Shown here piece by piece: positions 1 through 64,000 of a DNA stretch of 64,000 nucleotides. The notes below the pieces were generated by a model. That model did not search any database, was not told where the DNA came from, and saw nothing but the letters and a program-made list of their open reading frames with translations. Source of the DNA: a virus. How positions within the stretch are numbered: position 1 is the first letter of the stretch; each line of letters starts with the position of its first letter. The DNA is taken from positions 32,001 through 96,000 of the IMG/VR virus record IMGVR_UViG_3300044451_000434; one strand, given 5' to 3'. A program made the translations under genes and the position numbers.

Positions 1-3000
1 ACATACCTATCTGATTCCCTTAAATTGGTGTCTGAGTTAGTTCTGAGCAAGCCGTCGTCGGAGCAGACAAACAGCCCGTCTTCATGTACGGCACACCTAC
101 CGAGCCTGATGTCCGATTGAAACATCTTTGATACAGAAGAATTATCAAGTCTCCATATTGAATTAGTTGCAATTAACAAGACAAAATCTTGTTCAATATA
201 AGTGTCTATTATTTTGAGCCTTCCTGGTAAATTATCTAGTAGAGAAAACTCTGAACCACTTGAATCTCCAACGAAAAGACCGTCTTCCGAATAGATGTAC
301 GGTAATCCATTCCAAGAGAAACAAGACCATATCAAAGTTGCCTCTGAAGATATGGAGGGTAGTTGCCGAAAATATATCTGAGAATTTAGCTGTATAGATA
401 TCTTCCATATGGCATTTGCAGCGACTGCTATGAAGTTTAAATCATCAATTCTAATGACATCTCGGAAGCACTTAACTCCCCTCTGCATCCCTAATCCCGT
501 AGCCAAAGGAGTCAAATTGCCATCTGCTTGAATTCTAGCCATGTCTATACCCCTAAAGGCAATTATGAACACAATGTCGCCAAATATTCTTATCCTGAAT
601 GGACAACCCGCATCATCAGGAGGCAAAGATGAGGATATTTCAACAATCGTTCCAATGTCAGAAGTGTTTTTATACATCCAACTGCCAACACTTGATGCAA
701 CAAAGCCAATATTTCCAAAGAACTCCATGTCATGTATAAATGCACGAGCACTGCCTCTAGATATGGGGAATGAACTAGGGACAGAACCAAGATGGGTATC
801 AACCTCTGCACCAGCCAACTCAATAGCGACTTCTGAATATTGGGAGTCAGATTCAGAATATAATCTAATCTTGTTTCTTTCGTTTACAGTAGCAAACCAT
901 CTAAAATTGTCTGCTGATTGCATGATGCATGTCATAGGCAGCATGTCCATGAATGTCTCGTCATGATTTACGGATGGGATAACACCCCTACTGACAGTCC
1001 CAGATGTTAATTGACCTGCAGAAAGTATGCCAATCTGCTCCCCGTCCAAAACTCCTTCGACTTCAGAAGTTCCAAAAACTACAGATTTAACTACAGAATC
1101 ATCTGGAAGCTCTTCCACAAAATTTATGGATCCATCACCGAATATTTGATAACCAACAGAAGTTACTGAATTGTTTACAAATACAACACCATGAGATGGG
1201 TCAATTCCAACCTCAATAGGCGATGAAGGGATGTATGTCAACCTGTCTTCAGAAACATATTTATCTATCAAATATAGATCACTCAAATCTATTCTGAAAT
1301 CGTTGTTATCATCCAATCTGAAATGTCTGTGCTCGGCAATCAATTCTTCAGCATTCTCAACAACAGGATCAATCATGTTAGAAAGCAATCTACGCTCGTC
1401 TTTTAATGATCCATTTTGAGATCTTGAGAACAATAGCATGCTACTATCTGGAGGGTTGGTGATTTGAGCCGTGACCACTGAGCATTCAGACACAATAGAC
1501 CTGATAGCAAACCTGTATTCTCCGTTGGCTAGTTTAAAATTTCTTAAGGTGTATGTTTTTGATTTACTATCTGAAGAACCAACTCTAGAGAATCTACCTG
1601 TAGAAGGATCAGAAACATACAACTCAAATCCATCTACAGGTATTGTGTATTCATTCCAAGACAATACATAGTCGTCATTTATAAATTGTGAAGAAAGACC
1701 AGTAGGTCCTGGATTTTCTGACCTGCTCACAAAAGTGGTAAGAACTCCGATTTTACCCTCTAATTCGTATGTTTCTGGACGCATGCTCCTAGCGCCCCAA
1801 AAATTTTCATATCCTATGCGGTAGGAGTAGGAATTCCCGTCCAGAACCATGAGATCTAGATATTCATAAGAACTTGGATCAATCTCCGCAATCAGCCCAT
1901 ATGGACCAAGAGAGCCAGATGAGTCAACTTGACTTCTGTATACTAAAAACTTCCTTGCGGGAAGTCGTGATTTTCCATTCCACGTAACCATGATGCCATC
2001 TTGTACAACTGCAGAGAAAACTCCATCCAACTCCCCAGGAGCAGGCATGTCATCAATGAAGGGGCTAAAAAGATCAAAAGAAGATGCGATGGATTTATTG
2101 TTATACTCATCAACCGCAACAATCGATATACTATATTTTGTTTTTGGTTTTGTCAGTCCTGAGGGGAGCAAATATGTCCTCAGTTTTGTTTTTTGAGAAA
2201 CCTGTGCGATTTGCTGACCTGTCGTATATGTGTAAGTTGTTGGTGAAGCTGAAGAATCTTTAACCTGTAAAATTATGCCGCCAGAAGCAAAAAAGCCTCC
2301 AGTTCCATCGTCGGTGATGTCCGAATTAAATTCCCCCATTCTAAAAAGAATAGGTGATGTATCCGCCAATCTTGCATTACTCGTTGCTGCCAACTTTTGT
2401 GCAGGAAGAGATGGCGAAGATATATTTATCCCGTCACGAGTTAAAGCAGGATTAAACCAAAAAGAAAAAGCAGGTCTTGCTTCTATAAGTTGAAACATGC
2501 TGTAAGTAATACCCGTAACTTTAGATTTCATCCTAATGTTGGCATAGTTAATAAACGCAATGACATCTGTTATGTTCTTGTCAGTCAAATCGAAGGACAC
2601 TTCAGAAAAACCATCTACAGGCGTAAAGTTGCTATCATCAACTCCCTGTATCCTTAATGTAACCCCGGATATGGTAAAATTAAAATCACACATGTTGCCC
2701 GAATAACGCCTTGCTATATAAATCGAATCAGATGGATCTTCATTTAAAATTTCTATCCTTTCTTGTATCTGATATGAAACCACAGACAGTTCATAGTAAG
2801 AAACATCAGAAGGGTCTTGATGAGCCCAATTAAACCTTACTGATCCGCCGACGGAAAAAAATCCTGATATGTCAACAACGGGTGGTGGGGGCGTAGAATC
2901 TCCAGAAATTACCCTTGTAAATCTTCCCCTTGTCTGAGACTGACCGACTTTTCTGAACAAAACAATCGTGTAAGTTGACTTGTCTTCAAAATACTGAGTA

Positions 3001-4163
3001 GTAAAAGAAGAACCCTGCATAGCCTGCACGGTATAAAGTTCGATATTGCCACTATTTGGCATCTTGATATCTTTAGATGTCCAAACAAAACCAAAGTTAC
3101 CGTTCTTGTGTATCCTTAAATAAAGATTATTCATGGGATCATATGGATCATATCCATCAACAGATATGGCAGATACTGAAAGATAAAAACTACCAAGTGG
3201 GTTTCTCAAAATGATGGCATCAATATCATCGACATCTCCAATTTGCGCAGCAGATGTTGGAACAAGATATTTGTTTACCGAAGCTGATGTCTTTCCGTAG
3301 ATTGACCTGTTATATATAGATACTCTATATCTAAATCCATTAATCAAATCTCTTATAATAAAATGTGATTTAGAGACAGGCACTTCAATAGAAAATTCAT
3401 CACCAACTTCATTCCCAAAAACATCCACCCGTCTCCAAGAGACAATTTTTTTATCAATCAACCCGGACGCAGACTTGTCAAAAACAACACAAATAGATGC
3501 ATTGTTTTCTACGGCGGCAACACCAGTTGGAATTGGCGGAATCACATCCGCAAATGGCCTACTTACTAATACTTCTTCCGAAAACAATCCAGGAGTGTCA
3601 TCACGTCCGAAAGCTTGCATCTTCAGAGATATGGAAGATCCTTCGCTAATCGGGTGCTGAAAAATATCATCAGATCTTGATATTTGTGCAACATAAATAT
3701 TATCAATGATCAGATATGCATATGATGTTGTTATAGAAGCTTCATTCCAATTAAAATAAATAAAAGCAAAATCGTCTGATACGTATGCATTAAAAGTTGG
3801 TGGGGATGCAGGAGATGCATCGTTAACAACAACTTTTCGGCTTGAAGAAAAATTACCAACCTTAGAAATCATATTGGTCTGCTTCTTCAAGAACACCCCC
3901 TCGCCAACATTTGGATATTGGCAATAGCGCTCAAGCATGAGCTGCGAAAAGATTCCGTTAATGAAAGCCGCACCGCTAGATATGAAAACATATTCACCAA
4001 TCAAACTAAAATCCAAACCGTATGCAACGCCATCACCAATAGCAGAATAAAATGCGTGCAACTGCTCGTCTATCATCATCATCCTGCTCTTATCAACGGT
4101 AGCAGAATATCTGTCCCCTCTTTCGAAGTATGGAAGTTGCAGTGATGGAGTTGGTCTAGTCAT
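1..4163 (-). CDS. Giant tail fibre/tail-tip protein with FN3-like array (partial, >1387 aa, runs off the left edge; missing from ORF track)
   Basis: ATG at 4163 overlaps the TGA of the 2726-aa gene (ATGA). Translates as MTRPTPSLQLPYFERGDRYSATVDKSRMMMIDEQLHAFYSAIGDGVAYG... The frame was spot-checked open at 1-60 and near 1320; an internal stop would have produced a listed ORF. Contains FN3-like units (DVIPPIPTGV...LINGFRYRVSIYNRS), an HxH motif (IAEHRH) and a fibre-like motif LSAGQLTSGTVSRGVIP. Confidence 0.8.
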   Translation of the reverse strand, partial: MTRPTPSLQLPYFERGDRYSATVDKSRMMMIDEQLHAFYSAIGDGVAYGLDFSLIGEYVFISSGAAFINGIFSQLMLERYCQYPNVGEGVFLKKQTNMISKVGNFSSSRKVVVNDASPASPPTFNAYVSDDFAFIYFNWNEASITTSYAYLIIDNIYVAQISRSDDIFQHPISEGSSISLKMQAFGRDDTPGLFSEEVLVSRPFADVIPPIPTGVAAVENNASICVVFDKSASGLIDKKIVSWRRVDVFGNEVGDEFSIEVPVSKSHFIIRDLINGFRYRVSIYNRSIYGKTSASVNKYLVPTSAAQIGDVDDIDAIILRNPLGSFYLSVSAISVDGYDPYDPMNNLYLRIHKNGNFGFVWTSKDIKMPNSGNIELYTVQAMQGSSFTTQYFEDKSTYTIVLFRKVGQSQTRGRFTRVISGDSTPPPPVVDISGFFSVGGSVRFNWAHQDPSDVSYYELSVVSYQIQERIEILNEDPSDSIYIARRYSGNMCDFNFTISGVTLRIQGVDDSNFTPVDGFSEVSFDLTDKNITDVIAFINYANIRMKSKVTGITYSMFQLIEARPAFSFWFNPALTRDGINISSPSLPAQKLAATSNARLADTSPILFRMGEFNSDITDDGTGGFFASGGIILQVKDSSASPTTYTYTTGQQIAQVSQKTKLRTYLLPSGLTKPKTKYSISIVAVDEYNNKSIASSFDLFSPFIDDMPAPGELDGVFSAVVQDGIMVTWNGKSRLPARKFLVYRSQVDSSGSLGPYGLIAEIDPSSYEYLDLMVLDGNSYSYRIGYENFWGARSMRPETYELEGKIGVLTTFVSRSENPGPTGLSSQFINDDYVLSWNEYTIPVDGFELYVSDPSTGRFSRVGSSDSKSKTYTLRNFKLANGEYRFAIRSIVSECSVVTAQITNPPDSSMLLFSRSQNGSLKDERRLLSNMIDPVVENAEELIAEHRHFRLDDNNDFRIDLSDLYLIDKYVSEDRLTYIPSSPIEVGIDPSHGVVFVNNSVTSVGYQIFGDGSINFVEELPDDSVVKSVVFGTSEVEGVLDGEQIGILSAGQLTSGTVSRGVIPSVNHDETFMDMLPMTCIMQSADNFRWFATVNERNKIRLYSESDSQYSEVAIELAGAEVDTHLGSVPSSFPISRGSARAFIHDMEFFGNIGFVASSVGSWMYKNTSDIGTIVEISSSLPPDDAGCPFRIRIFGDIVFIIAFRGIDMARIQADGNLTPLATGLGMQRGVKCFRDVIRIDDLNFIAVAANAIWKISIQLNSQIYFRQLPSISSEATLIWSCFSWNGLPYIYSEDGLFVGDSSGSEFSLLDNLPGRLKIIDTYIEQDFVLLIATNSIWRLDNSSVSKMFQSDIRLGRCAVHEDGLFVCSDDGLLRTNSDTNLRESDRY

Positions 4164-7100
4164 TGTGTCAGAGAATTGAACTTAACCAAAGATCCGTTTT
4201 CCAATTCAAACATCATACTGAATCCTTTTAGTATTGGTACATTCACCTGATCTCCACAATCAAAGCCTGTTTCTATGATATTCATAAATGTCAATCCAAC
4301 AAAAGCGAAACTGAAATTATGTCCGTTAAAAGATTCGATTGTTATGAAATAACGATTATTTACCTCAATATCACCTGATGGAGGAGTGAAGGTAACTCTC
4401 GTTGGATCTTGAGTTCCGAAGAATGGCGGCTGTGTTGGCAACCAAGGATCATCCGAATCGCCAGCTGTCCATCCAGAGCTGTTTGCTAATGAAAAATAGG
4501 ACCCCACCATCTGGGTGAGTGCCTCATCTTCATATATGCGTATTCTGAAATCATATGCGCCAGCAAAGCCATCACTAGGCACAAACTCAAAAGCAATTAT
4601 GTTATACATAGATACAGATGCTTCTTTTATAAACGGTCTACTCAATTCAGAAAGATTTTGTTCAACTCCATTTCGTATCACATCAATATCTACATAATAT
4701 GTCGTGCCTGACACAAGAGAAAATGCATATGGTAGCATAGCAAATGAACCTATACGCCCCAAAAGTATAGTGGCACCGTTTGCATTGGGGAATGGAAGAC
4801 CGTCGAATAAGAAATATTGAGGAGAATCTATGGTGTTTGCAGATGCACGAAGAGATGTTCTTTCTTGGTCATCATAAAAATAAACAGAAAAATCCACAAC
4901 ATCATCTATTTGTGAATGTGAATTGTCTATATTCCAAAGCACAGTGTTACTATAAATATCTTGAGAATTTCCTGATGAAGTACCGTCATCTATAAATGAA
5001 GCAGGAGTCAAGAACTTGAATCCAACACGCAATTTGGTGCCATACTGAGATCCATCAACTGAAAAAAGCCTGTTTTCAGGAAGTTCTTGGAAGTCGGCTA
5101 TAGAAACACGATCAAGAGTATCCAAACATGGAACAATCATAGCAGATACAGGAACAAGCTTATCCATGCTCAAAATTCCCCGTTTTACAGGCGAAGGCAA
5201 GACAAAAGTAGTCGTTATAAATTGACTAGTTGAATTTGTAAGCGACTCTATTGATATCTGCTGCATGATAGGGTTGCTATTAGGACTAGTAGACATGAGA
5301 ACTATTTTTATCTGTATGAACTGGCCTACTTGGCCGCTCATGTCAAACTCTTCGACTACAGATGTAATTGGCGTGCCGTACTCTGCAGAAGCACACTGGT
5401 CTCTAGTTCTGCCAACCTTGAAGTATATCCATATTTCAGAGTCGGGTGGGGTGACAGAAACCCAAGACATTGTCCCCCAAGCCACATGTCCATCGCTTGC
5501 GTTTAGTATCTCAGTTTCTACGACCGCAGATTCACGACGAATTCGATCTGCAGAAAAGAACGGAGCGTCACCATTCCCGATCACGACCGTTGTATCTCCG
5601 TTGCCTTCAAATTCTATTATTTGACCGGATATAGCTGAAGATCTGAGCAAACTAGAACTTATGTCCAATACCAAATTGTCATTTATCCCGTCTCCGTTTT
5701 CATCTGGCTCAGAAGCCAAGACTGTTGAGTTGCCAGCCTTGTCAGCAAGCCTGAGGTAGACACGACGTACAGCTCCAGAAACATTGACAGCGTAGAGAGA
5801 AGACGCTGTCCAAAAAACCACCTGATTATCCGTAGACTGACCGATACCAACTATGTCTGCATCAGACTGCCCCATGACAACCCAGCCGTTGGCATATCTG
5901 TATATTTGTCTACCTACTGACGCGAAAATATTATCTCGCCCTGCAAGGACAATCTTCTTGACTGCATGTATTGGAGCAGTAGTGGATCTGAAAGATGCTA
6001 AGAATGGCTCGTCTTCGTCAACTGACCGCATGATGCGACCGGAAGAGGCAGTACCGACATAAATATTTGTACCAAGGCTGTCAACTGTTGTCAAGGCATC
6101 CGAATCGTAATGCAGACTCTCAACAACTATGGGAACAGATCCCAAATCTGCTCGGTATATCCGCTTGTCTTGCCCGGTGGCTACCACCACAAACCTATCA
6201 AAGCCTGATATTCCAGATCCTCTGTCGGCGACAAAGTTAACTTTAGCTGATGGGGAGCCTGAACCTGTATAATAATATATTCTTGCTGGAGAGTCTGTAA
6301 GCATATATAGGGAGTTGTCATAATCACTCAGGAAGAAGCCTGCAAACCCTTCGGCTTCAAGGTGTGACACACTAACAAATTGAGCTCCATCTGAAGACTT
6401 GTAAATAGCCACATTTTCTCCACTTTTAACAACAGCAACATAAAGCTCATTGCGAAAAACAATAACACCTGCAATTTCAGAATTGACAGGATCAGTTCCA
6501 ATCATGGTTTGTGTTTCCGAAAAATTGTCGCCTGTCTTTGACCTGCAAGCCGCAGGAACACTAGTGAAGACAAAATCTCTTGCTGAAAGAGCAGACGCTG
6601 GTCGGAAAGATACGAATCCACTTATCCTACCGCTTGTCTCATTCCAAATAAGTCCACTCAGAGCACTCAAATTGAGTAGACTATGATCGAACTGCGCTGT
6701 AAACGGCTTCGGCTCAACTGGAGTTACTCCGTTAGTGGTGAAATTAGAAAAATTACTGATTTCATAGGTGGACACCCCGCTAGTTGCATCATACGGTAAT
6801 TGACCATCTTCGCTGCCGAGAGTATCTATAGACAACCTGACTACATTGGCGCTAATTTGGCTCACAAAATTCAATTTGCCTTGCGGTGGCTCGGTGTCCA
6901 AGACAACCTCGTCCGATGGCAGGCCAGAAGAAGAAGACAGTTTTACCACAGATCTTTCGCCAGCATCTGCCACGGCATAAAATTCCAAACCTCCGTCAGC
7001 CACATGATTCAATTTTCTCGTTGAAGAGTAGCCAGACGCAACCTCTGCACGGTTTGGATTAAGTTTTCTGATAAGTCGGAGATCGTCTCTCACAACTAAA

Positions 7101-10100
7101 GATACATTATCTTCAGCGAGAAGGGGGCATGCAAATTTAACAACGCGACGGCTAGCATCTTCTTGAGACACTCCAAAACCAACATTGACTAGGCGACCAT
7201 TAATAGACACCTGAAGCACAGAGTCGGACTCTATAGTCTCGCTAGCTGGCATACTGAACTCATACGATGATGTGTCAATCGGCCTCGAAGGAGGCACAAT
7301 ATATAGTGAAGAATTCGCTATCATAGATCCCACCATATAACCGCCTGATGGTCTTGACTCAAACACTCCATATTCGCAGGCAACCATCAATTTATCAGCC
7401 AATTTACTTATGCTGAATATTTGCCCAAGATTGGTGCGAGATCCTGAAGATGAAGCCAATAATAGTGGAGTCCACCTTGAGCCATCAAGGCGGAAAACTC
7501 TAGAACTAGTTGCGCAGTACACATTTCCATCATGACCGTCTATCAGCGACACAACGCGCTGAGATCCAAAAGATCCGAGTGATCCAACATCGACTGAAAA
7601 CCCATCCACGATTCTCCTGACTCCAAATTGACCGATCAGGCAAACGCCGAGAATATTTGAGTGTGCAACATCGCCACCATTGAAATCGCAAATCTCTTCC
7701 ATATCATCTTCTGCAACTGCTATTGCTGAAGATGGCTGAGAAGACGGTATTTGAGATACATACCTATTCCAGTTTTTGATATAGAAAAGTTTAGATGACC
7801 TTACTATGTATAGACCGTCAGATTTTACAATCTTGACCACGGGAGCGCCGAAATTGAATGGCACAAATCGGAAAAGATCATATGAGACATAGACATCACC
7901 AGCTTGTGTGAGCACAAGCATGTTGCCATCGCTGTCAAAATAACAAGATTGCGCCTCTGCAGCAGGTGCTGGCAAATGAGTAATTGCTCTCGCAGTTTCA
8001 GAGCTCATGTCAAATAGCGATTCTGATTGCCAGTCATAATGGAAAACATGACCATCAGAAACTATAAAAGCATCGCCAGATGCACCTATGTCAACATCTG
8101 ATGGGTTTTTGGCTGGCAAGGATTGGGCAGCAGATCCAATAAAGGTAATTTGTCTAGGCGCATATCCGCCGCCAACAAATACACGCAATTTGTATAGAGC
8201 CAATTTTGCAGACCTGAATGAACTCATGTCTCCGAACCTGATATATGGCTCATTGACTCTGGCCAGGTAAACATCGTCTGTGGATTCAGACGCAGACCCC
8301 AGTTCTAGGAATTGTTGTGTAATTGATGCAAAAAATACTGCCAACGATACGCGACCGTATGCAGTCGTGTCATTGTTCAAGAATTCTCTTTGAGACCTGT
8401 CCTGCCTAGATATGGAGCTGAATCCGTAAACAAAATGGAGATTCTTAAATGTTGATGAGGCCAAATTAACGGAGCTTACTATGCGTGCCGTTGAAGCCAC
8501 CACTAGCTTGTGTTCATCCATACCAGGCCAGCCTGAAGAAGTTATTTGAGTGCTTATGCGCTGAGTTAGATGAATAGTCGGAACATCTCCCAACTGTTCT
8601 TGACGTACGCCTGACAATCCTGAAACAGAGACTGATCTTTTCAAGTATGCCAAAGCAACTAGAACAGGATCTGTTGGGCAAGAAACAGAGGCATGGGTAC
8701 AATCTCTACTATCATCATTAGCAACCATCACGATGGTGCTTAGTGTTGTCAATGACGGGTTGAAAGATCTGTACATTATGCATCTGTGAGAAGATGGTGT
8801 TGTTCCTTTTCTTATAAAGTCGTCCCAGCACACATGGCAGTTACCGTCTTGCGATGATGCAATGGATGGTCTAGAAGAAGCAAATGAGTCCATGGCTGAA
8901 GACAGTTGTATGTCTACTAACCCTGCACCACTGCTTTCCCATCTTGATTTGCTAACCAAATAGCGAGCCATGGCGATCTTGGAGCCACCAACCCCGTCAA
9001 GACTTTCAAAAACAACAAATAAATTGTTACTTGAATATACAATTTTGTGATTCTTCACCCCTCCAAGAGTTGATGTAACCTTATAGCCATTGCTACCGCC
9101 AGAAGACCACCCACCGGAATCTGGAAGATATGCATGATACAACTCGTCATGCCCTGAAATATTGTCATTCCACACAACATGAACTGCATCCACACCGTCT
9201 ACGGAAACTTGGCCACTACAAGTGGCTGACCTTGCAAGAGCAACACGACTGTATGGCTGAATCTTCGGCAATTTTCCAGAAATAAATATAGCGGAATGCA
9301 TGATGGCTGCAGACGATCCATCAAGAGATGTTAGGCACACCTGATAGACGCCCAAAGATGAACTCCAAAGTATATCTGGTCTCGAAGAAGGCATGTCTCC
9401 GTACATCCTGGTTGGCAATGACCACCCCGAATCTTGAGACCACCAAGACATCCACGAAACAGGTTGATTGCCGCCATCGTCGGACCACCACACCGCAACC
9501 ATGCTCGCACCATCAGAAGAACATGCTATTTTGGGGTCAAAACATGTACCAGAAACCATGTCGCCAGTGCTTTCGGCGATTTCAAAAGGCCCATTCCACT
9601 CCATAGAGCCGCCAAGTTTCATGAATGCAGATGTGCCCGTGGAATTTTTGGATATCAACACATCTATCTGCTGACCCGCCTCAGAAAGCGCGACTTGGTT
9701 GCCGTCGATAATAACTTTTTCAGTTTCTATATTTATATTATGCTTTGTCTTTCCATCAAACCAAGAGAGACCTATGCCGCTCTCATCTACAGAGTCAGAT
9801 GCCAAACTCTCCTCTATCTTTTCATACGCAAAAGACAACTCCATGGTGTATCCGCCTTCATCAAGTGCATATTGCGACCAGATAGTGCTACCACGCATAG
9901 TTTCTATATATGCCTTCCTACCTGAAGCAGACCCCATTGGGACAAGTCCAGCAAAAATAGTTTTAGAAAGCACCTGAAGCAGCAAAGGTGACGACTCAGT
10001 AAGATCAAAATCATTTATAAACGATGCATTAACGCCCTCATACCCAGATGTTACAGAGGCGTTGTAGTACAGAGAGAAGGGGATGACATCGGCGTTTGCA

Positions 10101-12340
10101 CCGATGTCTACCTGATTAAGTTGCTGTATTACTGATGCAATATTTGAATCAATTAAAGATATAGAAAAATGATTCTTAAAAGTGTCTGTAAACTCGTTAC
10201 TAGCAATTTCGGCACTGAGCACACCAGAACTCAATGAAAATTTATAAACTTCTATGCCAAGTCTGTTTTCTATTTTTGCCACATTAACCACAGCATTTTG
10301 ACTTGACGCCTCCACCCCCACATTGGAGAAAGTTGTGTCTATAATTAAGTAATCGTTTTGTTGATACGCAAATGGGGCAGTTCCGTGCGACGACACAGAA
10401 GAGAATCCCGACGCGTCCAATGATGACTTACTAGTAAAATTGCAGGACAGGCTCCATTCATCGACCGCAGATCCAGAAATCACTGTTGCACCAAACGGGT
10501 GAGCAACAATGACATGTTGACCGTATGAATCTCCAGAAATCAAAGATATTCCCGATCCTGATTGACCAATCACACTGCAGTCATAGACTCTCGGATAAAC
10601 AGATGGAGAAACAAAATACACCGTGTCACTTGAAGCAGTACCATCGGAGCCAACAACAGAAAATCCACTACTAGACTGACTTATATGTGACACAGAACTG
10701 CAAGGTAGAGACCCTAGTGGATATGCGCCCATCTCTTGTGCTGGAGAAAAACTTTTTGCAAAACTAACGCTTGATATCGTCAAGTCATACGAGGTGGAAT
10801 CTCTAGATCGCGGAGAAATCTGAACATACTTGGAGGTGGAAAAAATCTCTTGACCCGATATAGACCCGTTAAAAACCTGTACTGAATTAACATGCACAGC
10901 AACAGTCTTCCCGATGCATGACAATCCAACTTGCTTTTCTACAGTCATATCAAAAATGCCAGTGTATACAATATTACTCCCACTCCTCAAACGCAAAGCC
11001 GATGGGGATATGTCTAGTGAAATTAACAAAATATCATCTGAAACATCTAGAGAATACGGATATAATACCGTTGGACTAGAATCTGAATTCTTAACGCAGA
11101 ACATCCCAAATTGCAACCTCCAACCATCTGAATTAGAGGCACTAGAAAGCCAAGGATTTCCCGGGGTAGAAAAGCGAACCACATCCGAAATTGACTCCGA
11201 CCCGTCAATTGACAAGGTGATGTAGTATGTCAAACCTGGCAGCAAAACTCCCTCGGGAACAACTGCGATTCCCGATGACGCGGGCACCGTCTCTTCCCAA
11301 TAGAATCCATCACTAGGCAGACTTCCTATTTTTACCCGCATTTCCAAATCATCTGCATCGGGATATCGCCACGTTATTGTAGGAGACAAACTGTTGGATG
11401 TATTGTCTGATGCTCTACCATCAACAAGAACTGGGCTGAAAGATCTCGATGAAGCGCCTATCTCAACCGACTCAGATGTTGAAATTTGTCCTTCAGCGCC
11501 AGCAACCAAAGACTGAACCTGAACAAAAACTTCGTCTCCAGGGACAACCCTAAGTCGTGCCCATCTGCCTCCGTCTGTGTCGGATTCGTTAGTAGGTGGC
11601 GAAACCATCTCGTTGTTAACGAACCATCTATGTATAAAAGATACAGCATTTTGATTTACATCTGCAAAAGTTGAAGCATCGTAAGATGCATACAGAATAT
11701 CGTCTGAAGTGGGATTGGTCGGATGGATGGTAATATAAGAAGAAAAAGAAGAAACAGCGTCCACCGTCAGAGCTGACAGCACTACTGGAGCCCCAGATTC
11801 TAAAGAGTCAAACGGAATAACTCTAGCGAACCACTCATCGCCGAATCTGAGATAAGAAGAAGGCAGACTTGGTCTATCGTCTATAGCGAAAATTCTTGTA
11901 CCATTACAGTACCACTCTATTCTGTATTCCGCATCATTTGAGTAAGGAGTCACATCAATAGAAAGTATCGTATTTATACCCAAAGAGTTTTCAGAGTAAT
12001 TTGCAGAAACTTGAGGAACCGTCTTTATCCGTATTTTGAATTTTAGCCAAGATCCATTGTTTAAAAGCTTCAATTGGCCAAAAAACACTTTGGCACGCAC
12101 GAGCCCTCCTGCGAAATTGAAAGCATGCTCCGAGGAAGGCAAACTTGGCTGAAACACATTTGCGATGTTTCCATCAAAATTGTCGCTGCCCCATTCATCT
12201 TCTGAAGATCCTATCCTTATTTGATATCCATCATATTCAGCAGTGCAATCCCACGAAATGACGAATCCCTTTGGCAGCACATCGGATGGTGTTGCCGATA
12301 TTGGGTTACCGTCTATGCGGACATTTTCTAGTTCAGCCAT
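4160..12340 (-). CDS. Giant multidomain virion/tail-tip protein (2726 aa; Ig-like domains and beta-propellers)
   Basis: Long ORF in the post-tape-measure cluster. N-terminal Ig-like repeats, a propeller-like segment (VHVVWND, CHVCWDD), a split DTEPP...LADKAGN Ig-like domain and two C-terminal repeats. Confidence 0.65.
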   Translation of the reverse strand: MAELENVRIDGNPISATPSDVLPKGFVISWDCTAEYDGYQIRIGSSEDEWGSDNFDGNIANVFQPSLPSSEHAFNFAGGLVRAKVFFGQLKLLNNGSWLKFKIRIKTVPQVSANYSENSLGINTILSIDVTPYSNDAEYRIEWYCNGTRIFAIDDRPSLPSSYLRFGDEWFARVIPFDSLESGAPVVLSALTVDAVSSFSSYITIHPTNPTSDDILYASYDASTFADVNQNAVSFIHRWFVNNEMVSPPTNESDTDGGRWARLRVVPGDEVFVQVQSLVAGAEGQISTSESVEIGASSRSFSPVLVDGRASDNTSNSLSPTITWRYPDADDLEMRVKIGSLPSDGFYWEETVPASSGIAVVPEGVLLPGLTYYITLSIDGSESISDVVRFSTPGNPWLSSASNSDGWRLQFGMFCVKNSDSSPTVLYPYSLDVSDDILLISLDISPSALRLRSGSNIVYTGIFDMTVEKQVGLSCIGKTVAVHVNSVQVFNGSISGQEIFSTSKYVQISPRSRDSTSYDLTISSVSFAKSFSPAQEMGAYPLGSLPCSSVSHISQSSSGFSVVGSDGTASSDTVYFVSPSVYPRVYDCSVIGQSGSGISLISGDSYGQHVIVAHPFGATVISGSAVDEWSLSCNFTSKSSLDASGFSSVSSHGTAPFAYQQNDYLIIDTTFSNVGVEASSQNAVVNVAKIENRLGIEVYKFSLSSGVLSAEIASNEFTDTFKNHFSISLIDSNIASVIQQLNQVDIGANADVIPFSLYYNASVTSGYEGVNASFINDFDLTESSPLLLQVLSKTIFAGLVPMGSASGRKAYIETMRGSTIWSQYALDEGGYTMELSFAYEKIEESLASDSVDESGIGLSWFDGKTKHNINIETEKVIIDGNQVALSEAGQQIDVLISKNSTGTSAFMKLGGSMEWNGPFEIAESTGDMVSGTCFDPKIACSSDGASMVAVWWSDDGGNQPVSWMSWWSQDSGWSLPTRMYGDMPSSRPDILWSSSLGVYQVCLTSLDGSSAAIMHSAIFISGKLPKIQPYSRVALARSATCSGQVSVDGVDAVHVVWNDNISGHDELYHAYLPDSGGWSSGGSNGYKVTSTLGGVKNHKIVYSSNNLFVVFESLDGVGGSKIAMARYLVSKSRWESSGAGLVDIQLSSAMDSFASSRPSIASSQDGNCHVCWDDFIRKGTTPSSHRCIMYRSFNPSLTTLSTIVMVANDDSRDCTHASVSCPTDPVLVALAYLKRSVSVSGLSGVRQEQLGDVPTIHLTQRISTQITSSGWPGMDEHKLVVASTARIVSSVNLASSTFKNLHFVYGFSSISRQDRSQREFLNNDTTAYGRVSLAVFFASITQQFLELGSASESTDDVYLARVNEPYIRFGDMSSFRSAKLALYKLRVFVGGGYAPRQITFIGSAAQSLPAKNPSDVDIGASGDAFIVSDGHVFHYDWQSESLFDMSSETARAITHLPAPAAEAQSCYFDSDGNMLVLTQAGDVYVSYDLFRFVPFNFGAPVVKIVKSDGLYIVRSSKLFYIKNWNRYVSQIPSSQPSSAIAVAEDDMEEICDFNGGDVAHSNILGVCLIGQFGVRRIVDGFSVDVGSLGSFGSQRVVSLIDGHDGNVYCATSSRVFRLDGSRWTPLLLASSSGSRTNLGQIFSISKLADKLMVACEYGVFESRPSGGYMVGSMIANSSLYIVPPSRPIDTSSYEFSMPASETIESDSVLQVSINGRLVNVGFGVSQEDASRRVVKFACPLLAEDNVSLVVRDDLRLIRKLNPNRAEVASGYSSTRKLNHVADGGLEFYAVADAGERSVVKLSSSSGLPSDEVVLDTEPPQGKLNFVSQISANVVRLSIDTLGSEDGQLPYDATSGVSTYEISNFSNFTTNGVTPVEPKPFTAQFDHSLLNLSALSGLIWNETSGRISGFVSFRPASALSARDFVFTSVPAACRSKTGDNFSETQTMIGTDPVNSEIAGVIVFRNELYVAVVKSGENVAIYKSSDGAQFVSVSHLEAEGFAGFFLSDYDNSLYMLTDSPARIYYYTGSGSPSAKVNFVADRGSGISGFDRFVVVATGQDKRIYRADLGSVPIVVESLHYDSDALTTVDSLGTNIYVGTASSGRIMRSVDEDEPFLASFRSTTAPIHAVKKIVLAGRDNIFASVGRQIYRYANGWVVMGQSDADIVGIGQSTDNQVVFWTASSLYAVNVSGAVRRVYLRLADKAGNSTVLASEPDENGDGINDNLVLDISSSLLRSSAISGQIIEFEGNGDTTVVIGNGDAPFFSADRIRRESAVVETEILNASDGHVAWGTMSWVSVTPPDSEIWIYFKVGRTRDQCASAEYGTPITSVVEEFDMSGQVGQFIQIKIVLMSTSPNSNPIMQQISIESLTNSTSQFITTTFVLPSPVKRGILSMDKLVPVSAMIVPCLDTLDRVSIADFQELPENRLFSVDGSQYGTKLRVGFKFLTPASFIDDGTSSGNSQDIYSNTVLWNIDNSHSQIDDVVDFSVYFYDDQERTSLRASANTIDSPQYFLFDGLPFPNANGATILLGRIGSFAMLPYAFSLVSGTTYYVDIDVIRNGVEQNLSELSRPFIKEASVSMYNIIAFEFVPSDGFAGAYDFRIRIYEDEALTQMVGSYFSLANSSGWTAGDSDDPWLPTQPPFFGTQDPTRVTFTPPSGDIEVNNRYFITIESFNGHNFSFAFVGLTFMNIIETGFDCGDQVNVPILKGFSMMFELENGSLVKFNSLTQ

Positions 12341-12382
12341 ATGGTTTCAGCCCGATACAGCATTTTACAAACATGCGGAGAA

Positions 12383-13396
12383 TCAGCCTCCGTCAAAGAA
12401 TTTAGCTCCTGAACCTGTAAGTTTCAAGCCTTGAGTTGGAGAGTTGCTAAAAGTTGAGTTTTCAACAACCTTGAAAGGCTTAATATCTACGGGAAAATTG
12501 ACAGATTTCAAATTTCGGACAGCATCAAACTGCGAACCAGTAATGCCAAATAATTTCCCATCTTCACGCACCGCAAATGTGCCATAAGAAGTTTCTGCCA
12601 CCCCAGCAACCCCAACAAAATATTCTGGAATCCCAGGTATAACCTGCTGAAGGATACTTTTTGCAGCCACGAACGCATCTGAAGCCCCAACAGCAGAAAC
12701 CAAATCATACATAAAACTAGCATCCTCTATATCCATAGTAGTTACAACAAGATCTTTCATGCAATCACCCATAGAGGGAACAGACACTACGCCTGGGATG
12801 AAGCTAGCAAATTGACGATTGACTCTTAGATTTCTAGCATTACTTTTGATACCGAAAGGCGCCGGTATGCCTTCCGTATCTTTTTCTAGAATATGACCGT
12901 CTACATGCACATTCATTTTTTGATCCGAACCTGTTTTCAACTGCAAGACAACAAATTGCCATACAAAAGTATCATTGCCAGAAAATCTAAATGATGACGT
13001 CACTCCGCCTTCATTTTGAGAAAATAGGTAATCGCTTATTCCGTCTGTTCTTTGAATCCTAGAAAATGCCCACCCCCCTTGCTCAAATATATCTCCAGAT
13101 GAAGATTCAGAGCAAGACAAAAGGGTGGCTTGAATCTCACTAGGAACTCCGTCTGAGTTTACGGCAGGTCTAAAGGTATCGGTTCTCAGCCAAAAACAGA
13201 ATGTTAGATACTCGTTGACAGCTTGAGGCATGAGGCAGGAGACAACACATCCAGGAGTCATGACAAAAGCTGCACCAAAATCCGTGCTAGAAATGGTTGG
13301 TGAAGATGAAACATAAACAGGATTAGAAAAGACTTCAACGATTGGGGACGCTGAAAGGGCAAATCCTAAAGATGTTTCTTGCGTGGGACGAATCAT
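12383..13396 (-). CDS. LamG/concanavalin A-like domain virion protein (337 aa)
   Basis: LamG-type motifs LTFCFWLR, WQFVVLQL, MNVHVDG. Coupled by ATGA overlap to the upstream gene. Confidence 0.55.
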   Translation of the reverse strand: MIRPTQETSLGFALSASPIVEVFSNPVYVSSSPTISSTDFGAAFVMTPGCVVSCLMPQAVNEYLTFCFWLRTDTFRPAVNSDGVPSEIQATLLSCSESSSGDIFEQGGWAFSRIQRTDGISDYLFSQNEGGVTSSFRFSGNDTFVWQFVVLQLKTGSDQKMNVHVDGHILEKDTEGIPAPFGIKSNARNLRVNRQFASFIPGVVSVPSMGDCMKDLVVTTMDIEDASFMYDLVSAVGASDAFVAAKSILQQVIPGIPEYFVGVAGVAETSYGTFAVREDGKLFGITGSQFDAVRNLKSVNFPVDIKPFKVVENSTFSNSPTQGLKLTGSGAKFFDGG

Positions 13397-16300
13397 TTTG
13401 GATCAATCCTGAATGATACTGTATTTTCGGCTGCAAAAGACTTCTTATTAATTGCTAGCCAAACATACGCGCAAAATCCAGTTTCAAAATTTGACAAATC
13501 AAACGATACTGAACCTTCTAAAACATTATTTACGATGCCGATATTTTTTGCAATCACATCGTACATTGAGAATCTAGAAGGTGAAGGCATGCACCAGAAT
13601 TGATAAGAACCAAGAGCGGCCCGCGTGGTCAAATTAACCTTATCAGCACTTACACTTGAAACTATATGACGCTTGTCAAATTTTCCACCTTTTAATTCAA
13701 CAAGCACATCGCCAGGGGCAATTGCAGATGGCCTGTCTATCGCAGACAGGGTAAAACCATCAGACCTACCAACGTTAATCATAAAACCTTGTCTATTAGG
13801 CAATTCTAGAACAGCATGAGACTTGCTGGGCAATCCTGTCAAATTAACAGTAGCGCTATGCTTCTTTGTGTCAAAAATACCGTCAACGATGGCAATGCAT
13901 CTGACAGCATATTTACCATCTTGATATATGTGATCCAATATATTGCTGCTCAGCAAATAAATAGACTCACCTTGACGATGAACCGAATGCCTAAATCTTT
14001 TATCTATTGACATGACATTATTTAATACATTAACGCGCATCAATTCTCGACCAACATAAACAAACTGATCAACAAGATCAGGACATGTAACTGGCAGGCG
14101 AATGGCTCGATTAGAAAGCTCCTTGTTTACAAATATGCCATGACCATCAGCTGAATTTTTAGGAAAGAAGCCGAAACCCTGATTTATTTTTCCGATCTCT
14201 ACCTGTAAGGGATCTCCAACATAACCGCCAGTCGAAAGTCTTGAAGCTTGCGTCGGATCTGGCGAAGTAGTATATATAGCCATTTCAAATACAGACGAAG
14301 GCTCAGGAGCATCAACCCTATTTACAGATGCTGAATAGGATGAGCCCAAGCCCAAAGATGTCTCGAATGTTCCAAGAGAAGAAACCGACTGCGTCCTCAA
14401 GGCATGTGGGAGTTGAACATCGATGCCCAAAGTTGCTAATTTTTTGGAAAATTCTGTCAAGTTATCTGCGACTATCCTCATTCTAGATATTTCGCCACCA
14501 TTAGCATCTATATTCTTTATCAAGACACTACCATTAGTGAAAGACATTTTTACTGATTTGGCCTGATTGTTTTTACTGCTAGATGTGTAAGATATTTTTA
14601 AGGACTCTCCTGAAGTCGGCTCTTCAGAGGATTCTTCAGCAAGTGGTCGTGTCACGAGAGACTTGACAAGCTCTTCCCACTCTGCCCTACTTCGCACCTG
14701 ATCGATATCATAAAATACTTGACCCTTATGCATGTCAATTATTTGACTAAACTTACTAGCAGATATGTGATATTTTGTAGATTCAAAACCATCTGGCAAG
14801 GCCCGATTTGAAGAATTGAAGCCAGAACGCATATCTCCAAAACCACCCTTGGGGCGCAATCCGACGAGTGGCATATAACAAATCTTAGTATTTGGAAGTC
14901 CTGATCCTGAAATCCATCTTCTTACATATGAAGCGTGTAAATTTTGCATATTCGTTCGTAAAGTATCAAAATCACGATATTTGATGCTGGCTGAAACGAC
15001 TCCCACTAACACTTCTCTGTTGGAGCCGCCGATTACCCAATCAGTTCTATTGCTGCCATCTTTAATTTGCCTATTGCCAAAGACCTCGTATGAGTTGTAG
15101 CACCCCACAGATGGGACGAATGGGCTTTGTATCAACTCAGAACCAAATTGAGAAGTATTTATGTATGAAAAAATAGGAGAATTTATCAATCTAGAATCAG
15201 CAATACTATTCACTCCCTGCCTGTCCGCAACAAACTCTGAAGCAAGGTTTGGTATAAAATCTGTATAGCTGCAAGATATACCAGGTATGGCAAATTTACA
15301 CTTTGGATAAACATTCTTGATGTTATCAAGCACAGCATGCCGCAATGATGCTAGCGCAACATTTCTCATCGTTAGGTCATACCACAAGCTGAATGCCCTA
15401 TTTTGAGGATACATTTTTGCATCTTTGTCATATCTAATATCAGAAGCCGAGTACAATCCAACTACAGATCCACTTCTTGAAATTTGATCGACCACCACAT
15501 CGGATGAAGAAAATTCTTCTTTCATTGTTCCAAATGAAAGACCAGGAATTTTCTCTGTTGAAAATCTTCCTGAAGATGAAATACCTTGCCAGACGCCCGC
15601 AAATGGAGAGTTAGGAGCACATGAAGTTTCCGACCCCAATTCGGCAGCACAAGCAGCATGCACAGAAGATGGATGAGATATGTTATCAAAAGATATAAGG
15701 TTTACCCACGGCACAAATGGAGAATTACCTGCAGCAATAGATCTTCTGTTTGACCTTGCTGAAAATCTATTCAAAAATTTCCTTATCCATAAAGAAGATT
15801 GCTTAATTCCGTTTGCCATGAACGGAGTCATAAGCGGAAACTTGGAGAGCACAGACGCAGAAGACAACGGATCTGCGAATTGATATATGGCATCTGCAGG
15901 ATGCATAAACAAGAAGGGGTATATGTCAAGCAGTCCTTCATCTACTGTCTCACAATAATCTGCTGGAAGTGGAGAGCCAAAATACTCAAAAGACAAATGT
16001 ATCCCGTTTTCGAACAACGATTCGGCAGAGCCTGCCGCAAGAGGGGACAGCGTGAGCAACAAATCGAACGCGATGTCAGCAGCTTTCTCTGCCCCAACTG
16101 TACCGTATGGACTTACAATCTTCAAGTCTGCCTGCGAAAGACCCGTAACCCAGCCAGAAGCCACTAGCGACTTCGCTGCAGAGTCAACACATTTTTGTGG
16201 ATTTCCTGAAAACCACCAAGCTGGTATGCGCGACCTAGCGACATCAGCATTAATATTTGGGTTTTCTAGACATGATACTGCAACACATGGTCTAATTTTT

Positions 16301-17394
16301 GGGCATCCACTCGCAGAGGATGCAAGATAGTGATTGTTTGAAGACATGGTTCCAGATAATGTTCTAGAATCACAAGCAAGTTTTGATATTATAGAGACAT
16401 TATGATAAAATTCCAAAGGCTTTCCTACATTCACCGTCTCCCCAGGAGACATTTCTGTATGAACTCCATCGTTTACAATGTGCTGCTTAGACCATCCAGA
16501 GTCGTAACTGTCTGAGGCTAGATGAATCTCTCTTCCAACTGCTAGAGATGAATCTGACCTAATTATAGATTGCATCGGAGAAGATTCTTTGTATCTCATT
16601 ATTATTGGCGCGGAGTTCAAAAACCACTGAGGCAGATTTACCCCGCTGTCAATGTCCAATTCTGGATCCAACCAAATGACTCTCATGCCAAAATTTATCA
16701 TCAGATGGTTAGATAATTCAACACACTGACCATATGTAAGAGACCTAGTGGGAGAAAATGCGCCATAAATAGCCACACAATCAACCACCCCAACAAACGG
16801 CTGCAGATTTTGCCTAAGCCATTCCCTAGTTAGAGAATCAAAAAGATTTGGAAACTCAGAACCCTCCCATGTATTCAGTTGCAAAACCCTGTTGGTCTGG
16901 GAACTGCTGCTTGAAGATGAACTTGAAGAACTACTACTAGAAGACGAGTTGCTAGAAGATGAAAGCGTGACAGGCAGCGACCATCGCAAACCCACAATGA
17001 CCTGCAAGCCGAATGCAGACTTGCCATCGCGAAGAGCCGCTATAAGTGCACCCGATCCACCATCCATGGGTGGCTGATATGCTGATCCTAAATGGAGCAC
17101 TGATGAATCCCATCCAGCTATTAAGTTGGCAGCGGGGTTGCCGTCATAAGTTCCCATAGGCGCAACCATAAAAAATCTTCCGTAGCCTGCTAAATTCGCA
17201 CCCTCCATCATTCCATAAACATGCGAATAAAGACTTCCAGTGGAACCTAAGTACCAACTGCCAATATTATCTTCACACTCTTTTATGCCCCAGTCGCACA
17301 TGGGCATATGAGCAATAGATCTTCCATCAGGCATGTACTTGACAGGCAAGACAGCATATGAGTCATCTTCACGGATGCTGACGAACGATGTCAT
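13393..17394 (-). CDS. Large hypothetical virion protein (1333 aa) with poly-Ser tract
   Basis: Long ORF with 4-nt overlaps on both sides. Function not recognised; assigned by tail-cluster context. Confidence 0.5.
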   Translation of the reverse strand: MTSFVSIREDDSYAVLPVKYMPDGRSIAHMPMCDWGIKECEDNIGSWYLGSTGSLYSHVYGMMEGANLAGYGRFFMVAPMGTYDGNPAANLIAGWDSSVLHLGSAYQPPMDGGSGALIAALRDGKSAFGLQVIVGLRWSLPVTLSSSSNSSSSSSSSSSSSSSSSQTNRVLQLNTWEGSEFPNLFDSLTREWLRQNLQPFVGVVDCVAIYGAFSPTRSLTYGQCVELSNHLMINFGMRVIWLDPELDIDSGVNLPQWFLNSAPIIMRYKESSPMQSIIRSDSSLAVGREIHLASDSYDSGWSKQHIVNDGVHTEMSPGETVNVGKPLEFYHNVSIISKLACDSRTLSGTMSSNNHYLASSASGCPKIRPCVAVSCLENPNINADVARSRIPAWWFSGNPQKCVDSAAKSLVASGWVTGLSQADLKIVSPYGTVGAEKAADIAFDLLLTLSPLAAGSAESLFENGIHLSFEYFGSPLPADYCETVDEGLLDIYPFLFMHPADAIYQFADPLSSASVLSKFPLMTPFMANGIKQSSLWIRKFLNRFSARSNRRSIAAGNSPFVPWVNLISFDNISHPSSVHAACAAELGSETSCAPNSPFAGVWQGISSSGRFSTEKIPGLSFGTMKEEFSSSDVVVDQISRSGSVVGLYSASDIRYDKDAKMYPQNRAFSLWYDLTMRNVALASLRHAVLDNIKNVYPKCKFAIPGISCSYTDFIPNLASEFVADRQGVNSIADSRLINSPIFSYINTSQFGSELIQSPFVPSVGCYNSYEVFGNRQIKDGSNRTDWVIGGSNREVLVGVVSASIKYRDFDTLRTNMQNLHASYVRRWISGSGLPNTKICYMPLVGLRPKGGFGDMRSGFNSSNRALPDGFESTKYHISASKFSQIIDMHKGQVFYDIDQVRSRAEWEELVKSLVTRPLAEESSEEPTSGESLKISYTSSSKNNQAKSVKMSFTNGSVLIKNIDANGGEISRMRIVADNLTEFSKKLATLGIDVQLPHALRTQSVSSLGTFETSLGLGSSYSASVNRVDAPEPSSVFEMAIYTTSPDPTQASRLSTGGYVGDPLQVEIGKINQGFGFFPKNSADGHGIFVNKELSNRAIRLPVTCPDLVDQFVYVGRELMRVNVLNNVMSIDKRFRHSVHRQGESIYLLSSNILDHIYQDGKYAVRCIAIVDGIFDTKKHSATVNLTGLPSKSHAVLELPNRQGFMINVGRSDGFTLSAIDRPSAIAPGDVLVELKGGKFDKRHIVSSVSADKVNLTTRAALGSYQFWCMPSPSRFSMYDVIAKNIGIVNNVLEGSVSFDLSNFETGFCAYVWLAINKKSFAAENTVSFRIDPK
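16900..16962 (-). repeat. Poly-serine tract (S4-N-S16) within the 1333-aa protein
   Basis: 21 codons, 20 of them Ser, using all six Ser codons. Confidence 0.9.
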
Positions 17395-18851
17395 AATGTC
17401 ACAACCTGTACAATTGATGTATTATTTACAATCACAATCTTGTTGAAATTGCCCACAGAAACCGCCAAATTGCCAGATTTCAAAAATCTTACAGAAGAAA
17501 CAGGACCACCCATGAATCCAATTGATGTCAGAACTCCTGTCGATATTCTGAAAGCATTACCTGTCTGATCAAAGACAAAAACACCACCAGAATTAGCAGC
17601 CAATTTAACCGCAACCTGATTGGTGGTGGTACCGACGAAGACATCTGTCACTCCAACTGGTGATACCGCTGCAACATGCATCTTTTGTTGGATATCTTCC
17701 AAAGAAAAATAATACAAACCTTCAAATTCTGAAATTGCAATCGGTTTAGATGGAACAAATCCCAAAAATACCCTTGAATCTGTAATTTTGTAAAGCCTGA
17801 ATCCTGTATTGTATGGCTCTACAGAAACTATAGACGATTGCGTAGAAAGTTCAAAAAAATTAGAACTATCACTCAAGACCTGTACGGTTTTTATGGTACT
17901 CATGATTTCTCTCGGCTTATTACACCCGACGTCTATGGCTGTCACTGCGACATTCTTGACTCCGTCGCCTTCTGGCAGTGTGATTACATTGTCCAAGAAA
18001 GGCTGTCTTGGTTCTCCCTCATAATCCAAAACAATTTGACCATTATCATATCTGAAAATATTGAACTTACATGAAGAAACTGAAGTGGTTTCATCAAATG
18101 CATAAAGTTTGGCAATAATATCTTTAGAGTTGACATACAGAGCACCTTGAGCAAGTTCAATACTCAAATCTGGGCCTATTGTGTCCAATACGAAAGTTCC
18201 AGTGTTTCTGATTTTTAATTTTTCTATATTAACTGCAGAAGATATTCTATTTGCAGAGTCTCTTGTATATAGGGATATCATGCCATCATCGCAATTACCA
18301 ATCCTGCTTAGGTCTATAGAATATCTGTCTAGAAGCCTTACGGAATCTAGTATTGGGAATTGATAGATGCCTAGACTCTGACTTGAAAAATTCACAAACA
18401 ATCTCACATATTTATGTGTAGATTTCATTCTACCAAGATTGAGTTTAATAAAAAATGATCCGTTCAATTCTTGACCTGCTATCGGTTCCAAAACCTCAAT
18501 TTGATCAAGTTCGAATCCGTAAATTGAAACTGCTGAACGGTTAAAAGATATTTCAGATCTAAATCCATTTGAAGAAACCAATCGCACCCCTATATGCACT
18601 GAATTAGAATTCAAATAACTTGGCGGCAACCATGAAAATGAAGTTGATTGTGCAGGAACTGACGCAATAACTATCCATTTTGAATTTTGTGCATCTTTGG
18701 CATCAAGATTTAATGTTGTTAATATTTCAAATGTATAAGAGGCAATTTGAGAAGCCGTTAAAGAAGGTGAAAGCCAAGATATATCAACATTGGTGCAATT
18801 AATAACACTGCCGCCAACAGGCGTCAAAATGGAAGGACGAGGCACTGTCAC
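17391..18851 (-). CDS. Virion protein with FN3/Ig-like domains and propeller-like C-terminus (486 aa)
   Basis: FN3-like N-terminus (VDISWLSP...HIGVRLVSSNGFRSE) and an Ig-like unit DTIGP...EGDGVKNVAVTAIDVGCN. Confidence 0.55.
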   Translation of the reverse strand: MTVPRPSILTPVGGSVINCTNVDISWLSPSLTASQIASYTFEILTTLNLDAKDAQNSKWIVIASVPAQSTSFSWLPPSYLNSNSVHIGVRLVSSNGFRSEISFNRSAVSIYGFELDQIEVLEPIAGQELNGSFFIKLNLGRMKSTHKYVRLFVNFSSQSLGIYQFPILDSVRLLDRYSIDLSRIGNCDDGMISLYTRDSANRISSAVNIEKLKIRNTGTFVLDTIGPDLSIELAQGALYVNSKDIIAKLYAFDETTSVSSCKFNIFRYDNGQIVLDYEGEPRQPFLDNVITLPEGDGVKNVAVTAIDVGCNKPREIMSTIKTVQVLSDSSNFFELSTQSSIVSVEPYNTGFRLYKITDSRVFLGFVPSKPIAISEFEGLYYFSLEDIQQKMHVAAVSPVGVTDVFVGTTTNQVAVKLAANSGGVFVFDQTGNAFRISTGVLTSIGFMGGPVSSVRFLKSGNLAVSVGNFNKIVIVNNTSIVQVVTL

Positions 18852-20083
18852 GAGTTCCTCCAGTAGGAGGCATCTCCGAACGCATTCTTCCTATCCTTGG
18901 GATCTGAAAATCCTCTGTAGGAAGGCAGGGGGCTATCATCTTCTGTCTTTATATTGTTTCCAAGACCTGCAAAATCTATTCCCTCAGCAACAAGATCAAA
19001 TCTAGTTATAGACATATCTATGCACTCATTTGGTACACTCGGATAGAAAGCAGCAATACCATCAGAAGTAAGAACTCCATCCGATATCAGTGGTTCGAAT
19101 TCTGCTTTGTAAACTCCAGCATCGGCATCTTCAGCAGACATAATCGAAGAGAACTTTTTGACACCTCGGGTTACCATATGAGCCATAATCTTGTCATTAT
19201 CTGAACCCAAGGCTCCTATAGAGCCAAGTTGTATAAGTCTCTTGACGCGCTCAGGCTGAAAAAACTTGAATCTAACCACCAACTTTTCTATTTCTTTTTC
19301 CTCACCAACCTCAAGAGCATCTATGTCGTCTGGAGTAGCCGCCCTACCCGACGGCATCACAATAACTTGTGAAGATATAACGGGGTACCCATTAAACCTA
19401 GGCGGATCTATTTCTAATGTTTCATCATTATCTTCGCCACTAGCGATCTTTACTTTAATGCTTGCTGAGTATGAAGGTGGTCGATAATTGGCCAAAACAT
19501 CGAGACTCATGGTTTCACTTCGCCCAAAAAAAGTCAAAACTTCTGCAAAAACCTGCTTTTGACCAGATGATGGACTGAGCACCCAAGGAACCAAAAATTC
19601 ATCCTTAGCGAAAAAAATAGGCCTGAATGCAGAAGCAAGATTGTTGTTTGTTATGGCGGATTTTTGACCAACCGCTATCCAGTCAGAGAACGCGACATCA
19701 TTCTCATTTTTAAGCCTTACTGCATATGTGCCAGGAGTTCCTATGATGCTGAGCATTACCATGCAATCTTCAACCTCTGCCACGAAACCGCCTTCACCAC
19801 TCGTGTCTATAAGTCTTGAGACATAATCCTTAGAAACACGCATCTTTAGAAATTCAGAATCAGAACTTGGAATCAACGAAGAGTTAAGAACATCCGTCAT
19901 CATACACTGACTAAAGGAAGACTTAGATTTAGGCGCCACTGGAACTATCTTACATGCAGAAGAGGCAATAACACAATCAAGACCAGAGCCATTCATAACG
20001 AACGATGTCAATCCCCCAGTCCAGTCGGAGACTGATCCAAGAGAAAAAGATTCTGGTCTAATTGGCGTTGGCATGGCTGTCAA
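18848..20083 (-). CDS. Hypothetical virion protein (411 aa) with Ig-like unit
   Basis: Contains YAVRLKNEND..FSDW...PWVLSPSSGQKQVFAEV, related to the Ig-like unit in neighbouring genes. 4-nt overlaps. Confidence 0.5.
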   Translation of the reverse strand: MTAMPTPIRPESFSLGSVSDWTGGLTSFVMNGSGLDCVIASSACKIVPVAPKSKSSFSQCMMTDVLNSSLIPSSDSEFLKMRVSKDYVSRLIDTSGEGGFVAEVEDCMVMLSIIGTPGTYAVRLKNENDVAFSDWIAVGQKSAITNNNLASAFRPIFFAKDEFLVPWVLSPSSGQKQVFAEVLTFFGRSETMSLDVLANYRPPSYSASIKVKIASGEDNDETLEIDPPRFNGYPVISSQVIVMPSGRAATPDDIDALEVGEEKEIEKLVVRFKFFQPERVKRLIQLGSIGALGSDNDKIMAHMVTRGVKKFSSIMSAEDADAGVYKAEFEPLISDGVLTSDGIAAFYPSVPNECIDMSITRFDLVAEGIDFAGLGNNIKTEDDSPLPSYRGFSDPKDRKNAFGDASYWRNS

Positions 20084-23000
20084 GAATCATACAAAGGCCT
20101 AGAACCACCTTCGCCGTCAACAGAAGACCACCTTCCAGAAGACGAATCGTAGGTCGAAAATCTGCACTCCGAACGGAAACCCGAAGGGTTATCTACACTA
20201 TATGAACTTCCTGCCCTCCCATCCTGCCAAGATATATAGAACAAGCCTAAATCAGAACCCGCTACACTCGGGTTTTTTGCATCAGATTGCAGGGAAGACA
20301 GGTATGATATTCTTCCGTCAACCCCTGACCAACTGATAGATCTTAAAAAATAAGAAGATGGATCGCACATTATCTCGGTATCACCTGAATCAAGTTGTTC
20401 AATAGAATTTGAGATTTTGGCTTCAACAGACACATAGTACCTAGTGTGAGGCAATATAGAAAGTCTCTGCAATTCAGAAACTCTTAAACTTGGTTCTATT
20501 ATTTCTGAAGAAATTGAAGACATGTCAGCAAAAGCAGATTGAACACTCGAAGGTGGGGAAAATCTAGGTATGAAACTAGCTGATATGGTGTTGCCTGGAT
20601 AGCACACAACGCCACCAGAGGGGAACGATCCCCTGCCCGCGTCCCAATAGGTGGGATAATTTAACGAATCAAACACAGCAATTGGATTTTTCTTTTCAGC
20701 ATCAGTGAATATTTTTGCCGTGAAATGAACCAATTTATTTTCAGAACCCCTATTTGTGTAAGAGGCTGGAACAGAACATCTTTGCTGCTTGACAAAAGGA
20801 CAGAATATGTAACCTTTCTTTTTTATAGACTGAGCTTGACCTGCAGCAGTTACAACTCTTATTTGGGTGTACATAGATTCAGATTTCTTTTTTACTCTGA
20901 AATCTATGGTGCGAAGATTTGCGCTGAGAGTAATGTATTCGCCATCAGCAAATCTTATGGCCCTTGATCCAGCAGACTCCCATTGCGTACCAGGCAGGCC
21001 AAGAATCCCATCAGTAACAGCCAAATCCGAAGGAGTGGCGACTATTGCAACTATTGGCGCAGAAAATGTTATTGTCGACTGAACAAATTCTTCCACATCT
21101 ATCGTGTTTCCAGAATGTATGACCTGTGTAGGTGCATGTATTATAAAAGATCTATATTGAGAACCAAATGCAAACCCTGCGATAGAAGTAACACCAGATG
21201 GCAGGGAGAGGTTAGAGGTTATCTCCCCGTTGATGAGACTTACATAGTCTGAAGGTTGCCTGCTTGGGAAAGACACAGGAGCAGAACCGGCACTTTCCTG
21301 CACAACAACAAGCCTGATACTTGCAGTTGTCACTGTTGGATTCGTTCCTGTGAGAACTCCTATTATAGATTGCCATGTGCTTTCATTTGACGAATCTAGT
21401 TGCTCCACATTTGGTCCTGATTTTTGACTTATGATGCCAACAGACTCCTGTTGAGTTGCAGAAACCATGGGCTGCAACTCAAGCTCCCATCTAATTACGC
21501 CCTGATTTTTTATATCTTGCGGTATTGAATCAAACTGGATTTCATAATCGTTAGATGCATCGAGTGCCTGACCCTCAGAACTTAATGTGTTTCCATTCAG
21601 AAGCCAGCCATTAGGATTTTGCGTTGATGATGCTTGATATAAAAGTTGTGAGCCGTCCTCAAGATAGAAATTGACAACAAACTTGAATGTTGATGTCTGT
21701 GTTGGTCTAACCGTAGCAAATACTCCACACCTAAAAAATCTAGTGGGCAAATATGGATCATAAGGATCAGCATCAAAAGTTCTTATGAAACCGACCGCCC
21801 TGTCTAGCAGGCAGCCGTCGGATATGTCTGGATCTTTACTACTGCTTACTGATGCTGCTATTCTTGAATTATTGCCGTTCCTTTCCTGCCATGCAACAAG
21901 CAGGCGCCCATCGCCATCAGCGGAAATAGACGGAACATTCGAAACATGATTGGGCCTAGATATAGCCTGTGAAACCTTCATAGCCTCATCCCAGTCTCTC
22001 ATCGAACATACATTTATCTGCCATGTGCCTGTTTCATTACTTTCATAGGCGACATGCAACTTTGCCAATTTATCAACAACTATGGCTGGACTCCGCTGAA
22101 TGCCTTCTCCTTGCCCAATCCTTGACACCGACAGCCCACCTGTAGTGAAAGGACTACCAAACTGACACACAGCAGGGAGCGCGAACACATACATTTCATC
22201 AACACTCTGTAGAGTGAATTCGTCATTCGCATACTCGGATGCAACGGCAGATACATGTTCTATAGCTATATTGCTTCTGAATGGATCTTTGTATGTATCC
22301 ACAATAAGGTCATTAATTTCTACAGTAATATTGGAGTTCTTCTGATATTTCAATACTCTTCTTGACAAGTTAGGTGCTGAAAGATAAACACGGAAGGGCC
22401 CTTGGAAGCAAACTATTGGGGTAGAACCTGCAACATCTTGCTCAGCTTCGCCACCTTGAATTAAATAACCATCAGCGTTAACAACTTTGGGGCTTTCAGT
22501 CGGATCAACTAAAGATGTGGCAAGAGATTTTGCGTCTGGTACATCAAAGCCGTCACCGTTTACTGCATGGTGATCTGACCGCAGATACAATTCAGAGCCT
22601 AGCGACAAGAATGTACCTGATGGCAGCGACAATGAGGCGCCCCAACTGACAAGTTGTCCGTCTTCCCTTAAGGCGACGCAATAGTTGCTGCCGCAACTCA
22701 CCGCGACAAATCTACCAGAAGGCAGCGAAGAAAGATCATGCCCACCAGGGGGCTCAACTCCGATGAATACAAGATTGCCTGTGCCATCCACACATACGGC
22801 AAAAGTAGAACCCACGGAAATGTCTCTCCACGAAGATCCTCGTGATGTAAGATCCGATGTAAAAGCCTCAACCACTGCGTCCTGTAATTCGACGTCAGGA
22901 GAATAAACTTCCTCAATCCTAACAAACCCCCTTAATATACCTGAATCTGAAATCATCAACATGATCAGCAAATAATTTAAACCATCATAACTGCTATGAG

Positions 23001-26000
23001 CGGCATTGGTCACCAAGGCAAGACAGCCACTATCCAAAGCATCACTAAAGAATTGTTTCAAGTCATCCGAAGATCCATCGGTTTGCAATTTGCCTTCGGA
23101 ATTAACATAAGCACAGCCATTGTCTGTTTCTGATATTTTAATATTCGCGGCACGCTTCTGATATAGTGGGTGGAGAGCAGAAAGACGAAGACTGCCGACA
23201 CCGGGAGTCAATTTGGCTGTTATTCCCATAAAATCATTTGTGCTTACCCTGACTATCTTGGCGCCCTGATCTCCGCCAAAAAACAAGAACGGACTGACCA
23301 TATCGACTGGACAAACTAGCGAACCGTCACCCCTATATGGCTCTATCCGCTTGGCACGCAAAAATATAGAATATTCAGTAGAGTCAGCAAACACTGCGCT
23401 TTGACTTATAGACCCAATTCCTCCGTGACCAATTTTGCCTCTGCGTACTTGATGCATCCATTGAAAATTGTAACTATCAGATTGATAAATCGAAGGAGAA
23501 AATTGGAAGTCAGAAGACGCATTCGGCTGAAGAACTACTGCTCTCGATTGACCTCCCTGCCTTGCAAACGACAGACCAGAATACATAAAACCTGTTGGTG
23601 ACGCCAACCAGTCATCAACTGCAGAAAAATTGAAAGCCATATTGATCCAGTCACCGGGATCTGAAGTCGCGCTCAAATAGTCTATGTTGCGAGCCTGTTC
23701 AAAAGAATTGGTCTGCTGAACAAATCCGCTTGGCATGCTCATGTCAAAAGCACTTAATTGAGAACCATTCGCCATAGACAACTTATTATCCGATATGTCT
23801 ATGGAACTTATTCTCACAGCAAATCTGCCTGCTGCCAAACCATTTCTGTAGCCAACGTCGTGATGGCGGAACCAAGATATCGAAGATATGAAAGACCCGA
23901 AACACAGGTCAAATTGTCTGCGACCATCAGAAACATCCACACGCCAATCGTGAGAGATTTGCGGGTCTCCGTTCGCCATGCAAAAAATCATGTTTCTGTG
24001 TGCTAACGGGACAAGATCTTCAGCTTTCTCTGGCCCTTCAAACCTGAGGGGATCAAGGTGTGCTCTAGATGTGCGTATGGCATGTTCGTGGTCTTTTATT
24101 AGCATGGATCCAACAGTCAACCTAAACTGTTTGGAAACATCTATGATGTGGCTTGACTCATGAATTTCAAACGCATATGGAACGCCGCCATTCCCAGATG
24201 AAGATTCGCTAGACACACAATATGCAACAACCTTTGCACGACCAGTATATGCTGTTCTCACCAACCCCTCATAATATCTATCACAAGACCCGCCAGCAGA
24301 CATAACTTCATTACACAAGTCATCCCAAGTTTGCGTATTCCTTGCAAAGAATCTGACTGTCTCAAGCATTACGCCAACAGTGTAATGACAAACCACCCCG
24401 TCGACACCATCAGCGGCAGGTCTTGTAAATGTCGATAAAGATGGAGTTCTCCAATACGATCCAACCATATCAGAACACTGAAGATTGAAGGAACTTGAAC
24501 CGCCACTTTCTAGGTATCCTAGTCCTGAAGTCTGAACAACCCCACTAGGGTTGTAGTGTATGTCGTTCAGTCGCAAACTAGAAATCAGCGGAATGAAGTC
24601 TGAAAATTCTCTTGCGCTCTTTCCTACTGACATGACGTTGTTATCAAAATTAAACAAACCATCATCTCGAACACTGAAGCCTCTCAAGAAATTCTTAAAT
24701 TCATCGTCCACTGCATCTTCAGAAGAATTTCTCAAGAATGCGCCTGTGCTAGGCATCTTTGTGTACACAAGCGCGTATTGCCAGTATTCTGATTGAGCAA
24801 TAGTAATTACAGCACTTCTTGCTGCATGCTTGACGAGTATTGAAGAATAAAATGTAGATGCATTATCTAAAGTCCTACTTGACAGAGATGCATGACGGCC
24901 CAAAACAGTACCGCGATCTGTTTCAACACCTAATATGTCTGTTGTAAATGATATAGAACATGTAGTTGGTCTATAATCTGGAGGTATTGCAACTAGATGG
25001 GCCGCTATGTAATCACCGACCCTGAAACCCGAAAGTTTGTTAGTGTCATCAGCCAATTCCGTATTTACAAAGATTCTATCTTGCTCGCCCCTGAAGAACG
25101 GAGATGTCCCATAGAAATCAGTTCTGATTTGCACTCCATCGCTAGCAGAAAAAACATCGGATATGACTGGATTGATTATTATTGCAGAGCCAGGCAGTAT
25201 GTGGGCATCAAATGAAAACGATGGCTGTATATCAATGTCTGCATCAACCATGTAGCCTATCGACTTATGTGTTCCATCAAACTGCCTTCCTGAATCATCA
25301 GTGTAGTATGGAATAATTGCGCAACATTTTGATTGAAGCGGACTGTAATCTAGGCACACCGAGTCTGACCTTGGCATTGCCACGGATGCCCCTGCATCTG
25401 CAACCTTTATCCACCCCGTCCTAATTGATATTGGAGTCGAGGATGCGGCAACAATCAACCTCACCTGGAAAATGTCGTCAACAGGATGAAGCATTAAGGA
25501 GAAATCAAAACTCTTCTTATCCGAAGAGAGTGTGAATTCGCCATTTGAAAAACTTGCACTACCTGCTCTGCTTGGGAATGTTATACCTGTAGGACTAAAT
25601 ATTTTGTCAGTGAAAGACATCTCAGACTTCTGCCCTGCTATTGACAATATAACTCCATTGAAAGATATTCTGCCACTGTATTGCTGATTTGAAGTATTGG
25701 CAGATGGGTCTATATGGAGGATAACAGTCTCGACTAGGTCTCCATTTGAGACTTGTTGAAATTGTGCTATATTCCCATCCGTGTCGAGCACATTGGAAAT
25801 AAAAGAACTTGGGTTATCTCCATCAAACATAATATTAAATGGACAGGCTCCCAAAAACTCTCTTTTTATATATGCGGAAGAAGACGGTATCACATTACGC
25901 AAAAAGTTTGAAGAGTTGAACGGCAACTCTAAAATTCCACTTGAAGACTCGAGCGACAGCACGGATGACACGCGTTTTTCTGGCGCAACAATAGGGCTTG

Positions 26001-28062
26001 TGTCTTCAGATGATGATCTACAGAAATCGGCAACAAGCGCTTTAGATGAAAATATAGGAGAATCTGGACCTATGACGGCATACGCAACAAAAGTGCCATC
26101 TCCGACATCTCGCTCCCAAGCTATATGCATGTTCCCATATCTATCATCAAACACGCGTGGGCGCCTATTATCTCCATTATAAGTCAGTTGCAGCCAAGAT
26201 CCGTTGGATGCCCGTTCCTTATCTATTGGAAGCTCAGAGTACATAAACAATTGGTTAAAGCTATCGACTTGACTCTGACACAACACGCGACAAGATGACG
26301 ATATGGCCGGATAAACACAGGATGCGGGTTGTCCAAGATTATCCTCACGAACATTCAAAGAAATTTCTGACACGGAGGCTGCTTCACTTTCCAAGCCAGA
26401 CAAGAACGCAACATGAACGCACGGGATGTCATCGGAAATGACTATGCCGCCCGGTCTGTTTATGCCAGGGCAAGCCTGAAGCCTCACTGAGTCTGAGCTA
26501 GATTTGACGTAAGAAAATACAGTACCCCTGAAGGGACCACTCAAGAATGCGAGCGTACCCATGTCGCTGACGCCATGTTCAGATAAATCTTTTATCGTGG
26601 TACACCTGAAAGTTGCCGATGCTCCACTGAATTGCTGAACAGTTATGGCGTTGCCACCCAAACTACTGAGAACCTGCCCAGCAAGAAGAGAGAACCTAGA
26701 CTCAGAATATACATCTATTCTATCATTAATAATTTCTGCATAAATCCCTGAAGACTTCAAGACGATGTCTTCGTTTATCTGGTCAGCAAGTGATTGCAAG
26801 GCAGAAGGAGACCATATTGCACTGAGAGATATCTCCTGACTTTCACGCAACCTTATAACTATAGCGGCGACTCCAGATGGATTTTGGTTTGGACGCACGG
26901 AATGCGTGAAGGCGGGAGGCTTAATAATCAGTCCACGTCCAATTGCCGCCGGCATCACCTTGGCTGCAGAAGATGAACTTGCCACAAAAACCTGTGTCAC
27001 AGGCATAGACTGCCTCACCGAGACATCGCAATCGCTAGCCTGCGAAGATTCTTCTATGTATGGCTTGCAGTATGAAACCCAAGCACCATGATTGAAGATA
27101 TTCAAACCCCTGTCATCCGAATCATGTGCAGGAAAAAGAGATGAATAAGACTGAGACTTAGGATCGAAGAATTTTGCAGCAACCGACACATGGTCGATGA
27201 GATTACACCCACCAGATATGGATGCAAACTTGCTGCTGAAACCTTCACCGACACTTATATATTGCGAGTCTAAATGTGTAAGTTCTTGCTCGGTTTCAGA
27301 CCCATAGGGGTCATACAGCCGACCAACAATAGCCAAATCAGAGCAAGGTGCCTCTTGAGATACAAACCTGAGACCTTGGTCTGGAGATGATGTTGGATCT
27401 AGAACCACACAACCAGGTCTTGCTGGATCATTTGTGGCGGCAAGTGTCCTCAGCACAGAAGGTACAAAGTGCACATCAGATCCACCGTAAAACCAGTTTT
27501 CTTCATTGTCAGATATGTTGATCGGAACACGAACCAATGAATATGCCGACATCTGATCTTGTGAGAAAATTTGGTTGGCGGTGAACTTAAATACAGACCT
27601 GCCTTTCTTGTTGGTGCGACCTGCATATTTCTTTTCTCCGATTCCTATTCTGAAAACTGACGAGGCAGGCCCGTCCACAACGATATTGCACTTGTCGCCA
27701 TGAGCCACAAATTCTGGAGAAGCGCGCACATAAAAATTTTTGCTCTTACCCGTTTTGGGCCTATTAACAAGGGTTGCACATATAGCCTCGGATCCAAATC
27801 CATCTTCCACATGGCAAAATATTGCGAAATCATCGCTAGTCGGACGAACCTTTACAACTCCAACAATAGACGCTGACTCAGCAGTTGATTTATGTAGCCA
27901 TGTCTTACCGCCATCGGTTGAGACTGGCAAAGAACCACCACGAGAGGCATCCTCTATAGAGAATTTGCAACCCACTGCGCCATCAAGATCTAAATTGAAA
28001 TGAACCTCCCTGCCACCTTGGTAAGATTTCACATCAGTAATGTAGAGTTTTGGCTGTTCCAT
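20080..28062 (-). CDS. Giant multidomain virion/tail-tip protein (2660 aa; propeller, RCC1-like repeats, internal domain repeats)
   Basis: Propeller-type motifs (NMHIAWE, KLHVAYES, LLVAWQE, FYISWQDGR), RCC1-like repeats (VAVSCGSNYCVALREDGQLVSWG) and an Asp-box STDGGKTW. Confidence 0.65.
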   Translation of the reverse strand: MEQPKLYITDVKSYQGGREVHFNLDLDGAVGCKFSIEDASRGGSLPVSTDGGKTWLHKSTAESASIVGVVKVRPTSDDFAIFCHVEDGFGSEAICATLVNRPKTGKSKNFYVRASPEFVAHGDKCNIVVDGPASSVFRIGIGEKKYAGRTNKKGRSVFKFTANQIFSQDQMSAYSLVRVPINISDNEENWFYGGSDVHFVPSVLRTLAATNDPARPGCVVLDPTSSPDQGLRFVSQEAPCSDLAIVGRLYDPYGSETEQELTHLDSQYISVGEGFSSKFASISGGCNLIDHVSVAAKFFDPKSQSYSSLFPAHDSDDRGLNIFNHGAWVSYCKPYIEESSQASDCDVSVRQSMPVTQVFVASSSSAAKVMPAAIGRGLIIKPPAFTHSVRPNQNPSGVAAIVIRLRESQEISLSAIWSPSALQSLADQINEDIVLKSSGIYAEIINDRIDVYSESRFSLLAGQVLSSLGGNAITVQQFSGASATFRCTTIKDLSEHGVSDMGTLAFLSGPFRGTVFSYVKSSSDSVRLQACPGINRPGGIVISDDIPCVHVAFLSGLESEAASVSEISLNVREDNLGQPASCVYPAISSSCRVLCQSQVDSFNQLFMYSELPIDKERASNGSWLQLTYNGDNRRPRVFDDRYGNMHIAWERDVGDGTFVAYAVIGPDSPIFSSKALVADFCRSSSEDTSPIVAPEKRVSSVLSLESSSGILELPFNSSNFLRNVIPSSSAYIKREFLGACPFNIMFDGDNPSSFISNVLDTDGNIAQFQQVSNGDLVETVILHIDPSANTSNQQYSGRISFNGVILSIAGQKSEMSFTDKIFSPTGITFPSRAGSASFSNGEFTLSSDKKSFDFSLMLHPVDDIFQVRLIVAASSTPISIRTGWIKVADAGASVAMPRSDSVCLDYSPLQSKCCAIIPYYTDDSGRQFDGTHKSIGYMVDADIDIQPSFSFDAHILPGSAIIINPVISDVFSASDGVQIRTDFYGTSPFFRGEQDRIFVNTELADDTNKLSGFRVGDYIAAHLVAIPPDYRPTTCSISFTTDILGVETDRGTVLGRHASLSSRTLDNASTFYSSILVKHAARSAVITIAQSEYWQYALVYTKMPSTGAFLRNSSEDAVDDEFKNFLRGFSVRDDGLFNFDNNVMSVGKSAREFSDFIPLISSLRLNDIHYNPSGVVQTSGLGYLESGGSSSFNLQCSDMVGSYWRTPSLSTFTRPAADGVDGVVCHYTVGVMLETVRFFARNTQTWDDLCNEVMSAGGSCDRYYEGLVRTAYTGRAKVVAYCVSSESSSGNGGVPYAFEIHESSHIIDVSKQFRLTVGSMLIKDHEHAIRTSRAHLDPLRFEGPEKAEDLVPLAHRNMIFCMANGDPQISHDWRVDVSDGRRQFDLCFGSFISSISWFRHHDVGYRNGLAAGRFAVRISSIDISDNKLSMANGSQLSAFDMSMPSGFVQQTNSFEQARNIDYLSATSDPGDWINMAFNFSAVDDWLASPTGFMYSGLSFARQGGQSRAVVLQPNASSDFQFSPSIYQSDSYNFQWMHQVRRGKIGHGGIGSISQSAVFADSTEYSIFLRAKRIEPYRGDGSLVCPVDMVSPFLFFGGDQGAKIVRVSTNDFMGITAKLTPGVGSLRLSALHPLYQKRAANIKISETDNGCAYVNSEGKLQTDGSSDDLKQFFSDALDSGCLALVTNAAHSSYDGLNYLLIMLMISDSGILRGFVRIEEVYSPDVELQDAVVEAFTSDLTSRGSSWRDISVGSTFAVCVDGTGNLVFIGVEPPGGHDLSSLPSGRFVAVSCGSNYCVALREDGQLVSWGASLSLPSGTFLSLGSELYLRSDHHAVNGDGFDVPDAKSLATSLVDPTESPKVVNADGYLIQGGEAEQDVAGSTPIVCFQGPFRVYLSAPNLSRRVLKYQKNSNITVEINDLIVDTYKDPFRSNIAIEHVSAVASEYANDEFTLQSVDEMYVFALPAVCQFGSPFTTGGLSVSRIGQGEGIQRSPAIVVDKLAKLHVAYESNETGTWQINVCSMRDWDEAMKVSQAISRPNHVSNVPSISADGDGRLLVAWQERNGNNSRIAASVSSSKDPDISDGCLLDRAVGFIRTFDADPYDPYLPTRFFRCGVFATVRPTQTSTFKFVVNFYLEDGSQLLYQASSTQNPNGWLLNGNTLSSEGQALDASNDYEIQFDSIPQDIKNQGVIRWELELQPMVSATQQESVGIISQKSGPNVEQLDSSNESTWQSIIGVLTGTNPTVTTASIRLVVVQESAGSAPVSFPSRQPSDYVSLINGEITSNLSLPSGVTSIAGFAFGSQYRSFIIHAPTQVIHSGNTIDVEEFVQSTITFSAPIVAIVATPSDLAVTDGILGLPGTQWESAGSRAIRFADGEYITLSANLRTIDFRVKKKSESMYTQIRVVTAAGQAQSIKKKGYIFCPFVKQQRCSVPASYTNRGSENKLVHFTAKIFTDAEKKNPIAVFDSLNYPTYWDAGRGSFPSGGVVCYPGNTISASFIPRFSPPSSVQSAFADMSSISSEIIEPSLRVSELQRLSILPHTRYYVSVEAKISNSIEQLDSGDTEIMCDPSSYFLRSISWSGVDGRISYLSSLQSDAKNPSVAGSDLGLFYISWQDGRAGSSYSVDNPSGFRSECRFSTYDSSSGRWSSVDGEGGSRPLYDS

Positions 28063-28064
28063 GG

Positions 28065-29123
28065 TCAGTTCAAAGCCTCCGACATTCGCTTTCTAACCGC
28101 AGCAAGCGAAAACATTTCTTCGGCCCTTTTTTTTGCATTTTTTGCCTTTTGGGATGCAATGTCATAGTATTTTTCAACAGCTTCAGCGACTGCCCTCCCC
28201 ACCGACTCCGATGTAATAACTGGCCAATATTTTGAAGAAAATTGCGGGTATCCATCCATAGAAGCCTGCTCCAAACCTGATGGTTCTATTACTAGACCGC
28301 AAGAATCGTCAAAAAAATCAGAAATTCCACCCGACCGTGTGCTCAACACGGGAACACCAGCCGCCATGGCCTGAGCAACGGGTAGACAAAATCCCTCACC
28401 CCTTGAAGCGCATAGAAAGGCGTGGCAAGACGAATACAGCCCTGCCATGCTTTTCTCCGTCAACTCACCCTCAACAATCATAAAACGGTTCCTAAGCGAT
28501 TCAGGCACGATCCTGACCACCTCCGCACGTGCGGCATGGGGTCTGTCTGTCTTTAAGACAAGACAAACCGGATGCCCGGCAGACATAGCGATAGAACATC
28601 CAAGAATTAGTGAAGACCAATTTTTTCTAGCTTTCCAAGCACCCACTGACAATATGACAAAATCGCCTCCATCATAACCCTTGGGATAGGAACGAAAATA
28701 TAGATCTCCGACCATGTGATTTATCACAGAAGATGGTTTTTCTACCCCCGCTTTTTCAAATACTGACTTACAAAACTTGCTTGGATACCAAATGTTGGAA
28801 CATTTTGAGTTTATAGTTTTTATCCAATCTGCAGGAGGATTTTCGCATTCAAATGTGCATATTCCCACCGTCATTTCCGAGCCCTGAGAGAGACCATTCC
28901 ATCTTGGCGGTATAGAGTGCCATATGCTCACTTGGGCGACTCCTGAAAAGTCATGCTGCAATGCTTGGGTGTCTTCATGCGACATCCATGGCTGATTTAT
29001 CATTGGATGCATACTTTTGACCCTAACCTTATGCCCACAAGACCTGAGCACATGTAAATAGCCAAGGGCGGCATGCCCGAACCCCGTGTTGTTTATGAAA
29101 CAGGCATATTCTACTTTAAGCAT
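28065..29123 (-). CDS. Glycosyltransferase, GT-B fold, family GT4 (352 aa)
   Basis: N-terminal TGFGHAA, ARKN, and C-terminal ASRGEGFCLPVAQAMAAGVPVLST (E-x7-E motif with Q at the second position). Confidence 0.9.
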   Translation of the reverse strand: MLKVEYACFINNTGFGHAALGYLHVLRSCGHKVRVKSMHPMINQPWMSHEDTQALQHDFSGVAQVSIWHSIPPRWNGLSQGSEMTVGICTFECENPPADWIKTINSKCSNIWYPSKFCKSVFEKAGVEKPSSVINHMVGDLYFRSYPKGYDGGDFVILSVGAWKARKNWSSLILGCSIAMSAGHPVCLVLKTDRPHAARAEVVRIVPESLRNRFMIVEGELTEKSMAGLYSSCHAFLCASRGEGFCLPVAQAMAAGVPVLSTRSGGISDFFDDSCGLVIEPSGLEQASMDGYPQFSSKYWPVITSESVGRAVAEAVEKYYDIASQKAKNAKKRAEEMFSLAAVRKRMSEALN

Positions 29124-29124
29124 T

Positions 29125-32100
29125 TCATGTGCTGATCATCGTCAGTCCAGGGAGGGTTTCTCGAGCGTCATGGATAATCCCAAGAGTTCCATTAGAAAGA
29201 TTTTCCACAACCTGTCCAAAAGAATCCACCCTAACAATCCTACCAGCACTTGAACCTATAGCGCTTTCAGCCACAAGAAAAAGACCATCAGCAGTCACGG
29301 AAACATCAGAGGCGTACAGTCCATCAGGACATGTGTACTGAAATGCCCTAGTTCCATCAGACTCGTTCACCACGACTACCCTACCCCTGTAACTCGCGTG
29401 CTTGGCAAGTGCCTGACCGACGAATGCATCAACCTCCCAAAAGTTTATCGGAGGTTCCGTTCCTGACTCAAAATCCACACCAGAAAGCAAAAGTCTGCCA
29501 TCGTCAAATATAACAGCACTGCCAAGAGTAAAATCAGAAACAGCAAAACTTGTGGCTCCACCAAACGCAAAAACTCCAGCCCAATCTGACTTTCTCAATT
29601 TGACAACGGTAGGTACAGTAGGCTGCTGACCTTCTTCTTCATCATCTACCTCCTCTTCAATAACCGTAATTCTCAATTGTATATCAGAAGGAGAAAAATT
29701 AGTCTCAACAAGAGTGCCATTGTCCTCCTGCTCAATACGAACCCGCAAATTTAGAAGATAGGTCGTTCCGACCATCGCTTGGGCGTTCGCACCTGAGGTT
29801 ATGGTCAATATGGAACTAAAAGCACGATCTTGTTTTACTTTGACAGTCCCAGAAAAAGCCGGAGTGCCCTGGAGCACAGGGGGGATGTGTCCGGGTTTTT
29901 CTGGATCATTGATGAAAGAAACTACGTATGGATTTCCATTAGGGTCTATTGATTGATCATCTGGGAATCGATATAAAACTCTAAATTCGAGACCATCACC
30001 TTCGGCAGCTATGTTGAGAAAATATTCGTCTGAGTCTGGACGCAAACCAGCACGTATCCTGTCAAAATTAATTGTACTGTTGCAAACTAACCAATAATCT
30101 CCAGCATCCTCAGCAGATACAGGATGGTACACTGAATTTAGGTAGGTGAAATCACCCACAAACAACCTAAGACCATTGAGTGTGTAATTTGCGGCAAGCA
30201 GACTAGAATTAGTATACGATGTTCTACCAACTACAGAAGGTTCCAATCTGCAGAAAATTTGCAAACCTGCGTCTCTTCCCTGGGTGGCAAGGAGCACTTT
30301 GTCGGTGGACAATTTTATCTGAAACACATTAGGTGGTCTACCATCAGTTATCACCTCATCAAGAGCATTTCCTTTAACCGAGGTTGATCCAATCACAAGT
30401 GTGAACTTACTCTTGTCTGCATTTGCTGCAAAAATTACATCGTCAGAAAAAACCATTTGTAAAATTCTAGTGAAGGGATTCAGAACAGCACACAATGGAA
30501 CAAACTGGCCTCCAGTTGGAAGAGGCTCTGCATTGCCGACGCCCCTAACGAATTTTGCGTCTCTAGATATCTGAAGAACTCTGTTATTGTATGTATCAGA
30601 AACTAAATAACTCTTATCTGAAACTCGTGATATTGAACTGACTTGGTCGAATCCAATAGTAGGCAATCCATTTGCAGACAAGACGCTAGATGGTCTTGAA
30701 GACTGAGAAGGAGATATGGGAAGATCAGCACCCATATATCCAAATTCTGAGAAAAGACTATCATCAAGTTGCTGTATAGAGTCGTTTGAAGCATAAAAAA
30801 TCTTTTTAATTTCTAGCGGAGGCTTAATTCGCACGCTAGCAAGACCAGAATTGGAATCAACAATTTCTGCATTACTCAATGTGCATAAAGACCATTGATC
30901 TCTGCGAGAAAAAACAAATCCAGATTCATTCCCAGTAGTTTTGATCAATATAGAAAAATCTTTGAATAATGGGGCTTCAGATCGATCACTATTTGCCCTC
31001 AAAGACACCTCAATATCCACTATCGTTGCAGAAACATTCAATAATTCTCCCGTTGGCGGAAGAGGCCCTTCGAAAAGCGCAGCATCCACATCTGCAAATG
31101 AATTCCCGTATCTGTATCGCAATTCAATAGCAGAAGTTGGGGGTATATTACTAGAATTCCATTCTATTGCCTGAATAATAAATGGGGAGTTTGCCACATA
31201 TCTGTAGCGTGCAAAGCCTGCTGCTTTAAAAATAACCTCAGTAGCACTCGCAGTGGATGTTCGCACATCGTCTATGTTGAAAGAAAAATCAACCGATCCA
31301 TCTTCTACCTCAAATACCATGGAAGTTATTGATTCGCGCTCAAATGGCGTGAGATTGTATTCAATCAACTTGAAGTTATCCATAGCGGGGTCTGAATTGG
31401 TGGTGATCTCATTTGCAGTGAGAACTATTGCTTTTGCAGTAGTGGTAGCAGTGGTATCTGTCGTGCCTTGGTTGATCAGGTAAAAAGAAACTACAGGGTG
31501 AACATCTGCTATGCACCTGATGTACATGAACAACTTGTTAAAATTACTCCAGTTGCTATTGCTTGATATTATTTTACGGAATATGACTTTGTTTTTCACC
31601 CCAGATCGCAATTTAACTGACTTAACTCCATCGGTTTGCACAGAAACATCACCACTGATACCAACAGTGCTTCCGATATTATCAACCGCAAAAGAAAAAC
31701 CAGGAACTCCAGAATCAGCGCCATTTTCAAAACTATCAGCAAACAAAACAGTCTCTTCATTTATTGTTGATGCAAGCGTGATCCCCGTATTTTCGCCAGA
31801 TAGGACAAATATGTTTTGGTGGGCGTAGTGAGACTTCAATTCATCTTCAGTGTCAAATCTGATGATGCTTATGGTACCTGCGGTCTGCTTTTTGCCTGCT
31901 ATACATCCGCTATTAGGTGAATAAACTGCGGTTGTGGCTCCGAAATCCACAATACTGTCAGTGGATGTGCCAGGAACATAAGTTATCGTGTTGACATGGT
32001 AATCAGCATGATTGGGATGAGATTTTCTGAAAGCAATATTCTGATGGAGTTGATTGACAGCAGTGACCTCACCAAGCAACACTCTGTCTGAAGTTTGTAG

Positions 32101-32793
32101 AGACCTAGCCAGAGATTCAAGCCCAGCATGACTGAGTGTTCCTGCATTCTTTAATTCAGAATGTTTCATCCTTGGCATGCGCTCATATGCTATCTGACCA
32201 GACGCTATCTGCTCAGCATCTAAGTCACCCACCCTAGCCCCTGGAAGAAAATTCTTAACCTCTCTGAGGAGATCTATTCTTGAAGGTGAGCCGCGATGCT
32301 TATGCTTGGCTATTTCAGAAAGCACGAGAGATCGAAATGATATTTGCTGCTTGACGGAATTATCAATCTGATTGATGACGCCTGCCCCAGATGTGACCTT
32401 AGCAAGCCTGATGGCATTTGGCAGACTGTATATGGGAGACCAAAATATTGAACCATTGCTTGGACCAAAGCCTGGAACAACTCGGAGGAAAACATAAACA
32501 GTGTCATCTGAAGGCAATCCAGAAAGTTGGGCAGGGCTGTCTATGTATAAGGCTCTACCTTGGGCAAAAGCCACACCAGGAGACACATACACATTCGTAC
32601 CACCCTGAGAACTGATTGCTGTGGTAACAGACATTCCTGAAACCACACCGTTCCCAAAAAGGGAGTACATGCCAAAGATTTGTCTATCAATCGTTAGGAA
32701 TCTTTCCTGCTCCAAACGCACGCTTACAGCCGCGTCTAGCCTGTCGCGGAAGTCAAAGTATCCCAAACCGTAATAGGGCGTCCGACCTGCCAC
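29125..32793 (-). CDS. Tail fibre/baseplate-associated protein (1222 aa; anchor domain, HxH, CBM-like domain, NHL-like propeller)
   Basis: N-terminal GNGVVSGMSV...VYVSPGVAFAQG anchor domain, KHKH, LDAEQIASGQIAYERMP, CBM-like NWSNFNKLFMYIR...FNIDDVR, NHL-like YLVSDTYNNRVLQIS. Confidence 0.65.
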   Translation of the reverse strand: MAGRTPYYGLGYFDFRDRLDAAVSVRLEQERFLTIDRQIFGMYSLFGNGVVSGMSVTTAISSQGGTNVYVSPGVAFAQGRALYIDSPAQLSGLPSDDTVYVFLRVVPGFGPSNGSIFWSPIYSLPNAIRLAKVTSGAGVINQIDNSVKQQISFRSLVLSEIAKHKHRGSPSRIDLLREVKNFLPGARVGDLDAEQIASGQIAYERMPRMKHSELKNAGTLSHAGLESLARSLQTSDRVLLGEVTAVNQLHQNIAFRKSHPNHADYHVNTITYVPGTSTDSIVDFGATTAVYSPNSGCIAGKKQTAGTISIIRFDTEDELKSHYAHQNIFVLSGENTGITLASTINEETVLFADSFENGADSGVPGFSFAVDNIGSTVGISGDVSVQTDGVKSVKLRSGVKNKVIFRKIISSNSNWSNFNKLFMYIRCIADVHPVVSFYLINQGTTDTTATTTAKAIVLTANEITTNSDPAMDNFKLIEYNLTPFERESITSMVFEVEDGSVDFSFNIDDVRTSTASATEVIFKAAGFARYRYVANSPFIIQAIEWNSSNIPPTSAIELRYRYGNSFADVDAALFEGPLPPTGELLNVSATIVDIEVSLRANSDRSEAPLFKDFSILIKTTGNESGFVFSRRDQWSLCTLSNAEIVDSNSGLASVRIKPPLEIKKIFYASNDSIQQLDDSLFSEFGYMGADLPISPSQSSRPSSVLSANGLPTIGFDQVSSISRVSDKSYLVSDTYNNRVLQISRDAKFVRGVGNAEPLPTGGQFVPLCAVLNPFTRILQMVFSDDVIFAANADKSKFTLVIGSTSVKGNALDEVITDGRPPNVFQIKLSTDKVLLATQGRDAGLQIFCRLEPSVVGRTSYTNSSLLAANYTLNGLRLFVGDFTYLNSVYHPVSAEDAGDYWLVCNSTINFDRIRAGLRPDSDEYFLNIAAEGDGLEFRVLYRFPDDQSIDPNGNPYVVSFINDPEKPGHIPPVLQGTPAFSGTVKVKQDRAFSSILTITSGANAQAMVGTTYLLNLRVRIEQEDNGTLVETNFSPSDIQLRITVIEEEVDDEEEGQQPTVPTVVKLRKSDWAGVFAFGGATSFAVSDFTLGSAVIFDDGRLLLSGVDFESGTEPPINFWEVDAFVGQALAKHASYRGRVVVVNESDGTRAFQYTCPDGLYASDVSVTADGLFLVAESAIGSSAGRIVRVDSFGQVVENLSNGTLGIIHDARETLPGLTMIST

Positions 32794-32795
32794 TT

Positions 32796-33002
32796 TTACC
32801 TCGACACGGTGCCGTTTCTAACTCCAATCCTTGCCTCGCCTGCCGAATTTATGGAAGACAGCGGAGTCAGGCTAGTTCCTAGCGTTCCTTCTAACTCTCT
32901 CTGAGCAGCATCATTTCCTTGAGTCTTCCCCAATTCTTCTAGAATTACAGCACGTATAGTCTGCATCATATACCTGCCTGCGTCATTAATTTTTTCATTC
33001 AT
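32796..33002 (-). CDS. Small hypothetical tail-tip protein (68 aa)
   Basis: Strong SD GAGGAG upstream; fills the gap between hub and fibre genes. Confidence 0.65.
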   Translation of the reverse strand: MNEKINDAGRYMMQTIRAVILEELGKTQGNDAAQRELEGTLGTSLTPLSSINSAGEARIGVRNGTVSR

Positions 33003-33053
33003 GATTGTCTCCTCGATTGTTTCACTTTTTTTAGACTATAACCTACAAAGTTT

Positions 33054-36000
33054 TTAAGTTGTAGTACCACCAACTTGGTTACCTGTCGAATTACTAACAG
33101 ATCCGTCAGTATTAACCGTCCAAAGGGCAGAGCCATTCAATTTGACTGTCTCTCCAGGTATGAAGTAGAGGCCGGTTACCGTTGTTTCCCACTTGTTATC
33201 AGCAGCAACAATATCATTTTTAATCTCACCAATTAATAATTTGGTTGGCCCAGCGGAACCGAACCCATTGAATTCGATTATCTGCATAGGACGCAGCCCA
33301 GTCCTTCCTGGAACAGTAAATGTAATCTCTACTGGAGCATTAAACATCTTTGAATATCTTGATAACTGTCCTTCCAGGGTATCTTTGGAACCAAAAACAG
33401 CTTGAGCTTGGAAGAACATCTTTTTATAACCTATGAAGCTTGGACTAGCTGGATCAACTATAGAACTTTTATTTAGATGACCAGCAATCATCTTAGACAT
33501 ATTGGGAGTAGAAGATATCAAGCGTATTTCATTAACAACATCCTTGGTCATGCGCTTGAAAGAATAACTGCCCCCACTGACAACATTCCACCATTTATAA
33601 TTAGATCCGGCAATCGGAGAATTAGCATTTGCGGTCGATTCACCGCTTGCTCCAGAAATATCTGACGGAGTCTCTGCAGACGCTTGAGCAGGGGAACCCG
33701 AGCCCCCCGATGCTCCCAATCTCAACCTTGAGTCACGAGGAGACCAACTAAAGTAGTCAACTGGCTTCAACTGTGGAAACCCCTGAGTTTGTTGAGTAGA
33801 TCTGTCAATCTGCTGCATCTCAGCCTCATCAACAGGTATGTCAAAGTGAAATACGCCGTTGGCATCAAAAAACATTGTTTTTCCCATCATTTTTGCCCAA
33901 GTTTCTAATATACCTATATAGGCGTCTGACACCTTGGGTTTAAACATCGGAGAATTGAGAGTTGCATATTTACCTGGAAGGACATTATCGTTCCATATTA
34001 TTTGCTCATCTCCAAACTGCACAACCAAATAATCACTTTGTGGCTTGATGGATGCCAACTCTTTTATTAGCCTTCCTGGGTCTGTTAGAGATGCACTAGA
34101 CCCAGCGCGTGAGCCACCACTTGCGCTATCGTTACCGTTTTCAGATGAAGAATTACCTCCACCAAGTTTAAATCCCGCTTGGCATATTACATCAAGAACT
34201 GCGTTGTAATCTCGCATAGCATCATAGTATGGAGCATTCAACCACCGCATGTGCTCAAGAACCATGAAGTAATCTCGCAAATTACAGGTCATTATAATCT
34301 TGGTTGCCTCAGTCTGAAAACTTACATCATTACATATACCTGTAAACATGGCTCTTCTTGACTTTTTACCTGCACTAGATGCAAGAGTGGTGTACATTGA
34401 TCCATCAAAATACCCCGCCCCTTCACGCCACGCATAAACAGTGATGTAGAAATAGCGATCTTGCAAAGAAGCCAAGTAATCACTCTTGTCTGCTTGGCTG
34501 CTGTTTGTGTCCTGTCCTCCAACGCTACTATCAACAGGATACTGCTCACCAGTGACAGAAACTGGCTTTATTGTTTCGAAGTTGCCCTGAGCCTCACCCT
34601 TTGTAAGATACAGCTTCATGGTTCCTTGGTGGTTAATGCGATATCGTTCATTTCGTGTCCAATTCTCTTGAAAATCGATAACATGATTTGTTATATCAAC
34701 AGGCTCTGAAATCCACCTGTCTGATTCATCTTCTTTAATGAATACAGTAAAACTTGTACACAATGGTCTGAAACAGTTTTCTAAAATATATGGCTCGGAG
34801 CCACCTAACAATGCCAAAGATCCAGCATTTAATGTTATTGACGGCGTGATGTTTATTGAACTTGGATTATTTGGGTTTGCAGAATCTTTATAGCTAGCTT
34901 TTATGACTGAAGGTCTATCAACCTTAAAGCCTGCGTATGAAGATGCGTCAGAGGATGCTGCTCCATAGGTGTCTCCGGAAATGGTCTTGCGAACATCTAA
35001 AGAAAACTTGTCAGAAGAAAACTTTTGGGAATTACCACCTATAATCTCTTCGATTTCTAAACAGGACTGAAACCAATAAGCGGGCTCCTCTCCAGAGAAT
35101 CCCACAGCAGTACCATTCTCAATATCTTCAGCGTTCTTTGTGGCGTCTCGAGAACCCTTTGCCCTAAGCAGGATGCTCAAAGCCAGCTTGTCATATTGCG
35201 GATTTAACAATGCAACTGACGATGACTGCGCGCTAGGCTTTTCACGTGGCGGGATGGCTATGTCAAGAACAGTTACGGGAAACTGGGTAGTCACGCTTAC
35301 AGAAGGTACATACTGCAGTGGGCTAAAGTTGAATGCACCACGGTAATTTCCCATATGAACCCTAATCTTGCCAGACAACTTGATGGGAGAAAAATACTGA
35401 TTGTTTCCAGACTTGTTTTCTGAATCTAGAGCTTGAAGCTGACTCTCTGTTAACATTTGCTTTCTTGCCATTTCTCGTATGCTTTCTGGCCATCTGTTTC
35501 TTTCTATTACTAGAGGCTCACTGCCATCGATTGATATCTGTAAACGACCAAAATAATGCTGCACACTTATTTCGAATGCATCCATTTTGAGAATAGACGC
35601 ACCGCTTTTTTTCATAGTTGCAAGCAATCGAGAATGATTTCTATCTCCACGTAAAACCGTAGTTTGCTGAGCGCTGTTTCCAGTCAGAGCAGAAACCCAT
35701 TCAGGATCTCTAGTCACCTCATATACAGAAACGTCTGATTCATTAGTTATGCATATAAAAAATCTGTTTTCTTCGCCACCGTCTACTTCAATAATAATGT
35801 ACGGCTGTTCAGCAAGATAGTTTTTTTCTGCATCAGACGGTATAACGAAACCCGGAGTAGTATTCTCTCCATTTTCCACAGCAGTCCTGCAGACAGGACG
35901 AGCCACTCCGAAATTTTTCTCAACTCTAGCAGCATCAGATATTGTGTTGTCTGGAACAACACTAGGAGACGAAGATGCGCTATATACGATATTCCCATCT

Positions 36001-37127
36001 GTGTCATCAGAGTCTATATAAAGAGGATCAAGGTAGCAATAATCATCTCTCATTAAAAAAGCGGCTGTAGCCACCTTTCTGCCATCTTCAGGAGCTTGAG
36101 AATTTACCTTGTCCAAGTTGACCTTCGGAAATTGCCCAGTCGTGTTGTGAAACCTGAAAGAAAAATCTAGACCAGCGAAAAGATCAGTGACCTTTTCATA
36201 ACTCACATGCATGCCAGGGTTCAAATTTTTATATGAATTTTTTCTAGGCACTGTAGTTCCTATGGGCTCTCCAATTGTCTGCGCACGACCGCCATTAAAA
36301 AGTTGAGAATCTGATATCTCTTCGCCTAGTTTCTCAAATAAATTACCTACAAAACTTGTCGTAAGTTGGACATATGGCAATTCAGAACCAAATTGCTGAT
36401 CTGCACTGACAGTAACCTCTTGACCGGGCATGCGTTTTTGACCCTTTTTTTTGGGCTCAGATATATTTCTCGTTCTGCTCACAGGCACCAAGTCTTCCAA
36501 GGGAGATTTTGCGTTTTCTCTTTGCTGACCAGATGAATTGACTAGTCCTTTTATCTTGTCCCTATCAATAAGATCAGTGAATAACCCAGGAACATGTCTA
36601 AACAATTGATGTATGAAAAAACTCTCATTTTCTGATCTTACACTATCTGCTATTTCATCAATGCCCTCGACATCTATACCAAGAGATGTTTGATTCGAAT
36701 TTGAAGTAAACTCTAGTGGGCTATTAGAAACCACTTCAGAAGTGGCTGTATCAAAAAGTGATGCACCCGATCGAGAAACAAACACCTTCTCAGCAAAACA
36801 AGTTGGCAAGCGACCATATTGAGCTCTTTTCAATGTAATGCCGACAGACGAACCCACATCTATAGCTTCAACATCATCTTTCTTGCTAGCGTTTAAGAAC
36901 TGAAGGTTGTTTTTTGTAAATAAAAATTCGTGTACTTGCCTGACGCGCTTTGAAAATGGACATCTGCCAGCCTCAAATAGCACCACCTGCATTTTGACAG
37001 TACCCAAGACCCCTATAGAGCCATGGCCACTACCATGCGCGCCATCAGCAAATGTAGCGCTTTTTAGAGTTGTGTCTTCGCCAAGATTACTGCGAAAGTT
37101 GGGCATCGAGGATAAACCTATCTCCAA
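33054..37127 (-). CDS. Tail-tip/baseplate hub protein (gp27/gpD/Tal-like; 1357 aa, alternative start ATG 37106)
   Basis: Hub-type motifs in canonical order: MFTGIC...IMTCNLRDY, TMFFDANGVFHF, VVNEIRL, ITFTVPGRTGLRPMQIIEF, WETTVTG. Second gene after the tape measure. Confidence 0.7.
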   Translation of the reverse strand: MEIGLSSMPNFRSNLGEDTTLKSATFADGAHGSGHGSIGVLGTVKMQVVLFEAGRCPFSKRVRQVHEFLFTKNNLQFLNASKKDDVEAIDVGSSVGITLKRAQYGRLPTCFAEKVFVSRSGASLFDTATSEVVSNSPLEFTSNSNQTSLGIDVEGIDEIADSVRSENESFFIHQLFRHVPGLFTDLIDRDKIKGLVNSSGQQRENAKSPLEDLVPVSRTRNISEPKKKGQKRMPGQEVTVSADQQFGSELPYVQLTTSFVGNLFEKLGEEISDSQLFNGGRAQTIGEPIGTTVPRKNSYKNLNPGMHVSYEKVTDLFAGLDFSFRFHNTTGQFPKVNLDKVNSQAPEDGRKVATAAFLMRDDYCYLDPLYIDSDDTDGNIVYSASSSPSVVPDNTISDAARVEKNFGVARPVCRTAVENGENTTPGFVIPSDAEKNYLAEQPYIIIEVDGGEENRFFICITNESDVSVYEVTRDPEWVSALTGNSAQQTTVLRGDRNHSRLLATMKKSGASILKMDAFEISVQHYFGRLQISIDGSEPLVIERNRWPESIREMARKQMLTESQLQALDSENKSGNNQYFSPIKLSGKIRVHMGNYRGAFNFSPLQYVPSVSVTTQFPVTVLDIAIPPREKPSAQSSSVALLNPQYDKLALSILLRAKGSRDATKNAEDIENGTAVGFSGEEPAYWFQSCLEIEEIIGGNSQKFSSDKFSLDVRKTISGDTYGAASSDASSYAGFKVDRPSVIKASYKDSANPNNPSSINITPSITLNAGSLALLGGSEPYILENCFRPLCTSFTVFIKEDESDRWISEPVDITNHVIDFQENWTRNERYRINHQGTMKLYLTKGEAQGNFETIKPVSVTGEQYPVDSSVGGQDTNSSQADKSDYLASLQDRYFYITVYAWREGAGYFDGSMYTTLASSAGKKSRRAMFTGICNDVSFQTEATKIIMTCNLRDYFMVLEHMRWLNAPYYDAMRDYNAVLDVICQAGFKLGGGNSSSENGNDSASGGSRAGSSASLTDPGRLIKELASIKPQSDYLVVQFGDEQIIWNDNVLPGKYATLNSPMFKPKVSDAYIGILETWAKMMGKTMFFDANGVFHFDIPVDEAEMQQIDRSTQQTQGFPQLKPVDYFSWSPRDSRLRLGASGGSGSPAQASAETPSDISGASGESTANANSPIAGSNYKWWNVVSGGSYSFKRMTKDVVNEIRLISSTPNMSKMIAGHLNKSSIVDPASPSFIGYKKMFFQAQAVFGSKDTLEGQLSRYSKMFNAPVEITFTVPGRTGLRPMQIIEFNGFGSAGPTKLLIGEIKNDIVAADNKWETTVTGLYFIPGETVKLNGSALWTVNTDGSVSNSTGNQVGGTTT

Positions 37128-40100
37128 TTAGGAATCCAGCACGCACAGATTCTTTAGCAGAATAGTATAGTCTAAATATACCATTTTGAAGGGGAACGAT
37201 TGTTGGCATAGATCCACCAAGGTCAACACCTAAATTCTGTTCAAGTTTACTTGGATCTCCCAAATATGTTTTGTCCAATCTTACAAACGACCTCTCCGTG
37301 AGAAGTTCTTCTGATATTTCAGATGGCAAAGGCCCTAAAATGTAAAATGGTCTCATGAATCTATGGTCTTCTGCGGAAAGCCAAGCAGTTGTGAATATTT
37401 TTGATGCCTCAGCAGACCTGTTCATTATGGAAACACAAGGAACACGTTGACCAAAAATACATCCTTCGATATTGTATGCTATCAAAACAAATTCTCCAAA
37501 TTTGTCCACGCACATCGTCAGATTGTCTAAGGGGAGTGTATCTCCCAAACTCGCAGAAACATTCTCAAAATTGTAAATGCTATCTGCGTCAGAGATTTTA
37601 TACTTTATTGGCCTGATTGGAAATGAATAGTCTCTGAAGGCCGGATTCCATGTTTTTCCACAATCAGAACTTACGAATGCATATGCAGAACCCTCATGTG
37701 TCATCATGCAGAAAAGACTTCCGTTGGGCATAACCTCAAACGCGTATGGTCCCATTGGATCAAAATCAAATCTACCCGATGTGCCAACACAAAGTTTGGG
37801 GTTTTCTACGAACGATGTGGATATTCTTGGATAGAAAGTTTTTTTGGACAATTCGCTCGACGAAATGCCAGAAGAACTTGTGAATTTCCTGCTTGTCAAG
37901 ATTCTAAAATTGGCTGCCTCTTCCTTGTATGCCGGGTTTTCTGCAAAATCAGCATAAACCACATGGCAAGGTGCTAGTCTAACTTTCATCATTCCAAGAT
38001 TTATATTAACATTATTTTGATTCTGAGAAAATCCATTAGTCTTGTATGGCTCTTCTGAAATTGAGTAAACATCTAAGCCGTCTGCATATCCAACCCTAAA
38101 CTTTTCTTTAGGCATCGACTTCGGCAATCGGCATAAATCAGTACTCATATCAGAGTCATCTATTCTCTTACACAGTAGCATGCCGTCTTTTTTAAACATA
38201 CAGTATGTGCAGGATAAATTATGATCTGATTTTACTACAATGTCGCTGAATGATTCGCCACTAAAGCCCTGCATCACATGCGTCATTAGATTCCAACGCA
38301 AATCGCCATCACAAGACATATAGCAACTCAATCCCATATCTTCATTCTGCGATGCGAAATACATACCATAACAGCCATATGAGTCTATGAATGGGGATGC
38401 ACTCGTCATTTCGGGATACCAAATGTCGGCCTTAGACTTTTCTATCCATCTCACCTTTACATTTGCAGTAATTGATCCAGAAATGGGAGACGAAGAAGAT
38501 ATGATTAAATTCATAGATGATCCGTAATGCGGACCACGTATTTTTACTGTACCTAAATCGTCAACCTTATACCAAAGCATCATCTTGCTGCCGCTTGGCG
38601 GATAGAAAGAAACCGAATCTGACAAAAATGAACCATCTATGCATGCAGAAATGAACATTTTCTTCAATTGTTCTTTAGATTGATTTTTTAAATAAATATC
38701 AATCCCGGCTATATAATAATTTGGGTTGGACGGAATTGATGCTGATGCTCCATCGCCACTGACTGAAAATAATATATTATAATCATTTTCAACAAAATTT
38801 GGCAAATTACTCGGCTGCTCACGGAATGCATCGGCTTCATTGACAACTGCCTTGAAGCCTGGATAAACGACTGGCACCATGTCAAAAGGAAAACCGAAAG
38901 CGGCTTTCGATCTTATTGGGTTGGCAAGGTCAGTGATTTTTTTATCTCGCCATATGACAGATTCATCATCAATACGCTCATTGATAAATGAACATGCCGA
39001 AGTAATCTTTTGAGTTTGTATCGAGTTGATGGGCATAAGCGCAAAGTTCTGATCATCCCTAACGGTCAAAACACCGAAACTGTTATTATAATTCATCGCA
39101 GAACGCATGCCTTCAAATAATGTTCCCGTTGTAAATACAAAAACCGCACCATTTGTCTCTTGTTGGCTGTTTAGATTCTCTATGGTTATCCTACTAGTCC
39201 TAGAAAGATTAATGTTTTTAATACTTCCAGCAGATCTGAGAAAATTTATTGATGCATTACCAGTTGTTATATCAATAGCAGCACTTCCCTGATTCACGTT
39301 TGGCATTGTTAAGATTATCCGAGTGTCAAACTCTGCTAGCGACAAATCTGGAAAGTCCGCATCTCCATATGAAGGAATCGTCCCACCAACTCTTATCTGC
39401 GTGCTAGAGTATGGCTCAAAAAAATCAAGCCTAGGTATGCCAATGCCGCCCCTTATGCCATTTGATTCGTATTTTGATGACTTCTGTATTGCTAGCGCAA
39501 GATCTTTGTGGTACGGTATCTTGAGGTCGTCTGGAAGACAACTGTTGCATGCTTCAGATATGTCAAAATACATGTCTCCTAAATACATTTCATCAATCAC
39601 AAATTCACTTATGTTTGCAAGATTTTTACTGTACCAATCAGTATTCAAAGAGCCTGGGGAAAAAAGTTTAAATGGCTCATCCCACGGAGACATAATATAT
39701 ATACCAGTCTTATCTCCAAAAAAAAAGCCTTTTGGAAAATTAAATTTTCTTAGTGTTGGTAGTCTTGTATATATCCGTGATATACGCGGCAATTCAACAG
39801 ATATTGGAGATCCCACAATGTCAATGTTAAGGTCTGCTGAATCAGTTGAACCACCGGGGGGGTCAAGCGGATTTCCAAAGTTAGGACGACCTATGCCAAT
39901 ATTTATCGATTGTCTCACCCTGTCGCAAATCTCTTTAAATTTTTCATCTGATGAAATATAAGATTCATATGAACTTGATCCAATTTCAACACACTTAAGA
40001 TAAGCAAGATAAGAAAAAGACCTCAATTCAACTCCGGCGCTAGATAAACTAGGCAGCCTGCCATAATAATTGGAAGTAAAATCTCCTTGTAAAGATCTCC

Positions 40101-41634
40101 ATGAGCACAATTCTCCAAATGCTTCCGCTTCGCGAACAATTGTTTTACATGGAGAGAAATGATATACTCCACTTTTCGTAGAACCTATCAATAGAGCCCC
40201 AGGTAATTGCAGTATCATTGATCTGTCCAAATTAATCCTTCTTGCAAGAACTTTTTCCGCAGCTTGATAGGTGATATATATTGAGTTATAGTACTTATCA
40301 GTTGATATGAATGTTCTAGTCGGTGTGTTTTCATCTCCGCCACCAGTTGAACTCATAGATGCTGTTATTGCAGGGAAGAAAACAACAAGATAACGCTTGG
40401 TTGGATCTACATCCTCATTTACTGAAAAAACAGGTGTATGACCAGAATCAAAACTGGTTCCCGTCATTGAGATACCTGGAGTCTGCGCATTACCACCAGC
40501 CATGATATATTTTTTTAATTTTGCTCCGGATATATAAGCAAAATTTAGAGGTATCGCTTCTTCAACTACTGAAGAAGGAACTCCGTTTCTCGGGTCTTCA
40601 GCATTAACACCATCAACTATGCCCTTGCCAAGGTATTGAATTGAAGCTCCAAAGTTTACCGGTTTCCATGTTACACACAGCACAGAAGCATAGCCATCTG
40701 GAACTTTGATTATGAGTGCCCTTCCTTGTCCTTGCGGGAAAATGGGCCAGTTGGCACTTCCATCAGCAAATTCTTCTTCTCCCCTGCGTATTGCGTTACC
40801 ACGACTTATATCACTTTCTAGTGAAGCAAAATCAAAAATAGTATTTATGCCAACTTTTCTATTAACCTCAGTTTTGCCATCGTGTATAAAATATCCGTAT
40901 TTATACGAAAGTAATTTCATTGCCGTGTTTTGTTGAGAGCTTGCGGAATCTAAAGCAGAAAGAGCGGATAGCACATTTGACCCGATTGACTGAAGTGAAT
41001 CTAACAAACTAAGACTCTGTAAAGTCAATTTTACGAACGACTGTATTTCTATACTTATCGAACTTGATGGAAGCATTCTGATACGGGCACCAACAAAATA
41101 TGGGACATCATATGCAGGACCAAATAGAGAATTAATCGTCAAATCATCAGACGGCCCACCATATTCTGGAATAATATAAAAAACTACAGTACTCCCTCTT
41201 TGCACTGCTTTGCTAGTTGAAAATTGTGAGCCTTCTTCTTCCTCTGTCGGTGCTTCACTCATAATTTTCACTGAAAGACCAACTCTGCGCAAAGTGCCCT
41301 GAAGAAGATCTAGAACTCCATTTCTATTATAATACCATCCATATTCTAAATAAATTTTTATAACACGAGATTCAGTTCCGCCAGAGATCATGGCATCCGT
41401 GAGATCTTCTACACTCGTCTGCAATTTGATTTTAAAACCATCGAATGTACGCTCTGCTCCAGATGAAGATACCACTTTTTTAGATGCCTCTGAAGAAATT
41501 TCAATCGATGGCGAAAATGCAGGCATCTCTGAAGGTCTAAGCGGACGCGTGACCACCGTGGGGATGCTGCCCTTGGCCAAAACTTGAGAGTTGTCAAGAG
41601 CGAGTATGCCATTAGGCAAGCCGCCAGTACTCAT
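37087..41634 (-). CDS. Large tail protein directly after the tape measure (1515 aa; Asp-box motifs)
   Basis: Occupies the usual distal-tail gene position. BNR/Asp-box-like YMSCDGDLRW and FVSSDCGKTW. Confidence 0.55.
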   Translation of the reverse strand: MSTGGLPNGILALDNSQVLAKGSIPTVVTRPLRPSEMPAFSPSIEISSEASKKVVSSSGAERTFDGFKIKLQTSVEDLTDAMISGGTESRVIKIYLEYGWYYNRNGVLDLLQGTLRRVGLSVKIMSEAPTEEEEGSQFSTSKAVQRGSTVVFYIIPEYGGPSDDLTINSLFGPAYDVPYFVGARIRMLPSSSISIEIQSFVKLTLQSLSLLDSLQSIGSNVLSALSALDSASSQQNTAMKLLSYKYGYFIHDGKTEVNRKVGINTIFDFASLESDISRGNAIRRGEEEFADGSANWPIFPQGQGRALIIKVPDGYASVLCVTWKPVNFGASIQYLGKGIVDGVNAEDPRNGVPSSVVEEAIPLNFAYISGAKLKKYIMAGGNAQTPGISMTGTSFDSGHTPVFSVNEDVDPTKRYLVVFFPAITASMSSTGGGDENTPTRTFISTDKYYNSIYITYQAAEKVLARRINLDRSMILQLPGALLIGSTKSGVYHFSPCKTIVREAEAFGELCSWRSLQGDFTSNYYGRLPSLSSAGVELRSFSYLAYLKCVEIGSSSYESYISSDEKFKEICDRVRQSINIGIGRPNFGNPLDPPGGSTDSADLNIDIVGSPISVELPRISRIYTRLPTLRKFNFPKGFFFGDKTGIYIMSPWDEPFKLFSPGSLNTDWYSKNLANISEFVIDEMYLGDMYFDISEACNSCLPDDLKIPYHKDLALAIQKSSKYESNGIRGGIGIPRLDFFEPYSSTQIRVGGTIPSYGDADFPDLSLAEFDTRIILTMPNVNQGSAAIDITTGNASINFLRSAGSIKNINLSRTSRITIENLNSQQETNGAVFVFTTGTLFEGMRSAMNYNNSFGVLTVRDDQNFALMPINSIQTQKITSACSFINERIDDESVIWRDKKITDLANPIRSKAAFGFPFDMVPVVYPGFKAVVNEADAFREQPSNLPNFVENDYNILFSVSGDGASASIPSNPNYYIAGIDIYLKNQSKEQLKKMFISACIDGSFLSDSVSFYPPSGSKMMLWYKVDDLGTVKIRGPHYGSSMNLIISSSSPISGSITANVKVRWIEKSKADIWYPEMTSASPFIDSYGCYGMYFASQNEDMGLSCYMSCDGDLRWNLMTHVMQGFSGESFSDIVVKSDHNLSCTYCMFKKDGMLLCKRIDDSDMSTDLCRLPKSMPKEKFRVGYADGLDVYSISEEPYKTNGFSQNQNNVNINLGMMKVRLAPCHVVYADFAENPAYKEEAANFRILTSRKFTSSSGISSSELSKKTFYPRISTSFVENPKLCVGTSGRFDFDPMGPYAFEVMPNGSLFCMMTHEGSAYAFVSSDCGKTWNPAFRDYSFPIRPIKYKISDADSIYNFENVSASLGDTLPLDNLTMCVDKFGEFVLIAYNIEGCIFGQRVPCVSIMNRSAEASKIFTTAWLSAEDHRFMRPFYILGPLPSEISEELLTERSFVRLDKTYLGDPSKLEQNLGVDLGGSMPTIVPLQNGIFRLYYSAKESVRAGFLIGDRFILDAQLSQ

Positions 41635-41659
41635 GCACCCACCGCAGCCTTCATGTCAA

Positions 41660-44600
41660 CTATGCCCTTGCCAAGGTCCTAATGGCCATGGCAAATCCGT
41701 CAATTATGGCTGGAACCACCTGGTCCTTAGCCATGGCGGCAACTTGGCTAGATATGCTGCCAAAAACACTATCATCAAGACGAAGTTGACCAGTCGATGC
41801 AGATGCACCAGCCGTAGACGATGTCGCTGCAGCAGCAGGAGTTGCCGCAGGAGGCGTGCCCACCACAGACCCTGCAGCACCCCCCGCTGCAGCGGCTGCG
41901 ATTGCAGTCTGATCCATTCTGTATTCTATGCTTGCAACACCGTCAGTAGACATTTCAGTGTCCCTGTCAAGCCAAATGTGATGTTCCCGCGCCTGTCTTC
42001 TGTCAATTGTCAAAATGGCTGGAACCAACTGTTTGAGATAATCAGTGATAGCTATCTGTTCCTTAGCTATGGCGGCAACTTGGCTAGATATGCTGTCAAC
42101 AATCGAGTCAGAAACTATGCCTGCTGCTGTTGCAGCTTCTGCACTATTATCAAGACGAAGTTGACCAGTCGATGCAGATGCACCAGCCGTAGACGATGTC
42201 GCTGCAGCAGCAGGAGTTGCCGCAGAAGGCGTGCCCACCACAGACCCTGCAGCACCCCCCGCTGCTGCAGTCTGATCCATAGCGGCTCCCATTCTGTCTG
42301 CATTTAGGCTTGCAACATCGCCAGTTGCCCTGCCAGCTATCTGTTTGAGATAATCAGTGATTTCAGGCATTTGACTGCTAACCAACTCGTTGGTGTAACT
42401 AGCCATGTCCCTAGACCACTCGCCAGCCTGTATCCCACCAACTCCAAATGTGGACATCTCTGCCCCCCGTCCGTCGGCTGCGCCTGTTCGCAAACTGGTG
42501 GGCATGTCTTTTGCAGTCCTGAGAAGAGTCCCTAGGTTTTTCTCTTGGTCAACAACGATTTCCGCAAATACTCCAGCTCCTTCCATCATGGAGCTCAGGG
42601 CATCGAGATAGCCCTCCCTGATCTGCTTTGTCATCTCAAGTTGCTGCTTGATCAGACCGAGACGCGTGGTGTCAGCTTCGTTAAGCTTCTTTTGAGCATC
42701 AGCAGCTGCTTCCTTGAATGCCATAATCTCCCTATTTGCAGCTTCTATTTCTCCCGATTTACCATCGGCTTGAGCCTTGACAAGCTTCTGCTCGGCCTCT
42801 GCGGCTTTGTTGAGAAAATCTTGCTGGGTTTTAGTGAGTGCTGCCATTTCATTTTCAGTAGTTGATATCTGCTCACCAATCGTCTGAACGGCAGCGGCGC
42901 GCATCTCAGCACTGGCCCCAATTCCACTCGCCACACTGTCCATCAGGGATAGTTGAGCCTCAATCTGAGAAACTTCTGACTTCCTGTATTCGGATTCTTT
43001 ATTAAACCTAGCAACGCTAGCATCCAAGATTGTTTTGTTATTGTCTCTAATAGTCTTGGTGACATCATTAGATGCGCTTATTGCCTTTTGACGCTGCTTC
43101 TCAAGCATTGTCAAAACCTGATCAGCATTACCTTTTTTGACGGCCTCTACAACCGCTTCGGCGTCAAGTATTGCCTTTTTTAACTCTTGCTGTGCTGCTT
43201 CCTTTTTTTTCGGGTCTTGCTCAGCGTCAATCAGCTCTTGGGCTTGCTTGACCGTTTCTTTAAACCCGTACTGAAGTTCTTGTGCGGCATTCATTCGATC
43301 TTCAGGATTCTGGAGGGCAATTTGCCCTCTCTGAATAAATCCTAGTCTGGTTGCTTCTATTTCAGCGATCGCCGCCTTTGCCTTCACCTGCCTTTCCATG
43401 CTTTCTTTCATTTGCGAGGAGTACTCAGAATCATTAGCGGACTGATCTCCTATGTATCCACCTATTCCACTAATTTTTCCGAGCATCTCTGCCTGTATGG
43501 TGTACGCTTCGTTGATAGCCGTCACAACATCGCCGTGCACCTTTGCTTGGTCCGTAAGTTGCTCCTGCGCAAGCCTCAGACGATCCAGGGTCTGAAGCCG
43601 TAATGAACCAGTAACCATGCTAGCCAATTCGGCTGTAACGCCAGCTTTCATCGCCTTGTTAATTGCATTCTCCATTTTTTGTTGAGCTAGTTTAGTATTT
43701 ATTCTGCCCCTTTCCATTTTATCGAGGGCATCAGTCACATCTTTTTGATCAAGCATGTATTCCAACATAGCCTTAGCATCTTCCCCGCCTTCCGATGCAG
43801 CCTTCATCATTTCAGACTTAGCCTGAGATAGATCCATACCCTTGGCAAACAATTGTTCAAAAGAAGCAATCGTATCAGCGCTCAATTCTTTCTTCAATGC
43901 GGATGCACCTTCGGTGTCGACGTCCAAGTCTGAAACACCCTTATACCCTCCAGACGTCATCTTTTTCATCATTTCAGCAGTGGCCGCACCAGGGGCTAGG
44001 GTAAGACCCTTTACAAACTCTTGAACAGCAGGAATATTCCCTATCATAGAATACATGATCTTGCTCTCATTTGCAAGAACATTACTAGCCATTGTCGCAG
44101 TTTCCGCAAGACCAAGACGCTTCTTGGCCTGCTCGCTCAATCCTTCAGTGGTTCTCATTATGCTGGCAAGTTGATCTCTGTTGATCTCATTCATCGCATA
44201 CATCATTTCGGCATTTGCTTTTGTGATTTGACCTTGCCTCATGAGCGAATCACTAAGTTTGTCAACATCGGCAGCACCAGCACGTTGAGCAGCCTTAAGC
44301 TTGTCAGCAGCATCAATCATCAACAACTGATCTTCGTATGCTAAGCGCGTTTTCTGACTAAAATCCTCAAGCCTAGTCATATATGCCTTAATCGCCTCTG
44401 AAGTCATGCCAAAGCGATCACCAGCAAACTGCACCACAGCAGCTATCTTTTCCTGCCCAGTGATTGCCACAGGCATATTCATGGCAAGATCCTGCTGTAT
44501 CTTCAACAGGTCTTCGTATGGAAGAGAGAATTGACGAGAAAGATTGGCAGTACTCGCGGCAATTCCGTCGGCAGTTTTACCATACAGTGCAAGAGTGCGC

Positions 44601-44761
44601 TCAGCTCCCACAAGGCTAACATTTATCTTGTTGCCGAACTCCAATAAATTAGACATGGAAAGCCCGAGACCCCCCATGCTTTGAATGGCATTATTTGCTG
44701 CCACGCCCATGTTGGCTAAAGTGCCAGAAATTGCTTCGATTTTGCCTGCAATATCAGTCAA
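41660..44761 (-). CDS. Tape measure protein (1033 aa, TTG start)
   Basis: Long Ala/Gln/Lys/Met-rich helical/coiled-coil sequence immediately after the tail tube and chaperone genes. Confidence 0.8.
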   Translation of the reverse strand: MTDIAGKIEAISGTLANMGVAANNAIQSMGGLGLSMSNLLEFGNKINVSLVGAERTLALYGKTADGIAASTANLSRQFSLPYEDLLKIQQDLAMNMPVAITGQEKIAAVVQFAGDRFGMTSEAIKAYMTRLEDFSQKTRLAYEDQLLMIDAADKLKAAQRAGAADVDKLSDSLMRQGQITKANAEMMYAMNEINRDQLASIMRTTEGLSEQAKKRLGLAETATMASNVLANESKIMYSMIGNIPAVQEFVKGLTLAPGAATAEMMKKMTSGGYKGVSDLDVDTEGASALKKELSADTIASFEQLFAKGMDLSQAKSEMMKAASEGGEDAKAMLEYMLDQKDVTDALDKMERGRINTKLAQQKMENAINKAMKAGVTAELASMVTGSLRLQTLDRLRLAQEQLTDQAKVHGDVVTAINEAYTIQAEMLGKISGIGGYIGDQSANDSEYSSQMKESMERQVKAKAAIAEIEATRLGFIQRGQIALQNPEDRMNAAQELQYGFKETVKQAQELIDAEQDPKKKEAAQQELKKAILDAEAVVEAVKKGNADQVLTMLEKQRQKAISASNDVTKTIRDNNKTILDASVARFNKESEYRKSEVSQIEAQLSLMDSVASGIGASAEMRAAAVQTIGEQISTTENEMAALTKTQQDFLNKAAEAEQKLVKAQADGKSGEIEAANREIMAFKEAAADAQKKLNEADTTRLGLIKQQLEMTKQIREGYLDALSSMMEGAGVFAEIVVDQEKNLGTLLRTAKDMPTSLRTGAADGRGAEMSTFGVGGIQAGEWSRDMASYTNELVSSQMPEITDYLKQIAGRATGDVASLNADRMGAAMDQTAAAGGAAGSVVGTPSAATPAAAATSSTAGASASTGQLRLDNSAEAATAAGIVSDSIVDSISSQVAAIAKEQIAITDYLKQLVPAILTIDRRQAREHHIWLDRDTEMSTDGVASIEYRMDQTAIAAAAAGGAAGSVVGTPPAATPAAAATSSTAGASASTGQLRLDDSVFGSISSQVAAMAKDQVVPAIIDGFAMAIRTLARA
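41767..42265. repeat. In-frame direct repeat in the tape measure 3' end (124-bp cores at 41767-41890 and 42142-42265)
   Basis: The two cores differ at 2 positions and are offset by 375 bp; further shared short blocks lie on both flanks. Confidence 0.95.
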
Positions 44762-44783
44762 GACAGAGTCCGCCTCTCTGTCT
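44761..44783 (-). promoter_or_regulatory. Hairpin occluding the tape measure ribosome-binding site and start codon
   Basis: mRNA reads AGACAGAG-AGGCGGA-CTCTGTCT, a perfect 8-bp stem; its last T is the first base of the TTG start. Confidence 0.55.
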
Positions 44784-44804
44784 ATTTTCTAACACAATGC
44801 ATAC

Positions 44805-45185
44805 TCACCTCTCCGAGACGAGAGAGGTGAGGAATATGGCGGCGTCTTCGGAAAGGCTGCCTATCTTTTCCTCGTTGCAGGGTATTGCGTTACCCTCTGA
44901 GTCTGTGAACGACCAGCCTATCATCATCTTTTTGAACCTAGCCGATCGGAATGTGATGGGATCAAAAACAAGCCTTGATCCATCGTTTCTCATAGAGGAC
45001 TCCTGAATCTTCAGAGAAGCGGCGTATGAAATTGGTCGACACATGACGTGGTGCTGCTGAAAATTACCTTCGCCCAAGGCTGCCAATGCCTCTTCCTTGG
45101 TTTTGAAGAACACTGCTTTACCTGCCTGGAAACCAACCCAGAAATCAATCTTGAACTCGTCCGATTTTGAGATGAATATCGACAT
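44805..45185 (-). CDS. Second tail assembly chaperone-like protein (126 aa)
   Basis: Chaperone-type motif MMIGWSFTDSEGNAIPCNEEKIGSL; located just before the tape measure. Confidence 0.65.
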   Translation of the reverse strand: MSIFISKSDEFKIDFWVGFQAGKAVFFKTKEEALAALGEGNFQQHHVMCRPISYAASLKIQESSMRNDGSRLVFDPITFRSARFKKMMIGWSFTDSEGNAIPCNEEKIGSLSEDAAIFLTSLVSER

Positions 45186-45186
45186 G

Positions 45187-45414
45187 TTAGATCCTTGCTC
45201 CCATCATCATACTGAACACTTTTACTATATCGGCATTTTTTAATCTTGACCCCAACATTGCCATGTTGGAAAAGGCATAAAAATCTGAAACCCTCAGATT
45301 TCTTATGTCTTCTATTGTCCATCCGTAGTGGTGGGCCATTATGTATTCTCTCAGGCGATCAGTCACGAGCGGGATGTCTTCGTCCCGCCACAGGTGACCG
45401 ACCGCCTCTATGGT
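45187..45414 (-). CDS. -1 frameshift extension of the tail assembly chaperone (gpT-like, 75 codons; missing from ORF track)
   Basis: After G-GGA-AAA the -1 frame reads TIEAVGHLWRDEDIPLVTDRLREYIMAHHYGWTIEDIRNLRVSDFYAFSNMAMLGSRLKNADIVKVFSMMMGARI*, ending 1 nt before the next ATG. Confidence 0.85.
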   Translation of the reverse strand, partial: TIEAVGHLWRDEDIPLVTDRLREYIMAHHYGWTIEDIRNLRVSDFYAFSNMAMLGSRLKNADIVKVFSMMMGARI

Positions 45415-45824
45415 TTTCCCGGGTCGGGGTCCTCATCTGTAAACATTAATTTTTCGTATGCAGACACCAAGGAATCGAATACATCAGAATCCATCTTTGT
45501 AATGTCGCCATTGTCAAATGACCCTGACTTTTCCCCTTCGTGCCAAGAGCCACAAACCAAGCCAGTCTGTGCCATGAGAGACCTGTAAGCCATAGGGTCA
45601 ATAACATAGTCCCCCTGTATTGGATCGAAGCGCCTGGCGCCCGAAACAACCTGAGCACGCTGACCCCAAGTTACGGTTTTCCATTTACAAGTCACATACA
45701 TGTGCACAAGCGCTCCTGGAGCCTGTCCGTTCCAAGAGCCGACAAGCGACCACCGCCTGCCCTGCTTTTCACTGCGGACAAAACCAGTACATGTGGTGAA
45801 TTCTGCGCCAAAGGGTCCAGTCAT
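45408..45824 (-). CDS. Tail assembly chaperone (gpG-like, 138 aa)
   Basis: Directly after the tail tube gene; ends ...DPGKP* on a slippery heptamer. Confidence 0.75.
   Translation of the reverse strand: MTGPFGAEFTTCTGFVRSEKQGRRWSLVGSWNGQAPGALVHMYVTCKWKTVTWGQRAQVVSGARRFDPIQGDYVIDPMAYRSLMAQTGLVCGSWHEGEKSGSFDNGDITKMDSDVFDSLVSAYEKLMFTDEDPDPGKP
45414..45420 (-). promoter_or_regulatory. Programmed -1 ribosomal frameshift slippery site GGGAAAA
   Basis: X-XXY-YYZ heptamer in the correct phase (CCG GGA AAA CCA TAG), encoding Gly-Lys as in lambda G/GT. Confidence 0.85.
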
Positions 45825-45844
45825 GAACCTATTTTATCGGATGA

Positions 45845-46849
45845 TTATAGAGGGAATGGGTGTGGCTGATCTCCCATACTCCACGGTTCACCACCATAAT
45901 CAGATATCGCAAGATACCTGCCGGCGTCGGTACCTAAAGAAACAAATGCCATGGGTGTCTCGATGATTCCGTTGGTGAGTTCTGTGCTGTCCAACTGGAA
46001 GACGCAGCCGAAGAACTTCACAAGAGTTGTCGGGGTTGGTCCGATTTTGGCCTGCAACATAAGATTGACATGCGGGATATTTTCGCCCGGATCATCTTCC
46101 CGATTTTTTGCCTGATCGGCCAAGGTTGATGGGCGACCAAAAAATGTTATACTACCAGTTATCTTACGCTTCTTTGGCAGGATGTCGTATGGAGCCAACT
46201 GCCCCGCGATGACATACACCTCTTCCGACTGGTTGTCAATTGTTACATTGAATTGCTTAATTAATTTGAACTCATTTTGATTGACACCACCATTGTTCAT
46301 GTTCTCCATGCCGATGGTTACATCGTTGTAAGAGATAACACGGAGAGGAGATTCCGCATCTGCAGTTGTTAAGTTGGGAAGAGCATCCGCTGCTGTTGCT
46401 GCCCGACGACCCCTGCCTCGGAATTCAGCAGTGCAATCCAAGGTACCATTGGCAGATATATCCAGTGTTATTTTGTCAACGACCATGTCTTCGTATACAA
46501 ATGTGAAACCAGAGTGGTAATGAACCACCACATCAACAGTTTTCGCGAATTTGCCATCTGCCGTTCTCCTGCCTGCAGCAGTCCACAACTCCGCGAAGGT
46601 GTCGAGGTTTCCGCCATCCTGTGCCTTATCTAGGGTGAACTTTACTTGGCCTGATGCCTTAAAATTGCCCATCTTGTATCTGGTCATGTCAATGCTGCCG
46701 TCGATATCCTCAACTGGTTCAATTGACTGTTCACCCTTGATGTTGCAAGTCGTTACACGCAGGATACTCCCGTTGATGGCCACCACGCCAGGGAATCCAG
46801 CACGCACGGGAAAATTTTGGTTACTAATAGGTTCCTCAAATGATGGCAT
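45845..46849 (-). CDS. Major tail tube protein (334 aa, two tandem tube-like domains)
   Basis: Tube motifs IKQFNVTIDN and KRKITGSITF, with N-terminal counterpart NFKASGQVKF. SD GAGGT. Precedes chaperones and tape measure. Confidence 0.8.
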   Translation of the reverse strand: MPSFEEPISNQNFPVRAGFPGVVAINGSILRVTTCNIKGEQSIEPVEDIDGSIDMTRYKMGNFKASGQVKFTLDKAQDGGNLDTFAELWTAAGRRTADGKFAKTVDVVVHYHSGFTFVYEDMVVDKITLDISANGTLDCTAEFRGRGRRAATAADALPNLTTADAESPLRVISYNDVTIGMENMNNGGVNQNEFKLIKQFNVTIDNQSEEVYVIAGQLAPYDILPKKRKITGSITFFGRPSTLADQAKNREDDPGENIPHVNLMLQAKIGPTPTTLVKFFGCVFQLDSTELTNGIIETPMAFVSLGTDAGRYLAISDYGGEPWSMGDQPHPFPL

Positions 46850-46890
46850 TATTTTACCTCATCTCGTCGATGATCGTGAGAACAGACTCA

Positions 46891-47259
46891 TCAGGATTCA
46901 ATGTTGTCTGCACTGATGGTGAAGCCTAAATTTGAACTCAACTCCGCAAAAACTGGGTCAACTTGAATGTCGCCTGCCTGCAAGAAACTGTCAAGAGAAG
47001 CATTTGTCCTGCGCAACACATGGTTGTTTAGGGCTGCCACGGCAGAATTCAGGGTCGTGGTTGCCTGTGTGTTCGCGGTCACTGCTTCATAACTGCTGAA
47101 AAAAGGTGACAAGAGGTCAATTGAAGGCTGGACCGTGTCAAATAGCGCAATTTCGTACACAGCGCTATACACAGAATCCTTAGCCAGCAACAAGGTCGCC
47201 TTACACTCTGCAATATAATCCGAAAGATTCTTGTATTCTGCTGCTGAAATTACTGCCAT
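46891..47259 (-). CDS. Hypothetical protein (122 aa), probably virion-associated
   Basis: Strong SD GGAGGAG; immediately upstream of the tail tube gene. Confidence 0.6.
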   Translation of the reverse strand: MAVISAAEYKNLSDYIAECKATLLLAKDSVYSAVYEIALFDTVQPSIDLLSPFFSSYEAVTANTQATTTLNSAVAALNNHVLRRTNASLDSFLQAGDIQVDPVFAELSSNLGFTISADNIES

Positions 47260-47275
47260 TTGCTCCTCCGATGGT

Positions 47276-48361
47276 TCATAATGATGTTACACTTTCTACA
47301 TCAAGTTTCCCTGCTTCCCTTCTTGAGATTAATGGCAGCAATTTGATAAAAATATCAAGATGGTTGGGAATAGCCGAAAGATCGCAAGGTCGCGAGGGTT
47401 CTGATAGGGACGATAAGGCCACCAATGTCTCTGAAAGAGCCCCTGGAATCGGTATATGCAGCAACTTGCCTGGCGCAGACATGAACGGGACAGATGGAAG
47501 GAGATGGCTGCATCCAAGGGCCCGGAAGACTGGGCAGTCGGTCACCACCGAATCAACCCCAAATTTGGCGGCTTCAACCACAGAAACCGCAGAAGACGGG
47601 CATAGGACAGGGAAAATCGCCGCCCAAGCGCCAGCAAGCGTCTGCGCGTACAGGAGGTCGTCCACCCCGTACTCCACAGAAGAGGCCGCCCAAGCCTGCC
47701 TAGAGCCTGCTGGTAGTCTCCCACGACCAAGGTCAAAATCTCCAGGATCAGCCCCATTTGTTCCGATCACAAGCTCCCATCCACCGCTAGACAGACCAGA
47801 CTTCTCCCATTCCGACAGAAGGTATGAAAAATTATTAGACTCAAAGTTTCTCATGGGTGCAAAAAAATACTTCCCCCTCTTGATCCCGTGCACATCCTGC
47901 GAAAGCATGGCGGTTGACGGTATAGAAACTTGAACATTTTTTGCACCAGATCTGGTAGCTTGGTTTGCTGCCATCCTGCTGCAGGCTATGACCGCATCAG
48001 CTAGAGGACATGAATCGTAGGGTCTGTCAACATGTCTTTCGCAGTCGTTCAATATGTGCAACCATCCAAAATCGCCAATCCCGACCACCCTACAGGCTGC
48101 GACATGGGCGGCATCTGCGTCATCCCCAAAAGATATCACCAGATCTGGTTTCGCTGATTCGCAAAATGCGCCAAAGTTGACCGCTGCCGCAACCCCTCTT
48201 GGCAACGGCAAGCACCTTGGGATGTCTAAATCAGCAGATAGATCAAAAAACACCCCAACATGTTCGGGAAAAGATTTTTGAACATGTCGCCATATGACAT
48301 CGCCAATTCTTGAGTTGGCGGTCAACAGATGAGGGCTGCAACCTGTCACGGCAACAATCAT
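47276..48361 (-). CDS. Divergent GT4-like glycosyltransferase-fold protein (probable start MIVAVTG at 48361)
   Basis: GT-B layout: KPDLVISFGD, ADAVIACSRMA, PMRNFESNN, AAIFPVLCPSSAVSVVEAAKFGVDSVVTD (first Glu of E-x7-E lost). TGATG overlap with the upstream stop. Confidence 0.65.
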   Translation of the reverse strand: MIVAVTGCSPHLLTANSRIGDVIWRHVQKSFPEHVGVFFDLSADLDIPRCLPLPRGVAAAVNFGAFCESAKPDLVISFGDDADAAHVAACRVVGIGDFGWLHILNDCERHVDRPYDSCPLADAVIACSRMAANQATRSGAKNVQVSIPSTAMLSQDVHGIKRGKYFFAPMRNFESNNFSYLLSEWEKSGLSSGGWELVIGTNGADPGDFDLGRGRLPAGSRQAWAASSVEYGVDDLLYAQTLAGAWAAIFPVLCPSSAVSVVEAAKFGVDSVVTDCPVFRALGCSHLLPSVPFMSAPGKLLHIPIPGALSETLVALSSLSEPSRPCDLSAIPNHLDIFIKLLPLISRREAGKLDVESVTSL

Positions 48362-49269
48362 CACGGAGGCTGCCTCCAAGAATCGCCAAATCCGTATGGA
48401 GGGTGCATCTGGGCTTCGGTTGCACTCCAACTTATTTTAGCAGCCTTCAGCAATGTGTCCTTATGGACGAATCCATACTCAATATTTCTTGGCCAACATT
48501 TGTACAAAAATCTTTCAACAAGTATGGCCTTGGGGTCATTTACTACAAGATACTCGTTTTTTGCAGGCTCAGACAGCCTGATCACCTGACCGTCGACGAT
48601 CTCAGCCACATGGCAATCTTCAGATATGAATACACTGTCCAACAAAATGAACTGACCTGCAGTAATGCCGTCTGTATCTGCAAGCCTCACAAAAACATCA
48701 CCCTGCTCAATATCAGCTATGATTGACACATATCCCTTATCGCCAGCAATAGCAACAGGATTTTTCTTTAGACCTGTTTCTATAATGTTGGTAAGATGTA
48801 AAAGATACTCATAGCCCTCCTCTTGGGCGGCATCCGCAACATAGCAGACGATGTCAACCTCGTATGTTTCGTTGCTTACCTCCAAACCAATCCATTCAGA
48901 GTTCTTGCTCTTGCCATTTATCGTTATTGCAGGGTATTTTATGATAGTGTTTGGATCCCCAAGATATATACCCTGAATAAATTGCCCCTTCACAGCCTTG
49001 CGCAAATTGCAGCTCCCAACATTCCAATCAGAAAATCTGACACCATCTTGAAGAACTACATGCGTATCATCAGGAATCTCAACAACAATATGAGGATATT
49101 CAAATTCTTCACCATCGGTGATCAGCACATCATCGCCAACCTTGAAGCGATGAGAAGTTCTCAGCGTCAAAACATTGTCACCAACAGCTATGGGCTCCGT
49201 TATGGGAGATTGAAAGTTAACCCATCTGTGTATAATCTGTCGGAGACTAGTGAGAACCTTATACATCAA
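48361..49269 (-). CDS. Tail terminator/completion-like protein with two inserted beta-rich domains (302 aa)
   Basis: GIYLGDP..IKYPAITI...TYEVDIVCYV...LLHLTNIIETGL resembles the tail-terminator fold; located between connector and tube genes. Confidence 0.55.
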   Translation of the reverse strand: MMYKVLTSLRQIIHRWVNFQSPITEPIAVGDNVLTLRTSHRFKVGDDVLITDGEEFEYPHIVVEIPDDTHVVLQDGVRFSDWNVGSCNLRKAVKGQFIQGIYLGDPNTIIKYPAITINGKSKNSEWIGLEVSNETYEVDIVCYVADAAQEEGYEYLLHLTNIIETGLKKNPVAIAGDKGYVSIIADIEQGDVFVRLADTDGITAGQFILLDSVFISEDCHVAEIVDGQVIRLSEPAKNEYLVVNDPKAILVERFLYKCWPRNIEYGFVHKDTLLKAAKISWSATEAQMHPPYGFGDSWRQPP

Positions 49270-49529
49270 AGTGGGTATTTCATTATTTTTTCAACAACCC
49301 TATCAAGCATATCTTCCACAATCGCATTTATCTTGTCCATCTTGGCAGCATCTTCGGGCGAAGCGCTTCTTACTGCAGCGTCTTGAGTTGCCTCTTCTCT
49401 AGAGGAAAATATTCTTGTGCTAGCATATATGCGAGATGGAGCACTAGAAGACTCGGCAGACCCATCTTTTATGGCATTGATCTGCGCTAGAGCCGAGCTG
49501 ACAATATCTCTCATTTCTGCCATGATCAC
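49266..49529 (-). CDS. Hypothetical protein (87 aa)
   Basis: 4-nt overlaps with both neighbours. Confidence 0.55.
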   Translation of the reverse strand: MIMAEMRDIVSSALAQINAIKDGSAESSSAPSRIYASTRIFSSREEATQDAAVRSASPEDAAKMDKINAIVEDMLDRVVEKIMKYPL

Positions 49530-50251
49530 ATCTCAGGAATGTCTCTAGTCGAATCCTGATCAGTATTGGGTAGTGCATATCTACTCAGAAGCGTGGGGTT
49601 GGCAAATCTGCTTGAGATTCTATTCTGACCATGAAGAACAGTTCTCCCATTCAATATATTGCTCAACATGATGCGTGCCTGATTTCTCAACCCTTTGCCA
49701 TATTCGCTGTTTCCAGTCGCGCTCATGTAAGAGAAGTACCTGTCAAATAGACTGGCGACACAGAGACGTGCTGATGTCCCCGGGACAGGATCGGGGAATT
49801 TCACGCGCAGCAATCGTGATTCTGCGGCTGAAAAATCCACCAAGAAAGGTTCATTGACGATGAGGTTTGTTCCGTTCGCAACATCAGCGACTGTTCTTCT
49901 CTCATTAATAAATCCATTTGTCAACACAATCACATCACCAGGAACGAATACATTTGCATTTGGACTCATGATGACAACATCTGTGTTGTAGGGATCAATG
50001 TCTACCACAAGTTCAAATTCCACATCACTTATCTCTCTCAGTGGAGTGCTGTACATGGAGCTCAAAATAGAGTTTATGTACTGGTCGGCGAGAACAATGT
50101 GCTGATCAAGAATCTCGTCGGTTATCACATTCCCCTTGAGCATGTTACCAAAGTTGACGAGATCGCCTTTCTGAGTGAGCGTTGGATCTGTTGCAGTCGT
50201 AAAAGACTGGGCAAAAACACGCTTGCAAAGGTCTCGCGTTGCATATCCCAT
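49526..50251 (-). CDS. Head-tail connector/adaptor (Mu gp36/DUF1320-like) with an inserted domain (241 aa)
   Basis: MGYAT start, ILDQHIVLADQYINSILSSMYSTPL, PVPGTSARLCVASLF, QARIMLSNILNG follow the gp36-like pattern. Confidence 0.65.
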   Translation of the reverse strand: MGYATRDLCKRVFAQSFTTATDPTLTQKGDLVNFGNMLKGNVITDEILDQHIVLADQYINSILSSMYSTPLREISDVEFELVVDIDPYNTDVVIMSPNANVFVPGDVIVLTNGFINERRTVADVANGTNLIVNEPFLVDFSAAESRLLRVKFPDPVPGTSARLCVASLFDRYFSYMSATGNSEYGKGLRNQARIMLSNILNGRTVLHGQNRISSRFANPTLLSRYALPNTDQDSTRDIPEM

Positions 50252-51423
50252 CAGACCTGATCCCTAGTTATAATTCCCTTGACAAGTCTATTCTTCACAA
50301 TCTGAGCAGATGTTAAAAGCCCAGAGCAAACCGCGTTTCGCGGGTCTGCAGCCTTGCGAACATCGCCAATTTTGAACGGCAAATTTATTGAAGACATGAT
50401 TCTTTCCAATTTCTTATCGAAACCGTTTGGCATAGAAGTGCCTCCGGCGATCACCACATCAAGAGGCTTATCAAACTGACTCTTAACTTCTGTAAACTTC
50501 TTAGCAAACAAACCCACGACATGACGGAGCATAGCATCGTAATATGCGTCAAGGGCAAAAGCTGTGTCATTGTCTTCGTCTATATTTTTAAAATCAAGAA
50601 CTCGCTCTTTGAAGTCAATCACCTGAGACATAGGTACTGCAGTCTGCTCTGAAACCTGTTTATCTACCCAATCTCCGCTCCTGCTGACAGACATACCAAG
50701 AACCTGCATGCCCTTGTATGCCAAAACGCAGTTTGCCCTACCAGCACCAAATGACATTCCTATTCCACTGAACGGCACTTCTGTACCGTCATCAAGAACA
50801 ACAGACGGCCTCTCGCTGAGGATGACAGCAAGACCTTCTTCTATGACCTTTACATTCCAGCCAAGGCGGGTAAACATGGCCTTGAGGCGAGCTGCATGGA
50901 AAGTACTGTCCTGCCCACCGTCAGCGCACGGACTCGACACGCATGTGCAAACAACGGAATTTTCGTCAGGGGCCTTACCAAGAGAAGATTCTATAATGCC
51001 AGAAAGAACCAAACTCTTCTTTGGTTCATCTCTATTGAGCACTCCATCTTGAAGAGGACGACGAATCTCCACCGAACCAGGAAATAACTTGGCAACCTGC
51101 ATGGAGTCATCTCCAACGACAAAATACTGCATTCCGTCGTTTACATATCTCCAGCCATTTCTAGTCAAGATCTCTTCCAATTCTGATGAATATGGGATTT
51201 CTACAAATGCGTTCCTGACCGCAGAGACGCTTATCTTGTCATCAATGAGCTCTGCTGTCTGAAAAAACATAGTTCCCACATCAACTCCCACTGCTCGGGC
51301 GTGTGACTCTTGCGCCTGTACCGATTCAGCCTTGTTGGCAGTTTGCACAGGGGTATTCGGATTCACTGACGACCGAAGCTTTAGGGAGGCAAAATTCTGC
51401 ATGGCTTTTTCCTTGGCACTCAT
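50251..51423 (-). CDS. Actin-like ATPase (volactin-like family, 390 aa)
   Basis: Phosphate-1 VGVDVGT, connect-1 IEEGLAV, phosphate-2 GMSFGAGRAN, GDWVD, adenosine VVIAGGTS, connect-2 DPRNAVCSG. Confidence 0.9.
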   Translation of the reverse strand: MSAKEKAMQNFASLKLRSSVNPNTPVQTANKAESVQAQESHARAVGVDVGTMFFQTAELIDDKISVSAVRNAFVEIPYSSELEEILTRNGWRYVNDGMQYFVVGDDSMQVAKLFPGSVEIRRPLQDGVLNRDEPKKSLVLSGIIESSLGKAPDENSVVCTCVSSPCADGGQDSTFHAARLKAMFTRLGWNVKVIEEGLAVILSERPSVVLDDGTEVPFSGIGMSFGAGRANCVLAYKGMQVLGMSVSRSGDWVDKQVSEQTAVPMSQVIDFKERVLDFKNIDEDNDTAFALDAYYDAMLRHVVGLFAKKFTEVKSQFDKPLDVVIAGGTSMPNGFDKKLERIMSSINLPFKIGDVRKAADPRNAVCSGLLTSAQIVKNRLVKGIITRDQV

Positions 51424-51950
51424 CAGAGAAGACCCTCCAATTCATCTAATTTTTTCTTCATATCGGACGCGTCCTTAGATTTGCCTTTTTGAGGTTCCAT
51501 ATTGGTGGAAAGATTAGACGCCATTCGTGAAACAACTTTTTCATGTATAGCTATAAGGTTTTCGGCTTGCGGCTCAGATATTGATTCTACAACATCAATC
51601 TTTTCAACCCGAGATGAAACATGAACAACTTGAGGGGCAGGCATGGAAGATAACATATTTTTTAGCTCTGCTAATGATTCTGCTATGGCAGATATGGCCT
51701 TGCCGTCATTTTCTTCTCTGACTATTTTTCTCAATACGTCCATGTCTATGGTATTCTGGCGCCCACGGCTAGAATCTTTTGCCACCACTCTCAGATACCC
51801 GGCGACCACGGCTTTCTTGACTGAAGGACTTGCCTCGACAATTCTCCTGTCAGCAACAATGTCAAGATCTATAGACTGACTTGGAGACAAAATGACCTTT
51901 AGGTCTCCAAGCGACAAATGCTGCCTAGTTGTATTTACTACCAAAAACAT
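51423..51950 (-). CDS. Hypothetical protein, putative actin adaptor (probable start MFLVVN at 51950, 175 aa)
   Basis: TGATG overlaps at both ends. Small N-terminal domain, short coiled coil, C-terminal amphipathic helix MKKKLDELEGLL. Confidence 0.6.
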   Translation of the reverse strand: MFLVVNTTRQHLSLGDLKVILSPSQSIDLDIVADRRIVEASPSVKKAVVAGYLRVVAKDSSRGRQNTIDMDVLRKIVREENDGKAISAIAESLAELKNMLSSMPAPQVVHVSSRVEKIDVVESISEPQAENLIAIHEKVVSRMASNLSTNMEPQKGKSKDASDMKKKLDELEGLL

Positions 51951-52165
51951 CAGCCCTGCAATCTGGTTCGCGGTAAAGGTTTGAAATTTTTTGATGGATC
52001 TACAATCATCGTCGAACTCTTTTTGCACGATGGACAAACCATGTGAATCGTGCCCTGTGAGAAGTTGATCTCCACGTTGCCACGAGCCGCCGTACTAGAG
52101 AAACACGCAGGACACACCACCCTGAACTCCTCAGACTCATGGACCACCTCCTCTGGTTTAGGCAA
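51950..52165 (-). CDS. Zinc-ribbon protein (71 aa, TTG start)
   Basis: CPAC...CPSC pairs; SD AGGAG upstream. Confidence 0.7.
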   Translation of the reverse strand: MPKPEEVVHESEEFRVVCPACFSSTAARGNVEINFSQGTIHMVCPSCKKSSTMIVDPSKNFKPLPRTRLQG

Positions 52166-54416
52166 GGAACAAACTCCTTGCCAATTTTAACATGCAACCC
52201 CTTACATCTTCGTGATTGCATTCTGCCTCTTTGACTAAGAACTCTTCATCTATAAATGCCATTCGGTCTCGAGCTCGATTTGCACTGCCTAGACCAGATA
52301 GCCGCCAAGCCTTGCTGTCTGGCTCTTCCCCAATGAAATTTATCAGTGCGACAGTTTCTGCATCACTAATGAAATGCGGTCTTAAGCTAAAAGCCAAGCT
52401 AGCAATCACTCTTGCAGCATCTCGGCTATCATTGTTTCTGCTAGTCGCCTTATTGAATGCTTCCACAAGAGCATTATCTAACTTATTCTGCTCTTGAGGA
52501 TCAGCATTTGTCAACGATTCTCGCCATGCCTCAATACTGAATGCATTAACAACCTGCTGCAGTTTTTCGTATATCAAATTATAGGCATTCGGCCCACTTT
52601 TTGGAATGCGCTCAACGGTTCTGTTCGTGTTGTCTTTCAACAACTGCGCCATACACTCAGCCATTTCTTTACTGCTGATGGCATCTTTGATCTGCTGCAC
52701 CTTCTCCTCAAAAGGAAGACTAGAAATTCTTGGAGCCAATTCGTGCACCAGTAATTGTTTGCAACGACGCTTAGCCTGTTCTTTTTTGGAAGGAGTTTTC
52801 GGTCGACTCTGCTGAAGACTGTGAAGGTCAGATTTGTCGTAATTATCAGGTGCGAATTTCATCCAATCTCTCGGAGGATCAGCCCTATTTACCCTAACAA
52901 TGGCATTCAAAACCTTAATGCCCCCATTAACATCACCACTTTGTGTGGTGATTACAATTTGACCGTGATTGTGGTTGACATACGCTGTCTTCTTTTTGTC
53001 AAACAGCGACTTTAGCATGGTCAGTGCAGGAATTGAATAGCCACGATTAGCAACATTCATAAGCGTATCAAACCTTCCGATGAGCCTGTCACGTGCTATC
53101 TTTGCATCTCCGAGAGACTCCTTAAAAATATTTTTCATAGGATTTACGGCCGCCTGCCTATCCTTCATCTGTTCAGCACCAATCGTATCAACGGAAAGTC
53201 TATCAAGTATGCCCTTCAAAGAGCTAATATGGGTGTCAAGTTTGATGGCGAGTTGATTTTTAAATTCTTCAAGAATTTTGATAGCTTTATCGTTGTATTC
53301 AGAAAGAGGCTGACGCTCAAGATTTTGAATTTCACTCTGAATGTAGACATCAAGATCTCTATCTCCGCCTTGCCTGTCCGCGATCATGTCAAGACCTCGC
53401 TGCTCATTTGCGTCTACTCCCATTGCAAGAGTAGAGTCGTACTCATCCCGCTCGAATCGATTGACTCCAATTTCACTCCGACGCTTGTCAATCACATATG
53501 CGAACATATGTGCAACCACATCTTCGTCGCCACCCTGCAGGAGATTTACAAGCCTGCATAGAAGCGTGATGCCAACAACATCAAAACTAGTTGATATTCC
53601 TTGCATCTGATCAATAGTTTTATTAGATATTGCATGAACATTTTTCTTTTTAGAACGATTTAATTCATCTTGGACACGCCGAGGCATCTTTTCACGATGC
53701 CCATCAAAAAAACTATATACAAAGTTTCCCTTAGATCTATGAAAATCAGAAACATCTATGACTGCTCTCCCTCTTTCAATATCATTTAAATATTCAAGAT
53801 ATTGAGGATCTGATCTTCTTTTAAACCAGTCAGTTCCCAAGCCATTCCTAACACATACTGCACGAGCAGCGCTTTGATGGTTGGCAAGAGCTTGCCTGCC
53901 GAATTCTGGCAAATCGCCTTTAGATACCACATCATTCAGATGTGCGATGATGCTTTGCAGGTCATCTTGTCCTTCAGGAAATGTTGAACATGGAGACTCG
54001 TCGTGATTTACATTCGGCACCTCTCTCATGTGCCTTAAGGGCGCGGCTCCGCCCCGAATAGGTTGGGAACCACGATCACCCTGTATGGACACCTCGGGGG
54101 TCTGCAACAACTCTTTTAAACATGTAAGATTGTCAGTTAAAACATCTCGTGCCGCTTCGAGAACATGTTCCTGATTCTCGAGACCATGAATTCTTTCAAA
54201 AGCATCCTCAATCAGGCTATTCAACTCCTGACTCCGAACATCAACATGCTTAGTATGATCATCGGAAGCCCGCTGCATGGCGTCGACCACTTCAGTCAGG
54301 TATTTGTACAATTTATCGTTGCGATTCTTGATCAAATTAAGCTTCTGGGTCACCGATTCGCAAGCACCAAATGCGGTTTTTTGCAATTTCTGTGAAAACA
54401 TGATATACTTTTCCAT
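52158..54416 (-). CDS. Large helical hypothetical protein (probable start MEKYIM at 54416, 752 aa)
   Basis: Charged and helical, with an N-terminal coiled coil. The track's start at 54488 lies inside a hairpin. Confidence 0.6.
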   Translation of the reverse strand: MEKYIMFSQKLQKTAFGACESVTQKLNLIKNRNDKLYKYLTEVVDAMQRASDDHTKHVDVRSQELNSLIEDAFERIHGLENQEHVLEAARDVLTDNLTCLKELLQTPEVSIQGDRGSQPIRGGAAPLRHMREVPNVNHDESPCSTFPEGQDDLQSIIAHLNDVVSKGDLPEFGRQALANHQSAARAVCVRNGLGTDWFKRRSDPQYLEYLNDIERGRAVIDVSDFHRSKGNFVYSFFDGHREKMPRRVQDELNRSKKKNVHAISNKTIDQMQGISTSFDVVGITLLCRLVNLLQGGDEDVVAHMFAYVIDKRRSEIGVNRFERDEYDSTLAMGVDANEQRGLDMIADRQGGDRDLDVYIQSEIQNLERQPLSEYNDKAIKILEEFKNQLAIKLDTHISSLKGILDRLSVDTIGAEQMKDRQAAVNPMKNIFKESLGDAKIARDRLIGRFDTLMNVANRGYSIPALTMLKSLFDKKKTAYVNHNHGQIVITTQSGDVNGGIKVLNAIVRVNRADPPRDWMKFAPDNYDKSDLHSLQQSRPKTPSKKEQAKRRCKQLLVHELAPRISSLPFEEKVQQIKDAISSKEMAECMAQLLKDNTNRTVERIPKSGPNAYNLIYEKLQQVVNAFSIEAWRESLTNADPQEQNKLDNALVEAFNKATSRNNDSRDAARVIASLAFSLRPHFISDAETVALINFIGEEPDSKAWRLSGLGSANRARDRMAFIDEEFLVKEAECNHEDVRGCMLKLARSLFLA

Positions 54417-54451
54417 AAATAGTATTTCTGACTTGTTGCGACCTATCCTTG

Positions 54452-54497
54452 TGCGGAGGTGTGGGGCAGAAAACGAACCCCGCCCCACACCGCCGCA
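54452..54497 (-). terminator. Strong GC-rich hairpin just after phoH (terminator or mRNA-stabilising stem)
   Basis: Plus strand TGCGG-A-GGTGTGGGGC (14-nt loop) GCCCCACACC-G-CCGCA: 15 bp with one mismatch. No U-tract. Confidence 0.55.
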
Positions 54498-54503
54498 GTG
54501 ATG

Positions 54504-55193
54504 TCAGTTTTTTTCCTTGTATTTGAGGTCTATCTTAGAAACAAGACCATGTCGCTGGCAAGATTCTGGGGGGAATTGGAAACGACTAATCCCATCCACG
54601 CTCTTGAGCCTTCTAAGAGCATCTGTCAAGCCATTCCTAGACGACCTGCAATCTAGATCGCACTGGAATTCGTCACCTGCGACAACTGCTTTAGATGATT
54701 TACCAAGCCTAGTGAGGAAAAGGTGCATCTGCTCAGGAGTGCTGTTTTGCGCCTCGTCCATGATCATGAAAGTGTTTTCAAAAGTGACGCCACGCATGAA
54801 GGCAAGAGGGAGTATTTGAATTTCATCAGATGCCATCATTCTGCTAGCCGTGCTCTTCCCAAGAATTTTCTCCATAATCATCCTGATTGGAGCAACAAAA
54901 GGATCGAACTTTTGCTCAAGAGATCCAGGAAGGTATCCTAGTCTTTCGCCAGCGCTCACGTAAGGACGTGTAAGAATAATTTTGCTTATTCGTTTTTCAC
55001 TCAACATCCGCAAAGCCATGCCAGTGGCAATTGTTGTTTTTCCTGTACCCGCCATTCCATATAACATGGTCACTGCGCTGTCCTCAATTATTTTCACAGC
55101 TTGCCTCTGATGTTCATCAAGTGGCTTGAATGCTATATGGGACCCAGGACGACTGCTCTCAATCAACTGCTTGCGCTTGGACTTGTTGCTCAT
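54504..55193 (-). CDS. phoH: PhoH-family ATPase (229 aa)
   Basis: Walker A GMAGTGKT, LGYLPG, LAFMRG, DEAQN, LTRLG, GD..QCD, QRHGLV. Confidence 0.95.
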   Translation of the reverse strand: MSNKSKRKQLIESSRPGSHIAFKPLDEHQRQAVKIIEDSAVTMLYGMAGTGKTTIATGMALRMLSEKRISKIILTRPYVSAGERLGYLPGSLEQKFDPFVAPIRMIMEKILGKSTASRMMASDEIQILPLAFMRGVTFENTFMIMDEAQNSTPEQMHLFLTRLGKSSKAVVAGDEFQCDLDCRSSRNGLTDALRRLKSVDGISRFQFPPESCQRHGLVSKIDLKYKEKN

Positions 55194-55615
55194 GTCGCTT
55201 TTCCTCCCAATGTTAAGATGACAAAATCAGACGAACGAGAATCACGGCGGCACACAACACCATCCGTGAGCATCGCAACATATAAAGAGTCCACATCCTC
55301 CATACGCGATACGATTTCGTCCCAAACGGGCGAAGGGAGGCGGATACGCCTCCCTTCAAGCAACTGTAGTCTTATTTTTATTGGATTGAAGTTTGTCAAA
55401 GACTCAACCTGCACCAAAAAGTTGTCAAATTCATTAGCCAATTCCAACTGCCAAAAACCAGATTCGTCTCTTGATCGTCTCAACTGGTTTATCTGCTCGT
55501 CTCCCATACACTCTCGTAGATAGGCCAACTGATCTGCATTAAGCAGACGAGTCAATCTGCAAAATTCTGGATATGATTCAAAAATAGGTTCGTCTTTAGC
55601 TTTTTTTCTTTTCAT
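55190..55615 (-). CDS. Hypothetical protein (probable start MKRKK at 55615, 141 aa)
   Basis: ATGA overlaps on both sides. Confidence 0.55.
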   Translation of the reverse strand: MKRKKAKDEPIFESYPEFCRLTRLLNADQLAYLRECMGDEQINQLRRSRDESGFWQLELANEFDNFLVQVESLTNFNPIKIRLQLLEGRRIRLPSPVWDEIVSRMEDVDSLYVAMLTDGVVCRRDSRSSDFVILTLGGKAT

Positions 55616-55908
55616 GCTTGGATGTTTATGGGAGCGTTGAGCATGATATGGCACATGTTCAACACATGGGTGGTATCCGCGTCTGCTTCACCAGCAGCGA
55701 ACTTAACCAACAACCCGTTTTCAAGAGCAATACCCCTCCCTGAAAGCAAAGTGTTTCTGAAATTTTTGGGCATCCTATTCACTGCAGGATCATCACCATT
55801 GATGATATAATTCTTCATCTCTTCAGTAGCAAGGGCGTAGAAGAAACAATCACCATCCCCTGCAACCTTGTCAAGCAACTCTCGCAAAACTTTCTTGTTT
55901 ACGATCAT
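55612..55908 (-). CDS. Hypothetical protein (probable start MIVNKK at 55908, 98 aa)
   Basis: ATGA overlap with the upstream stop; contains VAGDGDCFFYAL. Confidence 0.55.
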   Translation of the reverse strand: MIVNKKVLRELLDKVAGDGDCFFYALATEEMKNYIINGDDPAVNRMPKNFRNTLLSGRGIALENGLLVKFAAGEADADTTHVLNMCHIMLNAPINIQA

Positions 55909-56903
55909 ACACCACCACCTGTAAATATGTATCTGAACCATCTGCTCCTGCCGCCAGGTAGAGCGTATTCAGGAGTGACAATATTTCTAGTCTTGGGATA
56001 TGGACCAAGTTTCTTGCCATCCAAGAAGCCTTTAACGCTCTCTTCATAATTCTTTTTCAAAGTGTCTAGGCTGCTCGAAAGATTTGAAGCACGCTCAGCA
56101 CTACCAAAAACAAGTTGCGGCTCCTGAAAAGTTAAAGACAGCATAATTTCTCTCATTGCATCTGCTGCAGCGCCGTAAAGAACAGCCGGGACAATCTCGC
56201 ATGGCACTGAAGCAAGACTGTAATTGCTTCTAGGCGGGTAAAAATTAAACCTGCCAAGAGCATTCGCCAAAAATCTGTACAGTTGATCATCGGAAAACCA
56301 TCTGAAATTGTAGTCGGCATTCACAATGTCATATGATGTAAATGGCGTGTTAAAAGTAACTGTACCACGAAAATAATTCGTAGAAAAGCCATCGTCTACG
56401 ATGTTGTTGTTCCTATAGATTCTGACGCCTGCTGACTGATTCCACCTCGGAAAAGAAAACGCAAAAGTGGCGTTGTCTTTTGACGGACGACCCTGCTCAA
56501 AATACACAGGTATGTTCATGGTTGGTCTTATGTGATATTCAAGAGCAACTATAAGATCCCTAATCTGCCCAAAATAAACACTTTCTGGATCGGGCCTCTC
56601 ATTTATGACAACCTCTTGAGTAATCGTGTTTATTCCAACACCATCATCATATGACCAGGTTAAATCCCATCGACCCACTTCTGCATCAGATGCAACCGAC
56701 CATATGTATGCATAATAACCATCAGATATGGTGATTGCAACATCTCCATCGACATCAACCTCTCCAGACGGACTGGTCAGAGTGACAGACACATCGGTGG
56801 CTGCGACAGGCTGAGAATTGAGAGATGTCAATCTCAGAAACAAACTGTTTGAAGTGCCTTGGGTAAATGTTCCTTGAGACTCTGTCGATTGACTTAGTGC
56901 CAT
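55905..56903 (-). CDS. Neck/head-completion protein with N-terminal Ig-like domain (332 aa)
   Basis: Ig-like VSVTLTSPSG...GYYAYIW...GRWDLTW. C-terminal adaptor-like FSDDQLYRFLANALGRFNFYPP...AVLYGAA. Confidence 0.55.
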   Translation of the reverse strand: MALSQSTESQGTFTQGTSNSLFLRLTSLNSQPVAATDVSVTLTSPSGEVDVDGDVAITISDGYYAYIWSVASDAEVGRWDLTWSYDDGVGINTITQEVVINERPDPESVYFGQIRDLIVALEYHIRPTMNIPVYFEQGRPSKDNATFAFSFPRWNQSAGVRIYRNNNIVDDGFSTNYFRGTVTFNTPFTSYDIVNADYNFRWFSDDQLYRFLANALGRFNFYPPRSNYSLASVPCEIVPAVLYGAAADAMREIMLSLTFQEPQLVFGSAERASNLSSSLDTLKKNYEESVKGFLDGKKLGPYPKTRNIVTPEYALPGGRSRWFRYIFTGGGV

Positions 56904-57676
56904 CAGAATTTCCTCAAGTCTTGCGAGGTTCTGCCTGTTGATGTTACTTCAATACGGCCAGGAATACCTGCCCGAGAAACCTGAACACCCGGCATCGGAG
57001 AGCCAAACCCAACAACTGCTCCAGAGGGAGCTTCAAAACACAAGGCATACATTCCGGATTTTACTGCCACCGCCATAGCATCATTCAATTCATTAAACCT
57101 CAAAGATCCGTATGGAGGATTGTAGGAAACCCGCTTGAGTTCTTGAGTAGTTCTGAGAGCCGCATCTACCATACGCAATGACACCCTGCTAACCTGTGCA
57201 GTTGATGCTCCTGCAGAAACCTTTGCGTATACAACTTTTTCATTGAAAGGATAGAACACAGATGCAGATCCGACCCTAGCTCCAGACATGAAAAAGTTGT
57301 CAAGCCTACTGCTCTCTTCAGATAGAAAGGCTCGCAAAGCAACCTGCGAAGGATCATCACCGCGAAGAGCCACGCCAAGAATTGGATCCCACAACAACTC
57401 TTCGTGAGACAAAAGCAGATCATCAACTGCTGGCGAAACTCCCATCCTTTCATAGATGCAAACATTTACCCTGTCATTTTTAATTCCGTCAGCCTTTATT
57501 GAAGCACCGTACATCGGGAAACGAAGCAATTCTAAAGAGATAACTGCAGAAGCATGCGTTATGGTAGATGAAAAAATACCTGAAGATGGATTGAGCTTTA
57601 GACCATCTTCTGATGTGCAGATACAGTAAAAAACAGATTGTCTTGGTGCAATAAATCTCACCGGAAATGATGGCAT
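56903..57676 (-). CDS. Hypothetical protein (257 aa)
   Basis: Tightly packed in the operon; TGATG overlap with the next gene. Confidence 0.55.
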   Translation of the reverse strand: MPSFPVRFIAPRQSVFYCICTSEDGLKLNPSSGIFSSTITHASAVISLELLRFPMYGASIKADGIKNDRVNVCIYERMGVSPAVDDLLLSHEELLWDPILGVALRGDDPSQVALRAFLSEESSRLDNFFMSGARVGSASVFYPFNEKVVYAKVSAGASTAQVSRVSLRMVDAALRTTQELKRVSYNPPYGSLRFNELNDAMAVAVKSGMYALCFEAPSGAVVGFGSPMPGVQVSRAGIPGRIEVTSTGRTSQDLRKF

Positions 57677-57679
57677 GAC

Positions 57680-58441
57680 TTATATTTCCATCATTTTATT
57701 GACTATGCCTCTTGAATCCATATCGGAACTAGCAGCAATAATATTTGCAGCAACACCAGCAACAAAAGCATTGGCAAAACTAGAGCCTATAGAATCCATA
57801 AATCTGTCTCCAACGGTCATGGTATCATATGTCCAATTAGGCATGGTTATCTTGATCCCGTCAGCAGATGGGGATTTAACTTCGCCTACTGCGACTGAAA
57901 TAACTCCAGAAGCCGAAGACGGGAAGGCATAAGAACGCGTATCAGAAACCGCAGAAAATATCAATATTTCTTTTGCAAGCAATTTTTTAATCACTTCTGA
58001 AGCGAGATGCTCTTCTTCAGAAGATGTTAGGCTGCAAACCACAATATCGCACCTTGAAGCCATGCACCACAAAAGTCCTCCGACAAGAGCAGATATATCT
58101 CCCGACCTGTCAGACTTTGCACACTTGGCGTGAAAGAAAGTGGCTTCATGACAAAGACCAGGAATACCTGAGGCATGAGATGAAGATAAAATGCCCGATA
58201 CAGAAGTGCCGTGACCATCTCGGTCATATGGCTCTTCGCCATTAACCATACTAACCTGCCTACTCTGATTGTTTAACTTGATATCTCTATGTGTGGGAGC
58301 ACCCGTGTCTACTATTCCGATTTTGAGACCTGAACAGTCAGTTCTTTCCACCCTAAATCCTCCATGTGCTGGCAGCACAACCTGTCTGACTCTAGGTGAT
58401 ATCCTAAGTCTTCCATCTGGAGGGGAATCACCCAACACCAT
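57680..58441 (-). CDS. Subtilisin-like serine protease, S8 (probable start MVLGD at 58441)
   Basis: Triad motifs IGIVDTG, DGHGTSVSGIL, GSSFANAFVAGVAA. SD GAGGAG upstream of 58441. Confidence 0.85.
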   Translation of the reverse strand: MVLGDSPPDGRLRISPRVRQVVLPAHGGFRVERTDCSGLKIGIVDTGAPTHRDIKLNNQSRQVSMVNGEEPYDRDGHGTSVSGILSSSHASGIPGLCHEATFFHAKCAKSDRSGDISALVGGLLWCMASRCDIVVCSLTSSEEEHLASEVIKKLLAKEILIFSAVSDTRSYAFPSSASGVISVAVGEVKSPSADGIKITMPNWTYDTMTVGDRFMDSIGSSFANAFVAGVAANIIAASSDMDSRGIVNKMMEI

Positions 58442-59153
58442 CGGACACAATCTCCTCTTCAACCATTTCTACAAAACTAAAAACAGGGCTACAAGATCTT
58501 GAAGACCTGAGCAGAAGGGCTCTTCCACCACCCGAAGCACAGCCCCATGCACACACAGGATCATCTGTAACCAAAGCAGAGACGGTTCTGCTCTCTTCAA
58601 TTCTCTTCACTAAACTCTTGCGAACAGGCACATGCCAAAGTCTGCCTGTCTCAAAAAATTTTGACTTTACAGCCATGCGAAGGGAGTCATTGGAGATTGA
58701 AACACCCTGCCTGTCATGCATTTTTGTAGAAAACTTGGTGTGGAAACTTGGCAGGACAACATCATCAATATGAAATGCCTTAGACAAAGAATACAGAATA
58801 GGTTGCCCCTCAAGATATGCAGAAAGTATATGAGAAAACCTTGCCTCTGTTGCCACTATAGATGCACCATCAAGAACCAAGCCATAGGCGCCAAGACTTA
58901 ACGCATGACGACAGTCAACCACGGAGTCAGAAACGCACACAATCTCATCAAACTGATCCCTAGAAATAGTGTGCAGATGAGCAAAATATGGCTTACCGGG
59001 AAGAATTTTTTGAAGTCCGTCCTCCCATCCAGCTGAGGATGAAATTGTGAATTCACACTGTCCACCATAGATGCGCTTCATGATTTGAAGCAATGAAGAA
59101 GTTACAAGTATCCCCCATTCAGATGGAGATGGAATCAGGCATATTTTTTTCAT
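58428..59153 (-). CDS. Divergent GT9 (heptosyltransferase)-like protein (241 aa)
   Basis: MKKICLI...GILVTSSLLQIMKRIYG, FDEIVCV and ALVTDDPVCAWGCASGG echo GT9 motifs (GDV...P..ALK..YP; lvtNDsG.mHiAaa). Confidence 0.45.
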   Translation of the reverse strand: MKKICLIPSPSEWGILVTSSLLQIMKRIYGGQCEFTISSSAGWEDGLQKILPGKPYFAHLHTISRDQFDEIVCVSDSVVDCRHALSLGAYGLVLDGASIVATEARFSHILSAYLEGQPILYSLSKAFHIDDVVLPSFHTKFSTKMHDRQGVSISNDSLRMAVKSKFFETGRLWHVPVRKSLVKRIEESRTVSALVTDDPVCAWGCASGGGRALLLRSSRSCSPVFSFVEMVEEEIVSDGVG

Positions 59154-59154
59154 G

Positions 59155-59742
59155 TCATAGCCTTATTTCGGCTGCGTTTCTGATCCCGCTAGGTAAAATA
59201 TCATCATCTGTTCCTGTGTCAACATCATCTTTCCTTCGTATGGAGCCTCGAGATTTCCTACTTGCTTTTTGAGCCTCTTTCTTGAGTTTTAATTGCTCAC
59301 TGTGCGCCTGACGCATAACTGACAATTCTTGCCCAGACAACCTAACGAGATGACCCGAAGATATCAGAGACAGAATCTGAGCAGGAATATCACCATATTC
59401 TTTTTTGATGAATGATGCAGATTTTCCGTCTATTTTGCCATCAAACTTTAAAGGAGGCTGCAACTTGCTCAATATCAAACATCCATCTTTGGCAGGAGCT
59501 ATAAAGTCTTTTTCTTGCGACACCTGAGTATCAAGAGAGACAACTCTAGAAATAGCAGGATTAGACTGCGGGACAGATACGGTTCCAAGAACTAACTCTT
59601 TGAGAGTAATCAGGCCGCCATCAACTACGGCAGGCACGTTCATCAACTCTGGATGAACCATTACCCTATCGATTGGGAGAGAATAGACTTTTTCTCCCAT
59701 AAACACAACCCTGCCAAAATCTCTGTCGTAAAATGCTTTCAT
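59155..59742 (-). CDS. Hypothetical protein (probable start MKAFYD at 59742, 195 aa)
   Basis: ATGA overlap with the GT stop; basic then acidic C-terminal tail. Confidence 0.55.
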   Translation of the reverse strand: MKAFYDRDFGRVVFMGEKVYSLPIDRVMVHPELMNVPAVVDGGLITLKELVLGTVSVPQSNPAISRVVSLDTQVSQEKDFIAPAKDGCLILSKLQPPLKFDGKIDGKSASFIKKEYGDIPAQILSLISSGHLVRLSGQELSVMRQAHSEQLKLKKEAQKASRKSRGSIRRKDDVDTGTDDDILPSGIRNAAEIRL

Positions 59743-61085
59743 AATTTTGTTACCAAGCCTTTGAATTGCGAAACAACGGCGTCCGCAGAGCACATGTCAG
59801 CCAATTTTGACGCTGCTCTTGAAGCCATCAAGTTTCTCTTTTTAGGGGATGTAGACCAACATATTCTCATGGACGCACCAAGTCTTTGAATAAATTCTAC
59901 ACTCACCGTATCCGCCATGACGGTGCCATCCCATAAAATTGTACCAGTTGTACCATTTTTAATAGTTGTCCTGTCAACATCGACCAAAAATGCTGAAGAA
60001 TCATCAAGGAAATCAAGTTGACCACCAAACCTTGGAGCAACTGAAGGTATCCCGCACATGGCTGCTTCTGCATACGGAAGACAAAATCCTTCTCCCCTTG
60101 CAGCTAGAACGCATGCATCTACAGACCTGTACAACTTGGCAAGATCTGCTTCAGTAATGTTTTTAGACATTCTGACCACGAGTGGAGGATGCTTTTTGCC
60201 ACAACTTGACACCAAATCAGAAACCACATCTGCGAATTTTTTTTGAGCTTCTTCTCCGCGCTTGTCTCTATGCGCCACGATGAGACATACATCATCTGAT
60301 GGATCAAATTCCTTAAGAAATGACTCAATTACATTGGTGCCAACCTTTCTAGAGCTAATTCCAAATATAGTTAAAAACTTGAAACTTGGCAATGGAGATG
60401 AGAATTGATATTCTGCTCCTTTTGCACAAAAAATGTCATTATTAATGTGTGGACTCAAAACTCCCGCGTCAATATCATACTTCCCAAAAGTGTCACAGCA
60501 GAATCTACTTACACACCAAACCATTTCATATTTCTTTGCAGAAGCTGCAACAGCAACAGGCAGAGTTTCTGACTCGATAGTAGTGTAGAGCACCCTCATG
60601 CCAGATGGACCTGGAGAGCCAAATGTGGGTACCACACTATTTATATCAAGCATGCCTTGGCATCTTGGCCTTATGGGCAGTCCGCATCTTGCATCTTCGT
60701 ACAAAAGCTGTGGTTTCCCAAGGTCTACTGGGTCAACACTTACTGAAATGTTTTTTGTAGTAAGTGCTTTGACCAAACCTCTATTGACCTTTCCATATCC
60801 TGAATAGTCTAAAAACTGGCCTCTGATTACGACATCATCAAGCATGGCATCACCAGATGGCTTCTTTGCTTTCGCTGACATTTTTGCCAATGCTGCCTGT
60901 ATCCCATCGGCTTGGTCATGATCCAACACAACCACATAACCCTTTGCAACAGCCGAACGAAGAGATGGCGCTGATCTAACACGATCTGATGATATCTCAA
61001 ATTTATCACCACTATCACCAGCAGGGATGCGATCATCCCATTCGGGAACATATACAGGTATGCCAAGGACATTTCTTACTATCAT
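59739..61085 (-). CDS. Glycosyltransferase GT4 with extra N-terminal domain (probable start MIVRNV at 61085, 448 aa)
   Basis: SGYGKVNR, YTTIESETLP, SSRK and AARGEGFCLPYAEAAMCGIP (intact E-x7-E). Confidence 0.9.
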   Translation of the reverse strand: MIVRNVLGIPVYVPEWDDRIPAGDSGDKFEISSDRVRSAPSLRSAVAKGYVVVLDHDQADGIQAALAKMSAKAKKPSGDAMLDDVVIRGQFLDYSGYGKVNRGLVKALTTKNISVSVDPVDLGKPQLLYEDARCGLPIRPRCQGMLDINSVVPTFGSPGPSGMRVLYTTIESETLPVAVAASAKKYEMVWCVSRFCCDTFGKYDIDAGVLSPHINNDIFCAKGAEYQFSSPLPSFKFLTIFGISSRKVGTNVIESFLKEFDPSDDVCLIVAHRDKRGEEAQKKFADVVSDLVSSCGKKHPPLVVRMSKNITEADLAKLYRSVDACVLAARGEGFCLPYAEAAMCGIPSVAPRFGGQLDFLDDSSAFLVDVDRTTIKNGTTGTILWDGTVMADTVSVEFIQRLGASMRICWSTSPKKRNLMASRAASKLADMCSADAVVSQFKGLVTKL

Positions 61086-61109
61086 GGTATATTTATCGGA
61101 AAATAAATT
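61086..61109. promoter_or_regulatory. 24-bp divergent intergenic element with overlapping candidate promoter motifs
   Basis: Minus strand CCGATAAATA-tacc-ATG; plus strand TCGGAAAATA-aatt-ATG. Neither gene has an SD. Confidence 0.4.
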
Positions 61110-61706
61110 ATGCCTATTGATCAATCAGGATATTCAGACGAGAATATAATATTTGGCGGATTTGGAAATGTAAAATTAAGTGTCGGATTTTCAAAAACAT
61201 GTAGACTTGAGCCAATATGCACTGATGCTATAGCTGACGGATATTCTTACATATCTTTGGGGGGGTTCAGAATAGGAACATCAACCTACGGGCAGGGAAG
61301 AGCATTGTGGGTGTACCGTCCTGCAAATATGACTCTAGATGATGTATATGTAACAATATGGAAAGGTGTAGAATTTGAGGTTGCAGCAGACACTAATCAT
61401 AAATCTTTCTGCTCATACAATATCGTCTACAACTCAGAGATCCCAAATTCTAACAATATGATCAGACTAGGAGGAGGCAGTATATCTCTTGATGTATCGG
61501 GAAAAATTTTGTGTGTAGATAAAGGATTTCCAGAAGATGAAAAAGAAGCCATCATAGGCTCTAGGCTAATAACACTCGGAAGATTTGACAACATGTGGGC
61601 GATATCGCTCTATTCTGTTTTTCCGCAAAGTTCATCTTCTAGCAGCGGTCATGACTCGGATCCGCCTGACGCTAATCCGGAAGATCCTCCTTTTAAGGAG
61701 GGTTGA
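61110..61706 (+). CDS. Hypothetical beta-rich protein (198 aa), the only credible plus-strand gene
   Basis: Fills a 600-bp gap with no minus-strand ORF; protein-like composition; Ser/Pro/Asp tail. Confidence 0.65.
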   Translation: MPIDQSGYSDENIIFGGFGNVKLSVGFSKTCRLEPICTDAIADGYSYISLGGFRIGTSTYGQGRALWVYRPANMTLDDVYVTIWKGVEFEVAADTNHKSFCSYNIVYNSEIPNSNNMIRLGGGSISLDVSGKILCVDKGFPEDEKEAIIGSRLITLGRFDNMWAISLYSVFPQSSSSSSGHDSDPPDANPEDPPFKEG

Positions 61707-61794
61707 TGGGGAAACAGGAATTATTTATATTTTACTTGATTAACTTGCCATATTCAACAACAAAAAAATAAACAACTTTCATATCAAAAATCGT

Positions 61795-61830
61795 GAAAAA
61801 TAACTACCCACCCCTTTCGGGGTGGGTAGT
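61795..61830 (-). terminator. Rho-independent terminator after the major capsid gene
   Basis: mRNA ACTACCCACCCC-GAAA-GGGGTGGGTAGT (perfect 12-bp stem, 61803-61830) followed by TATTTTT. Confidence 0.9.
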
Positions 61831-61856
61831 CGTGCTTCAAGATTCACCCAAACTTA

Positions 61857-62726
61857 TCAGGTGGTGGTGGGATCCACGGTGATGACGGACACGGCATAGT
61901 CGTTCATGACCACGATGCCGACCTCCTCATAGATCACCCAGCCAAGACGCAGCTTCTTTGGATCATCGGCGGGAAGGACAGTGATGTCCTGGCGGATGGG
62001 GAATGCGCCAACGGTGTCTGGGCTAGCAGTGACGATAATCTTGGTGTCATCGAGCTGGCTTGACACATGGATGTCAGCCGTCCACAGGTGACCGTAAAGA
62101 CCAGTGGTGAGGATCTCACGGGTGGTGGCCTCATCATAGAAGTCCTTTCCAAAGCTGCGGACTGCTGAGTAAGACTCAGGATGCATGACCACCTTTGAGG
62201 CCACCAGATCGTGGGTCTCAATATACTTGTAGGCAGTGTTCAAAGACGCAGTCTCCAAAGTGCCCACATTGGTGATCTCCTGAGCTGCTGGAGCAGCAGC
62301 AATCAGAGCGTTGAAGATGTTGCGATCCTCTTCCTTCTGGATTGCCTCCTTTGCCTTGATCTGTGCACGGTCAACGATGTAGAAGCGACGTGCTTTGATC
62401 TCGGACAGACGGATGGTGGGGTGTGCTGCAATCTCGAAGGTGGGGACAAGAACTTCCTCTCCCTCGGTGATCTGATCAGGCACTGCACCCTGACGGGCAA
62501 CGATTGTGGCCACGGAGGCAACATCGCGCTCGTAGCGGGGAAGAGCGCCTTGGGGGAGCTCGTCCACCATCAGGAGCTTGCGACCGACGGCCTGGTACTC
62601 CAGGGAACGCCGAATCGGCTCCACCATCGCTTGAGCAAGGGCAACACGCCCCTCCTCGGTCGACAAGGCCTGTGCAATCACGGCCTCTTTCTCGTCGTAA
62701 GTCAAACCATCTTTGTTGATGCTCAT
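61857..62726 (-). CDS. Major capsid protein, HK97 fold (probable start MSINKD at 62726, 289 aa)
   Basis: GRKLLMVDELPQG, VPTFEIAAHPTI, AIQKEEDRNIFNAL, KVVMHP, GLYGHLWTADIHVS, LGWVIYEEVG. SD AAAGGA; followed by a terminator. Confidence 0.9.
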   Translation of the reverse strand: MSINKDGLTYDEKEAVIAQALSTEEGRVALAQAMVEPIRRSLEYQAVGRKLLMVDELPQGALPRYERDVASVATIVARQGAVPDQITEGEEVLVPTFEIAAHPTIRLSEIKARRFYIVDRAQIKAKEAIQKEEDRNIFNALIAAAPAAQEITNVGTLETASLNTAYKYIETHDLVASKVVMHPESYSAVRSFGKDFYDEATTREILTTGLYGHLWTADIHVSSQLDDTKIIVTASPDTVGAFPIRQDITVLPADDPKKLRLGWVIYEEVGIVVMNDYAVSVITVDPTTT

Positions 62727-62741
62727 TGTGTTTTTCCTTTC

Positions 62742-62782
62742 TCCGACACCCCCTGATTCACGCATCAGGGTGGTAGGTCGGA
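62742..62782 (-). promoter_or_regulatory. Bulged stem-loop in the capsid gene 5' leader, ending 1 nt before the SD
   Basis: mRNA TCCGAC-ct-ACC-a-CCCTGAT-gcgtga-ATCAGGG-GGT-GTCGGA: 16 bp with two bulges. Confidence 0.6.
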
Positions 62783-62789
62783 AGATTCA

Positions 62790-63374
62790 TTAGGCGGATT
62801 GAATGTTCAGGGCAATTCGAATGAAATTGCCCAGCGAGGTAGCTCCGTCAATATCGGTGCCAGGAACGCCACTTGGATAGGAGTTCTGTGCAGCGATGAG
62901 ATAGCCAACCTTGTTACCGTTGTTTGTGGCAATTTTGGTGAATTTGCCAGCATTCGTGCTGCTCTGAACAATATAGAGCGCACTTCCTGCATCATTGTCA
63001 GTATGTGCGTCAAAATCGGCGGTTACATACTGGTCAGTCAAGAACTCACCCACGCCCATGTAGACGGTGATCTTGCCAGAAGCAAGGGTCTCGTCGAACA
63101 TGTCGCTCGCGCGATTGGTGGTGGTGCGGGTGCTGCCAGAGCCATTGACAACAACAGACGCAGAGTATGCGCTGCCGCTGGAACTGGAGAGTTTGCTGTC
63201 GCCGGCCAAACCGATGGTGAAACCATCGTTGGTGTCGGGCAGCTTGACATAGGGCCTCAAGTCAGTTGCGGTGTCGGCTGCAAGTGCCACACCCATGCCC
63301 TCTGTGATGTTGCCGCTGCCACTAGCGACGGCAAACTGGGTTGCGATTGTGTGATGAACTGGAATCAGTGCCAT
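62790..63374 (-). CDS. Head decoration/cement-like protein (probable start MALIPV at 63374, 194 aa)
   Basis: Between scaffold and capsid genes. Pattern ITEGMGVAL...IGLAGD...SGKITVYMGVGEFLTDQY...GSALY. SD AAAGGA. Confidence 0.65.
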   Translation of the reverse strand: MALIPVHHTIATQFAVASGSGNITEGMGVALAADTATDLRPYVKLPDTNDGFTIGLAGDSKLSSSSGSAYSASVVVNGSGSTRTTTNRASDMFDETLASGKITVYMGVGEFLTDQYVTADFDAHTDNDAGSALYIVQSSTNAGKFTKIATNNGNKVGYLIAAQNSYPSGVPGTDIDGATSLGNFIRIALNIQSA

Positions 63375-63426
63375 GTTGGGTTCCTTTACCCTTTTTTGGT
63401 GAAAAATACTCTCAAACCGTCGGTCT

Positions 63427-64000
63427 TCACTTGAAGACCCGACGCAGTACGTTGCTCTCAGTCTGATCCGCCAACTCCACCTGCTGCTGCAGGCGGAACA
63501 TGGACGCGATCTTGGACTTGAGATCTCCATACGCATTACGCTCACTCTTCTGCTCGGGGATCACAAAAGCCGTTTCTGACCCTGCCGAAGCCGTCTTCAG
63601 GCCCTTGGCGACGACACCCTCTGCGAACATTGCCTTCTCAAGGTCCATGAGCTGAGCCACCTTGTAGCCCATCAACTCCTTGGCTTTTGCAGGAAGATTG
63701 TCTGCAGAGATCATCCCCGCAGCCACCATCTTGCCAGCAACCTTGAGAGCCAACTCGCTGGAATCTTCACCAGCCTTCTTTTTTGCATAGCCGCCAACTG
63801 GACCGGATTTGCCGGAGCCAACTTGGCCGCCTGTCATGAGATTCTGCTTCTCTGCACCGTTCTGACCGCCAACCGGAATGGAAGGCAGGCTCAGACCTGC
63901 AGACTCGTTGCCCTCTGGAACTTCAAGTTCTTCCATGCCCTCAAGACCCTCAGAGGTGCCCACGTCGCCAAGATCTGCCTGGTTCTGCACCAGTTCAGTC
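63427..64000 (-). CDS. C-terminal part of probable capsid scaffold (or protease-scaffold) protein, partial
   Basis: Frame open to the right edge. Acidic/Gly-rich linker then helical end. Position upstream of decoration and capsid genes. Confidence 0.55.
   Translation of the reverse strand, partial: TELVQNQADLGDVGTSEGLEGMEELEVPEGNESAGLSLPSIPVGGQNGAEKQNLMTGGQVGSGKSGPVGGYAKKKAGEDSSELALKVAGKMVAAGMISADNLPAKAKELMGYKVAQLMDLEKAMFAEGVVAKGLKTASAGSETAFVIPEQKSERNAYGDLKSKIASMFRLQQQVELADQTESNVLRRVFK

Follow-up and report, generated by a model that had tools for sequence, protein, structure and literature searches.

Glycosyltransferase-fold genes at three places among the late virion genes of a large uncultivated phage: a candidate virion glycosylation system

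To our knowledge, actinobacteriophages are the only phages with demonstrated virion glycosylation to date, and their virion glycans shield the particles from antibodies. In the mycobacteriophages Che8, Corndog, and Myrna, phage-encoded glycosyltransferases (GTs) glycosylate the C-termini of capsid and tail-tube proteins (Freeman et al. 2023, as summarised in PMC12619734, PMC12363180, and PMC11256854). A sequence-only reading of the DNA analysed here had drawn on actinobacteriophages as a precedent for GTs encoded among virion genes—this part of the parallel fails for the F1-cluster phages related to Che8, where the GT genes lie close to the 3' genome end, away from the virion genes (PMC11256854). 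The moraphage paper (PMC12619734) concerns a different, T4/Lak-related lineage.

Here we describe four GT-B fold genes of a large uncultivated phage whose capsid is like that of phage G; they belong to its late virion operon. As in the mycobacteriophage system, the GTs are encoded by the tailed phage itself, and the capsid protein carries a short C-terminal Ser/Thr (S/T) tail. In contrast to that system, the genes sit at three operon positions and not in one cluster, one of them is GT9-like, one is coupled to giant appendage genes, a tag is absent from the tube protein, and the phage lineage is uncultivated. A tblastn search of 50,697 phage records returned no mycobacteriophage homologues of the capsid-proximal GT4 (GThead), the tail-appendage GT4 (GTtip), or the GT9-like protein; in such searches GThead matched one cyanophage record only, and GTtip matched GTs of Streptomyces and Rhodococcus phages at ~25% identity.

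The window is a stretch of 64,000 nucleotides (positions 32,001 to 96,000 of IMG/VR record IMGVR_UViG_3300044451_000434), and its parent contig of 164 kb has an estimated completeness of 39% (CheckV). All four GT genes are on the minus strand, inside the co-oriented late block, with boundaries as the sequence-only reading had placed them. That reading had assigned a GT fold to each gene and held that each overlaps or abuts its operon neighbours; the GT-B fold is upheld for all four by Pfam/PHROG matches or AlphaFold models, and the junctions with adjacent genes are gaps of 1-2 nt or overlaps of 1-4 nt. Each gene is translationally coupled to its neighbours. Conservation of position, the lack of which would have counted against that reading, was also found—each GT gene holds its place in relatives at 30-54% identity.

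We consider virion protein glycosylation by these GTs the best reading of the locus, with a confidence that falls slightly short of even; the acceptors, the donors, and the modification itself are what we infer. The four GTs would be soluble enzymes of late infection, O-glycosylating virion proteins in the cytoplasm while particles assemble, with host nucleotide sugars as donors. The sequence-only reading saw no DNA-modification or nucleotide-sugar synthesis genes nearby; on the contig as a whole, family scans of the 164 kb found no nucleotide-sugar synthesis families, no ThyA-type hydroxymethylase (PF00303), and no Tet_JBP (TET/JBP dioxygenase); the locus is nevertheless not the only glycan-related one, as a second cluster outside the window holds GT_PLOD, GT10, GT4, and methyltransferase genes. 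Since the contig is estimated to be 39% complete, absent pathways may sit elsewhere in the genome. Seven GT-type genes are found on the contig, four in the window and three beyond it. Collagen-like G-X-Y repeats, a possible substrate for the PLOD-type GT, were searched for and not found.

By family assignment, GThead (59739..61085, minus strand; 448 aa) and GTtip (28065..29123, minus strand; 352 aa) are clear predicted GT4 enzymes. The two are paralogous (E 5.6e-18) and share an R-G-E-G-F-C-L-P motif; like the retaining GT4 enzymes PimA, MshA, BshA, and chlorovirus B736L, both pass the Pfam cut-off for Glycos_transf_1. GThead scores 31.8 bits for Glyco_trans_1_4 (E 2e-7) and 29.6 bits for Glycos_transf_1 (E 6e-7), above cut-offs of 27 and 26.4, and its EX7E motif is intact (EGFCLPYAE at residue 351 of the 461-aa ORF). 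The ORF as listed extends to a TTG at 61124; relatives are 447 aa long, so the ATG start at 61085 fits. In contrast to the known GT4 enzymes, GThead has an extra N-terminal domain of ~57 aa, followed by a linker and then the GT-B part. This domain is kept in 19 homologues and recurs in the protein at 51423-52037 (hhalign probability 84.8%, E 6.6e-6); an HMM search found two copies in the genome. It may serve as an adaptor domain, and the capsid-proximal cassette to which GThead belongs would have head or head-decoration proteins as its targets.

The cassette consists of GThead, a protein of ~195-212 aa (59155..59793, minus strand), the GT9-like protein (58428..59153, minus strand; 241 aa), and a subtilase S8 protease as its last member (57680..58462, minus strand; Peptidase_S8 1.7e-13, phrog_3677 9.7e-23). 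The second gene always lies between the GT4 and the GT9-like gene and has no Pfam, PHROG, or Atlas match; tblastn finds its homologue in 5 of the related cassette loci only, and the spacing from the GT4 to the GT9-like gene in such loci is about 500-700 nt. Our survey covered 80 IMG/VR loci of the capsid family, and the order GT4 / x / GT9-like / S8 is invariant in 20 of them, beside a G-like capsid gene; the cassette loci include contigs of 256-494 kb. In other family members 12-50 kb separate the GT9-like gene from the capsid gene, so adjacency of the two is not obligatory.

The GT9-like protein has no Pfam, PHROG, or PDB sequence match, a profile search against PDB included. Pfam scans of 13 homologues found no GT family of any kind; PF01075 (Glyco_transf_9) gave no match at E <= 5 in all 13, which sets the family apart from GT9 enzymes. 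The AlphaFold model (pLDDT 87.3) best matches WaaC (Z 14.5; 226 aligned residues, rmsd 3.5), the GT9 entry 3tov (Z 14.2), WaaF (Z 13.6), and TibC (Z 10.3), with GT-B chains of other families reaching Z 8.8 at most; chains of the NDH-PSI supercomplex score Z 12.3-12.9. An Atlas GT9 cluster matches the model at TM 0.74, and the Atlas cluster of the protein itself has 219 members. Judged from the model, the protein has a GT-B fold that is most GT9-like among glycosyltransferases, and it appears to define a compact viral GT9-like family that is invisible to sequence methods.

WaaC, WaaF, and TibC (PDB 2h1h, 1psw, 4rap) match the 241-aa protein along its whole length, and it is ~80-140 residues shorter than these enzymes. 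Across 21 sequences of the family, seven residues do not vary (G150, R159, P176, E187, T196, D198, and L215), and D69 is nearly invariant; invariant polar residues down to 16% identity argue for a conserved active site. We take the catalytic Asp of WaaC to be Asp13, at the start of helix 1—the equivalent residue 12 is E or D in 13 close homologues and is not conserved in the 21-sequence alignment. The C-terminal domain has a conserved T-D-D motif, in a region that the sequence-only reading had likened to the GT9 donor-binding segment. The protein may be a minimal heptosyltransferase scaffold.

The obvious acceptor for the head-side cassette would be the C-terminal Thr tail of the major capsid protein (61857..62765, minus strand; phrog_2522 2.4e-66), which ends in DPTTT. 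It shares 50% identity with gp27, the major head protein of phage G, and gp27 stops just short of this tail. Nearly all 80 members of the capsid family end in S or T, and across these 80 loci the tail shows no co-variation with a GT cassette within 6 kb. When the whole contigs of five 'GT-less' loci were searched, the GT9-like gene was found elsewhere in three and was absent from two; both of the latter still have the capsid S/T tail, and one also has no PF00534 gene. Because the tail is near-universal, with or without the cassette, the capsid tag and these GTs do not co-vary.

A count of C-termini found no terminal S/T enrichment across the virion-block proteins as a whole; the only ends that stand out are the TTT ends and a conserved -[IV]ST end. 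The GGTTT end of a 1357-aa protein was considered as an acceptor tag and set aside, being not kept in relatives. As for the arrangement beside the capsid gene, a GT4 does lie at 59739-61085, as had been claimed, but it does not follow the capsid gene directly. A strong intrinsic terminator (61802..61831, minus strand; a 13-bp stem with 8 GC pairs, then a T-run) and a conserved ORF on the opposite strand (61110-61706) part the two genes, which speaks against the virion reading.

GTtip is the better-matched of the two GT4 proteins, with 50.4 bits for Glyco_trans_1_4 (E 3.6e-13) and 45.6 bits for Glycos_transf_1 (E 7.1e-12) against gathering cut-offs of 27 and 26.4, both in the C-terminal GT-B domain, and a phrog_2170 glycosyltransferase match at 6e-21. 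Its homologues all keep a RGEGFCLPVAQA motif, the R166/K167 pair, and the first of the two EX7E glutamates. In place of the second Glu the whole clade has Gln (E-x7-Q), in contrast to the retaining GT4 enzymes; an outgroup homologue and GThead have Glu there. The gene occupies the same position in relatives at 54, 46, and 30% identity and is coupled to both of its giant neighbours, with gaps of 1 nt and 2 nt. Directly downstream is a 2660-aa RCC1-repeat protein (20080..28062, minus strand; RCC1_2 8.4e-06), which is the neighbour of GTtip in relatives L021 and L023 as well. Directly upstream is a 1222-aa protein (29125..32793, minus strand) with a weak NHL match only; its C-terminal -[LM][IV]ST motif (TMIST, TLVST, NLIST, and ILIST in four lineages) makes it a candidate acceptor.

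Pure poly-Ser tracts occur in three giant tail-region proteins only, two of them outside the window. The third is a 1333-aa protein (13393..17394, minus strand) whose 16-residue run (residues 150-165) is a candidate O-glycosylation tract. The sequence-only reading had called the giant genes tail-tip genes; this is a placement by position, and neither PHROG nor Pfam gave an identity for them or for the tape-measure-like gene. GTtip would have the giant tail appendage proteins as substrates, either at the -[IV]ST end or at the poly-Ser tracts. In Gram-positive bacteria, serine-rich-repeat (SRR) adhesins are glycosylated by GtfA/GtfB (GT4), and a GT4 gene beside very large proteins with Ser-only tracts presumably resembles that arrangement. 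GtfA (Gtf1) is among the weak PDB sequence matches, at a marginal E of 0.15-0.5; in place of the SRR repeats of those adhesins, the phage proteins have linkers of Ser alone, 16-120 residues long.

A different role for the same genes would be remodelling of host envelope glycans (LPS core, capsule, or exopolysaccharide) late in infection; this could block superinfection, prevent new particles from binding back to lysing cells, or help their release, with the virion-operon location merely giving late timing. GT4 and GT9 are typical envelope-glycan families, found in LPS core and exopolysaccharide synthesis, and the 241-aa protein has its best structural matches in WaaC and WaaF, both LPS heptosyltransferases—although TibC, a protein heptosyltransferase, is also among its matches. 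The contig and its relatives are rich in GT genes in general: the contig has the seven noted above, a 548-kb relative has as many as eight PF00534 genes, and many lie far from the virion genes. The capsid gene is not always adjoined by the GT9-like gene. Yet the insertion of these genes between specific structural genes, and their coupling to them, stay fixed across 30-54% identity, and family scans of the contig found no flippase, polymerase, or other envelope-glycan genes. On balance we think envelope remodelling unlikely and keep to glycosylation of virion proteins.

The fourth gene, GTneck (47276..48361, minus strand; 361 aa), is a divergent GT4-like GT-B protein. It lies three genes past an adaptor-like gene and one small gene ahead of the tube gene, shares a TGATG overlap with its upstream gene, and retains its synteny in relatives L017 and L018. 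The tube assignment made from sequence is borne out (45845..46849, minus strand; Phage_tube_2 5.7e-17), and no support was found for the label 'tail terminator' given to a 302-aa gene. The tube protein ends in QPHPFPL and has no S/T tail, an observation that goes against the virion reading. The GTneck model (pLDDT 74.8) superposes on retaining GT4 structures at Z 22-24 and on UDP-GlcNAc 2-epimerases at about Z 21; the scores are within about 2 Z units, and as modelled the fold alone cannot separate GTneck from these epimerases. In Pfam, GTneck stays below the cut-off (Glyco_trans_4_4, 19.3 bits against 29.7, E 0.0016), with no match to the C-terminal domain; three of seven homologues give sub-threshold matches to the same family (best 1.2e-4). 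Searches of the protein and its profile against PDB sequences found no meaningful match. On the virion reading, the targets of GTneck would be neck or tail proteins, or the protein may have lost catalysis.

GTneck, above all, raises the question of whether one or more of the GTs are non-enzymatic, serving as chaperones or as structural or sugar-binding virion components. Its first EX7E Glu is absent, the C-terminal domain contains no E-x7-[EQD], and a loop is four residues shorter than in GT4; only the 'VEAA' half of the motif is kept. A word-indexed search found 2 homologues and an exhaustive HMMER search found 5 among 1.8 billion representatives, all from the phage clade, and no column is invariant among them—by these searches GTneck appears restricted to a narrow lineage. 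It also sits among small genes between the adaptor-like and tube genes, as a structural component might. On the other side, its homologues retain the 'EAA' segment that follows C-terminal strand 4, and the other three GTs keep strongly conserved polar or catalytic residues. A non-enzymatic role for any of the four is, in our judgement, improbable. Glycosylation of phage DNA (hypermodified bases) to evade restriction is very improbable: phage GTs of DNA hypermodification are known (Pyle et al. 2024, as cited in PMC12619734), GTtip scores 28.9 bits for Pfam GT4-conflict, above the cut-off of 26, and the contig encodes a C5 DNA methylase, ThyX, a dUTPase, and a dCTP-deaminase-like protein, but the GT4-conflict match is much weaker than the generic GT4 matches, the hydroxymethylase and dioxygenase are missing from the contig, and the GT genes lie within the late structural operon, away from the replication and nucleotide genes.

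Virion glycosylation can be taken one step further, to a proposal that we regard as a long shot: a widespread lineage of large aquatic phages with G-like capsids may run multi-site virion glycosylation, with a separate head cassette and appendage GT4. The portable N-terminal domain of ~57 aa, shared with a partner of a phage actin, would dock the capsid-side cassette to the assembling head, where the compact GT9-like enzyme may use ADP-heptose. The separate GT4 would be dedicated to the ~68 kb of giant, poly-Ser-bearing tail appendage proteins. Head and appendages could then carry different glycans, with contributions from the GT10, PLOD-type, GT4, and methyltransferase genes of the rest of the contig.

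If these GTs do glycosylate the virion, a widespread and uncultivated group of large phages, with capsid-sharing contigs of up to 548 kb, would join those with glycan coats. Such coats would also reach the tail appendages, beyond capsid and tube—and the fixed GT4 / x / GT9-like / S8 cassette would give this biology a concrete four-gene unit.

The window covers bases 32001-96000 of the source record, a linear contig of 164,107 bp (CheckV completeness estimate 39%), with nearly all of its large ORFs on the minus strand. The capsid gene (61857-62765, minus strand; phrog_2522, 2.4e-66) encodes a protein that shares 50% identity with gp27, the Bacillus phage G major head protein; downstream of it, in the direction of transcription, lie a head-tail adaptor-like gene (weak matches only), the tail tube gene (45845-46849, minus strand; Phage_tube_2, 5.7e-17), and a tape-measure-like gene of 1033 aa. 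Some 41% of the contig, about 68 kb, is the unbroken post-tube block, with genes of up to 4092 aa. The minus-strand giants that follow the tape-measure-like gene (genome contig 9095-76761; window 1-44761 and beyond the window start) measure 4092, 2726, 2660, 1777, 1515, 1357, 1333, and 1222 aa, almost all without a family match. Because Pfam and PHROG give the giant genes no identity except weak NHL and RCC1 repeats, "tail-tip" is a positional label only; the tail-tip description of the genes flanking the tail-appendage glycosyltransferase (GT) thus holds by position and not by family.

Several other genes, all on the minus strand, sit in this virion block. An actin-fold protein of 390 aa (50251-51423; Pfam Volactin, E 1.5e-57) is encoded immediately before the adaptor-like gene and is conserved in three relatives (L002, L017, L018). 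Among the head and neck genes are a PhoH-like ATPase (54504-55193, E 1.7e-66) and an S8 subtilase (57680-58462, E 1.7e-13), the latter always after the GT9-like gene in related loci. Two small head-block proteins (55190-55654 and 55905-56903) have conserved Gly-rich C-termini. Across the three lineages compared, the protein of 154 aa has GGKAT, GGRSS, or GGRAS at its end; for the MG2-like 332-aa protein, two relatives have GGGS or SGGT there and the window has GGGV.

The sequence-only reading had described four GT-fold genes scattered among the virion modules, and all four were found in place—two clear GT4 genes, one GT9-like by model, and one GT-B. The tail-appendage gene, GTtip (28065-29123, minus strand; Glyco_trans_1_4, 3.6e-13; Glycos_transf_1, 7.1e-12; phrog_2170, 6e-21), has GT4 enzymes as its PDB sequence matches and is by sequence a clear GT4. 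The capsid-proximal gene, GThead (59739-61085, minus strand), passes both Pfam cut-offs and keeps an intact EX7E motif; alignment with GTtip (25% identity, E 5.6e-18) identifies the two as paralogues. Gly14, Glu92, Arg166-Lys167, and an R-G-E-G-F-C-L-P block are invariant across GTtip homologues and GThead, and the second Glu of EX7E is replaced by Gln in the GTtip clade. The first ~57 aa of GThead may be a portable docking domain. This segment is homologous to the N-terminus of a 176-204-aa protein (51423-52037, minus strand; hhalign probability 84.8%, E 6.6e-6) encoded immediately upstream of the actin gene, and an HMM detects no copy in the genome beyond these two.

The 241-aa protein (58428-59153, minus strand) has no family in Pfam, PHROG, or PDB sequence and profile searches, and its GT9-like label stands by structure. 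With 13 homologues as input, AlphaFold gave a model (pLDDT 87.3) for which Foldseek ranked GT9 enzymes top; VIA-align gave Z 14.5 for WaaC, 14.2 for GT9 entry 3tov, 13.6 for WaaF, and 10.3 for the protein heptosyltransferase TibC, with GTs of other families at 8.8 or below and plant NDH-PSI supercomplex chains also at 12.3-12.9. Its ESM Atlas matches are a cluster of 219 viral hypothetical proteins (TM 0.76) and, at TM 0.74, a GT9 cluster. Seven residues (G150, R159, P176, E187, T196, D198, L215) are invariant among 21 family sequences down to 16% identity, a pattern to be expected of an enzyme; where WaaC has its catalytic Asp, the same set shows no conserved acidic residue.

Each of the four genes starts 1-2 nt past the upstream stop codon or overlaps it, as the proposed abutment with operon neighbours had it. 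The capsid gene and GThead are not simply co-transcribed. Between them stand a terminator with a 13-bp stem (61831-61802) and, on the opposite strand, a conserved ORF (61110-61706, plus strand); a promoter-like site precedes GThead. This ORF (198 aa, no family match) is 56% identical in L024 and corresponds to a 173-aa gene in L002.

Gene order is kept in relatives. On a 180-kb JGI contig (proteins ~45-55% identical) it matches the window from the capsid gene to the start of the gene at the position of GTneck, the divergent GT4-like gene, where that locus ends; two further contigs (46% identity) have GTneck ahead of a small gene and the tube gene. GTtip lies between a ~1225-aa protein and a giant downstream protein in relatives at 54, 46, and 30% identity, the giant having an RCC1 match in two of the three. 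A capsid-based IMG/VR scan yielded 131 relatives; the 80 retained (65-95% identity, unusually conserved) are on contigs that range in length from 4 to 548 kb, among them two complete genomes (461 and 548 kb); one relative shares 95% capsid identity and only 42-54% in its other compared proteins. GThead turned up by iterative search in 22 of these 80 loci, 20 of them with the full order GT4, ~200-aa gene, GT9-like, S8 protease within 6 kb downstream. Five family contigs without this capsid-side cassette have up to eight PF00534 genes, with a GT9-like gene 12-50 kb away in three and absent in two.

Among the candidate acceptors, the capsid protein ends in DPTTT, a tail just short of which the phage G capsid stops; Ser or Thr is terminal in nearly all 80 family capsids whether or not the cassette is nearby, so the comparison is non-discriminating, and the tube protein lacks a tail of this kind. 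In four lineages, the protein of 1222 aa that is coupled to GTtip has -[LM][IV]ST at its C-terminus. Pure poly-Ser tracts (16-120 residues) are confined to three giant tail-region proteins—one at 13393-17394 (minus strand, residues 150-165), the other two, of 1005 and 4092 aa, encoded outside the window—and the longest, ~120 residues, is Ser almost throughout.

A second glycan cluster lies outside the window (genome contig 151782-163377; L008), with a PLOD-type GT (539 aa, 1.4e-20), a methyltransferase (353 aa), two unknown genes of ~375 aa, GT10 (280 aa, 2.2e-09), Methyltransf_24 (179 aa), and GT4 (386 aa, 1.6e-14); nucleotide-sugar synthesis families were not found in scans of the 164-kb contig (39% complete by estimate). 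Fe/Mn SOD, AdoMet decarboxylase, thioredoxin, and a Tad3-like Thoeris inhibitor (E 1.5e-13) are also encoded outside the window.

The GTs could remodel the host envelope, which we consider unlikely. Lost catalysis or a structural role, rather improbable overall, would apply mainly to GTneck (361 aa, 47276-48361, minus strand). It has just five homologues among 1.8 billion representatives, sub-threshold Glyco_trans_4_4 signals, and no first Glu of EX7E, and it is absent from all five family contigs lacking the capsid-side cassette. Its model (pLDDT 74.8; Z 22-24 against GT4 structures, ~21 against UDP-GlcNAc 2-epimerases) indicates a GT-B protein, probably GT4-derived, of uncertain catalytic competence. 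DNA glycosylation is very improbable: the contig encodes a C5 DNA methylase (E 2.7e-63), ThyX, and class I/II ribonucleotide reductase outside the window, and a dUTPase, but neither a ThyA-type hydroxymethylase nor TET/JBP was found on it (39% complete by estimate).

Glycosylation of virion proteins has a precedent in mycobacteriophages (Freeman et al. 2023, as cited in PMC12619734, PMC12363180, and PMC11256854), whose enzymes are unrelated to these GTs at the tblastn level. GTtip's closest cultured-phage relatives, in Streptomyces phages, are sited outside the virion block. The proposal of a virion glycosylation system is supported in part. In its favour are genes set within the late operon and coupled in translation, their deeply conserved positions, motifs that are intact, and the absence from the contig of a route to DNA modification. 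We tentatively infer that these GTs may glycosylate the proteins of the virion, as the best single explanation of the four genes.

Follow-up and report, generated by a model that had tools for sequence, protein, structure and literature searches.

Organization of the locus

The DNA analyzed, hereafter the window, is a 64,000-nt stretch of the IMG/VR record IMGVR_UViG_3300044451_000434, from a lake-water phage with a genome of roughly 400–500 kb. It contains an actin-like gene within the following array (coordinates are those of the window; the 39 loci are described below):

45845–46849, minus strand: tail tube protein (Pfam Phage_tube_2, 5.7e-17; PHROG 290, 3e-19), in 37 of 39 related loci
48361–49269, minus strand: 302-aa protein, candidate for a neck or tail-completion function, conserved in 38 of 39 loci (33–45% identity)
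49266–49529: 87-aa ORF preceding the 302-aa gene
49526–50251, minus strand: putative head-tail adaptor (weakly Mu gp36-like), 241 aa, overlapping the actin stop codon
50251–51423, minus strand: Volactin-family actin-like ATPase, 390 aa (Pfam PF25216, full length)
51423–51950, minus strand: adaptor candidate, 175 aa, with phage-only homologues and a complex prediction with the actin
51950–52165, minus strand: Zn ribbon, 71 aa, with a TTG start 8 nt after AAGGAG
52158–54488, minus strand: large protein, 776-aa ORF, start probably an ATG near 54416
54504–55193, minus strand: PhoH-like ATPase (Pfam PhoH, 1.7e-66)
61857–62765: MCP-like gene, 72–77% identity in relatives

The ORFs and coordinates of the four-gene chain running from the Zn ribbon to the gp36-like gene are as an earlier note on this DNA had given them, and the one-base TGATG overlaps by which that note had chained these genes are present at all three junctions (Zn ribbon/175-aa, 175-aa/actin and actin/gp36-like); the 87-aa and 302-aa genes overlap in the same manner. 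A 204-aa long form of the 175-aa protein, given by the ORF finder, is wrong and was rejected because the homologues all begin at the methionine of an MF/MY..N.T motif. No family could be assigned to the 302-aa protein. The 776-aa ORF has a counterpart at the same place in relatives (774–1034 aa), with a conserved position and a fast-evolving sequence; indeed, blastp and iterated HMM searches detected homology inside subgroups and none across them, and no Pfam match was obtained.

The block around the chain is structural. The tail tube gene, which forms the tail-side boundary of the conserved block, and the MCP-like gene lie there, and no strong terminator was found in the co-directional array from the MCP terminator to the tail genes, but the same co-directional operon also includes PhoH, a subtilase and glycosyltransferases. 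PhoH, a non-structural passenger, lies upstream of the module in most loci and is also syntenic. Since the operon is shared with PhoH and glycosyltransferases, the position of the actin gene argues for late co-expression rather than for an assembly function. In RNA-library contigs of a 90–95% relative, the actin and adaptor pieces have a depth of 5–7 vs 58–130 for MCP, which is weak evidence. Many bins of the stretch are uncovered by these contigs, which proves nothing.

A full-length actin of the Volactin family

The product of 50251–51423 is a full-length Volactin-family actin with the fold of filament-forming actins. The Volactin profile PF25216 matches it over model positions 2–321 of 321 with 195.9 bits (cut-off 35; E=1.5e-57), whereas with the Pfam MreB profile E is no better than 1.9e-3 and ParM families are missing from its Pfam matches, so that the proposed kinship with volactin rather than with MreB or ParM is borne out by the HMM search. 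The same picture extends to the family, with a Volactin match in 44/44 homologues (best 6e-70) and MreB scores that stay marginal (E from about 1e-3 to 6e-8); the Pfam matches of these 44 members do not include ParM/StbA (E up to 0.01), nor is Hsp70 PF00012 matched in any of them. A PDB sequence search with the family profile returned nothing at E below 0.01, and the placement rests on the HMM and the fold ranking.

The five actin-fold motifs announced for this gene are present, and the alignment shows that they are invariant across the 44 homologues:

Phosphate-1, GVDVGT, actin residues 46–51
Connect-1, IEEGLAV, actin residues 194–200
Phosphate-2, GIGMSFGAGRAN, actin residues 220–231
Adenosine, VIAGGTSMPNGF, actin residues 324–335
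Connect-2, DPRNAVCSG, actin residues 360–368

The phosphate-2 motif is non-canonical, an invariant Ser224 occupying in the motif alignment the position of the Asp of MreB, ParM and actin. In the AF2 model (pLDDT 85.6, pTM 0.83), residues 1–38 are disordered; residues 1–43 make up a lineage-specific disordered N-terminal extension, in which inspection found no K-x-A cleavage-type motif. The best solved folds for this model are BeeR (Z 26.1), crenactin (Z 25.3) and MreB (Z 24.6), actin and MamK being also among the top ones, with R1 ParM at Z 18.2 only. Hsp70 nucleotide-binding domains are nearly as good by fold (BiP, Z 22.5), and the top BFVD matches are viral Hsp70 homologues. In the ESM Atlas, Volactin clusters are found at TM 0.8 and a Salactin (PF25229) cluster at TM 0.68. 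The same resource contains, in Acidobacteriota, an HU-type DNA-binding domain fused to Volactin. The founding member of the family, VolA of Haloferax volcanii (HVO_2015), is the only one for which polymerisation is shown; its dynamic filaments form in the cytoplasm in vivo (PMC10869688).

The actin gene is single copy in each of the relatives G001–G005 and is the best-conserved gene of the block, with 55–68% identity across loci vs 23–57% for its neighbours. It has the same orientation as the neck genes and is translationally coupled to them. Furthermore, inteins occur at two conserved sites in its homologues.

Conservation of the module in very large phages

Our main set comprises 39 related IMG/VR loci whose actin is at least 52% identical. 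The order adaptor, actin, gp36-like is kept in all of them, the adaptor and gp36-like genes being found in 39 loci and the Zn ribbon and tube genes in 37. Three deeper relatives, with actin identities of 47%, 35% and 33% (the 47% one recoded, TAG=Q), have the same order, so the trio synteny that the earlier note had suggested to examine extends beyond the main set. A single clade (SH-aLRT 98) unites the actins that come with the module; its phages are megaphages from freshwater and other environments, with genomes of 0.35–0.55 Mb, including near-complete relatives of 494 and 548 kb (98–100% complete). Other viral volactin clades, more distant (26–36% identity), are devoid of these neighbours; likewise, the huge-phage actins LR745208 and LR756511 (27–29%) showed no common neighbours and no informative Pfam matches. 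For homologues at intermediate distance, the names of their clusters gave no information.

The synteny put forward in the earlier note is supported, since linkage to neck and tail genes exists in every clade relative examined, but the fixed neighbours of actin are not head genes, and the MCP gene lies 27–51 kb from actin in relatives. In two lineages a 72–74-aa gene is inserted between the adaptor and actin genes (in the G004 lineage, a 72-aa MCP-N-arm ORF).

On the upstream side, the Zn ribbon directly precedes the adaptor in 37/39 loci, the other two being cut by the locus edge. Its residues C18, C21, C44 and C47 and an E-x-N-F motif are invariant in 11 orthologues, and its tail is basic (P-x-P-K/R-T-R-R; net charge +1 to +3). 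On the downstream side, the gene called a gp36-like connector follows actin in 39/39 loci, but this label is weak: the match to Pfam Phage_Mu_Gp36 (PF07030; E=1.4e-3, 19.3 bits) is under the cut-off of 24.7, 4 of 10 orthologues match this family (best 7e-5), and the match to PHROG 195 'head-tail adaptor' (5e-5) covers residues 1–74 only.

The 175-aa protein and its predicted complex with actin

The adaptor begins with a conserved N-terminal alpha/beta domain (residues 1–60); a variable middle part, also helical, then leads to a conserved helix (about 130–145) and to a terminal motif. The terminal MKKKLDELEGLL is real, its last six residues are conserved, and the protein ends in E-L-x-x-hydrophobic-hydrophobic in 39/39 loci. 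Homologues are confined to phages and belong to no Pfam family, and the ESM Atlas returned viral hypothetical clusters only. Although the N-domain is predicted with a pLDDT above 90, Foldseek found nothing for the adaptor at E up to 0.001 and the VIA-wide best Z is 4.3; the major vault protein repeat and YqbF, considered as fold relatives, were discarded as Z 4.3 is within background. A search for longer homologues, in which the N-domain would be fused to other proteins, gave adaptors only. A kinship of this domain with the capsid-adjacent GT4 was likewise not retained as it is unproven (blastp E=0.13; hhalign with the GT4 N-terminus P=9e-4, probability 22%), and in five relatives the 20 kb upstream of actin contain no GT4; nothing common to the 212-aa protein was detected.

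Three runs of the adaptor–actin complex prediction gave ipSAE values of 0.81, 0.79 and 0.81, whereas none of 3 controls exceeded 0.00; the mark used for the complex tool is reached by 58/80 solved complexes and 2/110 mismatched pairs. The runs share at least 95% of contacts, with a partner pLDDT of at least 75, and there is no solved sequence relative from which the complex could have been memorised. The predicted interface is made by adaptor residues 132–175, i.e., the last 45 or so, which would wrap actin subdomains IA and IB and place the E-L-x-x-hydrophobic-hydrophobic tail at the conserved IA/IIA junction. It includes the invariant adaptor residues E170 and L171, and the actin residues contacting the tail are 80–98% conserved. 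The IA/IIA region is where ParR binds ParM and where WH2 motifs bind actin. The multimer prediction agrees with the link through a C-terminal helix that the earlier note had put forward, and the 175-aa protein is supported as a dedicated actin partner whose conserved C-terminal part would, on this prediction, bind actin. The interface is, however, large: on a single monomer it covers IB as well as the IA/IIA junction. A regulator that sequesters or caps actin, instead of a cargo adaptor, could therefore account for it too.

A possible role in virion assembly and its alternatives

With about even confidence, we propose that the conserved zinc-ribbon/adaptor/actin module is a late ATP-driven actin system in which the adaptor couples to cargo, most likely a virion assembly intermediate and not DNA. 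The actin would polymerise with ATP late in infection, alongside virion proteins, and the adaptor, whose helical middle probably makes it an oligomer, would attach filaments, or just their ends, to the cargo that is recognised by its conserved N-terminal domain, a recognition in which the zinc-ribbon protein may help. This cargo would most likely be the head, the neck or the head-tail joining site. Against this proposal stand, besides the close Hsp70 fold scores, the shared operon and the large interface described above, the Ser that phosphate-2 carries where Asp is canonical, the relatives of the family that act on DNA (salactin) or carry HU-type fusions, and an adaptor N-domain whose best fold match is Z 4.3 and which was found in no other protein.

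In a narrower and more tentative form, close to the procapsid transport that the earlier note had in mind, actin filaments might capture heads via the adaptor N-domain and the zinc-ribbon protein and move or align them for neck/tail attachment, as an actin counterpart of PhuZ trafficking. A lead in keeping with this reading comes from the 72–74-aa gene mentioned above, which joins a copy of the first ~35 residues of the capsid protein to an adaptor-like acidic-leucine tail (N-R-F-E-I-L-D-L-E).

We regard it as unlikely that the module instead serves to position or segregate DNA, as ParMRC, AlpAC and salactin do; in that case the adaptor, or else the basic Zn ribbon, would bind phage DNA or the replication compartment, and the filaments would position or partition the huge genome. 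Such a function is exerted by AlpC/AlpA of prophage CGP3 (PMC4446434), and salactin partitions DNA (PMC10869688). Furthermore, the combination of an actin with an adaptor bearing a C-terminal docking peptide is the ParM/ParR architecture, Acidobacteriota have HU-Volactin fusions, the mildly basic Zn ribbon ends in an R-rich tail, and the relatives are without a tubulin able to do the job: none of five related records, of which two are 98–100% complete, has a PF00091 match. However, the ParM family is not matched, and the module sits inside a late neck/tail operon in every relative, while alpAC are early genes. The adaptor is acidic (whole-protein pI about 5.4; N-domain net charge about +1) and its fold search gave neither a ribbon-helix-helix nor a helix-turn-helix match. 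The module and its surroundings are free of repeat arrays: centromere-like repeats beyond chance-level short matches are absent from 48000–56000 (a centromere could lie in the unsequenced 60% of the genome), no iterons were found, and the only tandem repeat of the window, at 46780, is inside the tube gene. The earlier remark that the 175-aa protein has no evident DNA-binding motif is thus in line with its acidity, with the lack of a DNA-binding fold match and with the missing centromere-like repeats.

A somewhat less probable reading takes the actin as a late remodeler of the host cell, acting on its shape or size, its membrane or the lysis site, with the 175-aa protein as a factor that sequesters, nucleates or caps the actin. 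The predicted interface, wrapping one monomer from IB to the IA/IIA junction like thymosin/WH2-type regulators, would suit such a factor, and volactin is a cell-shape determinant (PMC10869688); yet a pure regulator would have no need of the second, strongly conserved globular domain of the adaptor, in which, moreover, sequence inspection found no transmembrane or amphipathic membrane-binding segment. Least probable in our view is that the protein forms no filament and serves as an actin-fold ATPase in the role of an assembly chaperone or minor neck or tail virion component (cf. closterovirus Hsp70h in virion tails), or as a packaged protein acting early in the next infection. The location of the gene, fixed between neck genes, the non-canonical phosphate-2 and the likeness to viral Hsp70 homologues and BiP speak for it, whereas the sequence family is Volactin with no PF00012 match in 44 members, the best folds are those of filament formers, and the N-terminal extension has no K-x-A cleavage-type motif.

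Significance and comparison with known systems

To our knowledge, work on phage-encoded cytoskeletons has dealt with tubulins (PhuZ, TubZ) and with ParM-like or Alp actins, the latter tied to DNA. The phages of the present clade (0.35–0.55 Mb), in whose checked records tubulin is absent, share an actin of another family; its late gene belongs to their core set, is strongly conserved and is a target of inteins, and it comes with a predicted docking adaptor of its own. Should the filaments prove real, actin would join tubulin among the polymers used by very large phages to organise the bacterial cytoplasm, and the pair would provide a compact model of two proteins (390 + 175 aa) for work on actin–adaptor coupling and on the little-known volactin family. 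A description of this module was not found in the literature searched on volactin and on huge- or jumbo-phage actin, a search whose coverage excludes most subscription journals.

The ParM/ParR/parC system resembles the phage module in that the C-terminal peptide of a small adaptor sits at IA/IIA of the actin, which is here a prediction. It differs in gene order, the phage adaptor gene being upstream of actin and not downstream, in the absence of a ParM-family HMM match and in the fold score (Z 18.2 for ParM vs 24–26 for MreB, crenactin and BeeR); the phage adaptor is, in addition, acidic, with no ribbon-helix-helix detected and no centromere repeat found. AlpC/AlpA of the Corynebacterium glutamicum prophage CGP3 likewise comprises a phage-encoded actin-like protein and a co-transcribed, actin-binding adaptor (PMC4446434). 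However, the alp genes are early and AlpA binds phage DNA for replication, while the module described here belongs to a late structural operon, shows no sign of binding DNA and has an actin of another family.

The PhuZ spindle, known from phiKZ-like jumbo phages, serves both to position the phage nucleus and to deliver capsids (PMC9067925, PMC8314001). Both PhuZ and, if it polymerises, the present protein are cytoskeletal proteins encoded by very large phages, the former with a tubulin fold and the latter with an actin fold. We know of no dedicated docking adaptor encoded alongside PhuZ and used by it. Salactin, BeeR, crenactin and MreB are the nearest structural neighbours of the phage actin, with marginal sequence similarity. 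VolA shares with it the Pfam family (196 bits) and the actin fold but acts in the archaeal rod-to-disk transition, whereas the phage actin is encoded in a late neck/tail operon together with a phage-only adaptor.

Organization of the module

The zinc ribbon, adaptor and actin genes, hereafter the module, lie within an IMG/VR virus record of 164 kb (39% complete by CheckV), of which the window spans bases 32001-96000. Every gene around them is on the minus strand.

Genes around the module, in the direction of transcription
61857-62765, minus: MCP-like gene, the first, with a strong terminator after it
downstream of the MCP-like gene, minus: glycosyltransferases and subtilase
between these and PhoH, minus: conserved 332-aa protein
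54504-55193, minus: PhoH
52158-54488, minus: 776-aa ORF, between PhoH and the zinc ribbon
51950-52165, minus: zinc ribbon, 71 aa
51423-51950, minus: adaptor, 175 aa
50251-51423, minus: actin, 390 aa
49526-50251, minus: gp36-like protein (candidate head-tail adaptor), 241 aa
downstream of the gp36-like gene, minus: 87-aa ORF, then 302-aa ORF
between the 302-aa ORF and the tail tube, minus: GT-like gene, then 122-aa ORF
45845-46849, minus: tail tube, with the giant tail genes next

The ORFs, overlaps and motifs described in the earlier note were confirmed as a whole, the TGATG overlaps being found at the three junctions of the chain from zinc ribbon to gp36-like gene, and a further one joins the 87-aa and 302-aa ORFs. 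A 204-aa form of the adaptor proposed by the ORF finder was rejected as too long because orthologues begin at an internal Met, which gives 175 aa.

The strongest terminator-like hairpin of this region (61802-61831, 13-bp stem and T-run) is directly 3' of the MCP-like gene. A GC-rich inverted repeat (54452-54497, 16 bp, 94% complementary, 14-nt loop, no T-run after it) separates the PhoH stop codon from the probable start of the 776-aa gene, and might serve in processing or stability at the module's head. The 776-aa ORF matches no family; in the related loci L002-L013, a 774-1034-aa protein is always found upstream of the zinc ribbon, and these positional counterparts diverge so fast that homology is detectable within subgroups only. 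Its product might be a fourth component of the module, specific to the lineage.

A phage member of the Volactin family

The HMM comparison places the window actin in the Volactin family (PF25216), which it matches end to end with E=1.5e-57, whereas its MreB match is marginal and ParM is not matched (Pfam). All 44 homologues match Volactin, 39 match MreB weakly, 15 match Actin weakly and none matches ParM or Hsp70, in agreement with the earlier assignment to volactin rather than MreB or ParM. Likewise, the five nucleotide-binding motifs are present and invariant in the homologue alignment; from motif alignment, we infer that Ser224 of phosphate-2 occupies the position of the Asp of other actins. 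The family profile found no solved structure by sequence. The AF2 model (pLDDT 85.6, pTM 0.83, residues 1-38 disordered) is nearest to filament-forming actins, namely BeeR (Z 26.1), crenactin (25.3), MreB (24.6), actin (22.6), MamK (21.1) and R1 ParM (18.2), although an Hsp70 nucleotide-binding domain is matched as well (22.5). In the ESM Atlas its neighbors comprise Volactin clusters (TM 0.8), HU-Volactin fusions and Salactin. The disordered N-terminal stretch of about 43 residues (residues 1-43, 51295-51423), which includes a short helix (residues 3-11), is limited to its own sub-lineage (relatives at least 78% identical), the actin of other clade members beginning 3-5 residues ahead of phosphate-1. 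One homologue from a GC-rich source (P0175, 729 aa) has two complete volactin-like domains, one after the other on a single chain.

Several homologues of 700-750 aa (P0162, P0173, P0174, P0184) consist of this actin interrupted by inteins, with Intein_splicing and LAGLIDADG or HNH domains, at two distinct conserved sites, R-S|G-D-W and A-N|C of the phosphate-2 loop (residues 248/249 and 231/232 of the window actin, respectively). We know of no report of inteins within an actin-family gene. In several relatives, free-standing homing endonucleases (L005:7178-8005, L006:6678-7592; LAGLIDADG_2 E=9e-22, HNH 3e-5) have inserted between adaptor and actin and account for the gaps of about 800 nt there in 8 of the 39 close loci; the L005 copy repeats the first five actin codons.

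Distribution and synteny

The actin has 606 matches by word-indexed and 834 by exhaustive search, and the phage is present in lake-water metagenomes of many studies. Viral contigs with close relatives (52-94% identity) reach 548 kb. One Volactin gene and no tubulin were found in each of five relatives, two of them near-complete (494 kb, 98%; 548 kb, 100%) and three partial. The only close "cellular" match is a 7.6-kb contig (L016, JBECUL010000084.1) assigned to the bin Candidatus Asgardarchaeum abyssi. Its adaptor, inserted ORFs, actin and neck genes are those of the megaphage locus L011, and mis-binning of a phage fragment is almost certain. Bacterial homologues (L017-L019, L021, L022; ESM Atlas clusters) are about 30% identical, in contexts that differ from the phage module. 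They lie beside ParA/MinD-like ATPases in Magnetobacteriaceae and delta-proteobacterial MAGs, or beside GvpL/GvpF and a Cdc48-like ATPase in Scalindua and Planctomycetia, and in Acidobacteriota the protein includes a fused HU-type DNA-binding domain.

When 71 IMG/VR loci were surveyed with HMMs made from the actin's neighbors in the window, the actin was found to have the adaptor on its upstream side and the gp36-like gene on its downstream side in all 39 loci where it is at least 52% identical; the synteny proposed for examination in the earlier note holds in each of these. The zinc ribbon is found in 37 (the locus edge cuts the other two), the 302-aa gene in 38 and the tail tube in 37. This order is kept in deeper relatives, P0166 (47%, TAG=Q recoded contig), P0179 (35%) and L072 (33%), the last with a shorter adaptor of 128 aa. 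TAG is a sense codon (TAG=Q) in L030, a 92-kb contig of GCA_040384165.1 with an actin 47% identical, whose adaptor was missed by the gene caller and is intact under this code, ending T-D-I-E-D-I-I. In the maximum-likelihood tree, a branch with SH-aLRT 98 sets the 37 distinct module-bearing actins apart from the rest, and another 31 viral loci (26-36% identity) form separate clades without the module neighbors, each with its own small upstream ORF. In two such clades (26-31% identity; L073, L091, L103; L076, L080, L081, L084, L088, L093; LR756511), which lack a neck-gene context, the ORFs overlapping the actin start encode 176-178 aa with a terminal basic helix, or 71-91 aa ending K-I/V-K/E-F-G-K. 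Within the block, no gene is as well conserved as the actin (55-68% identity vs 23-57% for its neighbors). The earlier interpretation is supported in part, for the Volactin family, the predicted docking and the link to neck genes. The MCP-like gene is not a fixed neighbor, being 10 kb from the actin in the window and 27-51 kb in relatives.

Predicted adaptor-actin complex

The adaptor, whose homologues are phage only, is an acidic protein (median pI 5.4) with no Pfam family or fold match. Three parts of it are conserved: an N-terminal alpha/beta domain (residues 1-60, pLDDT >90, D28-L29-D30 invariant), a helix at about 130-145 (I135 invariant) and the extreme C-terminus (E170-L171 invariant), where E-L-x-x-hydrophobic-hydrophobic occurs within the last 8 residues in 39 of 39 loci (33 distinct tails). 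The docking of this C-terminus on actin, put forward in the earlier note, is predicted with actin 40-390 and adaptor 118-175, each given as an alignment: ipSAE was 0.81, 0.79 and 0.81 against 0.00 for the best of three controls, at least 95% of contacts were common to the runs, and the partner had a pLDDT of 75 or more. When the tool was calibrated, 58 of 80 solved complexes passed its mark, as did 2 of 110 mismatched pairs. In the model, the adaptor rests its helix 132-144 on actin helices 134-148 and 174-186 and, through residues 147-149, supplies an extra strand to actin 93-95 (subdomain IB). Its tail (167-175) contacts actin 202-205, 217-218, 237-239 and the C-terminal helix 360-378, at the IA/IIA junction. 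Actin residues contacting the tail are 80-98% conserved, those beneath variable adaptor parts less so. A secondary-structure map, as opposed to a superposition, suggests that this predicted site is equivalent to that of ParR and WH2.

Two megaphage lineages have a 72-74-aa ORF between adaptor and actin (L006:7602-7826, L011:7521-7739; also L049, L056, L016). It copies the first ~35 residues of the MCP, at about 66% identity to that of the same phage, and ends N-R-F-E/K-I-L-D-L(E), like the adaptor tail; it could link the capsid to actin or act as a capsid-targeting tag.

Role of the module and relation to known systems

We favor a late role in which the module would act on virion parts, because it is embedded in a neck/tail operon at every divergence depth, and is translationally coupled to a candidate head-tail adaptor, and because no DNA-binding features were found in it and no repeats in or near it. 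Its position should not be over-read, since the operon also includes PhoH, subtilase and glycosyltransferases. Contigs of RNA libraries from two lake samples (90-95% similar to the window), whose uneven cover favors RNA as their source, span pieces of the actin and the zinc ribbon/adaptor junction at depth 5-7 and the MCP-like gene at 58-130 (about 10-20x other genes; contig ends at 61861-61873), which is weak evidence of module transcription and cannot rank genes.

That actin filaments, with the adaptor or the zinc ribbon, act instead on phage DNA is unlikely given that no DNA-binding features were found in the adaptor and no repeats in or near the module, even though the pairing of actin with a docking adaptor would be ParMR-like by analogy, AlpAC (PMC4446434) and salactin (PMC10869688) offer precedents, HU-Volactin fusions exist and the zinc ribbon protein has a basic tail. 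Less probable still is a 175-aa protein that regulates the actin rather than coupling cargo to it, as might be suggested by the predicted interface, which wraps a whole face of the monomer.

A literature search found no paper describing the module. As regards ParMRC, neither the ParM family (Pfam) nor a centromere, in the form of repeats in or near the module, was found. The likeness to ParM/ParR, as to AlpC/AlpA, resides in an actin plus a docking adaptor, the docking being here predicted, and the module is a variation on this known actin-plus-adaptor arrangement.

What the first reader, a model, noticed from the sequence alone, without database searches (positions are those of the whole stretch)
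51783..61085. A ~55-aa domain shared by the capsid-adjacent glycosyltransferase, the actin adaptor and a third protein: possible virion-docking tag
Seen: GT4 N-terminus (~60924-61085) MIVRNVLGIPVYVPEW...VRSAPSLRSAVAKGYVVVL aligns by eye with the adaptor N-terminus (~51783-51950) MFLVVNTTRQHLSLGDL...VEASPSVKKAVVAGYLRVV. A weaker third copy is in the 195-aa protein (~59338-59508, ...IPAQILSLISSGHLVRL). The tail-cluster GT4 (28065-29123) lacks it. Inference: a modular address that recruits unrelated cargo to one partner, most plausibly the capsid surface. This would tie the glycosylation and actin modules into a single head-maturation system.
Basis: partly seen in the sequence, partly recalled or inferred. 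Interest (0 to 1): 0.8.

Follow-up and report, generated by a model that had tools for sequence, protein, structure and literature searches.

The report
Shared N-terminal domain, actin partner and glycosyltransferase
Two unrelated proteins of a phage-G-like giant phage, a glycosyltransferase near the capsid gene and the small partner of the phage's actin-like protein, begin with the same unnamed 58-residue domain, which probably gives them a common binding partner, but whether that partner is the capsid is untested.

Summary
The core observation holds. The N-termini of the capsid-module GT4 (60909-61085) and of the 175-aa protein preceding the volactin-like actin (51777-51950) are one ~58-residue domain. 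Family profiles align over 56 columns (hhalign 92.7%, E 4e-7; reversed control E 0.6). Each is the other's best non-self hit in the genome. The AF2 model is confident (pLDDT 93) and matches the N-terminus of an ESM-Atlas viral GT4 cluster (TM 0.77, 1.8 A over 59 residues).

The claimed third copy (59338-59508) is not significant by sequence (3%). Its predicted fold has the same element order and the same weak PDB neighbours, so it may be a remote copy. A better-supported carrier lies outside the window: a 173-aa protein two genes from the terminase, with two tandem copies. Bacillus phage G gp158 also has one.

No Pfam or PHROG family matches. 323 database clusters carry the domain. Of the 150 listed, about 125 are "domain + linker + C-terminal ELEGLL tail" proteins and the rest are mostly GT4 fusions; in every context examined the tailed type sits directly upstream of a volactin-like actin. 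Relatives with enough intact sequence have one of each.

A shared address is a reasonable inference. The capsid as addressee is untested. Phage G has the domain but no detectable actin, which argues against actin as the partner.

The parts
51777..51950 (-). Copy of the shared domain: residues 1-58 of the 175-aa actin-partner protein
   Evidence: AF2 pLDDT 93.3, five strands and three helices. hhalign against the GT4 family 92.7%. 323 database clusters match the profile.
51423..51950 (-). Actin-partner gene ('A', 175 aa from the ATG at 51950): domain + variable linker + conserved C-terminal tail
   Evidence: Homologues are 175-180 aa and start at this Met. TGATG overlap with the upstream Zn-ribbon gene. 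No Pfam or PHROG hit.
51426..51452 (-). C-terminal tail motif (K-L-D-E-L-E-G-L-L) of the actin partner
   Evidence: The consensus N-[IV]-[DS]-E-L-[ED]-[GND]-L-L at the very C-terminus is kept across 125 clusters.
50251..51423 (-). Volactin-family actin-like ATPase, start overlapping the stop of A
   Evidence: Pfam PF25216, 195.9 bits against a cut-off of 35. Always directly downstream of A-type genes.
51950..52165 (-). 71-aa Zn-ribbon protein directly upstream of A
   Evidence: Two CxxC pairs and weak Zn-ribbon Pfam hits. The Zn-A-actin-gp36-like order is conserved in relatives.
60909..61085 (-). Copy of the shared domain: residues 1-59 of the GT4 counted from Met at 61085
   Evidence: Atlas GT4 cluster TM 0.77.
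59739..61085 (-). Capsid-module GT4 glycosyltransferase ('B'): domain, about 30-aa linker, GT4 body from about residue 104
   Evidence: Pfam Glyco_trans_1_4 31.8 bits (cut-off 27) and Glycos_transf_1 29.6 bits (cut-off 26.4). phrog_2170. Alignment to the tail GT4 starts at residue 104.
59338..59508 (-). Possible remote third copy inside the 195-aa protein 'C'
   Evidence: Sequence not significant (hhalign 3.3%). AF2 segment at pLDDT about 91 with the same element order. Shares weak PDB neighbours with the A domain.
59155..59742 (-). Gene C (195 aa from the ATG at 59742), ATGA overlap with the GT4 stop, always directly after the GT4 in relatives
61857..62765 (-). Major capsid protein, 0.7 kb upstream of the GT4 (context)
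   Evidence: phrog_2522, E 2.4e-66. 50.5% identical to Bacillus phage G gp27.
28065..29123 (-). Tail-cluster GT4 without the domain (negative comparison)

Best explanation
SHOWN. The segment is a genuine, so far unnamed domain of about 58 residues. Its element order is strand, strand, strand, strand, two short helices, one longer helix, Gly, last strand. An invariant Asn ends the first strand.

The domain sits at residue 1 of two unrelated proteins of a phage-G-like giant-phage lineage:
- a roughly 175-200-aa protein built as domain, variable linker and C-terminal ...ELEGLL tail, always encoded immediately upstream of a volactin-family actin;
- a GT4 glycosyltransferase encoded a few genes after the major capsid gene.

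A terminase-module protein outside the window carries two tandem copies. Phage G gp158 carries one. The protein after the GT4 may carry a very remote one.

INFERRED. The domain is a protein-protein recognition (address) module that gives different payloads the same partner during head assembly. In the small protein it would be the cargo-binding end of an adaptor, with the conserved C-terminal tail engaging the actin-like filament. In the GT4 it would hold the enzyme on the same target, plausibly its glycosylation substrate. The partner is unknown. A head-assembly intermediate (capsid, portal or packaging complex) is the leading guess from gene context only.
For: Homology of the two copies:
- Profile-profile Prob 92.7%, E 4.3e-7; reversed control E 0.64.
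- Reciprocal best non-self hits in the genome.
- Confident fold (pLDDT 93.3) that superposes on the N-terminus of a 290-member viral GT4 cluster (TM 0.77, 1.8 A).

Modularity:
- 323 clusters match at E<=1e-3. Among the 150 listed, the domain starts at or near residue 1 in nearly all, and there are two architectures: tailed small protein or GT4, one of the latter with an intein.
- Further carriers: the tandem protein D (repeat 1 against the profile 92%, E 6.4e-7; repeat 2 57%) and phage G gp158 (92.9%; Foldseek E 2.8e-4, TM 0.75; genome-wide E 1.3e-4).

Linkage:
- Seven related records with enough intact sequence, plus this genome, hold exactly one small-protein copy and one GT4 copy.
- The small protein is followed by a volactin-like actin in all 6 extra contexts examined and in all relatives.

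Adaptor-like build of the small protein:
- It has two conserved ends, the domain and the ELEGLL tail.
- The co-fold with the actin gave weak support: score 0.39 (runs 0.00, 0.39, 0.43) against best control 0.01. That mark was reached by 58 of 80 solved complexes and 2 of 110 mismatched pairs. At 0.60 or under it was reached by only 7 of those 80 and by both mismatches that passed. Runs agree in at least 0% of contacts, partner pLDDT is at least 50, and no interface was reported.

Partner is probably not actin: the complete phage G genome has the domain but no match to the actin profile.

Context: all carriers lie in morphogenesis blocks, namely after the MCP, before a Mu gp36-like connector, and two genes after TerL.
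Against: - No binding of the domain to anything has been shown or predicted.
- The co-fold result is weak and does not say which end of the small protein touches the actin.
- Gene context in a genome fragment that is largely structural is weak evidence for a capsid partner.
- The two copies in one genome are no more alike than copies from different genomes (24% identity), so there is no sign of co-evolution with a shared, variable partner.
- Two architectures plus a few divergent carriers is a narrow base for calling it a general address.
Confidence: 0.4

Rival explanations
1. The domain has no common external partner. It is a stable N-terminal fold, possibly a self-association module, that spread by duplication and fusion among lineage-specific proteins and does a different job in each.
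For: Small alpha/beta domains of this shape are common in uncharacterised phage proteins: BFVD lists many 50-120-aa proteins at TM 0.6-0.75. Copies within one genome are only about 24% identical. The tree of copies is unresolved and shows no coupled evolution.
Against: The position at the extreme N-terminus is kept in both architectures over hundreds of clusters. The same few positions are conserved across both families: Met1 and Asn6 are invariant, and the Asp, Pro, Ser, Lys/Arg and Gly pattern is shared. The small-protein and GT4 copies co-occur strictly.
Confidence: 0.25
2. The domain binds the actin-like filament itself. The GT4 and the tandem-domain protein would then be passengers or regulators of the filament, and the ELEGLL tail of the small protein would bind something else.
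For: The domain-bearing small protein is always encoded directly upstream of the actin. The co-fold of the whole small protein with the actin gave weak support (0.39 against best control 0.01; see the counts), with no interface reported, so the domain could be the contacting part.
Against: The complete genome of Bacillus phage G has the domain (gp158), but it has no match to the actin profile and its neighbour gp159 is not actin-like. The small protein has a second, equally conserved candidate actin-binding element: a short C-terminal tail, as in ParR-type adaptors (established knowledge of ParR/ParM).
Confidence: 0.15
3. The domain recognises a nucleic acid rather than a protein surface, for example packaged or replicating DNA or an RNA.
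For: Weak fold neighbours include ribosomal L9 N-domain-like and winged-helix-like modules. The tandem-domain protein has a strongly basic linker and lies near the terminase.
Confidence: 0.08
4. The GT4/adaptor resemblance is chance similarity between two short beta-rich segments.
For: Single-sequence searches are not significant at the scale of the genome.
Against: Profile-profile E 4.3e-7 against 0.64 for the reversed control. Reciprocal best hits. Independent structural match to an Atlas GT4 model. GT4 fusions are recovered by a profile dominated by the small-protein family (E 1e-4).
Confidence: 0.03

Closest known systems
ParR-type adaptors of actin-like ParM partition systems (also AlfB, Alp7R)
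   Same: A small protein encoded next to an actin-like ATPase, with a folded N-terminal domain and a short conserved C-terminal tail that could dock on the filament. The co-fold with the actin gave weak support.
   Different: The gene lies upstream of the actin, not downstream. The N-terminal domain is a five-stranded alpha/beta fold, not a ribbon-helix-helix. There is no intergenic space and no iterated repeats for a centromere. The cassette sits in a head/neck morphogenesis block, and the N-terminal domain is shared with an enzyme.
Bacillus phage G gp158 (uncharacterised; closest cultured relative of this lineage)
   Same: The same domain at the N-terminus: hhalign 92.9%, E 3.6e-7; Foldseek E 2.8e-4, TM 0.75. 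The region looks syntenic, with an Ig-like protein and PhoH nearby. The MCPs are 50.5% identical.
   Different: gp158 has a Lys/Glu-rich tail instead of the ELEGLL tail. No actin-like gene was detected in the complete genome. No GT4 fusion was detected.
YqbF N-terminal domain (PDB 2hjq, B. subtilis prophage protein), DUF2635 and 'LEM-like' small phage proteins
   Same: A small strand-rich domain with a helix before the last strand. It is the top Foldseek PDB hit, and similar viral models appear in BFVD. From memory, not tested here, these genes lie in head/neck modules.
Substrate-recognition domains fused to tailoring enzymes (for example RiPP recognition elements) and capsid-targeting tags (for example T4 capsid-targeting sequences)
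   Same: A works-like analogy only: an N-terminal element that brings an enzyme or cargo to its target.
PhuZ tubulin spindle of nucleus-forming jumbo phages (capsid trafficking along filaments)
   Same: A phage-encoded cytoskeletal filament that has been proposed to move capsids.
   Different: That system is tubulin-based, in a different phage family, and no adaptor sharing a domain with an enzyme is known there. Nothing here shows transport.

Membership tests
ParR-like adaptor of an actin-like filament | Encoded next to the actin-like ATPase gene in a conserved cassette | tested here: met
   The stop of A overlaps the actin start. The same adjacency holds in relatives and in 6 of 6 further contexts.
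ParR-like adaptor of an actin-like filament | N-terminal ribbon-helix-helix DNA-binding domain | tested here: not met
   The AF2 model (pLDDT 93.3) has five strands and three helices, which is not an RHH.
ParR-like adaptor of an actin-like filament | C-terminal peptide that binds the actin-like protein | tested here: inconclusive
   There is a conserved ELEGLL tail. The co-fold gave weak support, 0.39 against best control 0.01, with no interface given.
ParR-like adaptor of an actin-like filament | Centromere-like iterated DNA repeats beside the cassette | tested here: not met
   Genes overlap with no intergenic space. Only short two-copy matches inside coding sequence were found.
GT4 glycosyltransferase (Pfam Glycos_transf_1 / Glyco_trans_1_4) | Match to the family HMMs above the curated cut-offs | tested here: met
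   31.8 bits (cut-off 27) and 29.6 bits (cut-off 26.4) for residues 317-383. The body aligns with the tail GT4 at E 4e-20.
Volactin family of actin homologues (PF25216) | Full-length match above the curated cut-off | tested here: met
   195.9 bits against a cut-off of 35, profile positions 2-321 of 321.
DUF2635 / DUF7444 small phage domains | Sequence match to the Pfam HMM | tested here: not met
   No match at E<=1 anywhere in the genome. No Pfam family is shared by members of the domain alignment.
YqbF N-terminal domain fold | Clear structural superposition on PDB 2hjq | tested here: inconclusive

The most novel reading that the evidence does not exclude
The domain is the cargo-recognition end of an actin-based positioning or transport system of phage-G-like giant phages. 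The small protein would tether a head-assembly intermediate (procapsid, portal or packaging complex) to a volactin-like filament through its ELEGLL tail. The same address would place a glycosyltransferase, and a terminase-module protein with two copies, on that same intermediate. This would be an actin counterpart of PhuZ-driven capsid trafficking, coupled to virion glycosylation.
Probability: 0.15. Interest if true: 0.85.

Novelty: new variant of a known kind. Interest (0 to 1): 0.55.

Why it matters
Giant phages related to Bacillus phage G carry a conserved cassette of Zn-ribbon protein, small protein and actin-like ATPase inside their head/neck genes, and nothing is known about its function. 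The small protein's folded end recurs on a capsid-module glycosyltransferase and on a terminase-module protein. That gives a concrete handle for experiments: one 58-residue domain can be used as bait to find what the filament system acts on. The same experiment would test whether virion glycosylation and cytoskeleton-based organisation are physically coupled. The domain also defines a new, widespread family (323 clusters at 50% identity) that no current database names.

Tried and rejected
- Single-sequence phmmer of the three segments against all genome ORFs gave self-hits only.
- tblastn of the small protein against 50,697 phage records gave no match.
- Pfam and PHROG scans of the small protein, of C and of D gave nothing.
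- The DUF7444 and DUF2635 HMMs found nothing in the genome.
- The feature search of D in the ESM Atlas scored 0.77 at best, below a usable level.
- Phage G gp163 is a structural hit in BFVD but reaches only 6% by hhalign.
- The protein upstream of the actin in huge phage LR745208 has a similar pattern but reaches only 7.6%. The domain profile found nothing in LR745208 or LR756511.
- A tree of the domain copies (63 columns) was unresolved. It can neither show nor exclude a single origin of the GT4 fusion.
- Record G004 (locus L007) has neither the domain nor the actin. It is a 14%-complete fragment, and in another relative the cassette lies more than 20 kb away, so co-loss cannot be claimed.
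- Record G007 has only truncated domain matches and a broken actin.
- No centromere-like repeats lie around the cassette.
- Literature searches for volactin, salactin, phage actin-like filaments, phage G gp158 and DUF2635 found nothing on such an adaptor or domain.
- The domain alone was not co-folded with the capsid protein or with the actin.
Full report
WHAT THE WINDOW IS. The window is bases 32001-96000 of a single 164,107-bp viral contig, which CheckV rates 39% complete. Nearly all genes are on the minus strand. The major capsid protein (61857-62765) is 50.5% identical to gp27 of Bacillus phage G. One related IMG/VR record is a complete 498,568-bp genome with terminal repeats. The source is therefore a phage-G-like giant phage.

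Reading the minus strand, the region of the finding contains, in order:
- the MCP;
- a GT4 glycosyltransferase ('B', 59739-61085);
- a 195-aa protein ('C', 59155-59742);
- a 241-aa protein;
- an S8 subtilase;
- two unknown head-module proteins;
- PhoH;
- a 776-aa protein;
- a 71-aa Zn-ribbon protein;
- a 175-aa protein ('A', 51423-51950);
- a volactin-family actin (50251-51423; PF25216, 195.9 bits);
- a Mu gp36-like connector.

The order is conserved in related loci.

BLASTP of the two segments gives 35% identity over 40 residues, E 1e-5 for that one comparison. This is not significant against the whole genome. The case rests on family information:
- Orthologues from 11 related loci plus database homologues give two profiles that align over 56 columns at hhalign Prob 92.7%, E 4.3e-7. 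A reversed-sequence control gives E 0.64.
- In profile-versus-ORF searches of all 1810 ORFs of the genome, A's profile finds B as its best non-self hit (E 0.07) and B's finds A (E 0.02).
- A profile rebuilt from 148 database hits, almost all of the A type, still finds B at E 1e-4.
- The joint alignment shows an invariant Met1 and Asn6 and a shared Asp, Pro, Ser, Lys/Arg, Gly pattern.
- AlphaFold2 on this 16-sequence alignment gives pLDDT 93.3, with strands at 2-6, 12-14, 19-21 and 26-28, helices at 29-32, 35-39 and 42-50, and a final strand at 53-58.
- Searched against ESM Atlas representatives, that model matches the N-terminus of a 452-aa, 290-member viral GT4 cluster: TM 0.77 by the query, rmsd 1.8 A over 59 residues.

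The tail-cluster GT4 (28065-29123) lacks the extension: it aligns from its residue 9 to residue 104 of B, and the profile does not hit it.

THE CLAIMED THIRD COPY, C. BLASTP finds nothing. hhalign of the C family against the joint A+B profile gives Prob 3.3%, E 0.013. C's own profile hits neither A nor B. By sequence it is not supported.

Model residues 80-135 have pLDDT about 91, with strands at 80-83, 88-91 and 98-101, helices at 109-116 and 121-129, and a strand at 132-135, followed by a long helix.

Its list of weak PDB neighbours overlaps the A domain's in about 15 of 50 entries, at the same chain ranges. Examples are 2dfi_A, 8oxg_A, 8ouw_D, 2hjq, 8t19_A, 2q8k_A, 7pfo_G, 4ipa_A, 3anw_A and 5ghr_B. 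I read this as a possible remote copy or a convergent small fold. It is not established.

OTHER CARRIERS. The joint profile finds a further protein in the same genome but outside the window: G000:C1:109766-110284, minus strand, 173 aa, E 0.002 among 1810 ORFs. With its own family alignment:
- its first half matches the A+B profile at Prob 92%, E 6.4e-7;
- its second half matches at 57%;
- the two halves match each other at 47%;
- reversed controls all give E of at least 0.19.

The protein has two tandem copies, a basic linker and an invariant C-terminal motif. It lies two genes downstream of the large terminase (phrog_2, E 1.5e-25).

Foldseek against viral models puts Bacillus phage G gp158 first (E 2.8e-4, TM 0.75). 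Its first 60 residues match the profile at 92.9%, E 3.6e-7, and it is the only hit in a six-frame search of the phage G genome (E 1.3e-4).

HOW WIDE THE FAMILY IS. An exhaustive profile search of 1.84 billion representatives gave 323 clusters at E<=1e-3. Among the 150 listed:
- the domain starts at or near residue 1 in nearly all;
- about 125 are proteins of 160-260 aa that end in a strongly conserved tail, N-[IV]-[DS]-E-L-[ED]-[GND]-L-L;
- the long ones are GT4 fusions, one carrying an intein, or long versions of the tailed protein;
- one repetitive protein looks spurious.

No Pfam or PHROG family matches.

LINKAGE. In seven related records with enough intact sequence, and in this genome, the profile finds exactly one copy in an ORF of about 180-220 aa and one in an ORF of about 450-495 aa.

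The tailed protein is followed directly by a volactin-like actin in the relatives. The same holds in all six additional, more distant contexts I examined, including three where only the first 50-100 residues of the next gene are on the contig. The small protein and the actin therefore form a conserved cassette.

A co-fold of the full-length small protein with the actin, both supplied as alignments, gave weak support:
- score 0.39 (runs 0.00, 0.39, 0.43) against best control 0.01;
- the mark was reached by 58 of 80 solved complexes and 2 of 110 mismatched pairs;
- at 0.60 or under it was reached by only 7 of those 80 and by both mismatches that passed;
- runs agree in at least 0% of their contacts, and partner pLDDT is at least 50;
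- no interface was reported.

The co-fold raises the odds that the two proteins bind but does not say which end of the small protein is involved.

WHAT THE DOMAIN DOES. This is inference. The small protein has two conserved ends. By analogy with ParR-type adaptors, the short C-terminal tail is the more likely filament-binding element and the folded N-terminal domain the cargo-binding one.

The complete phage G genome has the domain but gives no match to the actin profile, and gp159, next to gp158, is not actin-like. This argues that the domain's partner is not the actin. The empty search had no internal positive control.

All carriers sit in head, packaging or neck blocks. Together this makes 'a shared address for a head-assembly target' the best available reading (about 0.4). 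The capsid surface is one candidate among several: portal, packaging complex, or another assembly intermediate.

The rivals, with their odds, are:
- a generic or self-associating fold without a common partner (0.25);
- direct actin binding by the domain (0.15);
- nucleic-acid recognition (0.08);
- chance resemblance (0.03).

COMPARISON WITH KNOWN SYSTEMS. The cassette works like a ParR/ParM pair in layout, but it fails two defining features. The N-terminal domain is not a ribbon-helix-helix. There is no room for, and no trace of, a centromere.

The domain is not a member of DUF2635 or DUF7444 by sequence. Its resemblance to YqbF-type small phage domains is weak. I found no paper describing a partner protein for volactin or salactin-type actins, or this domain. 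The salactin paper reports poor synteny around its gene (PMC10746226).

VERDICT. The interpretation as a portable address is reasonable. It is modestly strengthened by strict co-occurrence and by the two-ended build of the actin partner. The proposed addressee, the capsid, is untested. I rate the finding a new variant of a known kind: an adaptor for an actin-like filament whose cargo end is an unnamed domain shared with an enzyme. Interest is moderate, 0.55.

Noticed in passing
outside the window: G000:C1:109766-110284 (minus strand) = L012:5766-6284: A 173-aa protein with two tandem copies of the shared domain, a basic linker and an invariant C-terminal ...IFG-x-MNTE motif. It lies two genes downstream of the large terminase.
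   Followed up: partly
window 51426-51452 (minus strand) and homologues P0016-P0164: The actin partner ends in a tail (N-[IV]-[DS]-E-L-[ED]-[GND]-L-L) that is conserved across about 125 clusters at 50% identity. It is a candidate filament-docking peptide.
   Followed up: partly
whole contig; window 61857-62765: The contig is an estimated 39% of a giant phage. Its MCP is 50.5% identical to Bacillus phage G gp27, and one relative (IMGVR_UViG_3300020429_000529) is a complete 498,568-bp genome with terminal repeats.
   Followed up: partly
window 57680-58462 (minus strand): A subtilisin-type (Peptidase_S8) protease gene inside the head module, conserved in relatives. This is an unusual family for a head-module protease.
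   Followed up: no
P0163 (database homologue of the GT4): A domain-bearing GT4 of 898 aa carries an intein with a LAGLIDADG endonuclease inserted in the GT4 body.
   Followed up: no
L010 / record G007 (IMGVR_UViG_3300045125_000158), about 57240-58134 of the record: The actin gene is split into pieces with two in-frame TGA codons, and the domain matches are truncated. Possible causes are assembly errors, a decayed cassette or TGA recoding in that phage.
   Followed up: no
L025 (LR756511.1, 595-kb uncultured phage), 1667-2671 and 2914-3933: A protein with a sub-threshold GT9-like match (E 0.008) lies directly upstream of a volactin-like actin. This is another glycosyltransferase-actin adjacency in a huge phage.
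   Followed up: no
window 59739-59742 and related loci: The GT4 and gene C are joined by an ATGA overlap, and C follows the GT4 in every relative that has it. C is kept even in L007, where no GT4 was found.
   Followed up: partly
L023 (Bacillus phage G, gp158-gp163): Phage G has a loosely syntenic block: a domain protein gp158, the unknown 419-aa gp159, the Ig-like gp160, PhoH gp162, and gp163 with a similar predicted fold. It has no actin.
   Followed up: partly
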